Below are positions 1 to 64,000 of a stretch of 64,000 nucleotides of DNA, one piece after another. How positions within the stretch are numbered: the stretch's first letter is position 1; the number at the start of each line of letters is the position of its first letter. Location of the stretch: positions 32,052,278-32,116,277 of the forward strand of contig NC_057719.1 of assembly GCF_004010195.1 (NCBI RefSeq), given 5' to 3'. The stretch is from Chiloscyllium plagiosum. Lineage: Eukaryota. The translations under genes and the position numbers were made by a program. The notes under the pieces are model-generated. The model saw nothing but the letters and a program-made list of their open reading frames with translations. It had not been told where the DNA came from and did no database searches.

Positions 1-364
1 CTCAGCAATGTAAAGATCGGTGCGCCAAACTAGCACCGCGCCTCCCTTGTCTGCCGGTTTGATGGTGAGGTTGGGGTTGGAGCGGAGGGAGTGGAGGGCT
101 ATGCGTTGTGAGGGTGAGAGGTTGGAGTGAGTGAGAGGAGTGGACAGGTTGAGGCGGTCAATGTCGCGGCGACAGTTGGCTATGAAGAGATCGAGGGCGG
201 GTAAGAGGCCAGCACGGGGTGTCCAGGTGGATGGGGTGTGTTGGAGGCGGGAGAAGGGGTCGTCAGAGGATGGGCGAGAATCCTGGTTGAAGAGGTAGGC
301 GCGGAGGCGAAGGCGTTGGAAGAATTGTTCAATGTCTCGCTGCTTGTTGAACTCATTATTCCGG
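1..364 (-). mobile_element. Penelope-like element RT N-terminal fragment (continues beyond window start)
   Basis: Minus-strand translation reads ...DIEQFFQRLRLRAYLF...LDLFIANCRRDI...SNLSPSQRIALHSLRSNPNLTIKPADKGGAVLVWRTDLYIAE; IKPADKG is the PLE RT N-terminal motif. Confidence 0.92.
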
Positions 365-369
365 GAGCG

Positions 370-1010
370 TAGGGGGATGAAGGTGAGGCCTCTGCTGAGG
401 ACTGATCTTTCACCTGCACTGTTTTGTGTGTCCCTGGGGCTGGCAGGCCTCCGTGCAAGCTGGGGGACTCGCAGGTCGCCCTGAAAGCTGTTACCTTGAG
501 AGCCGGAGGGTGTTTAGGCCATACTGTTAACCTGAAGGTGGGTAGGCTGCCACAAAAACTGGAAGATGGATAGGCCATCCCGACAGTCGCCTCAAGAGCC
601 AGACGGTGGGTAGGCCGTTCTGAGTGCTCTCATCCCGAGAAGGGATAATCAGGACGGGCTGTCCTAGAGGTGGCGGACTGTGCATAGGGGTGGGCAAGAG
701 CCAAATGGCACATAGGGGCAGATAGAGAGCTGGAAGGTGGGTAGGCCATCCTCCGTGCTGTCACACGGGGCAAGTACCGGGCGGGCTGTCCTTGAGGTAG
801 TTGGAAAATTCAGAAGGGCTGTCAGGGAAGCCGGAAGGTGAGTGCTATCATCCTTGGGGGGGAAGTGGGGTGGTGAGGTGGAGTGAAATAGGATGGGCTG
901 TGTTAGAGGTGGCTGGAAGGTGTGTCAGGGAGGACCGAGAGCCAGAAGGGGTGAAGGGGTGGACTGTCTTTGAGTGGCCGGAAGGTGAGAGGGACCAGTG
1001 GTTTGCTGGG
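370..1010. repeat. Degenerate G-rich tandem-like repeat (core gaaggtgggtaggcc)
   Basis: Recurrent variants ctgaaggtgggtaggctgcc, ggaagatggataggccatcc, agacggtgggtaggccgttc, ctggaaggtgggtaggccatcc, ccggaaggtgag at irregular multiples of roughly 30-35 bp. Confidence 0.55.
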
Positions 1011-1269
1011 TTGCCAGATGTCTGTATTATGTTTTATTTTCAGTTTTCTTAAACTGTCTGTATCTGATGGTGTTCACTGATACCTTCTTGATAATATAAA
1101 GTGGGATTTGACGGTACGTCATTTACCTGCAAACTGGTTGTATGGTGAGGTTTGGGATCTGGCTCTGCCTCCCTTCCCCAATAAATTGCTGATTTTTTTT
1201 ATATGGCTGTTCATGTTAATTGTTTGTTTGTAATTTATACTGGTTAATAACATTAAGAAAATATAAACA

Positions 1270-1394
1270 AGGGGTTTAGAATCTCCTCAGTTTAGGGGAC
1301 TGACTTCAATCTGGCTCATCACAGCCAGTGTACTGTACACTAGTAAATAAAGAGTGACTTAGTGGCAGGATACTGGCCTCTGTGCTGTTAGTTC
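1270..1394 (+). mobile_element. 3' part of a putative solo LTR
   Basis: aataaa followed by gagtgactt..ggatactggcctctgtg..gtta.ttca; the same terminal motif ends the LTR-like repeat at 60947-61163. Confidence 0.45.
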
Positions 1395-1625
1395 AGCATT
1401 CGCAAACTTGGCAAAGTGCAATCACTTCCAATATCCAAGTAGTTGATATATATTGTAAATAAATCTGACTCCAGCACTGACCCTGTTGACTCTTCACAAG
1501 TCACAGGTTGCCATGATGAATCTGCCCCTTTTATCCCACTTCTTTATCTTCCATTAGTTACCAGTCCTCTGTCCAGTCTAATGTATTACCTCGAACACCA
1601 AGGGCTTCTCTCTTATTAAATAGCC
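1395..1625 (-). mobile_element. Old CR1 LINE RT fragment
   Basis: Decayed QG..IYIN.L..KFA (FADD region) motifs on the minus strand. Confidence 0.6.
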
Positions 1626-2719
1626 TTACAACAACTGGTTTATCTTTATTGAGATTGCTTGTTCTCTCCTTTATGTAGTATATAGAAAATTGAATTTTCC
1701 TTTAAATCAATAGTTTTTTTTTAGAAAACCTCATTTTATAATGTCTACATTAATTTCAGCACTACAATTACCATACTTTTAAAAACCAATTTACAACAGA
1801 CAAGGTTACAAGTATATATAACAATCTAGTAATTGTAAGTGAGTGTAGAGTTTTGATGTATCCGATATTTTGGTATACCATCCCATTTGCTATATCACAG
1901 GCGTTAATATATATCATTTTATTTCGGACATTTCACATGTAATTATTGAATTTGGACAAATATTAGCATAGTTTATCAGCATATTTTTAAGTTTGAAAAT
2001 TTTCTGCCTGAAGGAATATATCTAAGCTTTTACTTTTCATTATTGTCCATTGCACAAATATATTGGTTCCAAAGGATAGTTTGCACGAAACAGTATTTTT
2101 TGGAAGCAAGGTAGACTCTTTAAGAGCTGGATCTATGCTGGGGCATGCACTTTCCTTCATGTTCTATCATCAATAATTCAACAGCACAGTAACTAACAAT
2201 CTAGCGCCCAAGAGTATTGATGTTCTATTCTGTATGCAGAAAGTTCCTTCAGAGGAATAATTAGAAGTGTCACTAAGCAAACCATGTTTACTGGTGGGAG
2301 AGAAGGAAGGATAGAGAGTAAACAACTTACAATAGGCAAGGGTTCAGTTTTACATGCAGTTCAGCAATGTAGTATTTCACAATTTGCACAGCAGCTGTAT
2401 ACACTTTTTTATTTTTGGATCTTTTAACACCATCTGTATTAGGTTGGGGATTCAAAGAAATGAATAAGGCAGCAGAGGTAGATGTCACAATTCACTGAAT
2501 GAAATTGCTTCATGTATTTTTCTTAAATAATCAATCTAGTCTGGGAGCTAGTTAAATGCGTGAATTAGCAGTAATGCAAGGGAAGTCAAATGGTGACTGA
2601 AAGAGAAAAATGTCAAAAAACATGTTTTGCATGTAACTCTCCATGTGAACTAATCAACAGTCTTTCTGTGCACTACTCATTTTCTCATAAGAACTGCCTA
2701 CTGTGTACATGAAAAATAT

Positions 2720-2930
2720 AACAGAAACTCAGCAGCCAATTTATGCACAGCAGGCTTCCACAAGCAACGATATAATAATGACCATGTAATCTGTTGGTAG
2801 AAGGATAAATATTGGTCAGGAAGAACTACCCTCATCTACTTAACCTAATACCACAGGATATGAGATATCCACCTGAAAAGGCAACTGGGCCCGTGCTTTA
2901 ATGTTTCAGCCGAAAGATAATCACTCCAAC
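2720..2930 (-). mobile_element. DeuSINE (AmnSINE1/SacSINE1-type Deu-domain) remnant
   Basis: gcagccaatttatgcacagca...ataatgacca..taatctgtt..ggataaatattgg.cagga..atccacctga..ggca...tttaatgtttcagccgaaaga matches the reverse complement of the Deu domain as I recall it. Confidence 0.75.
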
Positions 2931-3500
2931 TGAAGCTCAAAAGAAATGGGGAGAGCAGGTGAATCGATGGCTGAAACATTTCTGATGGACCTGGAAAATA
3001 GAAGGATTGGATCATGTTTCTTGAATTTGATGCTCTGTTCCAAAGTTCCATATTGCTTATCAGGGTCCTGTACATATTGTTTAATTATATTACGGAAAGC
3101 ACAATGGACACAAGTACAGAGAAATCAGGAGCCGAGCTTTAAACTTTAAAGAAAAGAACATTTTTACAAAACTGGCTTCACCTATGATGCAATGTCAGTA
3201 ATACCTTCAGGGCACATGTGCAGGCACAAGTGTATATGTGGAAAGCTGAGAAAGTACATTGTGTGGAATTATAAATTGAATCTTAGGGACAGAAATGGTG
3301 AGAATGAAAGATTCTGGGCAGAATTTTCCCAATGTGGGCATTGATGAGTCAGTCAGGAAAATATGGTGAAATAGGAAAAATTCAAATTCTGACACTGAGA
3401 AAATGTTGAGGGGAGAAACTCCTGAAACTATTGAACAGTGAGGGATCAATTTACATTCATTAACATCTCATAATTACATCAGTACACCTCCTTATACGCT

Positions 3501-4068
3501 GTGACTATGCTGCTCCTTTAACAAGGTAATGTTTTTCAGAGGGGCCATCAAGTCAGAAGTTCCGATGTCTGGGTAATTCTACTTGAGAATGCTAAGTTTT
3601 TCTTTTAAAACACTTGTACAAAGATAGGGGAGTGGCCAGTTCTCCCAGTTCAGGATTTGGTTTGGTTTTAGCAAGCTGTTTTGTTTTGCAGTTGCTGGTC
3701 AAGTCTTCGCTGGGAACCCAGAGAAACAGCTCCATGCTGATCCTCTCTCTCTGACACCTCTCCTGTAAGAACCTGTGTTTGATTTTACCTTTTTCTTGCA
3801 AAGGGGGTGTTTATGGGGATGTTGCAAATATTTGATAGGTTGCAATAGATTCGATTGGGTTTTCAGATAAGTTATGTTATTCTATATCCGGTCCTCTTTT
3901 GTTTGTGTATAAATAAATTCTATTTTGTTTAAAACCAAGTATTTGGGCAAGTTGCATCTCTCCTGGTATGTACATTTTCACCTGCTTAAAACAACTAGAA
4001 AAGTAAAGATCTGGACTACCTTCTTCAAATGTTTTTTTTTGGGGGGGGGTCAAGCCATGTCCATAATA
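3501..4068 (+). mobile_element. Putative solo LTR
   Basis: Starts tgtgac, ends ccataata; internal aataaa near 3913; T-rich LTR-like composition; no coding remnant. Confidence 0.45.
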
Positions 4069-4399
4069 ATGTACTTCTTACCATTTTCTCAGGCAATGGC
4101 AAGAAATTAGACAGTAACACAACTGGCATGGAAGTCTGAGCAGAAAGCTAACAGCTCACTAGTGCCTTATCATGCCCTCCATCCTGTACAGGATTCCCTA
4201 ACATATCAGGGCACCCTTCATGGGCAGTGACTGTTTGTATCCTCCATCCCCAAAGGTTGGCATCCGATAACCAGCCTCAACACATCATCATGGTATATCT
4301 CTGCTTAGAATACAGTGAATCATTTCAGTTCTTTACTTCGGAGCTAACTGACACCTAACACACTGCAATACTGTGTGGCCGGGCCCCTCAGCACCTATG

Positions 4400-5600
4400 G
4401 AGATGAGCTCACCAAAATGTGCCCTGATTCTAATCTAGCCAAAGTACTCACTGAGGCATAGTACTTACGCTGATAGAGGGTGCAATGTCAACTCTCCTGG
4501 TGCTTCTTCTGAGGGATCTGTGGCTACTTCCTTAGTGTTTTCAAATAAACCCATTGCACTGTAACTTGTTGTCATGTGATTTTTGACCTAGTTCCTTGGA
4601 GGTGGAGGTGCTGGGTGGCAGGATTAGCCTCTTGGGATTGGAGTCTGAGGATGCTGCTGGTGCTGCAGCAGACCAGGGAGAAACTAAGTAAAAGAGAGAG
4701 GTTATGGGCATGTTAAGAATACATTTACTGGAGGGAACTGGGAGAGTCATGCAGCACTGACAAGGAATCTTTAATCATTTGTCAAGACATGGAATCTTGT
4801 CGTGACTACCTGGGAAGCCTCTATCCTGCCCTGTGAATTCATGATTGTCTCCTCTTTTCCTACAACTACCTTGGCTCTTTCAGCCCTTGTTTTCTTTTGC
4901 AGTAAGACAAAAGGAAGGATTGAGTGAGTGGCTGGCACTTCTGTTAGCATTGGTGCAGATGAAGGAAATGTGGTGAAGTGTCCTGAGTGAGTGAATAGAC
5001 AGCATAGATGTCAAGAATGGTTAGTAGTGTACGGGAATGGTGTGGATGAAAACTACTGAGGGCAGATGCTGCATGCAACAGTGGAAGTGGGAGATCATGA
5101 GCTTGGTGGGTGGTGTTTGCAGTTCCAGAAATACAGTGAGTGTGAGAAATCAGAGAACGTATTCTGGCAGAAGGTAATTTGCGTACTTGTACTGGGTTGG
5201 CATTCCTCTGGACCATGGACACCACACCCAGGCTGGCTAGACCGATGGGCTAGCTTCTTTCACCAATCCTGACACTGGTTTACAGTGTTTAACATCATGT
5301 GCACTTCTGCTGTTGGTGAGCACAGGGTAGTGCAAGAGTAGAGCTGGAGGTGTGTGGGATGTACTTAATGAGGTGGGCAATGGAGAAGTTCATGAGATAA
5401 TGTGTGAAAACTCAGAGAGAAACCCTTCATGAAGCACCCCAAAATTTACATTGAGCTGATTTTTGATTAAAAACTCAGCACCTGTCTCTAATATGATGAT
5501 AGGAGCTATGTGGTTCATAGCTGCTGTCTTTGAAGGGGCAGTAAGTGAGGGAGGGAGTGGGGAAAAGATTGTCATTGGAAGGGCTGGGCCAGCAGCATGA
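4400..5600 (-). mobile_element. Decayed PIF/Harbinger-like element with Myb/SANT remnant
   Basis: Minus strand near 5160-5225 reads VSMVQRNAN/QYKYANYLL across a frameshift, resembling the Harbinger Myb/SANT 'R...QC.KK.NDL' helix; boundaries approximate. Confidence 0.35.
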
Positions 5601-6753
5601 GAGTTCACTCAGTTTTGACTGCAGCATTCTATTCTCCATATGAGAATCATTTCTACTTCAATTGAACTTGGAAATAAAAAAAGCACAGGGGAAGCTGGAA
5701 ACCCATGAAAGAGGTTTAGATCAGGTCTAAAGGACCCCTTACCAACAACAGAAGTAGCAACACCCAGCAGAGAGAATGTCAGCACAGTCACCTATTCCTT
5801 TCGGTAGTGTGGCAAAGGCATTGCTTATCTTGCAACTTACACCATTGTGCAAATTTAAACTTTCCAAAGGATTAAAAGTTTAATAATAAATAGGCATGTG
5901 ACACATAAACTGTTTGTTGTGTATACGTTTTCTCTCTTTTGATTTTAATGTTGAACACCATTGTTGCACAAACTGTGCTGTTTTGTGTTTCCAAACAAAG
6001 GTGATACTTTGAAGGTAAAGCTTTAATCCAGCATTCATTTGACACATTGTAGGCGATTAGCATCCTGTTTTGATTTGATTAATCCTTGGCCTGAGATTGA
6101 TATGCTTGTTGAGCTGCTATAATAAAATTCCATTTGGATTTTGACGCTATCCTATCTACCTAAAGAAAGAAACACAATAAAAAGCAACACAAATTACTGT
6201 TGGCAATGTTACTCAAAAGTGATAACAATACTAATCGTAATTCTTTAATGGTAATGGTAAATAGTATCAGTACAAAAAAGTGTTTTGTGGAATATGACCT
6301 CTTTAAGAACGCACATGGGTTTCAATTAGATTTTCACCATGCATGATCAAGAACCTATTCACTGGAAAAACTTCATAAACTTGTTAACTACCTATTAACA
6401 TGAACTAGAGTAGTTTTGTAAAATGATACTTAACAAGTGCCTTTGGCTTATTTTCATGTTGATTTCTCATTCTTCTCTTTCATTGTACAGAACTCATCAG
6501 AAAAAGGAACAACTTTCAGCAGTGCATTTTTAACACCTTACAGCATAGGGAGAGGCAACTTGAAAATCAACCACAATATTTAATCCTCATTTGTTATTTT
6601 TATTGTGCCTTTAACTGATCTTATTATTGAGCGCACCTATTCCCATTTTATGCAAAAAGCATGAATGGATTTATATATGGAGACCAGCGTTGTTATTAAT
6701 TCGATAATGGACAACAGCTTCCACTCTCACTGAACTGTTTTATATTAACTTGA

Positions 6754-8286
6754 TTTGGAGATCCGGTTTTGGACTGGGATGTACAAAGTTTAAAAATCAC
6801 ACAGTCCCAGGTTATAGTCCAACAGGTTTAATTGGAAGCACACTAGCTTTCGGAGCGACGCTCCTTCATCAGGTGATTGTGGAGGGCTCGATCGTAACAC
6901 AGAATTTATAGCAAAAATTTGCAGTATGATGTAACTGAAATTATACATTGAAAAATTGATTGTCTGTTAAGCCTTTCATCTGTTAGAATACAGTGCTAGT
7001 TTCACTTCTTTCATGTGTAAATCACGAAACTTTTGTTTTAAAAGTTGCATTCTCAGGTTAGCTGTTAACAATGGTGATAGCTAGACAAGAATCAAGGACC
7101 TTAAAGTTTGCAGTAATTGCTGTCTGATTCTGTAGTGCTGACACCATCTGCTGCTAGCTCAGAGCATGTGCTTTGTAGTTAAGTGGTGTAAATTATAGAT
7201 AGTGGGGGAAATGGGGTTTTGGGGAGTATTGTACAAAGCTGCTCACTCAGTTCTGTTTAGTGACAGGACAGGCAGGATGCTGTCTTACCAATATCAGTTG
7301 CAAGCAAACAACACATCCCCATTGCCTGTCTGCCTAATTTTTCTGAGCACATTCAGCTGGACAGTAAGATTTAAACACAGCTTTGATCAGAGCGACATCA
7401 GGCCTCACGGAGTTCAGAGAGCTGTTTGTTCTCAATTAAATACCAGTCTGAGCAGCAATCCCAACCCGCCCCTGCCCCCCCCCCCCCCCCCCCCCCAAGG
7501 GTGACAGAGAATCTCAAGTGGGGAAAGGCACTGCTGGCACAAAACAGCTGTAGCTTGTGTCAAGAAGGGAACCATTGCAGATTGCCAAGCCATAGACTGA
7601 ACTCTGTCTTAGCTCCTTTTAACCCAATGGGGCAGGCAAGGGGCACCAGCATGTACAAGGTGGGAGGTGTTCCCATGTGTAATAGTGGTATCTATGTCCA
7701 CAATCTGACACGTCTTGCACGTCCACCGTGACAGAGTTGTATGGAGTTGTCCTGAGAGCCGGGCAGTTTGCTACGAACAATGGTCTGTTTGAGGTTTGGC
7801 AGTTGTTTAAAGGCAAGTAGTGGAGGTGTGGGGAAGGTCTTGGTGAGGTGCTCATCCTCATTGATAATGTGTTGCAGGTCACGAAGGTAATTTTTCAGCC
7901 CCTGGGAAGTCTAAATGCAGGGTACCCTGAACAATGAAGGGTACCCTGTCGGTTGCAGCACGTGTCTGTCTCCTGAGGAGGTCATTACGGTTCCTTGCTG
8001 TGGCACGTCGGAACTGGCGGTTGATGAGTTGAGCATCGTACCCCGTTCTTGTGAGGGAATCCTTGAGTACTTCCAGGTGTTCAGGTGGGGTACCCCCACC
8101 CCAGACAAACACACACACAGACAGACAAAGACCCACATGCACACATATATTTTGTGTGGTGAATTTGTACTTGCAGGGTTACATTGCACTTTGCTCAAAA
8201 ACTGCATACATTCATGTAGAACTCTGAGCTCAAAAACTGCATGAATGTATGTAAAATTCTGTTATCTCACTTTTTAGATTTTTAAC
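6754..8286 (-). mobile_element. Composite Penelope-like insertion with 15 bp TSD
   Basis: tttatattaacttga at 6739-6753 and 8287-8301. PLE 3' end with hammerhead at 6754-7088. RT-thumb/linker on minus strand at 7650-8085: HLEVLKDSLTRTGYDAQLINRQF, LQHIINEDEHL..FPTPPLLAFKQLPNLKQ, CKTCQIVD. Confidence 0.85.
6841..6875 (-). ncRNA. Minimal type I hammerhead ribozyme motif (PLE-associated)
   Basis: Minus strand CAC-CUGAUGA-A-GGAGC-GUC-GCUCC-GAAA-GCUA-GUG: intact core, 5 bp stem II, stem I CAC/GUG, loopless palindromic stem III (AGCU), CUA cleavage triplet. Confidence 0.85.
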
Positions 8287-9842
8287 TTTATATTAACTTG
8301 AAATGCATTTTATGATGAGCTTGTAACAAAGAAGCAAGATGCGCTTTGAGTAGAATTCCCACTTCCTTATCCATTCCCCCTCTCATGGACCAGCTTCCCT
8401 TCACTCCTTCCCCTTTGCTCGATGGTACTTTGTTGCTGAGCAGTGTTATGTTACAAGGCCAAGGTGATGGTGTTTGTCATCCTATTTAATGCAGCAGGCA
8501 TATTGGTATCCAGAGCCTGCACAGCTGTGATTAAAGGGTGTGTGGATTCCTCCGGTTGTGGTGACTGATATTCAATGGAGTTGGCCAATCTATTCCAGAG
8601 GGAAAAAAATGCTCTACAGCATCAATACATTTGCACTTTGGTTGGACTCCCTCATTCTCTCTACTATCCGGAAAATACATGTGGAAGGCCAATCAGTACA
8701 TTGCAGGTTTTCTGTTCCCTCTCCATGAGTATCTTTTCCATAATGGCTCCTGCGGTGGAGAGTCCGTGTCCATCTGAACAGAGTCTGAGAGGGTGTGCCT
8801 TCAAATGTACACTTTCCATGATTCCCATTGCCTCAATTGTCTGCTCTTGCTCACTTATGACACATGTATCACCCAGCGAAATCCTGACTGACTGACAGTG
8901 CATTTAGACTTACAGAAATGTGAGTATTGGCATTACTACCTGTTAAGAATGAATCCAGTGTTGGTACATCCTCAGAGGAATCAACTCCTCTTAGGATTCA
9001 TCATCTAGTTGGGCCACCAGCTGCTACTGCACACATGAAGGCTCTTGGGGGAGAACAGACATAAACAACTATTGGCAAACTTAGTTTGTTACAACTTAGT
9101 GGCATGAAAATCATTATATTTCACTCGGTGCTGAAATGCATTCAACACTACTCAGCACTGTATGACAGGTGATTAAATATTTAATTCTGCCAAAAGGTAA
9201 CTGAAAGTATTGTTTCTGAAGGTCAGAAACTCTGAAATGCTACTGGTTTCTGGCATTTCCTCCTTCACAACTGTCAACAACACAACCCATGGAGATACAT
9301 TCAACCTACTTCCTCTCCCTTGTGTCTGTGCCTCCTCTTACTGCAGCAGAGCAAACAGCGAAACTATGAGTGAGTATAATTACATATTTTCACTCGATGG
9401 CTGTAATGCATTTGGTGAGGGTGAACCCGGAGGGGGGACGTCAAATTTCAAAAGAATGACTGTGAATGCCAATGCTATTTGGGTAGAAGGGAATATGAGG
9501 AAGTGCATAGAAAGGGAAGGATAGATGCACTTGTAAGGTAAAGGAGTGTGAAGAGTGACGTGACAAAGCACATTTAACAAGACAATGTGGAGGCAGGTAC
9601 CATACACAATCGGATATTGGTCAAATGTGTGACTGTTCTTGCCTTCCCTCTCCTGCTTAGATAATTGAAGTGCTTCATACCCCAAATTCCAGTAATGTGG
9701 TCCTGTGCTCCGTTACTGTCCTCCTGAGCTACCTGGCTGTTAACTGTCAATCAGCATGGCAATGTCACTTCCAATCAGAGTCCACTTGCCAACCAATTAG
9801 CACTCACCTCTCATGCAGTATAAATGTTGGTTTTCCCTTTCA

Positions 9843-10705
9843 ATTAGTGATACCTAGAGGTTCAGGTACATAGTTCCTTGAAATGGTATGACAGGTAGAA
9901 AGGGTGGTGAAAAAGGTGTTTGGCACACTTGCTTTCATTGGTGTGAACATTGAGTGCAGAAGTTGAGGCATCATCTTACAACTGTATAAGACATTAGTAA
10001 GGCCACATTTGGAGTACTGCACATAATTCTGGTCACCCTCCTATATGAAGGATGTTATTAAACTGGAAAAGGTGCACAAAAGATTTACAAGGATGTTACT
10101 GAGACTGGGAGGTTTGAGTTGTAAGGACAGGCTGGATAGACTGGGACTTTTTTATCTGGGACTTTTTTTATCTGGGACATAGGAAGCCGAGGGGTGACCT
10201 TATAGAGGTTTATAAAATCATGAGGGGCATGAGGTGAATGACAAGGGTCTTTTCCCCAGGGTGTGTGAATGAACTGCCAGAAAAGTGGGAGATGCGTGTA
10301 TCGTTAGGATGTTTAAAAGATATTTGGATAAATTCATAAATAGGAAAGGTGGGAGGGATGTAGGCCAAGTGCAGGCAAATGGAACTAGTTTACTTTGGGA
10401 ACATGGTCAGCGTGAATTGGTTGGAGCGAAGGGTCTGATTCCATGTTCTATGACTCTATGACATTAAGACCTGAGGGGCAACATTTTCACACACAGAGTG
10501 GTGCACAATTGAAATGAGCTGCCAGAAGAAGTGTTGGGGTACAACATTTAAAAAGACATTTGGATACGTACATGGACAGGAAAGGTTTAGGGGCCTACAT
10601 GCCAAACTCGGACAAATGGGACGAGTTCAGTTTAGGAAATCCAGATGGCATGGATGAGTTGGGCTGAAGGGCCTGTTTATGTGCGGTATGACCTTATGAC
10701 CCTAT
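9843..10705 (+). mobile_element. CR1 LINE 3' end plus a second short CR1 3' fragment
   Basis: LYKTLVRPHLEYC..FWSP, RGDLIEVYKIMRG motifs; ctatgact-type tails at about 10450 and 10700. Confidence 0.9.
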
Positions 10706-10771
10706 GGCTTTAAGATGAAAAACATTGAAAAAATGTATTTTTATTTCCAGTAGCACTCCAGTAATATAAAA

Positions 10772-11482
10772 CTAGTTAACAAAGTGCTCGGAATCCACTT
10801 TTCCGAAGGTATATAAACCTCTCCAGGGAATTTGGTCGGAATCCCTGAAAAGGTGCATGATCAGATGCTGAAAGGGGAAACTGTTGATATACAAGTGTAA
10901 AACCACCTTCACCACGTTTGTGTAGAATCTGACCAGATTTACCCGTACAATATCACACTGTAGGTTCAACATGTGCCTACACAGTCAGATTATAAAAATT
11001 CTACAATTACAGACTTGGGATTTGGATAAATGTGTAAGCATCTCTCTTAAATTTAATGTAAATTGGGTAATGGCTACAGGTACTGCTGGATTAGGTTAGC
11101 AATTTTTAAACAAATTATAGTCCAGTCTATCAAGGAATCATCCAAATGAATTTTATAAATGGAGGCACCTTAAAAGCAAAGATTTTTCAATAAGATCATT
11201 CATTAGTGTGCTAATTGTATGCCCATAGCATCCCCATATACTGTATAAAATTAAATTATAATCATTACTGTTACATATGAATGTTAGGGATAGGGCCCAA
11301 AGTTATTTTTAATTTGTGCACTCTATTAAATTTGTTGTGTGCGAAGTAGCTGCTTAAATTGCGGTTAAAACCCTTCCACTTTTGTCTGAAGGTTGACAGT
11401 GATTTAAAGTACAACTTTTTACGGTTGGCATTTAATCTATAGCATAAATCACCCTGAAAGCCAATTATTCCAGATTCCACTT
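10772..11482 (-). CDS. Candidate pair of coding exons of an unidentified gene (11482 or 11453 to 11275; 10976 to 10772)
   Basis: Two stop-free frames in non-repeat DNA joined in phase by AT|gtaaca...tgtgtag|G; no protein family recognised. Confidence 0.25.
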
Positions 11483-12959
11483 CTAGAAGTAAAGGTTATA
11501 AAGGCCTCATATGGGACAACACGAGGAGCCAAATACAAGTTCTTTTGTTAATGTGATGGCATGCATATCATGTCTAGGCTGGGAAAGGAGCAGCTGGCAA
11601 ATAATATTTCATATAGCCATCCGTGTTTTTCATGCTTTGCATTTACTCTTATCAACATTGAAAAATTATCACCTGTAATTTGGAAAATGACCAGCACTTG
11701 CCATTTATCACACTTACTGTTGCCCTCTTCAGCAGAGCAACTAGCACTAACCAGAGATCAATTGCAGTGTGACACTCTCTACAGGATGTATTGTGATCAG
11801 GATAAACAACAACAGGTCCCTTCAACCAATCAGGCTATGGGGAGATGATGGTGGAGTGGTAAAGTCACTAGACAACAGCTAATGCAGCTGGTAGCGGGTG
11901 GAATTCGAATACAATTCATAAAAACATCTGGAAAAATGCTCATCTCAGTAATGGTGGTCAAAGGTATTGATTGCCTCAAACTGTGTGATTCCAAGGGTGC
12001 CAGCTATCTTCTCGTCCTTTCTCCCAGCACTGTGTAGCTTGGTAGAGGACCTGGTGGATATCATCAATCTGTGCCCAATATGGCCAGAAAGTGGATGACA
12101 CTTCAGCAGCACTTGCCCAAAGCAATGATTTGATTTGATTTATTCTTGTCACATGTACCTAGGTAACGTGAAAGGTTTATTTTTGTGTGCAGTACAGACA
12201 GATCACACCACACAAAGAGCATAAGGGTAATAGAGCAGAGTGGGGACTACAATGTTGTGGTTGCTGTTACGAATAGGGACGCACAAATAAGTTTTAGATT
12301 TGGGAAACAGCTTAGCTCATCAGATATGATAGTGCAGCTCCTGTTTGCCTAACATTAAGCCAGTTTAGGAAGGCTGAACATCAAGGAGTTTCACCTGCAG
12401 GCTTGGCCTGTTGGAACAGCAGAGGGCTGGGAACTGAGCCCAGTATGGGGGATACCAGCAGGAGCTGGAAGATTACTGTGGGACCAGGTGTGAATGAATT
12501 GTCTTCCTGATTACAATTCTCAAACTTCCCTTTCCCTGAACAACCTGTTGCAGTCCTTTTAATCGTCATTTGTTTAGTTGCTGAAGGCATGGTACAACTC
12601 TGCCATGTGGCATACACTTCCCCCATTTATATATTTGTATCTATACACACAAAAAAAGGAGATGAACTGGGAAATCCACTCTCCACTGAAGACCAGGCAT
12701 GCAACGTTCAGGTCAGATGACCCAGACCTATACAGAAAAGCCAGATATGGTCTCCACAAAGCCAGCAGGGATGCCAAGAGGCAGTACAGGACCATGTTAG
12801 AGGCTCAAATCAACCATACAGACACCCGCTGCTTGTGGTAAGGCTTAAACAACATAATGGGATACAAAATGAAGCAGAGTAAGATAATGGACAAAGACAC
12901 ATTTCTCCCTGATGCGCTCAATACTTTCAATGCTTGGTTCGACAGTCCCGGACACAACT

Positions 12960-14160
12960 GTGGTAAAAACAATGACTGCAGATGCTGGAAACCAGATTCT
13001 GGATCAGTGGTGCTGGAAGAGCACAGCAATTCAGGCAGCATCCGACGAGCAGCAAAATCGACGTTTCGGGCAAAAGCCCTTCATCAGGAATAAAGGCAGA
13101 GAGCCTGAAGCGTGGAGAGATAAGCTNNNNNNNNNNNNNNNNNNNNNNNNNNNNNNNNNNNNNNNNNNNNNNNNNNNNNNNNNNNNNNNNNNNNNNNNNN
13201 NNNNNNNNNNNNNNNNNNNNNNNNNNNNNNNNNNNNNNNNNNNNNNNNNNNNNNNNNNNNNNNNNNNNNNNNNNNNNNNNNNNNNNNNNNNNNNNNNNNN
13301 NNNNNNNNNNNNNNNNNNNNNNNNNNNNNNNNNNNNNNNNNNNNNNNNNNNNNNNNNNNNNNNNNNNNNNNNNNNNNNNNNNNNNNNNNNNNNNNNNNNN
13401 NNNNNNNNNNNNNNNNNNNNNNNNNNNNNNNNNNNNNNNNNNNNNNNNNNNNNNNNNNNNNNNNNNNNNNNNNNNNNNNNNNNNNNNNNNNNNNNNNNNN
13501 NNNNNNNNNNNNNNNNNNNNNNNNNNNNNNNNNNNNNNNNNNNNNNNNNNNNNNNNNNNNNNNNNNNNNNNNNNNNNNNNNNNNNNNNNNNNNNNNNNNN
13601 NNNNNNNNNNNNNNNNNNNNNNNNNNNNNNNNNNNNNNNNNNNNNNNNNNNNNNNNNNNNNNNNNNNNNNNNNNNNNNNNNNNNNNNNNNNNNNNNNNNN
13701 NNNNNNNNNNNNNNNNNNNNNNNNNNNNNNNNNNNNNNNNNNNNNNNNNNNNNNNNNNNNNNNNNNNNNNNNNNNNNNNNNNNNNNNNNNNNNNNNNNNN
13801 NNNNNNNNNNNNNNNNNNNNNNNNNNNNNNNNNNNNNNNNNNNNNNNNNNNNNNNNTAGGGTGGGAAGAGGTGTAATCCAGGTAGCTGTGGGAGTCGGTG
13901 GGTTTGTTAAAAATGTCAGTGTCAAGTTGGTCATCACTAATGGAGATGGAGAGGTCCAGGAAGGGGAGGGAGGTGTCAGAGATGGTCCAGGTAAATTTAA
14001 GGTCAGAGTGGAATGTGTTGATGAAGTTGATGAATTGCTCAGCCTCCTCGCGGGAGCACGAGGTGGCACCAATGTAGTCATCAATGTAGCAGAGGAAGAG
14101 GTGGGGAGTGGTGCCGTGTAATTACGGAAGATCAACTGTTCTACGTAGCCAACAAAGAGA
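12960..14160 (-). mobile_element. Penelope-like element (RT core, gap, 3' end)
   Basis: 13857-14160 minus strand LFVGYVEQLIF..FLCYIDDYIG..FHSDLKFTW..LPFLDL..KPTDSHSYLDYTSSHP (one frameshift); 3' end with hammerhead at 12960-13126. Confidence 0.93.
13056..13092 (-). ncRNA. Minimal hammerhead ribozyme motif
   Basis: UUC-CUGAUGA-A-GGGC-UUUU-GCCC-GAAA-CGUC-GAU: intact core, ACGU palindromic stem III, GUC triplet. Confidence 0.82.
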
Positions 14161-15746
14161 CCGGCGTGTCCGCTGTCAGCACTGCAGATGTCAGATCAGT
14201 TTTCCTGAGAGTCAACCCAAGGAAAGTGATGGCCCCGGACTGAGTCCCTGGCTGTGCACTTAGATCCTATCTCATCCAGCTATTCACTTACATCTTCCAT
14301 CTCTCCCTCCTACAAGCCGAAGTCCCCATCTGCTTCAAGAAGACCACCACCATATTCGTACCTAAGAAAGCACATGCAATATGCCTTAATGACTGCTGCC
14401 CAGTGGCTCATACCTCCATATTCATGAAATGCTGCGAGATGCTGGTCATGGCCCACATCAACTCTAGTCTCCCAGTCTGCCTCAATCCCCTGCTGACAAT
14501 TTGCCTACCGACAACAGGTCCACAGCAGGTGCTACTTCCCTAGCCCTGCACTCATCCCTGGAATGTCAGACTCCTGTTCATAGATTACAGCTCTGCTTTC
14601 AACACCATTATCCCAACTAAACTGGTCTCAAAACTCCAAGACCTAGGTCTCAGCTCTGCCTCTGCAACTGGATCCTGAGCTTCCTGACTGTAATCAGTGA
14701 AGATTGAGAACTGCACTTTCTTCATGATAACACTCAACACTAGAGCGCTCCGAGGATGCGTTTGTAGCCACCTACTGTACTCCCTGTGTTGCCAAATTCC
14801 ATTCAAACTCCGTCTGGTGACAATAACATGGTAGGAGGATATCAAACAACAATGAGCCAGAATACAGAAAGGAGACAGAGGGCTTGGTGACATAGTGCAG
14901 TGAGAACAACCTCTCTCTCAACTACAGAACTGATCACTGCATTCAGAAAGAAGGGAGAAGAATACACCCCTGTCTTTATCACCTGAGCAGCGGTTGGGTC
15001 TGTCACGTTCCTAGGAGTGATGATAACTGGTAACCTGTCCTGGATGTCCGATGTAGATGTTACAGTGAAGAAGGGACAACAACACCACTTCTCCCTCAGG
15101 TGGCTCAGGAAATTTAGCATGTCCCACAATGTCCCTCACAACTTTTACAGGTGCACCATAGAAAGCATAGTGTCCATGCATAACCGCCCCCTTCTGTTTT
15201 TAACACGACCACTATCTCAGAATAAAAATAACTAACTCATCCACAAAAGGACAACCATGAAGTCAGTCATGCTTGAAAGGAGTAAGTGTAAATTGAGAAG
15301 AATGTCAGCTACAAGATATATGTAATAGACAGAAATCTACAAATGAATGGGGCGATATGGTGTGCTAAGTTAAAGACCATATGAAATGTTAAGATAAGGG
15401 CTGGTTTAATAAGTAGAACTGGTTAGTAAGTTTTGCAGGTGACAACAAAATTGGAGGTGTAGTGGACCCTGAAAAAGGTTATCTCAGAGTACGATGGGCT
15501 TTGATCAGATGGGCAATGGGCCGATAAGTGGTAGATGGAGTTTAATTTAGATAAATGTGAGGTGTTGCATTTTGGTAAGGCAAATCAGAGCAGGACTTAT
15601 ACACTTAATGGTAAGGTCCTGGGGAATTTTACTGAACAAAGAGACCTTGGAGTGTAGGTTCATAGTTTCTCGAATGTCTCATTGCAGGCAGACAGAATAG
15701 TGAAGGCACTTGGTAAGCTTGCCTTTATTGGCCAGTGCATGGAGTA

Positions 15747-16042
15747 TTAGATTAGATTAGATTAGATTACAGTGTGGAAACAGGCCCTTTGGCTCAACAA
15801 GTCCACACCGACCCGCCGAAGTGCAACCCACCCATACCCCTACATTTACCCCTTACCTAACACTATAGGCAATTTAGCATGGCCAATTCACCTGACCTGC
15901 ACATCTTTGGACTGTGGGAGGAAACCGGAGCACCCGGAGGAAACCCACACAGACACACAGTCAGTCGCCTGAGGCAGGAATTGAACCCGGGTCTCTGGCG
16001 CTGTGAGGCAGCAGTGCTAACCACTGTGCCACTGTGCCGCCC
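15747..16042 (-). mobile_element. HE1-type tRNA-derived V-SINE
   Basis: A/B boxes (tggcacagtgg, ggttcaattcc), V-domain ggtttcctccgggtgctccggtttcctcccacagtccaaagatgtgcagg, CR1-like 3' end and (tctaa)n tail. Confidence 0.92.
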
Positions 16043-16185
16043 ACTATAGGAATTGGGAAGCCGTGTTGCTGCTGTACAGGATATCACTAGGTCACTTTTG
16101 GAATATTGCATGCAATCCTGGTCTCCCGGCTATAGGAAGAATGTTGTGAAACTTTAAAGGGTTCAGAAAAGATTTACAAGGATGT

Positions 16186-16318
16186 GCTGAGGAAGGGTCT
16201 CTCGACCTGAAATGTTAACTCTGAATTCTCTTCACAGATATTGCCAGACATATTGAGCTTTTTTAGCTATTTCTATTTTTGTCTCTGATTTACAGCATGT
16301 GCAGTTCTTTTAGTTTTC
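16186..16318 (+). mobile_element. Short PLE 3'-end insertion starting at a decayed hammerhead; 10 bp TSD
   Basis: acaaggatgt at 16176-16185 and 16319-16328; begins gCTGAGGAagggtctctcgacctGAAAtgtt. Confidence 0.8.
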
Positions 16319-16879
16319 ACAAGGATGTTGCCGGGGTTGGAGGGTTTGACCTACAGGGAGATGCTGAAAGGCTAGGGCTGTTTTCCCTTGAGCATCCGAG
16401 GCTGAGGGATTACTTTATAGACATTTATAAAATCATGAGGGGTATGGATAGGGTGAATAGTCAAGGTCTTTTCCCCAGAGTAGTGGAGTCCAAAACTAGA
16501 CGACATAGGTTTAAGGTGGGAGGAGAAAGATTTAAAAGGGATCTAAGGGGCAACTTTTTCACACAGAGGGTGGTGCGTATATGGAACAAACTGCCAGAGG
16601 AAGTGGTGGAGGCTGGTACAATTATAACATTTAAAGGCATCTGGATGGGTATATGAACAGGAAGAGTTTAGAGGGATATCGGGCAAATGCTGGCAAATCA
16701 AACTTCTTTAATTTAGGATATCTGTTTTGGCATGGACAAGTTGGACCTGAAGGGTTTATTTCCATGATGTACAACATGACTATGAGTCCCTGACTCTATA
16801 ACTGGCACAGACTGCTACATTTTTAGTTTGGTGAAATGATATATATTTAGTTATGAGGAATTCAATTTGCCTCTGTAGA

Positions 16880-17140
16880 TGAGGCAGCAATACAAAATAC
16901 AGCAGATGGAACACTCAGGGCAGACAAGGTTCAAAGGTGAAGTGCACAGCGCCAAAGGCATTAGCGGCCAGTCGGAGAGGGACTGTGATCCTGTATGGGA
17001 CCTGAGCGCCTGCAATGATTATCCTCTGAAGCATTTTGAAGCGAAGACCAGGGAAATAAATTTCCTGGCCCCCAGGACCTGGATGTAGTGTCAGAAATAA
17101 TATAATGAATTCATACATGTGGAGAAAGGGTGAGTGCATC
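16880..17140 (+). mobile_element. Harbinger-associated Myb/SANT gene remnant
   Basis: REINFLAPRTWM*CQK*YNEF resembles the 'PRTW.QC.KK.NDL' Myb/SANT motif. Confidence 0.5.
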
Positions 17141-17339
17141 TTCATGTGGCATTGTGTACCTACTGTATCCATCAGCCTCCTGCCTGCTCAGGCTCAGCGT
17201 TCCACATCTTCATTATGCTTAAGACTCCCAGCAAACTCCACCATACCTTCAGACACATCCCAATGTTGCTGGAATCATACCCACTTCTCTGTGCCTCCAT
17301 ATGCATTCAGATATCCAGCTTCGACAGGCACATCACTCA

Positions 17340-17880
17340 AACATCATCATCATGACTGGTAATCCCTCATAGATGAGGATGACTCTCTTCCACTCTCAAG
17401 GTGAGTCCATAGGTAGCTGTACAAACCGATGCAGCTACTGCAGGCTCTGTTACACCAAGGACAGGTGATGGTCATGAGAAGGAATGGCTGGGGGGTTGAT
17501 GTGACAACATACTCCTTTCGCTGTTTTCGCCTGGCTTCCACTTTGTCCCGACAGCAAGTCGACGACTTCCCAGATGCTCCTCCTCCACTCTGGATGGTCT
17601 TGGGCCAGTGATTCCCAGGTGTGTGTGGGAATGCGGTTCTTCACCAGTGAGGCCTTGAGGGTATCACTGACCCGCTTCCTCTGTCCACCTGGGGCTCGCC
17701 TGTTGTTCTGGAGCTTGGAATAAAGCACCTGCTTGGGGAATCTCATGTTGGTTATGCAGACAACATGCCCAGTCCATTGCAGCCGACCAAGGGTGGTCAG
17801 TGCCTTGATGCTGGGGATGTTGGCCTGGTTGAGGATGTGGATGTCGGTGCATCTTCTTTCCCAGAGGAAGACCCATCACT
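17340..17880 (-). mobile_element. RTE (BovB-like) LINE 3' end
   Basis: RFPKQVLYSKL...R.PGGQRKR..DTLKASL..WESLAQD..WR, C-terminal CP.C.R.C...IGLYS, (atg)n tail. Confidence 0.9.
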
Positions 17881-18331
17881 CAAACACAGGGCAAGACAAA
17901 CACTGACATTCTGTCCTCTCTATTACAAAGGAACACACAATTTTAGGGAGCAAAGTAGAAATACATGTATTTAAGGATCACAAAGGAGATTAAGAGTTGG
18001 AAGTAAGGGAATGGCTATATGGCAGTCAAAAGCATTACAGCATCAGCGAAAAGAGAAGCCCTGCAAAATATAACAAGATCCATGGAATGGATGATATCAA
18101 TTAAGCAGGGATGCTTACTTTGGTGAGATCAAAGAACCAGTTGGAAAGCACTGGTGGAAAGCATTGCTTTAAGCTAGACTATCTACAGTAGTTTTGGTAC
18201 TTAACTTTTCTCCGGAGGTCAGTATTATTAAGTTCAACTATCATGCAGGGGAATACTTAAGTCAGGAGGTAGAGAATTCTAGATCATAGGATAACTGAAC
18301 ACAGCCTTTCAATTAAGAGAGAGGAAGATTT

Positions 18332-18519
18332 CAGGTCGTTCTGCTGTAACACGCATTTTGTTAATGCGATTGACGAATTGGGGACACTTTCTAAAGCATA
18401 AACTTTTAAAACGTGTTAGCTGTAACGCAAATACATCGCTAATGCTTTAAGTGTTGTTTCTAAAGCGCAATTTTTCTATAATGGGGGGTTGCTCAAGAAC
18501 GTTATAGAAAAACTACCTG
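18332..18519. mobile_element. TcMar-Tigger-like MITE
   Basis: Imperfect TIRs caggtcgttctgctgtaac / gttatagaaaaactacctg. Confidence 0.6.
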
Positions 18520-18801
18520 CACTGAAGCTCTGTATGTGATCCCAGACCAGTGTTGGTCACTCAAGCAGGAAAGGTCATATTGATTTACATCTGATCTGCA
18601 GAGTAGAGGCACCAGAAACTGAGGTCAGTCAAAAAAAAACTTTGGAGATGCATTTGCACAGCTGTTCACAAGATTGGGAAGCTGAAGACACCATACCACA
18701 TCACTGTATACCCTTAAAACAAGGCAGTGTGTTTACATCCAGAGAAGTTCTTCATCCATTCCTGACAAAAATACAGAAGGAAATAGACCTTATGTTGAAT
18801 C

Positions 18802-19079
18802 AGGTTTAGGGTGAGAGGGGAAAGATATAAAAGAGACCTAAGTGGCAACTTTGTCACATAGGGTGATATGGATACGGAATGAGCTGCCAGAGGAAGTGGT
18901 GGAGGCTGGTACAATTGCAACATTTAAGAGGCATTTGGATGGGTATATGAATAGGAAGGGTTTGGAGGGATATGGGCCGGGTGCTGGCAGGTGGGATTAG
19001 ATTGGGTTGGGATATCTGGTCGGCATGAACGGGTTGGACCGAAGGGTCTGTTTCCATGCTGTACATCTCTATGACTCTA
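18802..19079 (+). mobile_element. Young CR1 3' end
   Basis: WNELPEEVVEAGTIATFKRHLDGYM coding end and ctatgactct tail. Confidence 0.92.
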
Positions 19080-20149
19080 AGTGGTTATTTTATTTGTGAC
19101 AGAACCAACAAGCTATTGCAAAGGGATGATCCTAGTGCCAAAAGCCAATGGATTCAGCTGACTCCATATATATCTTACACAGATTAACAACGCAAGAGAA
19201 GTTCATCAAGTGAACAAGGAACTAGAAAAGCTGGAAAACAGTTCAATCTTTTTGAAGTTAAATGCATATTGTGTTTTATTTTACAACTACCTCTTGATAA
19301 AGTTGCTCACAACTTCCATCACACCAGTTGGAAGGATTTGCATCAGCAGATAATCCTTTGGCATCATTTCAGCACCAGAAATCTTCCAGGGGATGTCAAG
19401 CACCTTAGAAGGACTGGATGGAGTCATATATTTAATAGAAAATACCCTGGTCTCCACTCAGATGTCCATTCAGATCAGAAGATTGTTATGAATGTTGCTT
19501 CAATTGCCTCCAGGAAATAGGACTTACACTTAACAACAAGTGTAGATGCTCATAGCCCAGTATTAAGTTCCTTGGGCATAATGTGGATGTATCTGGTGTC
19601 AGAACTGATGCACAAAAGACAAGATTAATCAAAGAATTAAGGACTCTTATGAGCATGACTAACCACAAGATTTGTGGTGTGGTAAACCAAACTGAAAAGT
19701 TCTTGCTCAATTTAGCTGTTGTCAGTACACCACTACAAGAGCTGCTAAAATAATATAAAGCATTGTGCTAGGAAGAAGCACAACTGAGACCTTTTGAGAA
19801 ATTTAAAGAGGTATTGACAGGACATGATATTTTAGCTGGCCATGATCTAGAACCATCTACTGTCATTGCAAATGCATTTACTGGCGGCTATATCTTTGCA
19901 TATAGAGACAGATGGAAAAAGTAGATCAGTTTACTACACATCTATTCAATGACAGACGGTGAACAGAGAAATGTTGTGATAGAGAAAGAAGCATTAACAT
20001 CTACACGAGCTTATGAAAACCTTGCAGGTTATATTCTTTGAGTTAGCAAAACTGCTTCCATGATTGTTGTGATTCAGACTACGGATAATAAGGTTTGATG
20101 TAAAGACAGAATATATCTGGAAAAGGCTGCAGACTACAGTAGATACTTT

Positions 20150-20402
20150 CTAGATTAGAGTGGTGCTGGAAAAACACAGCAGGTCAGGCACCATCTGAGG
20201 AGCAGGAAAATCAACGTTTCGGGCAAAAGTCCTTCATCAGGAATGAAGGACTTTTGCCCAGTCCTTCAGTCCTGATGAAGGACTTTTGCCCAAAACGTCA
20301 ATTTTCCTGCTCCTCGGATGCTGTCTGACCTGCTGTGTTTTTCCAGCACCACTCTAATCTAGACTCTGATCCCCAGCATCTGCAGTCCTCACTTTCACCT
20401 AG
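20150..20402. mobile_element. Palindromic non-coding PLE-derived mini-element with inverted hammerhead motifs; 15 bp TSD
   Basis: tacagtagatacttt at 20135-20149 and 20403-20417; arms of about 93 bp at 20150-20243 and 20270-20362 are reverse complements. Confidence 0.9.
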
Positions 20403-21614
20403 TACAGTAGATACTTTGTCCTGTGTCCCTGTGGCATGACCTGAACAAGAAAATGTGTTTTTTATTCTTGAAGAAGTAGAAACTTTTTTGTCAACATAGG
20501 TGACCACCTGCAGGGCCCAGACCAATTTAAACCACTGCAGTCTTTGTTTCTCTTGGTGCATGATGTGCTCACTGTTGACATTGATCCATGCTCTCAATTT
20601 TAAAATTGACTCATAATCTAATGCTATTTTAATAACAATAGTTTTGTTGACATCAGATTAAATCAAATCAGGTTTTGTGATTGGGTTTACTCGTAGATTA
20701 TAAAAATATGTAACAATGAATCCCAGTTTGGTACAACAAAAAAATAATTTAGTATCAGTGATTTTCAAAGCCAGAAAACATTTGGATTGTTGATGGTGTA
20801 TTTGCATTCTGTTACTGCTTTTGTCAAGTGCTCTGTAAGAGAGTTGGAGACTAAGCTGATGTGACACAGTACCTTGGAGTTTTGTGTGTTCATTTTCAGT
20901 GTCAGTTAGTCGAACTTGGCATACTGTTCAATTATTTAATGACATCCTGGGAGCAAATTTATCATTCCCTGGAAATTGATTTATTTAAATTGTCTTAATT
21001 TAGAAGCAGTGTGTTTACAGCAAGGAACTATAAATACATTCTCAGGAGGAGCAGAGAGGGAAATGGACCTAGGGAGACAAAATCAATGAGTAATTTTAAC
21101 AGTTATTCATCCTAGTGTAAGTTTAATTAAGGGGTGGCCTTTTGTGCACTGATCCAAAGGGTGTAACAAAGTGTAACAAGCTTTCTCATTTTATTAACTT
21201 TGTGATGTAAACCATTGCTTAAACACACAATTCTGTTATAGATAATAAACATGATAAAATGTATGCTGAACAGCAGTCTTTGAAGAAACTCTTAATTCCT
21301 TTTGGATCATTTCTAATGCCTTGCTTAACAAAAATACTGTAAAATTTCCTGAACAAGATTGATTTTTTTTTCTGCAGTCATCTGTGTATAGGGATGAATA
21401 ACCAAAACATTTTTGTGTCTGAATTCAAGCCATACAGAATAGAATGAGTTGTAATTATAGGATGTCAGAGTCTTCTTAAGAAACGTGACCATTTCCTGAG
21501 AGATGGAGGACATTGAGGCATTTTGAGGAGGTTAATTAACTTCACAGTGATGGATCATAAGCAATCATGATTTCCTCGAGCTGGCCTTTTGGAGTCATTG
21601 ATGAATTTCTCTGA

Positions 21615-21750
21615 AACCAAAAGCAGCAGCTGCTAGAAATCTAAAATAATAACAAAGTACTGGAAACATTTAGCAGTTCCAGCAGTATTCATACAGAGGA
21701 CACAGGTAAGGTTAATGTTTCAGGCTGATGGCTGTTCTTCAGCAATGAAG
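21615..21750 (-). mobile_element. Old PLE 3'-end fragment with decayed hammerhead
   Basis: Minus strand gCTGAAGAacagccatcagcctGAAAcatt followed by the tgctg..ctgct..tttccag tail pattern seen in the other PLE ends. Confidence 0.55.
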
Positions 21751-21827
21751 TTAGTGAATAAATGCAACCAAACTGAGAATTGGAACCTAGGTGGTTTTGT
21801 CCAAAATGACCATGGTTACAACATTTA

Positions 21828-22250
21828 GATGGTCATCCCTCTATAGGAAGGATGTTGTGAAACTTGAAAGGGTGAAGAAAAGATTTGCAAGAATGTTGCC
21901 AGGACTGGAGTGTTTGAGTAGTAGGGAGAGGCTTAATAGGCTGGGGCTTTGCCCCCTGGCGCATCAGAGGCTGAAGGGTGACCTCATAGATGTTTATAAA
22001 ATCATGAGGAGCATAGATAGGGTGAATAGCCAAGTACTTTTTGCCAGTGGGACAGGGTGGGGGTGGACGAGTCCAAAGCTAGAGGGCATAGGTTTAAGGT
22101 GAGGGAGGCAACATTTTCAAATAGCGGGTAGTGTGTCTATGGAACAAGCTTCCACACGAAATGGTAGAGGCAGGTATAATTACAATATTTAAAAGACATC
22201 CGGATGATGAGTTGGATCAAAGGGTCTGTTTCCATGTTATATGACTCTAT
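21828..22250 (+). mobile_element. CR1 3' end
   Basis: KDVVKLERVKKRFARMLPGL..RLKGDLIDVYKIMR; tail atgactctat. Confidence 0.9.
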
Positions 22251-23308
22251 GCGATGCACATATGTGAGGAAAACTGGAGGAGCTAATACAACGGTTCTGA
22301 ATTATGTCTGACTGTGAGACAAGAAATTTGTGAAAATAATAAAATCAGAAGAAGGATTATACAATTTATAATAATTCCAGGTTTGTTTTCTGAGTCCCTG
22401 TGTGGATATTTATTGAGCTCTAGGAAGGAGGAAGAAAGAAATGCCAGGAATAGAAAAAAGTCAATCAGTTTGACTTATTGGGGAAAAAAAACAAGATTCA
22501 TTGAAATAGAAAGATGGCAGTGTAGATATTAACTTAACTTAAATTTTGGCTACCTATAAAATTTAAAGTTAGAATGAAATGAGAAAGAGAAAACTTATGA
22601 AACTTGGTGATAACTTAATAATGAGAAAGGTCACAGGTTTTTTTTGTGTTTCTGTGGTAGCTGAAGGAATGTGTGCATTTATTTACATCAAGCATTGAAC
22701 TCACCAATAATGCACTAAACTGTTACAACTACTCTGCAAAATCTGAAGTTTCATTTAAAACCCACATAGTAAATCAGATGTGATGATGTAGACTATTTAC
22801 CAGCTGAATTTGTGATTGTTATGGAATTGTGCTGTGTAAATGTCATACTGTTGATTAGATGACATATACACGGTGAACAGTGAATACAAACTAAAGTTTA
22901 AATGTCAAAGTTCGTTAAAGGCAAGAGATAGGTATTTCTCTTAGAAGACACAAACAAGCCTTAGTTAATTGATCAAACTGATGTGGGGAACATGATATGT
23001 TTATGATATTTGCCAGGAGACTGGATAGTGTGGAGAGTGCAAAAGTGCATGGCTTTTTTGAACAGGAAGTATATAAAGCAGCTCGCCACCCAGAAAAAAA
23101 TGTAGTTTGGGCAAATGCAGATTAATCAACATGAGAATTTGAGATGGAATGGGGTCACCACCTCTTCTGGCCTATCGTCAGACAAGTCCAGGTTAATAGG
23201 TTCACTTGTAATTTTTAATAGTGCATTTTGCTTTAATAAAGAACATTGAGTATATTCTGTTGTTAGAAATGTCTTGTGTTCTTGGTGCCTACAGTAAACC
23301 TGATAAAT

Positions 23309-23620
23309 CACGGTGGCACAGTGGTTAGCACTGCTGCCTCACAGCGCCGGAGACCCGGGTTCAATTCCCGCCTCAGGCGACTGACTGTGTGGAGTTTGCA
23401 CATTCTCCCCGTGTCTGCGTGGGTTTCCGCCGGGTGCTCTGGTTTCCTCCCACAGTCCAAAGATGTGCAGATCAGGTGAATTGGCCATGCTAAATTGCCC
23501 GTAGTGTTAGGTAAGGGGTAAATGTAGGGGTATGGGTGGGTTGCGCTTCGGCGGGTCGGGGTGGACTTGTTGGGCCGAAGGTCCTGTTTCCACACTGTAA
23601 TGTAATGTAATCTAATGTAA
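23309..23620 (+). mobile_element. HE1-type V-SINE, nearly full length
   Basis: tRNA-like head, V-domain, tgtaa/tctaa tail; possible taaatca TSD. Confidence 0.93.
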
Positions 23621-23884
23621 ATCAAGGAAAATGGGAATAAAAGCCTACAGCAGCTGAAAAGAAAAGCCAGTATAGTGCAGGTTCATGGTAAAGTGAAAAC
23701 ATGTATTCCGTCATTAATTAGCCTTAAAATGCCAATTCCTGTCTACATGAATAGTTAATGTTATTTGTAATTTCGCATCCATTTAATTATGATCATAACT
23801 TAAACTTTATTTGAAGAATATTATTAAAATAGGTTAATTATACAAACAAGGTTTTAAAAATTACTTAGCTATTTCCAACCATTT

Positions 23885-24820
23885 TTTAAAATTTGCTCTT
23901 GGATGTGGATATATGCACAGTAATATAATTGTGTAATGCTAAATTCCTCTGAGATGGCTATGTTGGGCTGTCTCATTGAACTGTTGCAGTTTTTGGTTGA
24001 CTTACAATGCTGTTAGGGAGGGAGCACCAAGATTTTGACCCCAATGCAGTGAAAACACAAGTGATATAGTTCCAAGTCAGGACGGTATGCGGCTGGAGAG
24101 GAGTTTGCAGGTGGTGGTGCTTCTCATGCATCTGCTCCCCTTATCCTCCTAGGTGGTTACGGTTTATGGTTTTCAACAGAGCTTCTGAAGAAATCTTTGC
24201 AATTTACTGCAGTGCATCTCATACATGATGAACACTACGGCTGCTATGCTTTATTGGTGAGGGAAATGAATGTTGAAGGTGGTGGAAGGGGTCCCATTCA
24301 AGCAGGCTGCTATGCCCAGGATGTTGTCAAGGTTCCTGTTGATTTCTTAGAGCTGTACCTATTCTGGCAATTGGAGAGTAAACCACCACATTGTGCCTTC
24401 TAAATGGTGAACAGATAAGGGAAAGACACAAGCTGAGTTATTTGCCTCTGAGTTGTTTTTGTAGCCATATTATTTATATGGATAGTCCAATTCAGTTTCT
24501 GGTCAATGGTAAACCACCTCTCCCACCCCCACCTCCCGGATTTTGACAATGGGGGATTCAGTAATGGTAATATCATGTATATCAAGGCATTAGATGCTAA
24601 AAATAAAACAAAGCTGTTAGAAGTCTGAAATAAAAGCAGAAATTGTTGGAGAAACTCAACAGATCTGGCAGCATCAGTGAGAGTTAAGAGAACTAACAAT
24701 AATTATATTCTGCCCTGTTGGAGATGGTCATTGCCTGGCAGTTGTATGGCACAAATGTTACATGAGACTTTTCAGTTCAAACCAGAATGTTTTCCAGGTC
24801 TTGCTGCATAGAGACACAAA
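23885..24820 (-). mobile_element. Older CR1-group LINE 3' portion, containing a PLE-end insertion at about 24598-24700
   Basis: Colinear with 26130-27500; IDQKLNWT.HINNMATK motif. Confidence 0.7.
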
Positions 24821-25099
24821 GTACTTCAGCATCTAAAAATACATTTAAAGTCATCAATATGTAACTATACTTTTGGAAGATAGGATAGGGCCAGTTACTG
24901 TTTTAAAATGCTACTTCTTCTATTCCCTTTACAAATTTAAACTCATAGTCACCTTACATTTCATATATTTGTTACGAAAAAGATGAGCACAACACAATCA
25001 GGTGAAATAATTTGCAATGGATCTTCCTTAATCTGATTCTCATTACTGGAATTTCCTGTCATTGGTTCTATATGGTTGGGGAGACTGTCGCTATGTGTC

Positions 25100-25520
25100 T
25101 GAGTAACAATAGAAAATTGTGTCTTCAATCAATGAGGCTGATGTTTCCAACGTGGCATTGAGAAGGACCCAAGTTTGAGAGCGAGCAGAGTGAAAAAAGC
25201 TAAAATGGGATATACCGCTAAATGATCTGTCCAAAGCTAAAGCTTTCAAAAAAGCATGTCTTGGACTCATTTTTGATCGGCTTGCTCATGTTTTTATCAT
25301 TATAAATGAATTACTTCAATCTCTAAATGAGCAATCTCCTTCATCAAGGCAATTGGAATGCTAAACTGCAAAGGCTTGGGAATGAAATTTCCATTGGAAA
25401 CATTTTTATAACACTAGACATTGACGTCCTTGATGCTGACAGAATGAAGTCCAAAATGAAAAATACTCTCATTTTCAACATTAATAACCGTCTGCATGAT
25501 GGGCAAAATATATTCACCTA
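25100..25520 (+). mobile_element. Possible decayed hAT (Charlie/SPIN-like) transposase fragment
   Basis: LAHVFIIINELLQSL followed by NAKLQRL...IGNIF.TL resembles the hAT 'LADIF..LNELN.SLQG..KL..W....GN..F.TL' segment. Confidence 0.4.
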
Positions 25521-26129
25521 AAGTAAGATAAGCAATATTTTTCAACTCTGCCTCCGAACTGCGCATTGTCTCCAGATGTCTGAATGTGGCCCAAAAGGCT
25601 GACGTCCTGATCTTCTAATACATTCGGTACCTAGCTTACATTGGCTTATGCCATGTTCTTGCCTTTGAAACCCTTAGATATCTCACTTTACCAAAGTTCT
25701 CTGGCCTAGCTCATGGTGAATGCTTAAGCATGTATCCAGAACTAGATACCCATTTTTATTGGGGGCATTTTAATTTTCAATCCTTTTTGTCTGCTGGAGT
25801 AATTATAGCAACACACAACACTGAGCTTTTCTCATCCCAAGACTATGTGTGAATCTTTTTGTGTTGTTTCCCAGACTGAAAATTAAAGTGGCACATTGGC
25901 AACAAAATGCAGTTGAGATTCATTTAAAGAACAATATTAATGTTTATTTATTGATGCAAATAACTAAAGCTGTGTTTCAATCTGTTACAATGAACACTGT
26001 GTCAAGTTGCCAAGTTGGCATGTTTTGAATAGATAGAATTGTTTTTATTTTTCATTGCCTTTTCAGCCATATCACAATCCAAACCCATGCACATTCCAAG
26101 AGAATTGGGATGAATTTTACACAGTTATG

Positions 26130-27500
26130 TTTTTCAATTCTGTTTTGAGATGTGTGTGTCGCTGGCGAGAGCATTTATTGTCTGCCCCTAATTGCTTTTG
26201 AGAAGCTGGTGGTAAGGTGCTGCAGTTTTTGGCATGGAGAAGCACCCACAGTGCTGTTAGGGTGAGAATTCCAGGACTTTGACCCAATGATATTGAAGAA
26301 ATGGTAGTAGATTTCTAATTTAGGATTATGTGTGGAGAGACTCTTGAAGGTAGTTGTGTTCCCATTTATCTACTGCTTTGTCCTTTTAGGTGGTGGAGAT
26401 GTGCCATTGAGGGAGCCTAAGTGCATTGCTGCAGTGCACCTTCCAGAAGGTACACACTGCTGCTACTGTGCAGTGGAGAAGGAAGTGAAAGTTGAATGTG
26501 GTGCATGAGGTCCCAATCGAGCAGGCCACATTATGTTGGGTGGTCTCAACGTTTTTGAGTGCTGTTGGAGCTGCACCCATCCAGGCAAGTGGAGATTATT
26601 CAATCAAATCCCTGACCTTGTGCCTTGTAGATGGTGGATCGGCATTGTAGGTCCAGGAAGTGAGTTACTTGCTGCAGAATTCCTTGCCTCTGATCTACTT
26701 TTGTAGCCGCAGTACTTATAGCACTGGTCCTATTCATATTCTGGTAAATAGAAACCTTCAGGATGTTGATGAGTAGATATTCAGTGAGGGCAGTGCTATT
26801 GAATGTCAAGGGGAGACAGTTAAATTTTCTCTTGTTGGAGATAATCGTTGCCTGGCACTTGTGTAGCATGCATATTACTTTCTATTTTCCAGACCAAGCC
26901 TAGATGTTCTTCAGGTCTTGTTTATAGACATGGAATGCTTTGGTATTTGATAAGTGACCAATGGTGCTGAATATTGTGCAATCAGCGAACGCACTCACCT
27001 CTGACTTTAAGATGGAGGGAAGGTCATTGAGGAAGTAGCTGAAGATGGTTGAATCTAGGATACTACGCAGAAATGTTCTGGAGCTGAGATGACTTATTTC
27101 CAACAACCACAACCATCCTTCCTTGTGCTCAGTATAACTTCAACCATTGTTTAGTTTTCTAAAAGTCATTGATGCCACATTTGGTCAAATGCAGCATTGA
27201 TGTCAAGAGCAGTCACTCTCACGTTACCCCATCTCTTTTTTCCATGTTTGAAACAAAGCTGTATTGAGGTCAAGGGTCAAGTGGCTCTTGAAGAACTTAA
27301 ACTGAGTTTCAGTGAGCAGGTTATTGCTGAGCAAGTGCCGCTTGCTAACACTATTAATGACCTATTTAATCTATTTGCTGATTATCAAAAATAACTTCAA
27401 AGAACATTGGCTAGATTGGACTTGTCCCACTTTTTGGGCACAGGACATATCTGTGAAATTTTCTATATTGCAGGTAGATGTCAGATGGTAACCCTTTTTG
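26130..27500 (-). mobile_element. Older CR1-group (Zenon/L2-like) LINE RT and 3' end
   Basis: IFSYFLNDLP...FADCTIF, KCQA.IISNKR, STIYKAQ, WMGAAPTALK motifs. Confidence 0.8.
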
Positions 27501-27609
27501 TCCTTACCCTGTGGCCTCTCAGCCACACACACGCTGGGATCTACCACCCATGCCAAACTAAAATTCCTTGGTTTTAACTGAAGGAGACATCTTCACATTT
27601 TTTTAGCAG

Positions 27610-27795
27610 ACCATGGCTAACTCATCTAGCCTACACATCTTTGGACAATTTAACATGGCCAATCAACCTAACCTGCACATCTTTGGACTGTGGGAGGCAA
27701 CTGGGAGAACTCCATGCAGACAGTCATCCGAGACTGGAACATTGATCTGTGGCACTGTGAGGCAGCACTGCCATCTGCTGAGCGAGCGTGCCGCA
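27610..27795 (-). mobile_element. Partial V-SINE
   Basis: aacctgcacatctttggactgtggga and ggcactgtgaggcagca segments. Confidence 0.75.
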
Positions 27796-28500
27796 GTTTT
27801 GAAGAGTTAGAATTGAATAAAACAAAAAAAACTCAAGGTGGGAGATATTTTTGGTTGACCAAAACATTGAAAAAAATTAGAAATGAAGTTTGGAATTTTT
27901 GTCATTGGGAATGCTAGGAATGTGAAACTTGTGCTTTTAGTGATGCTTCATATGCAAAAATCTGAGATGGTTTATATTTTTTTTATTGGATGGAGGGGAG
28001 AAATTGGTGCCCTTTCACATGAGAAGCTAAAAAGTACTTATAAATAGAATGGCTCCCTCTCAGTGAGGGGTGGATATGGCAATTTTCTTAGCCTAAATAT
28101 TAGAAGAAATTAAAAGGCACTTAGCTGCAGTAGCCATTGAGTGTTACATCAATAATAACTCACTATGGGATAATGCATATGCAATGAAATGTTTGTATGA
28201 TAGAATACTAAAGGCCAATAGACACTGGAGAACAGAGAAATCTCCAAATTAAAAAATGTGGTTAGTAGCTTAGAGACATAGAGTCATAGTTTGTAAGCTA
28301 TCACATTGCTTTACAGGCAAAGGAGCAAGCTCTAAGAAATTGTTGAACAGATTAGAAAAAAGGATGCTTAGAACTTTAATATACAAGAAAGAAGCAATAA
28401 TGCATGTTGTTATTTTGTACATTTTCTTCTGTTTATTTATTATGAATATATGTTGTGTTTTTATAGAATCATAGAGTAATAGAGATGTACAGCATGGAAA

Positions 28501-29575
28501 AAAAGTTTTTGAGAAGGTGACCAAGCATGTAGATGAGGGTAGGGCAGTTGATGTGGTTTATATGGACTTCAGTAAAGCCTTTGATAAGGTTCCACATGGT
28601 AGACTGTTGAAAAAAATGCAGAGGCATGGAATTGAGGGTGATTTAGCAGTTTGGATTAGAAACTGGCTTTCTGAAAGAAGGCAGCGAGTGTTTGCAGATG
28701 ACACTAAAGTCAGTGGAGTAGTGGACAGTTATAGGTTACAGGGGGACTTGGATAAACTGCAGAATTGGGCTGAGAGGTGACAAATGGCGTTCAATGCAGC
28801 TAAATGTGAGGTGATGCACTTTGGGAAGAATAACAGGAAGGCAGAGTACTCGGTCAATGGAAAGATTCTCGGTAGTGTGGATGTGCAGAGATATCTTGGA
28901 GTCCATGTACATAGATCCCTGAAAGTTGCCACCCAGGTGGATAGTGCTGTTAAGAAGGCTACGGTGTGTTAGTTTTCAGTTGTAGAGGGACTGAGTTCCG
29001 GAGCCGCAATATCATGCTGCAACTATACAAAATGCTGGTGCGGCCACACTTATTGTGTACAGTTCTGGTCCCCATATTTTGGGAAGGATGTGGAAGCATT
29101 GGAAAAGGTGCAGAGGAGATTTACAAGAATGTTGCCAGGTCTTAAGGGAAGGTCTTATGAGGAAAGGCTGAGAGACTTGAACCTGTTCTCATTGGCAAGA
29201 AGAAGGTTAAGAGGGGATTTGATAGAGACATACAAGACGATCAGAGGATTAGATAGGGTAGACAGTGAAAGTCTTTTTCCCAAGATGATGACGTCAGTGT
29301 ATACAAGGGGGCATAACTACAAGTTGAGGGGTGATAGATTTAAGACAGATGTCAGAGGCAGGTTCTTTACGTAGAGAGTGGTAAAGGTGTGGAATGCCCT
29401 ACCTGCTGATGTAGTCAACTCAGCCACATTAGGGAGATTTAAAAAATCCTTAGGTAAGCTCATGGATGATGATGGGATAGTGTATGGGAATGAGCTGAGA
29501 ATAGTTCACAAGTCAGTGCAGAATCGAGGGCCGAAGGGCCAGTTCTGTGCTGTATTGTTCTATGTTCTACGTTCT
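28501..29575 (+). mobile_element. CR1 LINE (distinct subfamily, gttctat tail) inserted into the tail of a minus-strand CR1
   Basis: VDVVYMDFSKAFDKVPHGRL, FADDTK, ALEKVQRRFTRMLPGL; the host tail is split between 28463-28500 and 29576 onward. Confidence 0.93.
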
Positions 29576-30711
29576 AAACCCTTCAGTCCAACCTGTCCAT
29601 GCTGAGCAGATATCCTAACCCAATCTAGCTCCACCTGCCAGCACGATATCCCTCCAAACCATTCCTATTCATACACCCATCCAATGCTTTTTAAATGTTG
29701 CAATTGTAACAGTATCCACTGCTTCCTCTGGCAACTCATTCCATACACGTGCCACTCTCTGCATGAAAAAGTTGCCTCCTTAGGTCACTTTTATATATTT
29801 CCCCTCTGACCCTAAAGCTATGCCCTCTAGTTCTGGACTCCCTGGTCCCAGGGAAAAGACTTTGTCTACTTATCTTATCCATGCCACTCATAATTTTGTA
29901 AACTTCTATAAGGTCACCCCTCAGCCTCCGACGCTCCAGGGAAAAAAGCGCCAGCCTGTTCAGCCTTTCCCCATAGCTCAAATCCTCCAACCCTGGCAAC
30001 ATCCTTGTAAATCTTTTCTGGACCCTTTCAGGTTTCACAACATCTTTCCAACAGGAAGGAGACCAGAATTGCATGCAATTTTCCAACAGTGGCCTAACCA
30101 ATGTCCTGTACAGCCGCAACATGACCTCCCAACTCCTGTACTCAATACTCTGACCAATAAAGGAAAGCATACCAAATGCTGCCTTCACTATCCTACCTAC
30201 TGTGACTCCACTTTCAAGGAGCTATGAACCTGCACTCCAAGGTCTCTTTGTTAAGCAACACTCCCTAGGACCTTGCCACTAAATGGATAAATCCTGCTAA
30301 GATTTGCTTTCCCAAAACACAGCACCTCGCATTTATCTGAATTAAACTCCATCTGCCACTTCTTAGCCCATTGGCCCATCTGATCAAAATCCTGTTGTAA
30401 TCCGAGGTAACCCTCTTTGCTGTCCACTCCACCTCCAATGTTGGTGTCATCTGCAAACTTACTAACTGTACTTCTTATGCTCACATCCAAATCATTTATG
30501 TAAATGACAAAAAGTAGAGAACCCAGCACTGATCCTTGTGGCACTCCACTGGTCACAGGCCTCCAGTCTGAAAAACAACCCTTCACCACCACCCTCTGTC
30601 TTCTACCTTTGAGCCAGTTCTGTATCCAAATGGTTAGTTCTCCCTTTATTCCGTGAGATCTGACCTTGCTAACCAGTCTCCCATGGGGAACCTTGTTGCA
30701 CGCCTTACTGA
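29576..30711 (-). mobile_element. CR1 ORF2 RT and 3' end
   Basis: SGVPQGSVLG..LFVIYINDLD...KFADDT; RLRGDLIEVYKIM. Confidence 0.95.
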
Positions 30712-31459
30712 NNNNNNNNNNNNNNNNNNNNNNNNNNNNNNNNNNNNNNNNNNNNNNNNNNNNNNNNNNNNNNNNNNNNNNNNNNNNNNNNNNNNNNNNN
30801 NNNNNNNNNNNNNNNNNNNNNNNNNNNNNNNNNNNNNNNNNNNNNNNNNNNNNNNNNNNNNNNNNNNNNNNNNNNNNNNNNNNNNNNNNNNNNNNNNNNN
30901 NNNNNNNNNNNNNNNNNNNNNNNNNNNNNNNNNNNNNNNNNNNNNNNNNNNNNNNNNNNNNNNNNNNNNNNNNNNNNNNNNNNNNNNNNNNNNNNNNNNN
31001 NNNNNNNNNNNNNNNNNNNNNNNNNNNNNNNNNNNNNNNNNNNNNNNNNNNNNNNNNNNNNNNNNNNNNNNNNNNNNNNNNNNNNNNNNNNNNNNNNNNN
31101 NNNNNNNNNNNNNNNNNNNNNNNNNNNNNNNNNNNNNNNNNNNNNNNNNNNNNNNNNNNNNNNNNNNNNNNNNNNNNNNNNNNNNNNNNNNNNNNNNNNN
31201 NNNNNNNNNNNNNNNNNNNNNNNNNNNNNNNNNNNNNNNNNNNNNNNNNNNNNNNNNNNNNNNNNNNNNNNNNNNNNNNNNNNNNNNNNNNNNNNNNNNN
31301 NNNNNNNNNNNNNNNNNNNNNNNNNNNNNNNNNNNNNNNNNNNNNNNNNNNNNNNNNNNNNNNNNNNNNNNNNNNNNNNNNNNNNNNNNNNNNNNNNNNN
31401 NNNNNNNNNNNNNNNNNNNNNNNNNNNNNNNNNNNNNNNNNNNNNNNNNNNNNNNNNNN

Positions 31460-33450
31460 ATACCCATCCAAATGCCTTTTAAATGTTGCAATTGTACCAG
31501 CCTCCACCACTTCCCCTGGCAGCTCATTCCATACACATACCACCCTCTGCATGAAAAATGTGCCCCTTAGGTCCCTTCTATATCTTTCCCCTCTCACCCT
31601 AAACCTATGTCCTCTCGTTCTGGACTCCACCACTCCAGGGAAGAGACTTTGTCTATTTATCCTATCCATGTCCCTCATGATTTTATAAACCTCGATAAGT
31701 TGCTGATCTTTGAGGGGCCCTATTCTCTCCCTAGTTATACCCTTTTGTCCTTAATGTATTTGTAAAAGCCCTTTGGATTCTCCTTAATTCTGTTTGCCAA
31801 AGCTATCTCATGTCCCCTTTTTGCTCACCTGATTTCCTTCTTAAGTAAACTCCTACTGGCATTATCCTCTTCTAAGGATTCACTCAATCTATCCTGTCTA
31901 TATCTGACATATGCTTCCTTCTTTTTCTTAACCAAACCCTCAATTTCTTTAGTCATCCAGCATTCCCTATACCTACCAGCCTTTCCTTTCACCCTGACAG
32001 GAATATACTTTCTCTGGATTCTTGGTATCTCATTTCTGAAGGCTTCCCATTTTCCAGCCATCCCTTTACCTGCAAACTTCTGGCCCAAGTCAGTTTTTGA
32101 AAGTTCTTGCCTAATACTGTCAAAATTGGCCTTCCTCCAATTTAGAACTTCAATTTTTAGGTCTGGTCTATCCTTTTCCATCACTATTTTAAAATGGATA
32201 GAACTATGGTCGCTGGCCCCAAAGTGCTCCCCTACTGACACCTCAGTCACTTGCCCTGCCTTATTTCCTAAGAATAGGTCAAGTTTTGCACCTTCATCCA
32301 CATACTGAATCAGAAAATTGTCTTGTATGCACTTAACAAATTCTTCTCCATCTAAACCCTTAACACTATGGCAATCTCAGTCTATGTTTGGAAAGTTAAA
32401 ATCCCCTACCATATCCACCGTATTATTTTTACAAATAGCTGAGATCTCCTTACAAGTTTGTTTCTCTATTTCCCTCTGACTGTTAGGGGGTCTATAATAA
32501 AATCCCAAAAAGGTGATCATCCCTTTCTTATTTCTCAGTTCCACCCAAATAACCTCCCTGGATGTATTTCCAGGAATTTCCTCCCTCAGCACAGCTATAA
32601 TGTTATCCCTTATCAAAAATGCCACTCCCCCTCCTCTCTTGCCTTCCTTTCTATCCTTCCTGTAGCATTTGTATCCTGGAACATTAAACTGCCAGCTCTG
32701 CCCATCCCTGGGCCATGATATTGCCATAGCAATTTCTGTAATTGCTATGATATTCCAGACCCATGTTCCTAACCACGCCCTGAGTTCATCTGCCTTCCCT
32801 GTTAGGCCCCCTGCATTGAAATAAATGCAGATTAATTTATTAGTCCTACCTTGTCCCTGCCTGCCCTGACTTTTTGACTCACTTCTGTTCTCAACTATAC
32901 TAGTCTCAGATTGATCTCTTTCCTCACTATCTCCCTGGGGTCCCCCCCCCCCCCCCCACCTCAACCCACCCCCTCACCTTACTAGTGTAAATCCTCCTGA
33001 ACAGCTCTAGCAAATTTCCCTGCCAGTATATTAGTCCCCTTCCAATTTAGGTGCAAACCGTCCTTCTTGTACAGGTCACTTCTACCCCAAAAGAGATTCC
33101 AATGATCCAAAATTGTGAATCCTTCTCCCATACACCAGCTCCTCGGCCATGCATTCATTTGCTCTATCCTCCTATTCCTGCCCTCACTAGTCTGTAGCAC
33201 CTGGAGTAATCCAGATATTACTGCCCCTGCGGACCTCCTTTTTAAATTCCTGCCTAACTCTCTGTAATCTCCCTTCAAAGTCTCAACCTTTTTCCCTCCT
33301 ATGTCGTTGGCTCCAATGTGGACAATGACCTCTTGCTGGCCCCTCTCCCCCTTGAGAACATTCTACACTCTCTCTGAGACATCCTTGATCCTGGCACCAG
33401 GGAAGCAACACACCATTCTGATTTTTCATGGCTGGCCACAGAAACACCTT
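31460..33450 (-). mobile_element. CR1: ORF1 SGNH esterase, ORF2 AP endonuclease, joined to a 3'-end fragment (31460-31700)
   Basis: ORF1 LYKKDGLHLNWKGT (32982-33278); APE IIAITE, RGGGVAFLI, YYRPPNS, VGDFNFPNID, SDHSSI. Confidence 0.95.
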
Positions 33451-33885
33451 CATAAATGGGAAAAAGGAATTTGTTGTCAACTAATATGGTCTGAAAGTAG
33501 CCTGACACTAAATGGAACAAAGGAATTGGGGATAGATGTATTTATTAAGGGTTAATTCATTGAGATTGTATAGTAAGGGGGAGCTAGTAATACATGGTGT
33601 GAGCACTTTTAGGAGTATGGTTAATTGAAATAAAGCTCTCACTAAAAAACAAATGTCGACTTGGATTTTGTTCAGAAACATTTTCTTTCTCGTCTACAAC
33701 ACTAAATGCACCCAGAACAATGAAGGATGTATTTGATAGGGAGAACAATATAAGGGAGGAGCGAGGAACAGAAATGCTGAGAGGATTAGTGAGGGACTCA
33801 GATGCTTTGTTACCAATAGTTGGTGAAGAAGAGCTTGGAGAGGGATAGCAAATGACAAAAGCCCTGAAAGATGCAAATGTGCAGG

Positions 33886-34081
33886 CCCAAAAGATGTGCA
33901 GGTCCAAAAGATGTGCAGGTCAAGTGAAGTGGCCTTGCTAAATTGCCCATAGTGTTTGGTGCATTAGTCAAGGGTAAATATAGCGTAGGGAATGGGTCTG
34001 GGTGGGTTACTCTTTGGAGGGTCGGTGTGGACTTGCTGGGCCAAAGGGCCTGTTTCCATACTGTAGGGAATCTAATCTAAT
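33886..34081 (+). mobile_element. 5'-truncated V-SINE
   Basis: caaaagatgtgcagg (duplicated)...gggcctgtttcca..aatctaatctaa. Confidence 0.85.
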
Positions 34082-34179
34082 ATTGAAAACTTCCCAATGA
34101 TATTCTGTAACAGAAGCTGTCTAGTATATAGAAAAGTATATGCATTATAATGGCAGCCTATACAATATTTCCAAATAAG

Positions 34180-34430
34180 ATCAAAAGCTCAAAAATCTCA
34201 GTAGGCCAGGGTAGCATCAATTCTGATGAAAGATCATAGGCCTGAAGCGTTAACCCTATTTCTCTCCACAGATACTGCATGACCATTGAACTATAACCTG
34301 GTGCCGTGTGATTTTTGACTTTGTCCACCCCAGTCCAACACCAGCTCCTCCACATCATGTCCTGCTGAGGTTTGTCAGCAGTTTTGCTTCTTATTTTAGA
34401 TTTCCAGCGTGTAGAGTGTTTTGCTTTTTT
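34180..34430 (+). mobile_element. Chimeric PLE-end remnants with decayed hammerhead
   Basis: ttCTGATGAaagatcataggcctGAAGcgttaac; 34288-34352 matches the terminal part of the 6754-6820 PLE end in reverse orientation. Confidence 0.65.
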
Positions 34431-35499
34431 AATACATTCCAATACTTACAAAGTGTTGGAATTAATCCCATTCTGTAAACAGCAATTTCTTCCCATATAT
34501 TCAAACGAATTCACCAATTTCTAGATAGCCAACGAATAATTTGCTGCTCAGAAGTATTTTGGATACAAACTAATTAACTTTTTTAAAGGGCTATACATTA
34601 CTCTTAGGGTAATGAACTAATGCCTGTTATTTCTCAAAGGAAGGAGCTTTTTGGCCAACGATGATTATTATGAGAAGTTGACCATCAATATCTGTTAGAT
34701 CTTGTACGTATCTACTCTGAGGAATTATGACTTTTTGAAGAAAAGTTCTGGAAGAGCATTTTGTTCTGGTGGTGGGAAAGTTCCTTGAAAATAGCGTGTG
34801 ACACAATAATCTTGTGTATTTGTTTGACAGCAACAGTGTGATGGATACACCTCAAAAAAAACAAACATCTAGGAGGCAAAGCTTCCTGCTGGTAGCACAC
34901 AATAATGTAATCTATTCTAATAAAGACAGTCCTGTTAAATTGTATTATGGATGATTTCCATGTCAACATGATTGCTTTACCTCCTAATAGCTGAGAAGAT
35001 TATGTTGAAACTTGCTGTGGATTCCAAATGAAAAAGTGTCCAAACTTTTATATCCAAAACTATAGATGATTGATTTAACTGAGAATATTTCAACACTCCA
35101 TTGCCAGAAATATTGGTGCTCTGGGCATTCTCTAGCTATATGCAAAAACAGCTCATTGAGTAGAATTGCAAATCAAGATTGAGGTATCTATCTTAGTCAA
35201 ATGTTATGATGTTAACTGAGCCCTGTAAAGAAGCACAAGCTAAACAAATTTAACTTAAACGCTAGGAATCGTGCCAATTGTTTTTCCAATTTATTTTAAT
35301 TTATTCATTACCTTATATCTCTCTCATGCTGATTGCATTCAGCTGATTGACTTTCTCCTGAATCATTTGAACAAATGTGTTGTGTTGAAGATTCAACATA
35401 TGTCAATACTATTGTTTGGAAGTTTGAGTTTGGAAATGCAAAGAACCATGTATCGCTTTAAATTTGAAATATATTTCCATATTGCACGTATTGGTGGGA

Positions 35500-36540
35500 G
35501 GATGACCCCCCAGGTGGATGGAGAAATGCTCCAGGGTGATTTGACCAAATTGAGTGAGTGGGCAAATGTGGAGAAATGTGAAATTTTCCACTTTGGTAGC
35601 AGAATCAGGAAGGTAAGTTATTACCTGAATGGCAATAGATTGAAGACCTGGGTGTCCTTCTACAACAGTCATTGCAAGTAAGCATGCAGGTCCAACATGC
35701 AGTGAAGGTCACAGATAGTATGTTAGACTTGAAAGTGAGAGAACTCCAGTCCAGAAGTAGGGATATTTGTTGCAATCATTCAAGGTCTTGGAAAGACCAC
35801 ACATGGGATTTCGTCTCCAGCTTTAGTCTCCTTTTCTATGGAAGGATGGAAGGAGTGCAACAAAGGTTAACCAGAGAGTCATGAAGTTCTACAGCACAGA
35901 GACAGGCCCTTTGGCCCAAACTGGTCCATGCCGACCAGAGAAAAACCAAAAGAACTGCGGATATTGTAATCAGAAACAAAACAGAAACTGCTGGAAAAGC
36001 TCAGCAGGTCTGGCAGCATCTGTGAAGAGAAATCAAAGTTAATGTTTTGAGTCTGGTGACCCTTCCTCAGAACTGGATTTATTCCTGAGATGACAGGATT
36101 GATGCATGAAGAGAGATTGGAACAGTTCGAACTATCATTCACTGGAGTTTAGAAGAATAAAGGGCAACTTATAGAAACCTATACACATCTAACAGGATTG
36201 GACAGGGCAAACAAACGAAGGACATTCCTGATGACTGAGCAGTCCAGAACTAAAGTCAGAGTTTAATGATACAGAGTAGTGATTTAGGTATAAGATAAGG
36301 TAAAACCTCTTCACCCAGTATAGTGAGCCTGTGGAATTCTGTGCTACAGAAATCAGTTGAGATCAAAACATTGAATGTTTTCAAGGAAGGGTGAAAAATA
36401 ATTCTTAGGGCTAAAGTAATGAAAAGTTATGGAGAGAAAATGGGAAGAGGGTGTTGTGTTGGGCAATTATCCAGATTATATTGATTGGCACAACAGGCTT
36501 GAAGGGCTGAATGGCTTACCTCTGCTCCTAGTTTCTATCT
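35500..36540 (+). mobile_element. Old CR1 3' portion with a PLE-end insertion (35939-36075, minus strand)
   Basis: LQGDLTKLSEWA..EKCEIFHFG; insert is the reverse complement of the 16186-16318 family and ends at CTGAGGA. Confidence 0.8.
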
Positions 36541-36794
36541 TCAGAAGGGAAGACCATACCATTAGTTTCATTTTTGAGTTCTGTGAATGGTGCAGGTCGT
36601 CTCAAGTTTTGTTTACATGCATCTAATTGAGGCATTTAAAACCCTTAAGGTGAATAGTTGGTGAACGGTGCATTAGAAACAAAAGTAGAAGAAAAAGTTT
36701 TCTATTTCACAGGGTAAAACAAAGATAGAACCTTCCAGAAGATCAGGCAGTACGTGCAGGATTATTTCAGGTCATTCAGAGAGAAAATGAACAA

Positions 36795-37112
36795 GGGTGG
36801 TACAGTGGCTCAGTGGTTAGCACTGCTGCCTCACAGTTATAGGGACTTGGGTTCGATTCTAGCCTCAAGTCTGTGTGGAGTTTGCACATTCTACCTGTGT
36901 CTGTGTGGGTTTCCTCCCACAGTCCAAAGATGTGCAGTTTAGGTGAATTGGCCATGCCAAATTGCCCGTAATGTTCAAGAATGTGTACGTTAGGTGCATT
37001 AGTCAGAGGAAATGTAGAGTAATAGGATAGGGGTCTGGGTGGGTTACTCTTTGGAAGGTCAGTGTGGACTTGTTGGGCCAAATGGCCTGTTTCCACACTG
37101 TAGGGATTCTAT
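36795..37112 (+). mobile_element. V-SINE
   Basis: tRNA head, V-domain, CR1-like tail. Confidence 0.9.
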
Positions 37113-38749
37113 GTAGTTTAGCAGTCTCCGAAACAGTCAAGGCAGAAGAACTCCTCAGTGACTTAATGCCACTAAGAGAAAAGATTCAGAAATAGAAGGT
37201 TGTAGGTCAAGTGTTTAAACAAACCATATAAAGAATAAGTGAGCAGAGTTAACAGCTTTGTTTAAGTGTCTTAGAAAAAGACATATTACCTAAGGAAACA
37301 GCATCTTGTGAATGCAGAAATGTCCTGAACAGGTAGCAAGCACAGCCATGCCAACTGAGAAAGGAAGTTGAGATAGGATGAGTATCTGTAGGGTTGTTGA
37401 TTGTTGCTGAAAAGTGGTTTGAGATTTTTTTCCTTTCTATGGATGAGCTTTTATTAACAGTACATTGGGAGCCTCTTGTGGCTATGTTCAGTGACTGACC
37501 ACCATATTAAAAAACAGCAATTCTGAAATGTATGGGATGGAATCTTATCAGAGTCTGAGTGATATGGGCTATGGTGAAATTTGTAGCAGAATGAAATGAG
37601 AAGAGCATTGAGTCTGATTTCTATGTCGGGAGCATCTCACTCCAACTTCTTTCCTTTTAAGAAGCAGTGCATCAAGTTTCTCACTGGGCAAGGGCAAGAT
37701 GCCAATTGAGTTAGATTATTGCTTATTGAACTCTTTGTTAATGCCCCAAGTTGCCTCACCACTTACTCTAAAAGACTATTCTGTGATCTACAAAATGGGT
37801 TGCAGATTTCCCCCTGTCTGCCATGTCAAAAGTAAATGTCATGAACTGTGCAGGACAGTTCTGGACTGACAGTATTTATCTGGGTGCACAATGGGGCTTT
37901 CAAAGATGGTGCGAGTTCAAAAGAAGCCAGTGAATTCCAGGGGTAGTGAATTATTCTGGAAATGGCCTAGCATAGGGCTAGATTCGGATGTGAAGGATGA
38001 GTGGGATAAGTAGTTAATGAGATATATTTGGTAAGTCATTTTGACCTCCTGGCAGAGATCCCTCCAATGCAACTCTGGCTCAGCCAAAACTAAATAGTAA
38101 AATTCAGCTCCAGATTACCAAGCTAAGTATTCAATTCAGAACTAGTTGACAATAAATGGCCACGTTTAATTTTGTTTAAAATTGTGCTTCTGGTTTGATA
38201 TAAAATAAATTGGATGCAAATCTGTGCTCAGTAACACTGCAGGAACCAGTTCTACAGAAGCAGCCCTCCAAATGACTTACCCAAAACTTAAAGCCACTTC
38301 CACCGTTACCCATGCAGTCACTTACTCTAACAAAGGGACTGGCAGGAAAGGATGCAGGTCAGAAACTAGGACAGTCGATAAGTTGCAATGTTGAACTGCT
38401 GCTCATTTTTTGTAAACATTTAATGTGGGGCATCTCAGGAACATTCTGTGCTAATGGTTCACAACCCCCAATAAATCCAACTCCCTCCGCCCCCCCCCCA
38501 CCCCACTCCCCCAACCGCCCCCCCCCATCCCCCCAACCCCGGCCCATTGCCAACTTTCTATTTAATAAAGCCAAGGATCCTAGAGATGCGATATTGCTGA
38601 TTTGCTGTTGCAATGTCAACTTTCGCAAGTACTTTGACGTGTATTGGAGGCATTCTGGTTATTTTCTGGATTTAGAAGGGAGTGTTGCTACATTCCAACA
38701 GGGAGGGAAGAAGGGTTTTGTGCTCTGTCCACAGGAAAACTGTAAAAGT

Positions 38750-39155
38750 TGTGGAGGCTGTATTTGTGGTGCTTGTGGGTGACGGGAATGGAGCTGACTT
38801 TACAGAGAGGAAACTCTGCGAAGAGAGAGGAGGAGATGGTGGTTCTCCAAAGAAGACTTGACCTACCTAGGGCTTTCAGGGAGCATTTCCTCTAGCTCCG
38901 CCTCAGCCAGGAGCAATGTCTGAGGTTCATTAAAGAGGTGGTCACTGAGCTGTGCCCCCTCCTTCAACAGGGCCTGCAACTGAACAACAAAATGAGGATC
39001 ATGTTGCTAGTGGTCTTAATGTCAATTGTGCTTATAACTTTTATGCTACTGGATCTTTCCAGCAAGTGATATCTCAGTCTGCAGTTGATTACTGCATCCA
39101 GATATATAGGAGGTCCTTCACATCCAGTTTCCTCATACAGGGAGAAGCAGGCTAA
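38750..39155 (+). mobile_element. Decayed Harbinger (HARBI1-like) transposase fragment
   Basis: AYNFYATGSFQ..ISQSAVDYCI matches the Harbinger transposase 'FYATGSFQ...ISQ..V..CI' motif. Confidence 0.75.
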
Positions 39156-39831
39156 GTGAGTATGGGGACAACTCTGTATTCATGTTGGTATTGTCCCTTG
39201 TAATCCCATGTCTTATAACCTTTCTTATGCCTCTGTTGTGTGAAACTGTGCCAAATTCCTTTGGAAGTAAGTTGAAACAAAAACATCAACAATGATCTTA
39301 TGGAATAGACTACTTGTGGTTCTATTTTATATTTGACACATACATATAAATGCTATCAGGAGAAATGAAATGTTTACCTCCATCCAAGTGATATCCCAAA
39401 AAGGAGTGGACAACATTCTCTCTGTGCCAAAATCAACACTAGTGCAAGTATAACAAATATTCCTTTATGCATCTTCCATGAAATACAAGAGAGGAAAGTG
39501 GTACAATATAGATCAATCCACACTTGACAATCTACCAGATTACAATGAGTCTGACACCCCACATAGTGGCATTATGCATCTTATATGTCAATACAGTTCC
39601 TTGGGATGGACATCTGTTACATTTTCTATCAGTGATACATCTATTTGCACAAATCTACATGTTATTACAATCCACATGGTAACAAACTCATCAATTTCAA
39701 CACCAACTATTCTAGACCGCAATTTTGAGTCTCAACTAACATTTACACAGTTAGATCTAATTCTATTGGCAACTTTAAAGGTAGTACAGTGTTATATCAT
39801 AAAGGTGATGCCCAACTCAGCATGTACTTAG

Positions 39832-42800
39832 ACTCATAGAATCATAGACATTTAAAGCACAGAGGAGGCCATTGGCCCATTGTGTCTATCCTAGTCACCA
39901 ACATCTGACTACACTAAACCCATTTTTCAACTGTTAACCTATAGTCCTATAGGCAAGTGAATATCTAATATCACTTCAGTGTTTTAAATTTTGACTCCAA
40001 TACCATTCTTAGCAACAAATTCTAGACTCCCGTCATGCTGTGCATGGAAAACAATTTTTCTCAACTCCACTTTTAGCCTTCTACCTTTTAACTTTAAATC
40101 TATGCCCCCTAGTTGTTGATTTCTTTACTGATTTAATATGTGAATGTACCTGCTAGAGAAGGTGCAAAACTTGACCTACTCTTGGGAAGTAAGGCAGGGC
40201 AGGTGACTGATGTGGGGGAGCACTTTGGGGCCAGTGACATAATTCTATTAGATTTAAAATAGTGATGGAAAAGGATAGACCAGATCTAAAAGTTGAAGTT
40301 CTAAATTGGAGAAAGATCAATTTTGATGGTATTAGGCAAGAACTTTCAAAAGCTAATTGGGGGCAGATGTTCGCAGGTAAAGGGATGGCTGGAAAATGGG
40401 AAGCCTTCAGAAATGAGATAATGAGGATCCAGAGAAAGTATATTCCTGTCAGGGTGAAAGGAAAGGCTGGTAGGTATAGGGAATGCTGGATGACTAAAGA
40501 AATTGAGGGTTTGGTTAAGAAAAAGAAGGAAGCATATGTCAGGTATAGACAGGATAGATTGAGTGAATCCTTAGAGTATAAAGGCAGTAGGGGTATACTT
40601 AAGAGGGAAATCAGGAGGGCAAAAAGGGGACATGAGATAGCTTTGGCAAATAGAATTAATGAGAATCCAAAGGGTTTTTGCAAATACATTAAGGACAAAA
40701 GGATAACTAGGGAGAGAATGGGGCCCCTCAAAGATCAGCAAGGCGGCCTTTGTGTCGAGTCACAGAAAATGGGGGGAGATACAAAATGAGTATTTTGCAT
40801 CAGTATTTACTGTGTAAAAGGATATGGAAGATATAGAATGTAGGGAAATAGATGGAGACACTTTGAAAAATGTCCATATTACAGAAGAGGAAGTGCTGGA
40901 TATCTTGAAACGCATAAAGGTGGATAACTCCCCAGGACGTTATCAGGTGTATCCTAGAACTCTGTGGGAAGCTAGAGAAGTGATTGCTGGGCCTCTTGCT
41001 GAGATATTTGTATCATTGATAGTCACAGGTGAGGTGCTGGAAGACTGGAGGTTGCCTAACATGGTGCCACTGTTTAAGAAAGGTGGTAAGGACAAACCAG
41101 GGAACTATAGACCAGTGAGCTTGACATCGGTGGTGGGCAAGTGGTTGGAGGAAATCCTGAGGGACAGGATGTACATGTATTTGGAAAGGCAAGGACCGAT
41201 TTAGGGATAGTCACAAAGTAACAAAGAGTATTGATGAGGGCAGAGCGAAGATGTGATCTATATGGACTTCAGAAGGCATTCGACAAGGTGCCCCATGGGA
41301 GACGGATTAGCAAGGTTAGATCTCATGGAATAGAGGGAATAAAGGTAGAAGACAGAGGGTGGTGGTGGAGGCTTGTTTTTCAGACTGGATGCCTATGACC
41401 AGTGGAATGCCACAAGGATTGGTGCTGGGGGGGGTCTTCTTCTTTTTGTCATTTATATAAATGATTTGGATGCAAGCATAAGAGATATAGTTAGTAAGTT
41501 TGCAGATGACACCAAAATTGGAGGTGTGGTGAACAGCTAAGAAGGTTACCTTAGATTACAACAGGATCTTGACCAGATGGGCCAATGGGCTGAGAAGTGT
41601 CAGATGGAGATTAATTCAGATAAATGCGAGGTGCTGCATTTTGGGAAAGCAAATCTCAGCAGGACTTATACACTTAATGGTAAGGTCCTAGAGAGTGTTA
41701 CTGAACAAAGAGACCTTGGAGTGCAGGTTCATAGCTCCTTGAAAGTGGATAGTGAAGGTGGCGTTTGGTATGCTTTCCTTTATTGGTCAGAGTACTGAGT
41801 ACAGGGGTTGGGAGGTCATGTTGCGGCTGTACAGGACATTAGTTAGGCCACTGTTGGAATATTGCATGCAATTCTTGTCTCCTTCTTATTGGAAAGATGT
41901 TGTGAAACTTGAAAGGGTTCAGAAAAGATTTACAAGCATGTTGCCAGTGTTGGAGGATTTGAGCTATAAGGAGAGGCTGAACAGGCTGGGGCTGTTTTCC
42001 CTAGAGCGTCGGAGGCTGAGGGGTGACCTTATAGAGGTTTACAAACTTATGAGGGGCTTGGATACGATAAATAGACAAAATCTTTTCCCTGGGGTCGGGG
42101 AGTCCAGAACTAGAGGGCATAGGTTTAGAGTGAGAGGGGTAAGATATAAAAGAATCCTAAGGGGCAACTTTTTCACACAGAGGGTGGTACGTGTATGGAA
42201 TGAGCTGCCAGAGGATGAGGTGGAGGCTGGTACAATTGCAACATTTAAGAGGCATTTGGATGGGTACGAATAGGAAAGCTTTGGAGGGATATGGGCCGGG
42301 TGCTGGCAGGTGGGACTAGATTGGGTTGGGATATCTGATTGGCATGGATGGGTTGGACCGAAGGGTCTGTTTCCTTGCTGTATGTCTCTATGACTCTAAT
42401 GGTAACAATGTGTTTCTATCCATTTGTGCCTCAAATTCTTGTACATGTCTATCAGGTCCCTTCTCAATGTTCACTGCTCCAAGGAAAAATAGCTTGTCCA
42501 ATCTATCATCACAGCTCAGAGCCTCTCACTTGGGCAGCATCCTGCTAAATCTCCTCTGCATCCTCTCTCGTGCAATTTAGATGCTTCCTATAATATGATG
42601 GCCAGTACTGCACACAGTACTCCAATTGTGGCCAAACCAGCATTTTAGATAGTTCCAAAATCTGCAGCCTTCTTTGTTCTCCACCTTACATTTAAGTCCA
42701 GTTGTAAATTTACACCACAAACAGCAATGACACCAGCACAGCCCTGTGGAACCTAACTGGAAACACGCTTTCAGTCACTTAACCATTTCTCTGTCATTAC

Positions 42801-43320
42801 CCTCAGCTTCCTTAATTTCAACCAACTTTGGATTCAATGTACCACTTTGCCTTGGATCCCATGATTTCTTGACCAGTTTGCCATGACGGACCTGATCAAA
42901 AACTTTATTAAAGTCCATGTAGGCCACATCAAATTCATGTGCAATTAGCAACATTCCCGTTTAACTCCTAAAATAATACAATCATATTTAACAAATGCAT
43001 GTTGATTATCTCTGATTAGTCTGTCTCTCTCTGAATCCAGATGTATTCTGTCCCTCAGAATTCTTTTGAATCTGTTCCTCACCATCGAATGCAGACTGTC
43101 TGGCCTGCAAGTTCATGGTCTATCCCTTCTTCCCTTTTCAATAATGAGACCCTGTTAACAACCCTCCAGCCCTCTGACACTTCACTTTGGCAGGGCAGGA
43201 TTTAAAAATTACTGCCATTGCCCCTAGTTTCTCCTCCCTTATCATCTACAGCAGCCTGGAGTACATATCATCTGGGCCTCTGGATTAATCCATTTTAAAG
43301 ATGCTGAACCTTCTAGTCTT
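39832..43320 (-). mobile_element. Old CR1 (minus strand) split by a younger plus-strand CR1
   Basis: 3' tail at 39832-40125; continuation at 42400-43320 with decayed LEYCVQYWP and MDFNKVF motifs. Confidence 0.75.
40128..42398 (+). mobile_element. Young CR1 ORF2 (linker, RT, 3' end), frameshifted
   Basis: PLFKKGGKDKPGNYRPVSLTSVVGK, SKFADDTK, LYRTLVRPLLEYC; ctatgactct tail. Confidence 0.96.
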
Positions 43321-44884
43321 TTCTCTCTCTCTGGTAATTTCTTCTATTTTTACACAGTCCTACTCTGATCTTCGTAATGCAACATTCATATTCAATAAAA
43401 GCTCAAATTAAAATTAGATTCCATGATACAAACAAGATCTACAAGCCCAGAATTAAACTCATTGGTATAGCTGGTTTACTTGTGTTTTAAAGAAACTTAG
43501 CACTATATTTGTATGTTTATTATGTGTGTGATGCCATTTTATCTATAGTGTTGTTTCTTCACCAAAGCAGTTTCTTGATGGACAAAGATAGTCTATGTCT
43601 GTGCAGCCTTGTAGATGTTTATCGGAAAACGCTTGGCATTCTTTAAAGGGAAAAAGAGATAATGCATAGATACAAGAAAGGCAAAATCCCTTTAAGACAG
43701 TTAGATGACTTCATGGTATCTGGTGTTCTAGTGTAAACGTCCCCATCTCACCTTCAGTAGCTATTGCAATCATTGAAGTGATCATTTGTAGTGTTGCATG
43801 ATATAGTATTTGACTCAACAAAATACATTAGTTCCTTCTTATTACTTTTTACGTTAACATCTTAATCATTCACTATTTACCTTTCCAAACTATAAAATGA
43901 AATGATGTTTTTAAAGTGTTGATCCAAACTTTGAATTGTATGACAATGGGGATCTATAGATTCTTGTTATATTGTACCACTAATTGAAAAGCTTCAGCTA
44001 AGTGTTCCAGTGGACCTTTGATACTGGAAAGGAACATCTATCCAATGTTCAACACATTGATATCACTTTACAAGGACCAAATTTGGCAGCAAGAAGAATT
44101 GAAAGCAACATTTAACCATTTGCATTTAGAAGTAATATAATTACACAGAAAGTACTTTCTTGCTGATTTCAAATAGTGATGAATTATCAAAAAATAGTAT
44201 CAAAGATAGAATCATACAGCTGATAAAATGCATGTTCTTGAGTGCTCAGCAGACTTACAGCATTATATTAAATAAAACATTTTTGTGAAAACAGCAACTT
44301 CTTTTGAGAAGCAATAATGATCTCTTGTATCTTTGATAAAGTATAGTTGTCAATTTCATGTATGAATACTCAATGCAAACTAATCCATTGTTATGTTTTG
44401 TGTTTGCAATGCATTGTTCAATTTCATTTGCTATTTTTGATTTCACAGAACCATATGCATCTCATTATATTCAATAACTTGCTGAAACCTCTTTCAGGAA
44501 AATCAAAAGAGTAAGCATTAGCTTGCAGCCTTTAGATTTATTTTTCCCGTATGTGATTCCACAGGCTGTCAGCATCGTTCATTATAAAGAGCTGGAAGCA
44601 TGGAACATAAAGAGGTCATTAGGCGCATTAAGCTAATGCTCTCCACGAATTGGGAAAATTTGTTTCATAATTACCATTCAGTTTGATCTCCTCTAAGAGC
44701 CAAATATCCAAAAGTGAGCTGCTGAATTCTGTCAGTTTCCTCAGTCATTGTTTACTAAACATTGTACTAAACACTGCACTATTTTCTTCTAACTTTTACT
44801 CGATCAACGTGCTGTACAGTGAATAAAATAATTTGTCAGTTTGCAATGAAATGCCTTAGAAATGTATTATTGCAATTCATTACA

Positions 44885-45150
44885 ACTAAGAAAATTTACA
44901 GCCCAGGAACAGGCCGTTCGGCCCTCCTAGCCTGAGCCTATCCAAATGTACTGTCTAAACCTGTCGGCCAATTCCTAAGCATCTGTATCCCTCTGCTCCC
45001 CACCTACTCCTGCATTTGTCCAGACGCATCTTAAATGAATCTACCGTGCCTACCTCGACCACCTCGCTGGCAACGCGTTCCAGACACCCACAATCCTCTG
45101 TGTGAAGTAGTTGCCACGTGTATCCCCTTAAACCTTTCACCTCTCACTTT
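44885..45150 (-). mobile_element. CR1 3' end (another subfamily)
   Basis: EVVEVGTVDSFKMRLDK coding end; ggccgaacggcctgttcctg tail motif. Confidence 0.8.
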
Positions 45151-46329
45151 GAGTTAGATGGAAGGACAAACTTAAATGGTCAACATAGTATTTCTTGGCT
45201 TCATATTTTCTTTCTTCTCATATCCCTATTTTAAAAACTGTTTAAAATTCTCCAATTCCTTTTGTGCCCAAGTGGTTAATGGCCTAAGCAACTAGGTCCA
45301 ACAGAAAATTGACTAAACAGCTTCTGTAAACAAAGGAATGCAAAGATGCCAAGGTCATCACAGATCAAAAGCCAACATGGACCAGCCCAGACGTGTCTTT
45401 CATATTGAACTGAGATGATCAACCTTAACAATGGGAGAGTCCTTATAGGCCAAAACTCATTAAGAGGTACTCAGCCAGAACAATAGGGAGAGACACTATG
45501 TTTTTATGTTCCCCAGTTTTGGCCAGACCTCTTAGCACTATGGATTAATCATATCTTATAAAAGGGATAGGTAACACCTAGGATGATCTGGCCTAACCTC
45601 ATTGGGTGCCCTACGACACTGTTGGCTGAAGCCAGGGAACATTGCAGAAGGGCTAAGAAGGGACGCCTGGCTGTCATTCCCTCAGCAAAGACTTGGCCTG
45701 TTGATAGAACTCAATGAATTGAACCAGCTGCCAAATAAAATTCACAGAATGGGTAGTATATGTGTTTTTCAGGCAGTTAGCCTAGTTTATGAATAGGAGA
45801 AAGTGAGGGCTGCAAATGCTAGAGATCAGAGTCATTTCTAGTTTAGGAATAGTTAGCTTAATTTTTGTTACACTGGATTCTCTAACTTGCTCGTGTTTTC
45901 CTTTTTTTTTCTCATACGGTAAGATCACCCAAATAAACATGTTTAATTAGTAATTAACTGATTGAAGTCTATGGAATATTTCACAGGCAATACTTCCATA
46001 ATCATAAAATTTAATGGATATTTTATATAATCCATGTTCAAATCTATCTGTAAATTCATATTTCATTCACATAATTTGGCAAATTTCCTCAAAAGATAAT
46101 TTCCATTATTTTAGTTCTCCTATTTTACACCTTGACATCACAAAATATTTATAATTCTACAAGTGATACCTCCAACATAATTTATAACTGGTGCAAATGG
46201 GATGCCCAGTGCATGCCAAAATGCCATATTTGTTTCTCTGAGTGAGAAATATTTCACTATATACATTGCCTTTTCTATTTTTGTTGCTCAGCCTGTTCTA
46301 AATCCAGCTGGTGAATCTAAAAGTAAATG

Positions 46330-46580
46330 CCTTGTATGTAGAATCTTAACGTCTTCTGAAAACCCAAGTACATGACAAGCATTGAAAATTCTTTGTACAT
46401 AGATTGAGTTTGTTTGTCAAAGAATTCTGGATTATTAACACATGACAGAAGTAGTCTCTGTCTTTTCTCCTGTGGGCTTCTGTTGGATTGCTCCTTGCTT
46501 ATGAACAAAACACTGTGATGGGGTTTCCAATTGAGTTCATCAACATGGCTGATCAGGAATTCTCCCAGTTTTCCCATCTC
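46330..46580 (-). mobile_element. Very old CR1 RT fragment
   Basis: SCVNNPEFFD..MYLGFQKT resembles SCLTNL.EFF..VYLDFQKAFD. Confidence 0.55.
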
Positions 46581-46983
46581 CTATCTGCCATCAGTGACAT
46601 TATTAGACATACAATTAGAAGCTGAAATTCAACTGTTTTGCCATATTATAAACACAGCTTCTTGGCATTGGACTCACACCTGGGACTTCTGACCCAGAGG
46701 CAGGGAAACTACCAGACAGTAGTGTTGCTAAAATATATTGTATATACTCTTGTATAGGTCAATACCACAGTTAAAAGAAATATACATTTTCTTGCCTCTG
46801 TATTTGTAAATCTAACTTTTTTCTCAGTTATGGATCAACATTTAAGAGTCAGTGTGCCTCCCTATTGTGCTCTGCTCCGGCTTTCCAGACTGCTTGCTGT
46901 ACCACTCCATTCTGGGTCTTCCAGTCAACCAGTCGTCATGCTTTACTCCAGGTCTTCAGAATTAATATAATGCTACGACAATA

Positions 46984-47205
46984 CAGGGCGACTGCTGTAT
47001 CCGCGGAGTTGGTTTCTGTGGTTTCAGTTACCTATGGTTTACTGTGGCCCGAACATATTACAGGGAACGTTCCAGAACCAGGAGCCAGGGGGCTGCTGGG
47101 AAGGTAAATTTCCCATTTAAATGATTGGGTTTGCATCTATCCGTGGTTTCAGGCTTCCACGGTTGGTCTTGGAACGTATCTCTTGCGATTATGGGGATAC
47201 TACTG
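46984..47205. mobile_element. TcMar-Tigger (MER2-like) MITE
   Basis: TA|CAG...CTG|TA ends with tatccgcgg and ggaacgtatc..gcg.ttatgggg..actactg subterminal motifs. Confidence 0.75.
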
Positions 47206-47451
47206 TAACAATCTGTTGTAGCAGGCAAAATAGAGGCAGTTATTTTGTAGATAAATATTCAATAATGGCCAAAATTATTTTTCCTTTTGTTGTTTATTAT
47301 TTTATATAAAGATCTGGCTCTTTTTTGTCCATTTTGTTTGACTCATACCAAACATGCATTTCATCAACTTGAAAACAATACCTCATGTATAAGTCAATGC
47401 CCTAATTTCAGTGTTAAGAAAAGCGTTCAAATTGACCAATACATGAGTATA

Positions 47452-47709
47452 CAGTGCAACATTGATTATCTGAATGTCAACTTTTTGAATTTTGGATTTT
47501 CCGAACAAGATCTCAAGGTTCTGTAAAAACGGCATGAGGCAACTCCGCATTGATTTAAATGGCATGTATTGCCAGATAACTGAGGCATGTTCAGATAACC
47601 AGCACTCAAAAGTTACCGCTTGTTTATGATCAGATCAATTTTCCGAACGATCAATTATCTGAACGAAATAGCCCCCGCCCATCTCATTTGGATAATTGAG
47701 GTTGTTCTG
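47452..47709. mobile_element. pogo/Tigger-like MITE
   Basis: TA|CAGtgcaac.ttgattatc ... ggataattgaggttgttCTG|TA; repeated ttatc.gaa motif. Confidence 0.75.
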
Positions 47710-48337
47710 TATGCGGTATTTAAATAACTCATGGCTTCCTTTCATTACTTCAAGACATCTCAAAAAAAAGTACATCTCACTGTTGTAATGTTGGGAACAT
47801 TGTCGTCAATTTGTCCACAGCAATGTTGACGGGATAACAGGAGATCGCCTTGCATGGAATTGTAGAGTCCCTTACATCCGTCTGAGAGGATTGAGGTGCC
47901 AAAATGGACTCTGTGCACAAGATTCTGAAGTGAACATGAAACAGGGTTGGATCGATAAGCAAAGCCCTGGACCAGTACCAAGCTACCACAAAGTTGAACA
48001 ATCTCAACCACACAAAGACTCCACAGCTGAAGGTCTTCTCACGATGTGTCGATGACAAATATGACATTGGACTGTCAGGACTTGACCGAGTGTATGACTG
48101 GGACTCCAAAATGGCACGGTGCCAGGGATGACAGTGTATTCTGAGATAACCTGCAGTAGCTATGGTGAATTGAGCTAGCGTCAGCTGACAGAGCACCATT
48201 GGTCAGGCTAAATAGTTAATGAGGTGGGTTTGGAATGATTGTAAGAGAAAAACCGTTGGATCTCACATTGGGAAACCCTCCATGAAACTCTGTGCAAATG
48301 GCACTTAGCCAAAATAACATGGACTCATATTAAAATG

Positions 48338-48535
48338 CAGGGATGCCCAACTTATGAACATCTGACTTACAAACGTTTGTAGTTATGAACACAATTCCAT
48401 AAGTAGTTGTAATTTTAAAATGTACAAGCATTTCTTGTATGTATGAATGTTTACTGTCTATTGCTTCGCATCGCATTCCAACTTTCATATAATTTGACTT
48501 GCGAACAGATTCCAGGCAGAACCTGTTCACAAGAA
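48338..48535. mobile_element. Decayed Tigger-like MITE
   Basis: cagg start with repeated acttatgaac/acttacaaac/acttgcgaac motifs. Confidence 0.5.
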
Positions 48536-49039
48536 CCAAGATTCAGCCTGCAAACTAACTTCAATTTTTAGGATGGTGAACAACAGAAAATAAATCTCCT
48601 CGTGAGGAATATGAACATTTTTCTAAAGGATAAATGATTCAAATTGAGGGTGTATATATGAACTCAAAATAGCTCAATTTACAGTCATTTGGACTTTGAA
48701 TGATCTTGATTCTGAAACTTGTTATTTTAAATTGGGAGAGAAGAGTTAGATAACTGATTTTCCAAGACATTTTTCATTTGCCTAGTTGAACACAGGTGAG
48801 AAAAAAGTTAGATTTACAAATGTAGAGGCAAGAAAATGTATATTTCTTTTAACTGTGGTATGTAAAACCAATTGTTTCATACCTAAAGTACATACTGGCT
48901 GGTATCCATTAAGTGTCTTGCAAATTAATTGAGGGCATTTAAGTATTGTATAAAATATGTTGGCATTCATCACTAGTTTAGTGGGAAATAAATAATAACC
49001 ATTGATCCTTGGCTAATCATTGGGATTCATCTCACAGGA

Positions 49040-49295
49040 CCATAGAGTCATAGAATCATAGAGATGTACAGCACAGAAACAGATCCTTCGGTCTAACTCA
49101 TCCATGCCAACCAGATATCCTAAACTAATCTAGTCCCATTTGCCAGCACTTAGCTCATAGCCCTCTAAACCCTTCCTATTTATATACCCATCCAGATGCC
49201 TTTAAATTATTGTAATTGTATTGGCATCCTCTGGCAGCTTAGTCTATTCATGCACCACTTCTGCGAAAAAGTTGCCCCTTAGATCCCTTTTAAAT
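49040..49295 (-). mobile_element. CR1 3' end
   Basis: catagagtcatagaatcatagagatgtacagca tail and aaaagttgcccct. Confidence 0.9.
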
Positions 49296-49844
49296 TTAAT
49301 AAAATTCCTTAAGATTTATGTTTAATTATTTTGCCAAATCCTTTATGTCATGGAAGTACACAATATGATTCATGATTGGATTTAGTTCTTAGATTAAAAA
49401 GATCTATGATATCTGAACACCTGGTAGGGGTAGTGTCTTTTTACAGTTGCAAGCATGGTGTAACATTTCACTGTCCCCTGTCTGGTGGATTCCTTCACAG
49501 TCATTCAATGTTTGGAGGGCATTAATTGGCTCAAGGTAAGGTATCCACTCTCCATCCACCTGCAATCACATGGATAGTAGTTCTTAGCAGCACTCATAGG
49601 AGTGGTCATGACTATTGGGATTATATCCAGTCCCCAACCAAGATGGTCACTGGAATTGGCTGTGAAGGTAAGTTGAGAAGGAAGGGATGTCCTTTCAGCT
49701 GGACTAGATTTGGTGACACGAACAAAGGGATGAGGGGTGGGGAATGTGGGCACAGGTTAGTGTGAAGGGGAAATCTAATGAGACTATAGTTTATTGGGGG
49801 CAGATGTAATTGTTCTAATGGCTAATTGTAGAACCACTTGCTGT

Positions 49845-51179
49845 AATATACAATTTAGCTTTAAAACTTGATGTATAGATTCTATTCAGACACATCGACA
49901 GATTGTTCTTTACTGTCAGACGGTGTGAGAGATCACACAATCACCAGTTAAATAATTTGCTTTAACTTATAGAATTAATGTCCATTCATTTCCATGCCTT
50001 ATGATAAAATATAAATGTTTACAGATGGGACCAGGAATCTTACAAATATTTTTCCATTAGAAATCTCATGTGTGCTAGTAACTATGCAAACAAACAATTA
50101 ATTTAAGATAACTCTAACTCCTAATGTGGCCAGTTTATGTTAGCTGGAAGCAACGTACATTCATGCACAGGGATACATTCTCTGTAGACAAGGTAATTTG
50201 ATCAAATCTTGTGTGTTTTTGGAATTACCTGCAAGCTTTGGGAGCTTATAATCCTCCACAGTTTTCTCCATGCTAATGCCTTAACCAATCAAAGTCAACA
50301 ACTCAGCACCATTTTCCCATGTAGTGTAAACTATTAAGAGAGTTTTAAATGTAATATTCTGCTTTTTGTCCTGATGAGTGCAAGATGTAAAGCTTTGGCA
50401 CAATGTTCCTTTTTCTGCAATATTGATTGTGTTGACTTCTTTCCACAGAGAAAAGGAAAGATCAAAGTTGAATGACTACTAAACATAAAACAACACAATT
50501 GGGCAAATGGAGAAACTGACTGGCCTTGCTTCATTTCTATCATCAGCCCACTAATATCTTCATTGTACACTGCTGGTACAACTGTGTATGTTGTGCAAAC
50601 CATCCCAAAACATTTAAACATTTAATAACTTATGTGATTGTTTAAATCATGGGAAAAGAGTCTAAACCATAACCTGCAGATTGGTGTCAGCTTATGCATT
50701 GTGATCTAGAGAGAAAATGACATTGTGATGAATCAAACTGAAATAAGTGCGCATGGCTGACAGTAGTTCCATACATTGGGAGGAAGACATATTTTGAAAC
50801 AGGTTTGGATTTGTTTTGTACTGTAAACCAAACAGTGGGGATGAAGAAGAATTGCCATAAATCACCATGGATCGTGAACAAGTTTTTCTGTGGAAGATGC
50901 CCTGAGGGAACCACAGAAAGATGAGAATTGACAACCTAAACTTTTAAATAATCGTAATGCTTTCTAATGGAAGAATATTTGTAAGATTCCTGGTCCCATC
51001 TGTAAACATTTATATTTTGTCATAAGGCATGGAAATGAATGGACATTAATACTATAAGTTGAAGCAAGTTACTTAACTGGTGATGGTGTGATCTGTCACA
51101 CTGTCTGACAGTAAAGAACAATCTGCTGATGTGTCTGAATAGAATCTATCCATCAAGTTTTCAAGTTAAATTGTATATT
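49845..51179. repeat. 1.3 kb segment bounded by 219 bp inverted repeats (putative non-autonomous DNA transposon or fold-back inversion)
   Basis: 49845-50063 is the reverse complement of 50961-51179 with scattered substitutions, e.g. gatgggaccaggaatcttacaaatatt / aatatttgtaagattcctggtcccatc. Confidence 0.9.
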
Positions 51180-52064
51180 CCAATGTTTCATGTGTTATGG
51201 AGAGATTGTTGGAAGTTTTAGAATGTCTTTGCAGCCATCTTTGATTATATTAATTTCCATAACATGGTTTGAGGCAAACATCTTCAACATAAATAATTAT
51301 GCCTTTCCCACTTGATTGGCAGCAAGTTTTGGCTTTGTATGAAATATTAACTAACTGTAGTTAGAGGGTGATAATCAAAACATTAAAATGCACATTTACT
51401 ACCATTAACCATTTCAATGTTATAGTAGTTTCAGATCTGATCAAATCTAAAAGCATTTTAGAAAATAATATTCTATCACAGTGTTTAAGTTTACAGTTGA
51501 GCACATGAGTAATACTTTTACTTGTGAAGATTTGTTGTTGAATTTAATGTTACTGACATTGTAAAGGACTGGATGGGACTCATTTTTGTTCTACCTGGTA
51601 CGCCTATTTAGAATGCTTATGTCTGTCAGCTTTCATCTTTCTACTCTGCCTGTGATTTTCACTGCTAAGCACGCAACCTTGGATCACAACCATCTGCCTT
51701 CAATGGCATGGTCATCATTCAAAAGAAACTCTAGTTACAAAGGAAAGCAACAATTCACTGCTCACAGAAGCTGTAACTCTGTGTAAACTAATGAGTCTGT
51801 CAAATAGAAAACAATCTGCATTCATCATTTCTTATCTGTTGCCTCTGAAATTCTCCACTTTGGCACGGCAATCTACCTGCACATAGGTCAAGGACTAGAT
51901 GCAAACTATGAGGCTTTGAGATCTTGTGCAGTCTGCTTAGTGTCACTTTTCATAATTTCTTAAGAAATTGTATCAGTACAGGAGCTAGAAGAAACCAAAC
52001 TGCCAAATGGAGCTAATTAGACGCAATTTGGATTTCTTTAAATAACTCTGAATATTGAAAGTGA

Positions 52065-52495
52065 ATCGTAGAGTAGTACAGCATCGAAACAAGCCTTTCA
52101 GTCAAGATGGTCATTGCTGATTTGGTATCCAATCAGCTAGTTTCAACTGCCAACATTTGGTCCATATCTCTCTCAACTCTTCCCATCCATGCACCTATCC
52201 AAATGTTTTTTAACTGTTGTTATTGTACCTCAACCACTTTCTTTGAAGCCCGTTCCATATATGCACTACTCTCTCCGTGAAGAAGTTGCCCCTCAGGTCC
52301 TTCCTAAATCTTTCCCCTCTCACCCAAAACCTAAGAGATTGAGTTTTCAGTTCCCATCCCTGGGAAAAAGACAATATGCCTTCATCCTATTTATGCCCCT
52401 CATGATTTTATACACATCAGTAAGGTCACCCCTCATTCTCCTACATTCCAAGGAATAAAGTCCTATCCTGGCCAACCTTTCCCTTTAATTCACAC
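52065..52495 (-). mobile_element. CR1 3' end
   Basis: Reverse of RGDL.DVYKIMRG..RGNFF. Confidence 0.85.
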
Positions 52496-52664
52496 CTACA
52501 AGTACAATGTGTGGGTTATTATATATCTGTCCTGGTAATATACAAGATTGCTTTTCAAACATAATAATTGAAGACTAAATTACAAATGCAAATAAAGGAT
52601 GGATTGGAGAGGTGCTTTTCAAATTTTTGTGAATAGGGTTTTTGAATGACGAATGGAAGATGAT

Positions 52665-53005
52665 GCCACAATAATAATCCCACTGGATTACTAATCCAGA
52701 AGCCCAAACTAATATTCTGGGACAGGGGTTCAAATCACATCAAGGGAGCTGGTGGACCTTGAATTCAATTAATAAATGACAAATTGAAATTCAACAGTGA
52801 CCAGAAAACAATAATTGGATGCTACCAAAACCCACCCCCTTTACTAATGTCTTTTAGAGAAGAAAATCTGTTGAATTTATCTGGTCTGGCCTACATTTGA
52901 CTCCAAAGATATAACAATTTAATTGGCACTGAACTGCCTTCTGAACTGGCCTAGCAAACAACTCAGGGAGGGATAACAAGAGTTGGCCTTGCCAGAAACT
53001 CCCAT
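52665..53005 (+). mobile_element. Shark SINE-like repeat sharing its 3' end with the older CR1-group LINE; related pieces at about 11845-11975 (+) and 63215-63445 (-)
   Basis: ggttcaaatc B-box, ctggtctggcctacat.tgactcca, tggccttgccag...cccatc tail similar to 60620-60672. Confidence 0.6.
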
Positions 53006-53959
53006 CAAAATTCCTGGCTACTCACTTTGCTGTTTTTATATCCCTTTAAAAGCATTTAAATTCGCAAACATGATCTGTTAATCTCCCATGGCTTTTTATC
53101 TTGTGGACAAAAGTAAAATGAAAATTGTTCATTTTTGTTCAAGTCTCATGCTCCAATTCCTTCTTTCCCACATGAGCCAACTATTTATGTTTTATTTTTC
53201 GTTTTCAATCTTTCCTTGCCATACACACTTTCCACATCTTTTCTGACTAAAATGTATTTAGTTCCATTTCTTTTCAAGTCTCCATTTATTCATTCAGAAT
53301 TATGATCTCAGACTTACCAATACTGGCTGATCCAGTCTGGCAACATTCATGCTGTGGTGGCCCAATTTCCTGAGTCAACTGCATCTTCTGCACAGAAGTC
53401 TAGGTCTGGTACATTGGAAGATCTTCCCCCTACTTTGAAAATGCTATTTGCCCAAGAAAGGCTTAACTGGATAGTTCACCCGAGAACTATTAGGCTAGCA
53501 GTGGGAAAATCCAACCAAGGAGCAACTCTTCAAGAACACCAGCTACTCGTTAAAGGGAGATCTGGGGATTGAAGAGTTAAGTAACTGACCATATTGGGAC
53601 ATTTTTGTAATGCTTCTCCCTTTTCTGCTGAAGATTTGGAAGTTAAGTTGGAGACTTGGAAACATAAGAAGGTGCATTAGAAGAGGATGGTTGTTTAGGA
53701 TTAGAAGACGCTCCTCTCGTAAATGAACAGTAATTTTAGGAGGGCACTGTTGCGCCAGTTATCCAGGTTGCTAGTACCTGGCTGCAAATGTAAAAGAATG
53801 GAAAAGGCAATAGTTGATATGCTTAGTACGGTAACTTTCTTTTGAGTCCTATTAACATGGCATAAATATATGAAGGAATTTCCCAAATCCTTTGGTGGAT
53901 TCTGTAGCATTTGGGTCTAGAGGGGTTAATACTTGATTGTATGCAATAAGCACCACCCA

Positions 53960-55095
53960 TTTATGCGATGGACCGATGGACCGAGGAGTGGCAGCTGGCA
54001 TTTAGTCTATATAAATGTGAGGTACTACATTTTGGTGGGGCAAATCAGGGCAGGACTTATCCACTTAATTCACAGAGTAAAATTATCAAATTCCTACAGT
54101 GTACAAACAGGCCATTAGGCCCGACAAGCCTACACAGACCCTCCGAAGAGTAACCCACCCAGATCCATTCCCCTACCCTATTACTCTACATTTATCCCTT
54201 ACTAATGCACCTAACCTGCACATCCATGAATATAATGGGCAATCTAGCATGGCGATTTCATCTAACCTGCACATCTTTGGATTGTGGGAACAAACCCGAG
54301 CACCTGGAGGAAACCCACACAGACACACGGAGAATGTGCAAATGCCACACAGATGGTTGCCCGAGGCTGGAATTGAACCTGGGTCCTTGGCACTGTGAGG
54401 CAACAGTACTAATTGCTGAATCAAGGTCCTGGTGAGTGTAGCTGAGCAAGGAGATTTTGGAGTGAAGGTTCATTTTTCCTTAAAAGTGCAGTCACAAATA
54501 ACAGGGTAGTGAAGAAAGTGTTTGGTATGCTTGCCTTGAGTAAAAGAGATTGGAGGTTATGTTGCAGCTGTATAGGACATTGTTTAGGTCACTTTTGGAA
54601 TACTATGTTCAATTCTGGTTTCCCTGCTATAGGAAAGATGTTGTGCAATTTGAAAGGGTCCAGAAAAGATTTAGAAGAATGTTACCAGGTTTGGAGGGTT
54701 TGAGCTACAGGGCTGGGGCTCTGGAAGCTGTGGGGTGACCTTATACAGATTTTTAACATTAGGTGGGGTGTTGATACAATAAATAGTCACGGTCTTTTCC
54801 CAAGGGTGGGGGAGTCCAAACCTAGACAGGTTTAAGGTGAGAGGGGAAAGATTTAAAAGGAGCTAAGGAGCAATTTTTTCACACTGAGGGTGGTGCATAA
54901 ATGGAATGAATTGCCAGACGAAATTGTGCAGGCTGGTGCCATTTCAACATTTAAAAGGCATTTGGATGGGTATGTAAATAGGAATAAACCAAATGCAGGA
55001 AAATGGCACTAGATTAATTCAGAATATCTGGTCAGCATAGACAAGTTGGACCGAAGGGTCTGTTTTCGTGCTATACATCTCTATGAGTCTATGAA
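53960..55095 (+). mobile_element. CR1 3' portion interrupted by a minus-strand V-SINE (54085-54418)
   Basis: KCEVLHFG, QLYRTLFRSLLEYYVQFW; SINE V-domain in reverse orientation. Confidence 0.9.
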
Positions 55096-55525
55096 ACTAT
55101 GATAGTTACTATAATAGTGTCATGAGGACTTGGAGAGACATTAAAGGAGGATCTCTGGGAGTCAGCCCTAAGTTAACCGTAAATAAATTTAGTGAAACTT
55201 CTTTACTTTACAAGGGTCTTCTTGATGAACCAGAAGTTGGCCATCATCTTACGCACAAGGCCACTTAAGCCCCTAAAGAGCTGACATATGTAGCAAATAC
55301 AGATATCAGCACAATCTCAGGTCAATTTCATTTATTCTCCACCATTATTGTCCTCTTGCATACAATTATCCATTATTCTATCTGGCATGCTTCTTTTCCA
55401 CGTGGAAATGCTAAAAGCCCATATCAATCAGCAGCTCAGACCACCTCTGTGCTGTTCTGCTTTTAGGGAATTTCTCAATGATATCAACTGTGATGGATGA
55501 AGAGATTCTGGTCTCCTTCCTATCG

Positions 55526-55790
55526 GACTGACTGTGTGGAGTTTGCACGTTCTCCCCGTGTCTGCGTGGGTTTCCTCCGGGTGCTCTGGTTTCCTCCCAC
55601 AGTCCAAAGATGTGCAGGTCAGGTGAATTGGCCATGCTAAATTGCCCGTAGTGTTAGGTAAGGGGTATGTGTAGGGGTATGGGTGGGTTGCCCTTCGGCA
55701 GGTCGGTGTGGACTTGTTGGGCCGAAGGGCCTGTTTCCACACTGTAATGTAATCTAATCTAAAAAAAAGGTAATGTAATCTAATCTAAAA
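55526..55790 (+). mobile_element. 5'-truncated young V-SINE with duplicated tail
   Basis: Near-identical to 23379-23620; gtaatgtaatctaatctaaaa occurs twice. Confidence 0.92.
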
Positions 55791-55796
55791 GGAATC

Positions 55797-56390
55797 TTGG
55801 AAGGGTTTAGAAAAGATTTACAAGGATGTTGCCAGGGTTGGAGGATCTGAGCTACAGGGAGAGGCTGAACAGGCTGGGGCTGTTTTCCCTGGAGCATCAG
55901 AGGCTGAGGGGTGACCTTATAGAGGTTTACAAAATTATGAAGGGCATGGATAGAATAAATAGGCAAAGTCTTTGCCCTGGGGTCGGGGAATCCAGGACTA
56001 GAGGGCATAAAAAATCTAAAAAAATCTAATCTAATCTAATCTAAAAATAAGAACAGAGTATAAAAGCTCCTACACATAAAAATTAAGCACTTGGCTAAGG
56101 CAAATGTGGGCCGATTACAGGCAGAAATAAGAGGGGAAAGATATAAAAGAGACCTAAGGGGCAACTTTTTCATGCAGAGGGTGGTACCTGTATGGAATGA
56201 GCTGCCAGAGGATGTGGTGGAGGTTGGTATAATTGCAACATTTAAGAGGCATTTGGATGGGTATATGAATAGGAAGGGTTTGGAGGGATTTGGGCCGGGT
56301 GCTGGCAGGTGGGACTAGATTGGGTTGGGATATCTGGTCAGTATGGACGGGTTGGACCATGCTGTACATTTCTACGACTCTATGACTCTA
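55797..56390 (+). mobile_element. Young CR1 3' end carrying an ~120 bp foreign insert
   Basis: MLPGLEDLSYRERLNRL...SRTRGH | insert | RGERYKRDLRGNFF. Confidence 0.92.
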
Positions 56391-57435
56391 TTAGTCTTCA
56401 TCTAATCAGATACTTGCCAGCCCTCCTTTCCTTTTGCACCCCCACCAAACTGCTCATTTTTAAAAAAAAATGTCATCCAATAAATGCATCAGGTTTGCTT
56501 TATGTTAGCAGACATGGACATATCTAATTATGTCTCAATTAATTATGTGTAATCTTACTTTCTATTTAGCTCTTATGGGATGGACGCAGATCACTAGTGT
56601 TGGATGTATTCTTATCAACTGTTGCCTCTATTCCACAGGAAAGGACATTGTTATTGTCACAACCCTGATAAATAAGTGCGTTGCAGTTTTATTTGCCAGA
56701 TTTCCCCTAGTTTGGGAGGATGCAGCTCTTGAAGGCTTGCTGTTGTGGCAATTTTCATCCATGCAAGAAGATCTGAGCCAGATTATGTGTGCAGCATTGG
56801 GTAGCAGCTACACAGTGTTGCTAGCTGCCTAGTAAAGTATAGGTAATAATGGCATGTCAAAGTACAGACTCTGTGGTGGTGAAGGTATGCTAGTGATGCT
56901 TCAGTGGTTAATTGCAGTCTCATTTCTCACAAAGTACCATATCTTATTTCATCAAAGTAAATCAGGCAGGATTATTTAACTGAACAAAGGTTAGTCTCTT
57001 TTCCCCATCACTCCATGACAGCTTGAAGTTTTCAATAGTCAATTACTTTTCTTGGTTTAAAAATGGGACACTAGATCAGTTACTTTATATAATGTCCCAC
57101 TCTAATCTGATTAGGCAACAAAAGTACAATTTAATTTAAAAACTGAGAACTCTCAACAACTCTCCTGATAGAGGTTGGTTTGTGGAAGTAAACTGTTACG
57201 ATTGAGGAAGTGATTGAAATAAAAGGCAATTGTAAAGGGAAGAAGTGGAAATAAATGCCAAAAACCTTTTGTACTTTTACCATTAACAAGTAGTTCCATT
57301 CCGATAATAAAATAATATTAATTTTATCGAAAAGTTACAATGAAAGGTGTATGATTTATTTAAATTAAGGTCATTTTTAGGGTTTGGATTTCAAACTAGT
57401 GGCATATGGGTATTGATTAATTTTGTGAAGGGTAT

Positions 57436-57750
57436 GTGGTTAGCACTGCTGCCTCACAGCACCAGGGTCCTGGGTTCGATTCCCGCCTGTCTGTGTGGAG
57501 TTTGCACATTCTCCCTGTGTTTGGGTGGGTTTCCTCTGGGTGCTCTGGTTTCCTCCCACAATCCAAAGATGTGCAGGTCAGGTGAATTGGCCATGTTAAA
57601 TTGCCCACAGTGTTAGGTGCGTTAGTCAGGTGTAAAATATAGGGTAGGGGAATGGGTTTGGTGAGTTGAGGGGTGGTGTGGACTTGTTGGGCCGAAAGGC
57701 CTGTTTCCACACTGTAGAGAACCTAATCTAAAAAATCTAATCTAATCTAA
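57436..57750 (+). mobile_element. V-SINE
   Basis: B-box ggttcgattcc, V-domain, tctaa tail. Confidence 0.9.
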
Positions 57751-58279
57751 AAATAAGAACAGAGTATAAAAGCTCCTACACAAAAATTAAGCACTTGGCT
57801 AAGGCAAATGTGGGCCAATTACAGGCAGAAATAAGAGAATTTAGAGAATAGAGAAATGGCAGAGAAGCTAAATGATTATTTTGGACTTTATCCTCTGATA
57901 CTTTGTGTAAATGTCAATTTTGTTGAGTTTCATGAAAGGTTTCTCTTGGTGAGGCCTAATGGGATTTCTTGCAAATTTTCCCAAACTTGCTACATTAATT
58001 ATCTGCCATATCTATCATTGATCCTTTTGTTCAATGTGAATTAGATTAGACTAATTTTCCAGACCAGGAGGAACTTGCCACTGCCAGGATAGACTGACAA
58101 CTCTGGCACCTTGTGTTAAGAGGTAAACAGTAAGAACATACCCTAACCATTTGTGAGGTTACATGGACACTGTTTTCTAACTGCTGTGCATGGAATGGGA
58201 CTTGGAGGCTGTGGGTGGCATGGCAGACCTGAGTTGAAGTCACTGACAGAATCTAGCTGTTCCTACCCAGTTTGGTCTA

Positions 58280-58680
58280 TATGGTTTCTAACTCACTTCC
58301 TTACTCTTCAAAGTGTCCATCATCACATGTTAGGTCTGTGATGGAATGCTCTCCACTTTCCTGGATGAGTCCACCATAAAAAATTCAATAAGCTCTAAAC
58401 CATCCATAACAAAGGAGCATGCATGATCAGCACTCTATCGATCTCTTTAAACATTAATTTCCTGCACAGTGGCAGCCTTGTGTGACATCCATAAGATCTC
58501 CTACATCAAACTTTTCAACAATAACATCCAAATCCACAACTTCTGCCACCCACAAAGGCAGTCAATGCATGGGAACACCACCATCTGCAGGTTATCCTGC
58601 AAGTAACACACCGACTTGACTTAGTTTTATATTGTATTCTTCCATTGCCACTGGGTCGAAAACACGGAACTGAATCCCTA
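58280..58680 (+). mobile_element. Older CR1-group LINE 3' fragment
   Basis: VRSVMECSPLSWMS motif; reverse-orientation match to 26260-26630. Confidence 0.7.
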
Positions 58681-59110
58681 TGTTGTTGCTGGTTGCCCCT
58701 TAACCATGGCATGATCATCAGGTCATTTTGGCTTCCTAATATTAAACCATTGCCCCCTACACTCCCCCATACATGTGATTTATTGACAAATACACAAAAC
58801 CCACACTGATGGACGTACCTCTATAAAAGCACGTACATCTGGTTGTCATGAACCCAGGTGAGACTCTAGGCTACCAATGGATGACATGACGGTGGGACTA
58901 CATCTATTTCTTGTACATAAATACAACATGAACAAGATGTGCTGTTTGACAAAAATTGCAAATTAGTATCATTGGTAAGGAATTACTATCTACTATTCCA
59001 ATAAAGATAGCAACTTACTTATTTTAAATAGATTGTGGAGCTATTTGAGAATGGAATTTCTTGTGAATGTATGTAATATTGCTTGACCTGTTTGACTGTG
59101 AGAAAAATAA

Positions 59111-59262
59111 ACATCGAAAAGTGTGGTGCTAGAAAAGCACAGCAGGTCAGACAACATTCAAGGAGCAGGAGGATTGACGTTTCAGGCATAGGCCTTCATC
59201 AGGAATGATTCAGACTTTTTGATTCTGACTCTCCAGCATCTGCAGTCTTCACTTTCTCCCAA
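59111..59262. mobile_element. PLE-derived mini-element with hammerhead; 14 bp TSD (1 mismatch)
   Basis: tgtgagaaaaataa 59097-59110 / tgtgagaacaataa 59263-59276; minus strand cCTGATGAaggcctatgcctGAAAcgtc. Confidence 0.82.
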
Positions 59263-59782
59263 TGTGAGAACAATAATTCTAGAATAAGAAGAGACATAAT
59301 TTTGCATTTGGTAAATTATTTTTTTCTTTGCTATACATAAAACTTACATCTTATCTTTACATTCTTTCTCTAAACCAAAATATTTTGCTGTAGACCTCTG
59401 TTTCTACATTAAGTCTTCAAGAAAGCAAAATATTCAAGACTTAGTTTTGCCTTTTCACAATGAACATGGTCATCAGGTCACTTTGTTTTCCCAATATCAG
59501 ACCACTGCGCCTTAACCCACCATGATCATTTGAGCGATTAGAGTTTAACAGGGTTAAAGGTGGCTATGGATATTAGCTGAAAATGAAGCTAAAGTGGATG
59601 TTAAGCCCAATTTAAGCTAAGGGCAGCTAATTGGGGTTTAGAAAGAGAGTTCCGGGGGCAAAGCTGATGAAGGTTTTGTCGATATGGTATGTGGGAAGGT
59701 TTTCACGGTAGGCCAGTATTGAAAACTGGGAATTAATTCTGCTGTTGTTACCCAGTTGGTTTTCTAGAATCATCATAGAAGG

Positions 59783-60110
59783 AGAATCATAGAATCCCGA
59801 TAGTGTTGAAACAGGCCATTTGGCCCATTGAGTCCACACTGACCCTCCAAAGAGCATCCCATCCAGGTCTAGACACCCTCCCCTCGAACCTATCCCTGTA
59901 AGCCTCCATTTGCCATGGCTAATCCACCTAGCCTACACATCCCTGGATACTACGGGCAATTTAGCATGGGCAAGCTACCTCAACTGCACATCTTTGGACT
60001 GTGGAAGGAAGCTGGTACATCCAGAGGAAACCTGGATAAGGGGAGAATGTGCAAACTCCACACAGCTCGAGGCTGGAATTGAACCCAGGTCCCTGGTACG
60101 GTGAGGTAAT
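59783..60110 (-). mobile_element. V-SINE
   Basis: Reverse-orientation V-domain, head and tail. Confidence 0.85.
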
Positions 60111-60695
60111 AATGACACCAGGCTGTCCAGTTATAAGCAACTCTAACTTACCCCACCGACACCCCCAAAATCTGTTCAACATCAACAAAACACAAGTCAA
60201 ACACATGTGATAAAATATTCGCAGCTTGTTTGAGTGAGTGCAGTTCCAGCAACACTCAACAATACCATCCAGGATAAAACAGCTCACTTTTTCAGTACTT
60301 TATCCACTGCTTTATGCATTAATTCTCTCCACCACTGGCACAAAGCAGCAACTTTATGCCCCATCTGTAAGATGTTCTGCAGCAACATTTCTAGCCTCTT
60401 TTGGCACATATTTCAAAAACGTGACTTCTAGCACCAAGAAGGAAAAGGGCAGTAGATTCATAAAAACACTGCACCTGCAAGTACCCCTTCAAATCATGTG
60501 TCATCTTGACTTGGAAATATATTGCCATTCCAGCACTATCAAAAGCTCAGAACTCTCTAACATCATGGGTGGCTAACACAACACTGACCACAGCAGTACA
60601 ACACAACCTTCACAAGAGTCTTTAAGGATGGGCAAAAATGCTGGCTTTTCCGGTGATGCTCACTTCCCATGTGGGAAGTAACCACAATAAAAGGA
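60110..60695 (+). mobile_element. Older CR1-group LINE 3' end
   Basis: VSAVPATLNNTIQDKTA; ggatgggcaaaaatgctggc...cacttcccatg tail. Confidence 0.7.
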
Positions 60696-60946
60696 TGGAA
60701 AAGAAACCACATCGCAATTGGCTTTTAAGTTGGTCAAACAGTCACCTGGTTCTCTCAGCAACTGTTCAAACTAATTAGAAATAGACAATAAATATCCCAG
60801 CCTCAGCAGAAAGACCCACACACTGAAAATGAAACTGGAAACATACTGGAAATCTGAAAGAAGTTCTGAAAAGATTTCATTGGCCTATAATGTTTATTCC
60901 ATTGACAGATGCTACCAGAGTTGTTGAGTATTTTTTGAATTATTAA

Positions 60947-61163
60947 TGTGTATAGTGATTATGATGAGATTAATCAGCTGAACTTCATAGAATATGAGTT
61001 CCTTGATTGGGGCTGTTAGGTCCAATTAGTAAGTCCTGGTTGATATATAATAAGATGCTGACACTCTGAGAGCTGCCTCTAAAGAGGCAGTACTAACATC
61101 ACTGACTGTTAATGTATAGAGGGTGACTTGGTGATGGATACTGGCCTCTGTGGAGTTATTTCA
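60947..61163 (+). mobile_element. Putative solo LTR (TG...CA)
   Basis: Begins tgtg, internal tatataa, ends ggatactggcctctgtggagttatttca; shares its end with 1270-1394. Confidence 0.55.
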
Positions 61164-61171
61164 GGAGATAG

Positions 61172-62311
61172 GAGAAAGTGAGGACTGCAGATGCTGGAGA
61201 TCAGAGCTGAAAATGTGTTGCTGGAAAAGCGCAGCAGGTCAGGCAGCATCCAAGGAACAGGAGAATCGACGTTTCGGGCATAAGCCCTTCTTCAGGAATG
61301 CGGAAAGTGTGTCCAGCAGGCTAAGATAAAAGGTAGGGAGGAGGGACTCGGGGGAGGGGCGTTGGAAATGCGATAGGTGGAAGGAGGTCAAGGTGAGGGT
61401 GATAGGCCGGAGTGGGGTNNNNNNNNNNNNNNNNNNNNNNNNNNNNNNNNNNNNNNNNNNNNNNNNNNNNNNNNNNNNNNNNNNNNNNNNNNNNNNNNNN
61501 NNNNNNNNNNNNNNNNNNNNNNNNNNNNNNNNNNNNNNNNNNNNNNNNNNNNNNNNNNNNNNNNNNNNNNNNNNNNNNNNNNNNNNNNNNNNNNNNNNNN
61601 NNNNNNNNNNNNNNNNNNNNNNNNNNNNNNNNNNNNNNNNNNNNNNNNNNNNNNNNNNNNNNNNNNNNNNNNNNNNNNNNNNNNNNNNNNNNNNNNNNNN
61701 NNNNNNNNNNNNNNNNNNNNNNNNNNNNNNNNNNNNNNNNNNNNNNNNNNNNNNNNNNNNNNNNNNNNNNNNNNNNNNNNNNNNNNNNNNNNNNNNNNNN
61801 NNNNNNNNNNNNNNNNNNNNNNNNNNNNNNNNNNNNNNNNNNNNNNNNNNNNNNNNNNNNNNNNNNNNNNNNNNNNNNNNNNNNNNNNNNNNNNNNNNNN
61901 NNNNNNNNNNNNNNNNNNNNNNNNNNNNNNNNNNNNNNNNNNNNNNNNNNNNNNNNNNNNNNNNNNNNNNNNNNNNNNNNNNNNNNNNNNNNNNNNNNNN
62001 NNNNNNNNNNNNNNNNNNNNNNNNNNNNNNNNNNNNNCCCTCGAACTCAGCACCGCCTTCCTAACCTGCAATCTTCTTCCTGACCTCTCCGCCCCCACCC
62101 CAGTCTGACCTATCACCCTCATCTTGACCTCTTTCCACCTATCGCATTTCCAACGCCCCTCCCCCAAGTCCCTCCTCCCTACCTTTTATCTTAGCCTGCT
62201 GGACACACTTTCCTCATTCCTGAAGAAGGGCTTATGTCTGAAACGTCGATTCTCCTGTTCCTTGGATGCTGCCTGACCTGCTGCGCTTTTCCAGCAACAC
62301 ATTTTCAGCTC
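61172..62311. mobile_element. Young PLE insertion with inverted pseudo-LTRs spanning a gap; 15 bp TSD; two hammerheads
   Basis: tatttcaggagatag 61157-61171 and 62312-62326; 61203-61418 is the reverse complement of about 62095-62312; CTGAAGA-agggcttatgccc-GAAA-cgtc at 61263-61298 (-) and a variant at 62217-62253 (+). Confidence 0.92.
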
Positions 62312-63444
62312 TATTTCAGGAGATAGTTTATTTAAGGTGAAGTTCAACAAGACAGCAAGAAAGTCATTGGATAACAGTCTCTGAAGTTGGCAATGGTGAA
62401 TTATGTCTGGCTATGGCTGTGGTGGTCTCATTGGGTCCAGTTGGCAGATTGAGTGGAGCTAAATTGCCCTAATCCACTGCATGATTCCTTGGCTCCTATA
62501 GCAGTAATTCATGGAGGTATGAACTAATCAGTAAGCTGACATGATATACAAATTTTCAACCATTCCACCAGCTCCCCCTCCCTTCCCCTAATTACCTCCA
62601 AAACCAACTTTGCTCACTTGATACCATTCCTCATATGGTGTGTCTTTTTCAGCTTGTGCAAATGTCTGGAATTTATTGCTCCAGGGAAAGATTAGATCTG
62701 TAATATTTGTGCAGGTCTGCACCTGTTTTCAAGATATGGAAGCCATTATTTTCAGATTTTACACTGTTGTTTAGTAAATATAATTAGATAAATTTATGGC
62801 CACTGAGCTGTAACAAAATACAAGTTGTAAATATGTCAGCATTCATTAAAATGCACTCTAAATTTTATGACTTACTATGTTAGTGAAACTTGTTATTAAT
62901 CAGGATTAAACAAGCATTAAGTTTTTTTTATCTGTAGTGCTCAGCTCTTACATCTGTTTTTATCACTAAGTAAATATGAATGCACTCTTCCCAAACATTG
63001 GTTTTACGTACACAATACTAGATAATTTTTCATAATCTTCTCAAGCTGGATGGTTACAGGTCAAAGAATGGACTGAAATCTGTCATAGCCATGAGGAAAT
63101 AAACAGCAGGGTAATTGGTAGTAGAGTACTTTAGTATAGTGAGGCATTAGGAAGTGGTAGGTCTGTATTTTCCTCTTCTGTGATTTACTTCATTATGCAA
63201 TTTTTACTCAGCTATTTCTTTTAGGTTATTTTTTCATTTATTCTTTCTGGACTTTGCTGGCTATGTCTGCATTTGTCAGCCCTCCCTATCTGCTCTTGAA
63301 CTGATTAGCACACTGGTCTACTTCAAAAGCCAGTTAAAAGTCAACCACTTTGCTGTAGGTGTGGAGACAGATGTAGACCATGCCAGGAAAGGATGGCAGA
63401 TTTAATTCCTAAAGGACATGAGGGAACTAGATTGGTTTTATTCT

Positions 63445-63615
63445 GGAATCATAGAATCCCTTCAGTGTGGAAGGAGGCCATTCAGTCAATCAAGTCCATA
63501 CCAACTCTCTGAAGTATCCCTGGATACTAGGGGCAATTCAGCATGACCAATTCACCTAATCTGCACATCATTGAACTGTGGGAGGAAACCAGAACATCCA
63601 GAGGAAACCTACACT
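63445..63615 (-). mobile_element. Partial V-SINE
   Basis: ggggcaatt.agcatg.ccaattcacctaatctgcacatc...gtgggaggaaacc. Confidence 0.75.
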
Positions 63616-64000
63616 GATATCCAAAAAGAGGGTGATTATAGCAAAATCACCAAAAACCATGATATACATCTCTAATGGCTTTAACTCCTGGTCTAGTGGT
63701 ATTTACCCAAAAAAAACTATAAGCATCTGCTTAGTGACCAGATGTTTTTGTAGGTTTTTCCAGACTCTCATCCATTGAAGACATTTGCTGGATCGCTCCC
63801 TGGATTGCTTCACTTAATTGTCGTAAGTCTATATACAGACTGAGCTTAGCATTTGATTTGGGAACTGTTGCAAACCCTGAACACCAGCTAGCTATTTCTG
63901 TGATCAGTGATATTGCTCCTCTGTGTAGCATTATATCAATCCCTCCTTTACACTTCTCTAGCAACAGGTATGGTAACATCCTACAAATGTACAGTTAATG

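What the first reader, a model, noticed from the sequence alone, without database searches (positions are those of the whole stretch)
6841..62253. Window-wide set of about 11 minimal hammerhead ribozyme motifs carried by at least three Penelope end families
Seen: CUGANGA-A-[stem II]-GAAA-[ACGU/AGCU palindrome] at 6841(-), 13056(-), 16187(+), 20212(-), 20271(+), 21712(-), 34221(+), 36040(-), 59174(-), 61263(-) and 62217(+). Stem II differs between families but stays paired (GGAGC/GCUCC, GGGC/GCCC, GGGUC/GACCU), which is covariation around an invariant core. Established: PLE pseudo-LTRs carry minimal type I hammerheads whose loopless stem III is thought to require dimerisation. Inference: most copies here are non-coding 130-250 bp insertions, behaving like a ribozyme-tipped non-autonomous family mobilised by PLE RT, at about one per 6 kb.
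Basis: partly seen in the sequence, partly recalled or inferred. Interest (0 to 1): 0.72.

Follow-up and report, generated by a model that had tools for sequence, protein, structure and literature searches.

The report
Penelope retroelement stubs with minimal hammerheads
These motifs are the already described minimal hammerhead ribozymes at the ends of Penelope-like jumping genes in a shark-like genome; the short copies start a few bases in front of the ribozyme and not at its predicted cut site, so they are likely dead-end copies of the front of the element's own RNA rather than a separate mobile family.

Summary
All 11 sites are real Penelope-like-element (PLE) end sequences in a shark-like genome. 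Only 7 keep an exact core with stem II (0.24 expected by chance) and 5 the whole minimal fold. They make 9 insertions: two pairs share 15-bp target duplications. Three insertions run on into UTR or ORF; six are short. Covariation exists between families A, B and C; within A the changes look like decay. The short copies are not randomly truncated: 5 of 6 have a supported 5' junction, all 1-6 bases before the core. In public shark data, family A depth falls 9-16-fold there and head-to-tail joints cluster there. There is no step at the predicted cleavage site, and polyadenylated family C RNA reads through it. Best reading (0.5): the PLE enzyme primes at the tail near the front of the autonomous RNA and likely runs off its 5' end. 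Solitary minimal hammerheads in PLE remnants are published (PMC4209133). The fixed start did not turn up in my paper searches, but this scan noted it before on other shark DNA.

The parts
6841..6875 (-). Family C minimal hammerhead, intact: stem I 3 bp, stem II 5 bp, palindromic stem III; predicted cut between 6844 and 6843
6750..7121 (-). Family C pLTR with upstream 3' UTR; poly(A) signal at 6832-6827; family-level poly(A) sites at 6815 and 6812; common 3' end at 6790
7636..8079 (-). Broken PLE ORF piece (RT thumb, CX4CxxC linker with a frameshift); its link to the C pLTR is inferred from strand and nearness only
12966..14195 (-). 5'-truncated family A PLE: RT piece 14171-13858 (89.5% to P0004 over 86 aa), intact hammerhead (core 13087) and tail; part of the interior is unreadable
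16186..16315 (+). Short family B insertion into another repeat, starting at the core (16187); target duplication 10 bp perfect, or 13 bp with 1 mismatch
20150..20402 (.). One family A insertion with two head-to-head hammerhead copies (cores 20240- without tail, 20272+ with tail) and a fold-back junction; 15-bp target duplication 20135-20149 / 20403-20417
21619..21748 (-). Old decayed B-type copy (core 21742); stem II broken; 5' junction not established
34177..34415 (+). Old B copy (core 34223) with a probable inverted piece upstream (34177-34218) and a nested ribozyme-less family C fragment at about 34286-34355
35949..36075 (-). Short B copy (core 36070, G12A) starting 5 bases before the core; boundary judged by eye from the surrounding sequence, no target duplication found
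59111..59262 (-). Short family A insertion: inverted tail, then hammerhead copy from about -6 (core 59202) to the tail-less end; 14-bp target duplication with 1 mismatch
61172..62311 (.). One inverted family A insertion with long UTR arms: cores 61295- (intact, with tail) and 62220+ (two G-U pairs in stem II, no tail); 15-bp target duplication; part of the interior is unreadable
60830..60935 (+).
45797..45837 (-). Tail-only family A insertion (41 bp, no ribozyme) with a 15-bp target duplication (1 mismatch)
24613..24700 (-). B fragment without a recognisable core
1..438 (-). N-terminal PLE ORF piece with the DKG motif (80% to P0004 over 146 aa), running off the window

Best explanation
The motifs are the minimal hammerheads in the end repeats (pLTRs) of endonuclease-bearing Penelope-like retroelements, and the short A and B copies are likely dead-end DNA copies of the first 90-130 bases of the autonomous element's RNA. 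Shown here: the copies end at one of two 3' points (with or without a tail of about 45 bp), several carry 10-15 bp target duplications, and the short ones start 1-6 bases before the catalytic core, about 30 bases upstream of the predicted cut site. Taken from the literature: a PLE enzyme nicks DNA and primes at two internal sites bounding the tail, on uncut RNA (PMC11167929), and Penelope transcription starts inside the pLTR (PMC2377424). Inferred: the RNA begins at an Initiator-like motif overlapping the 5' strand of stem I, so priming at the tail of the RNA's 5' pLTR gives a unit-length cDNA that runs off the RNA end and is joined directly, by fold-back, or to a second unit. Priming at the 3' pLTR would give the longer, variably truncated copies. 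The ribozyme is carried along uncut and many copies have decayed.
For: Window: 5 of 6 short insertions have a 5' junction supported by a target duplication, an inversion or (36070) flank inspection, all at -1 to -6 from the core. A rough constant-hazard estimate, counting the weak 60866 copy, gave p about 1e-7 for 6 of 10, or 3e-6 after allowing for 20 windows. Public data for family A: depth drops from 22.6M at 61259-68 to 2.5M at 61309-18 in X1, from 13.6M to 0.84M in X10, and from 2296 to 268 raw reads in X21. The 5' loose ends listed at the ribozyme edge are 61298-61300. Head-to-tail joints from 61299/61300 to the tail end occur in 65 contigs in X1 and 41 in X10, against 8 and 5 at the other three listed positions. 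No step at the predicted cut (61268/61267): 22.6M against 22.3M in X1, 2296 against 2089 reads in X21. Family C poly(A) reads cross the predicted cut with no drop (1541, 1590, 1638 per bin). Two listed joints from 61299 and one from 61298 begin with a letter that reads as an extra G on the element strand, against 0 of the other 9 listed (12 of 162 rows shown, table 5c), which would fit a cap.
Against: No transcription start was measured; the poly(A) library showed no start pile (table 6). The depth step is confounded: the reference copy has an unusual base at 61301, and the loose-end consensus (agreement 0.35-0.39 in three of four rows at 61299/61300) partly resembles other subfamilies' UTRs, so part of the step is sequence divergence and not true ends. 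Only 24 of 1240 loose-end rows and 15 of 188 joints were shown. Family C shows no sharp 5' step (8.8M falling gradually to 0.9M), no head-to-tail joint among 15 of 16 listed, and only a few inversions at 6880-6881. No clear extra G at -5 was seen by eye at the window's short-copy junctions. The Initiator consensus is recalled, short and easily met by chance. Short and long copies were not shown to intermix (unresolved).
Confidence: 0.5

Rival explanations
1. Structured truncation: the enzyme primes at the 3' pLTR of full-length RNA and stalls or switches template at the 5' edge of the folded or protein-bound hammerhead.
For: The ends coincide with the 5' strand of stem I; fold-back and inverted junctions sit there. 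PMC11167929 found the PLE hammerhead to be protein-assisted. No start site is needed.
Against: Stem I is predicted to be nearly absent in monomers (probability 0.06 or less). The stable part, stem II, lies 8-20 bases downstream and no listed pile of ends sits there. Family C has a stronger fold but no sharp step.
Confidence: 0.22
2. One reading: the 131-bp unit is a self-propagating non-autonomous element, retrozyme- or SINE-like, transcribed from short copies or their head-to-tail dimers and mobilised in trans by the PLE protein.
For: A fixed unit with target duplications; exact head-to-tail dimers exist in both organisms laid (65 and 41 contigs). Non-autonomous PLE derivatives are published (PMC8557442 for MRC1; bioRxiv 10.64898/2026.07.22.740005). 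pLTR sequence sufficed for mobilisation in trans in rotifers (PMC3846280).
Against: Dimer joints are few beside about 3500 contigs ending at the tail in X1. The window has no same-strand tandem. Unit ends are not at the cut site. Short copies are not shown to be a clade. In the anole element the minimal template ran to +172, past the priming sites at +111 to +118 (PMC11167929), and short copies lack the equivalent stretch.
Confidence: 0.17
3. An RNA-processing boundary (splice acceptor or other cut) at the 5' end of stem I defines the start.
For: In Drosophila virilis the intron ends at the 5' end of helix I (PMC4209133). The B copy at 36070 has an AG at -4/-3.
Against: Most A copies lack AG there; no common upstream exon appears (loose-end agreement 0.35-0.36 in the DNA runs, no skip joint listed at that place).
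Confidence: 0.05
4. Ordinary random 5' truncation; the pile-up comes from looking only for whole motifs and from subfamily divergence upstream.
For: Ribozyme-less fragments exist (45797, 24613, 34286, possibly 4535). Other subfamilies' UTRs inflate the depth step.
Against: Head-to-tail joints, whose far side is known sequence, cluster at two adjacent bases. Window junctions cluster within 6 bases.
Confidence: 0.06

Closest known systems
[quoted passage not shown]
   Same: Core, extra base before stem II, G10.1-C11.1 pair, palindromic 15.2-16.2, several families per genome, mostly solitary copies 'probably related to truncated PLEs', pairs on opposite strands, thousands per genome in fish, coelacanth and frog.
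   Different: No shark is named in the parts read, and no fixed 5' start is reported there. Family A has a shorter stem II (4 bp) and stem I (2 bp) than the Schistosoma motifs.
Insertion units of canonical endonuclease-bearing PLEs, Neptune/Nematis type (PMC8557442 and PMC3846280; passages read)
   Same: 5' truncation, adjacent inverted truncated copy, optional 30-40 bp tail at one end, palindromic head-to-head junctions, target duplications (8-10 bp there), DKG motif, CX2-5CxxC linker.
   Different: Here the duplications are up to 15 bp, the tail is about 45 bp, and the truncation point of short copies is concentrated just before the ribozyme.
Poseidon element of Anolis, PAc (Frangieh et al. 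2024, PMC11167929; parts 1-2 of 4 read)
   Same: Two priming sites bound the tail; uncut RNA is the template; no RNA-seq ends at the cut site.
   Different: Different clade; the parts read do not describe unit-length copies made from the RNA's 5' end.
Non-LTR retrozymes (PMC7229834, passages read; bioRxiv 10.64898/2026.07.22.740005, parts 1-3 of 5 read)
   Same: Short non-coding type I hammerhead repeats related to PLE pLTRs; monomers dispersed; the preprint's sample includes one cartilaginous fish.
   Different: Retrozymes are defined by tandem units and circular RNA, with canonical hammerheads in PMC7229834. The window holds only monomers and inverted pairs with minimal motifs; tandems appear only as a minority in outside contigs.

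Membership tests
Minimal type I hammerhead (min-HHR) | CUGANGA and GAAA core with an extra base before stem II | tested here: met
   Exact in 8 of 11; 7 also keep stem II, against 0.24 in shuffles
Minimal type I hammerhead (min-HHR) | Stems I and II supported by compensatory changes | tested here: met
   7 of 11 pairs with a double-sided change, score above 500 of 500 shuffles; between families only, so 2-3 lineages and not independent of ancestry
Minimal type I hammerhead (min-HHR) | Loopless palindromic stem III | tested here: met
   90.9% of cells paired, C-G in A/B and G-C in C
Minimal type I hammerhead (min-HHR) | Self-cleavage as a dimer or with protein | not testable with these tools
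   No assay; reads cross the predicted site without a step, which shows uncut RNA exists, not that cutting never happens
Endonuclease-bearing PLE, Neptune/Nematis type | RT with DKG motif linked to the pLTR | tested here: met
   RT piece 14171-13858 lies upstream of core 13087 on the same strand and is 89.5% like P0004, which has DKG and RVT_1
Endonuclease-bearing PLE, Neptune/Nematis type | CX2-5CxxC linker and C-terminal GIY-YIG endonuclease | tested here: inconclusive
   Linker seen frameshifted in the piece 8079-7636 and intact, followed by a GIY-YIG-like motif (read by eye), in relatives P0015, P0016, P0024; not visible for family A; no ORF known for B; no RT tree built
Endonuclease-bearing PLE, Neptune/Nematis type | Optional tail, inverted truncated copy, target duplication | tested here: met
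   Two 3' ends (61169-71, 61214); duplications in 5 of 15 boundary sets tested, scores of 10 or more in 1 of 139 random pairs (a sixth hit at 13087 is an internal tail-like repeat)
Non-LTR retrozyme | Tandem units each with a whole hammerhead | tested here: not met
   None in the window; head-to-tail joints exist in outside contigs as a minority
Non-LTR retrozyme | Unit-length linear and circular RNA | not testable with these tools
   Only a poly(A) single-cell run and contigs were available
Non-autonomous PLE-dependent family (SINE-like) | Fixed 5' end | tested here: met
   -1 to -6 for A and B; not for C
Non-autonomous PLE-dependent family (SINE-like) | Own lineage of short copies, apart from autonomous pLTRs | tested here: inconclusive
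   4 independent A insertions; sites 5:4:0; tree forks open
Non-autonomous PLE-dependent family (SINE-like) | Own promoter or head | not tested
   No foreign head was seen by eye at the short copies; promoter activity not testable

The most novel reading that the evidence does not exclude
The 131-base unit from the RNA start to the tail is the smallest self-propagating PLE derivative: it carries its own internal promoter, its exact head-to-tail dimers let two minimal hammerheads cut as a pair and release a 131-nt circle, and the PLE protein re-inserts it. Shark genomes would then record the birth of retrozymes from run-off copies of a PLE's 5' end.
Probability: 0.15. Interest if true: 0.65.

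Novelty: new member of a known kind. Interest (0 to 1): 0.33.

Why it matters
The motif and its place are known, so the count alone is ordinary. What is useful is the fossil record of mechanism: how PLEs regenerate their end repeats and what their hammerhead does are open questions (PMC8557442, PMC2377424). Very many shark copies that start just before the ribozyme, and no step at its cut site, would map the RNA start, support internal priming on uncut RNA in a second PLE clade, and explain how head-to-tail ribozyme dimers arise. This can be tested directly on a shark assembly plus cap mapping.

Tried and rejected
No whole genome was held, so genome-wide clustering could not be done. Rfam: no hammerhead match; the three best of 8 hits were microRNA models on the 20150-20402 palindrome, below their cut-offs. 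A 32-base family A/B pattern found 0 loci in metagenome and 0 in viral contigs. Run search: no RNA holder listed; X22 laid 0 reads, so no test. Idea that upstream UTR locks the ribozyme in a rival hairpin: stem II probability fell for 13087 (0.22-0.32) and for 6872 in one of two contexts (0.02, 0.84) but not for 61295; 4-15% of shuffled upstreams did as much for those two; not robust, dropped. Tree of 8 copies left the A copies unresolved. No target duplication was found for 21742, 34223, 36070, 24675, 60866, 4535, 6872 or the nested C piece. Pfam recognised only RVT_1 in P0004, none in the 4 window pieces. Three loose hits (6500, 40882, 62755) appear only under the relaxed descriptor, where shuffles give 1.1 on average; treated as chance. 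Lunse et al. on PLE hammerhead dimers was not held; I saw only its title and a citing passage in PMC6765202. No copy number is given, because summed contig depth is not one.
Full report
Setting. The window is repeat-rich animal DNA. Its PLE ORF pieces match proteins named for Chiloscyllium, Hemiscyllium and other cartilaginous fishes (up to 85% identity; up to 84%), so the host is shark-like. No assembly was held, so outside evidence comes from two read lays.

Observation. Each of the 11 listed sites holds a hammerhead-like motif. Profile searches sort them into family A (6 motifs), B (4) and C (1); A and B align over the ribozyme and the 100 bases behind it, while C is separate. An exact core with at least 3 of 4 stem II pairs occurs 7 times against 0.24 in 25 shuffles; the full minimal fold occurs 5 times against 0. 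Six motifs fail the full descriptor. Among 22 differences from the majority in family A, 6 are CpG transitions, and they hit G12, C11.1 and stem I. On the 11-row alignment 75% of cells pair, 7 of 11 pairs have a double-sided change, and the score exceeds all 500 shuffles and all slid controls. These changes mostly separate A, B and C, so they rest on two or three lineages. This matches the min-HHR consensus of PMC4209133 (parts 1-2 of 4 read).

Insertions. Target duplications show that 20240 and 20272 are one palindromic 253-bp insertion and that 61295 and 62220 are one inverted insertion of 1.14 kb (15 bp perfect each). 59202 has 14 bp with one mismatch, 16187 has 10 bp perfect, and a tail-only insert at 45797-45837 has 15 bp with one mismatch; 1 of 139 random boundary pairs scored as high as the weakest of these. 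So 11 motifs are 9 events. Three are long: 13087 sits behind an RT piece 89.5% identical to P0004, the 61295/62220 arms run at least 120-180 bases into UTR, and 6872 has at least 150 bases of family UTR with a PLE linker fragment further upstream. Six are short. Five of those have a supported 5' junction, all at -1 to -6 from the core: 16187 by duplication, 59202 and 20240/20272 by duplication and inversion, 34223 by a probable inversion (1.5% of random stretches score as high), and 36070 by eye only. 21742 is undetermined. A twelfth decayed copy at 60866 seems to start at -4. Three or four fragments lack the ribozyme.

Family A outside the window (61119-61418 laid on X1, X10, X15, X21 at 80% likeness). 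The 3' ends pile at 61169-61171 (tail) and 61214 (no tail), which fits two priming sites as shown for the anole element (PMC11167929, parts 1-2 of 4 read). On the 5' side, depth falls about 9-fold (X1), 16-fold (X10) and 9-fold (X21 raw reads) between the ribozyme body and 61309-18, and the listed loose ends at that edge are 61298-61300. This step is confounded, because the reference has an unusual base at 61301 and the loose consensus partly resembles other subfamilies' UTRs. The cleaner evidence is the head-to-tail joints, whose far side is the known tail end: 65 contigs in X1 and 41 in X10 join 61299/61300 to 61169/61170, against 8 and 5 at the three other listed positions (15 of 188 joints shown). 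There is no step at the predicted cut site 61268/61267. Three listed joints from 61298-61299 begin with a letter that reads as an extra G on the element strand, and none of the other 9 listed do (12 of 162 rows; the orientation of those letters is my assumption). That is weak agreement with a cap, a lead I took from e1-8159767; I saw no clear extra G at -5 in the window's own junctions.

Family C outside the window (6730-7029 on X1, X21, X22). Depth declines gradually across the ribozyme; no head-to-tail joint is among 15 of 16 listed, and a few inversions fall at 6880-6881. So the sharp start is not shown for C. In X21, 557 and 456 reads carry poly(T) at 6812 and 6815, 12-15 bases behind the signal at 6832-6827, with strong strand bias. 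Depth is 1541, 1590 and 1638 across the predicted cut at 6844/6843, and no core position is listed as differing in 20% or more of reads. Polyadenylated RNAs with an intact, uncut family C ribozyme therefore exist. They come from family members anywhere in the genome, and a cut 30-base product would not be seen in this library. X22 laid no reads.

Mechanism. Shown: two 3' ends, target duplications, clustered 5' starts in A and B, no ends at the cut site. Published: internal priming on uncut RNA, and a template that must extend past the priming site (PMC11167929); a start inside the pLTR with an internal promoter (PMC2377424, passages read). Inferred: the shark A/B RNA starts at the Initiator-like sequence overlapping stem I (consensus recalled, not from a call), and priming at the tail of the 5' pLTR makes a 90-130 base cDNA that runs off the end, then joins the target directly, folds back, or is followed by a second unit. 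I give this 0.5, stalling at the ribozyme edge 0.22, a self-propagating family 0.17, random truncation 0.06 and a splice boundary 0.05. The test that would separate by-product from family, whether short copies form their own clade, was uninformative with four events. Monomer folding gives stem II at 0.77-1.0 for three intact copies when the RNA starts at -6, and stem I at 0.06 or less, as expected for a motif that needs a partner or protein. The window's paired motifs are on opposite strands and cannot form that dimer in one transcript.

Known and new. Solitary and opposite-strand min-HHRs in truncated PLEs (PMC4209133), inverted truncated pLTRs with tails (PMC8557442, PMC3846280, passages) and PLE-derived retrozymes in vertebrates including one cartilaginous fish (bioRxiv 10.64898/2026.07.22.740005, parts 1-3 of 5; its supplements are closed and may list the shark families) are in print. 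I did not find a report of short copies starting just before the ribozyme in seven searches or in the passages read; the library lacks most subscription papers, including Lunse et al. This scan noted the same pattern on other shark DNA; I had logged my reading before seeing those notes, and they are unchecked, so they are not support. Verdict: new member of a known kind, with one mechanistic clue worth a genome-wide test; interest 0.33.

Noticed in passing
window 6832-6812 (-): The family C pLTR supplies a poly(A) signal and site used in about 1000 reads of one single-cell run; such copies could end host transcripts.
   Followed up: partly
window 45797-45837 (-): A 41-bp tail-only insertion with a 15-bp target duplication: its 5' end falls near the second common 3' end of the family, as if copying ran from one priming site to the other.
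   Followed up: partly
window 20150-20402: A 253-bp palindromic insertion with a junction of several short fold-back pieces; it would form a long RNA hairpin and scores weakly against microRNA models.
   Followed up: partly
window 4535-4589 (+) and 24613-24700 (-): Two old ribozyme-less fragments (C-like and B) seem by eye to begin near the predicted cut site; too decayed to call.
   Followed up: no
window 34286-34355 (+): A family C fragment inserted inside an older family B pLTR, same strand.
   Followed up: partly
window 14181-14195 (-): A 10-base match to the family A tail lies just upstream of the truncated RT piece, perhaps a remnant of a partial tandem, perhaps chance.
   Followed up: no
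window 7122-7635: About 510 bases of unidentified sequence stand where the endonuclease of the PLE fragment at 8079-7636 would be.
   Followed up: no
window 29736-33362, 40153-42273 and other places: Many broken LINE ORF pieces that look CR1-like (label recalled, not tested).
   Followed up: no
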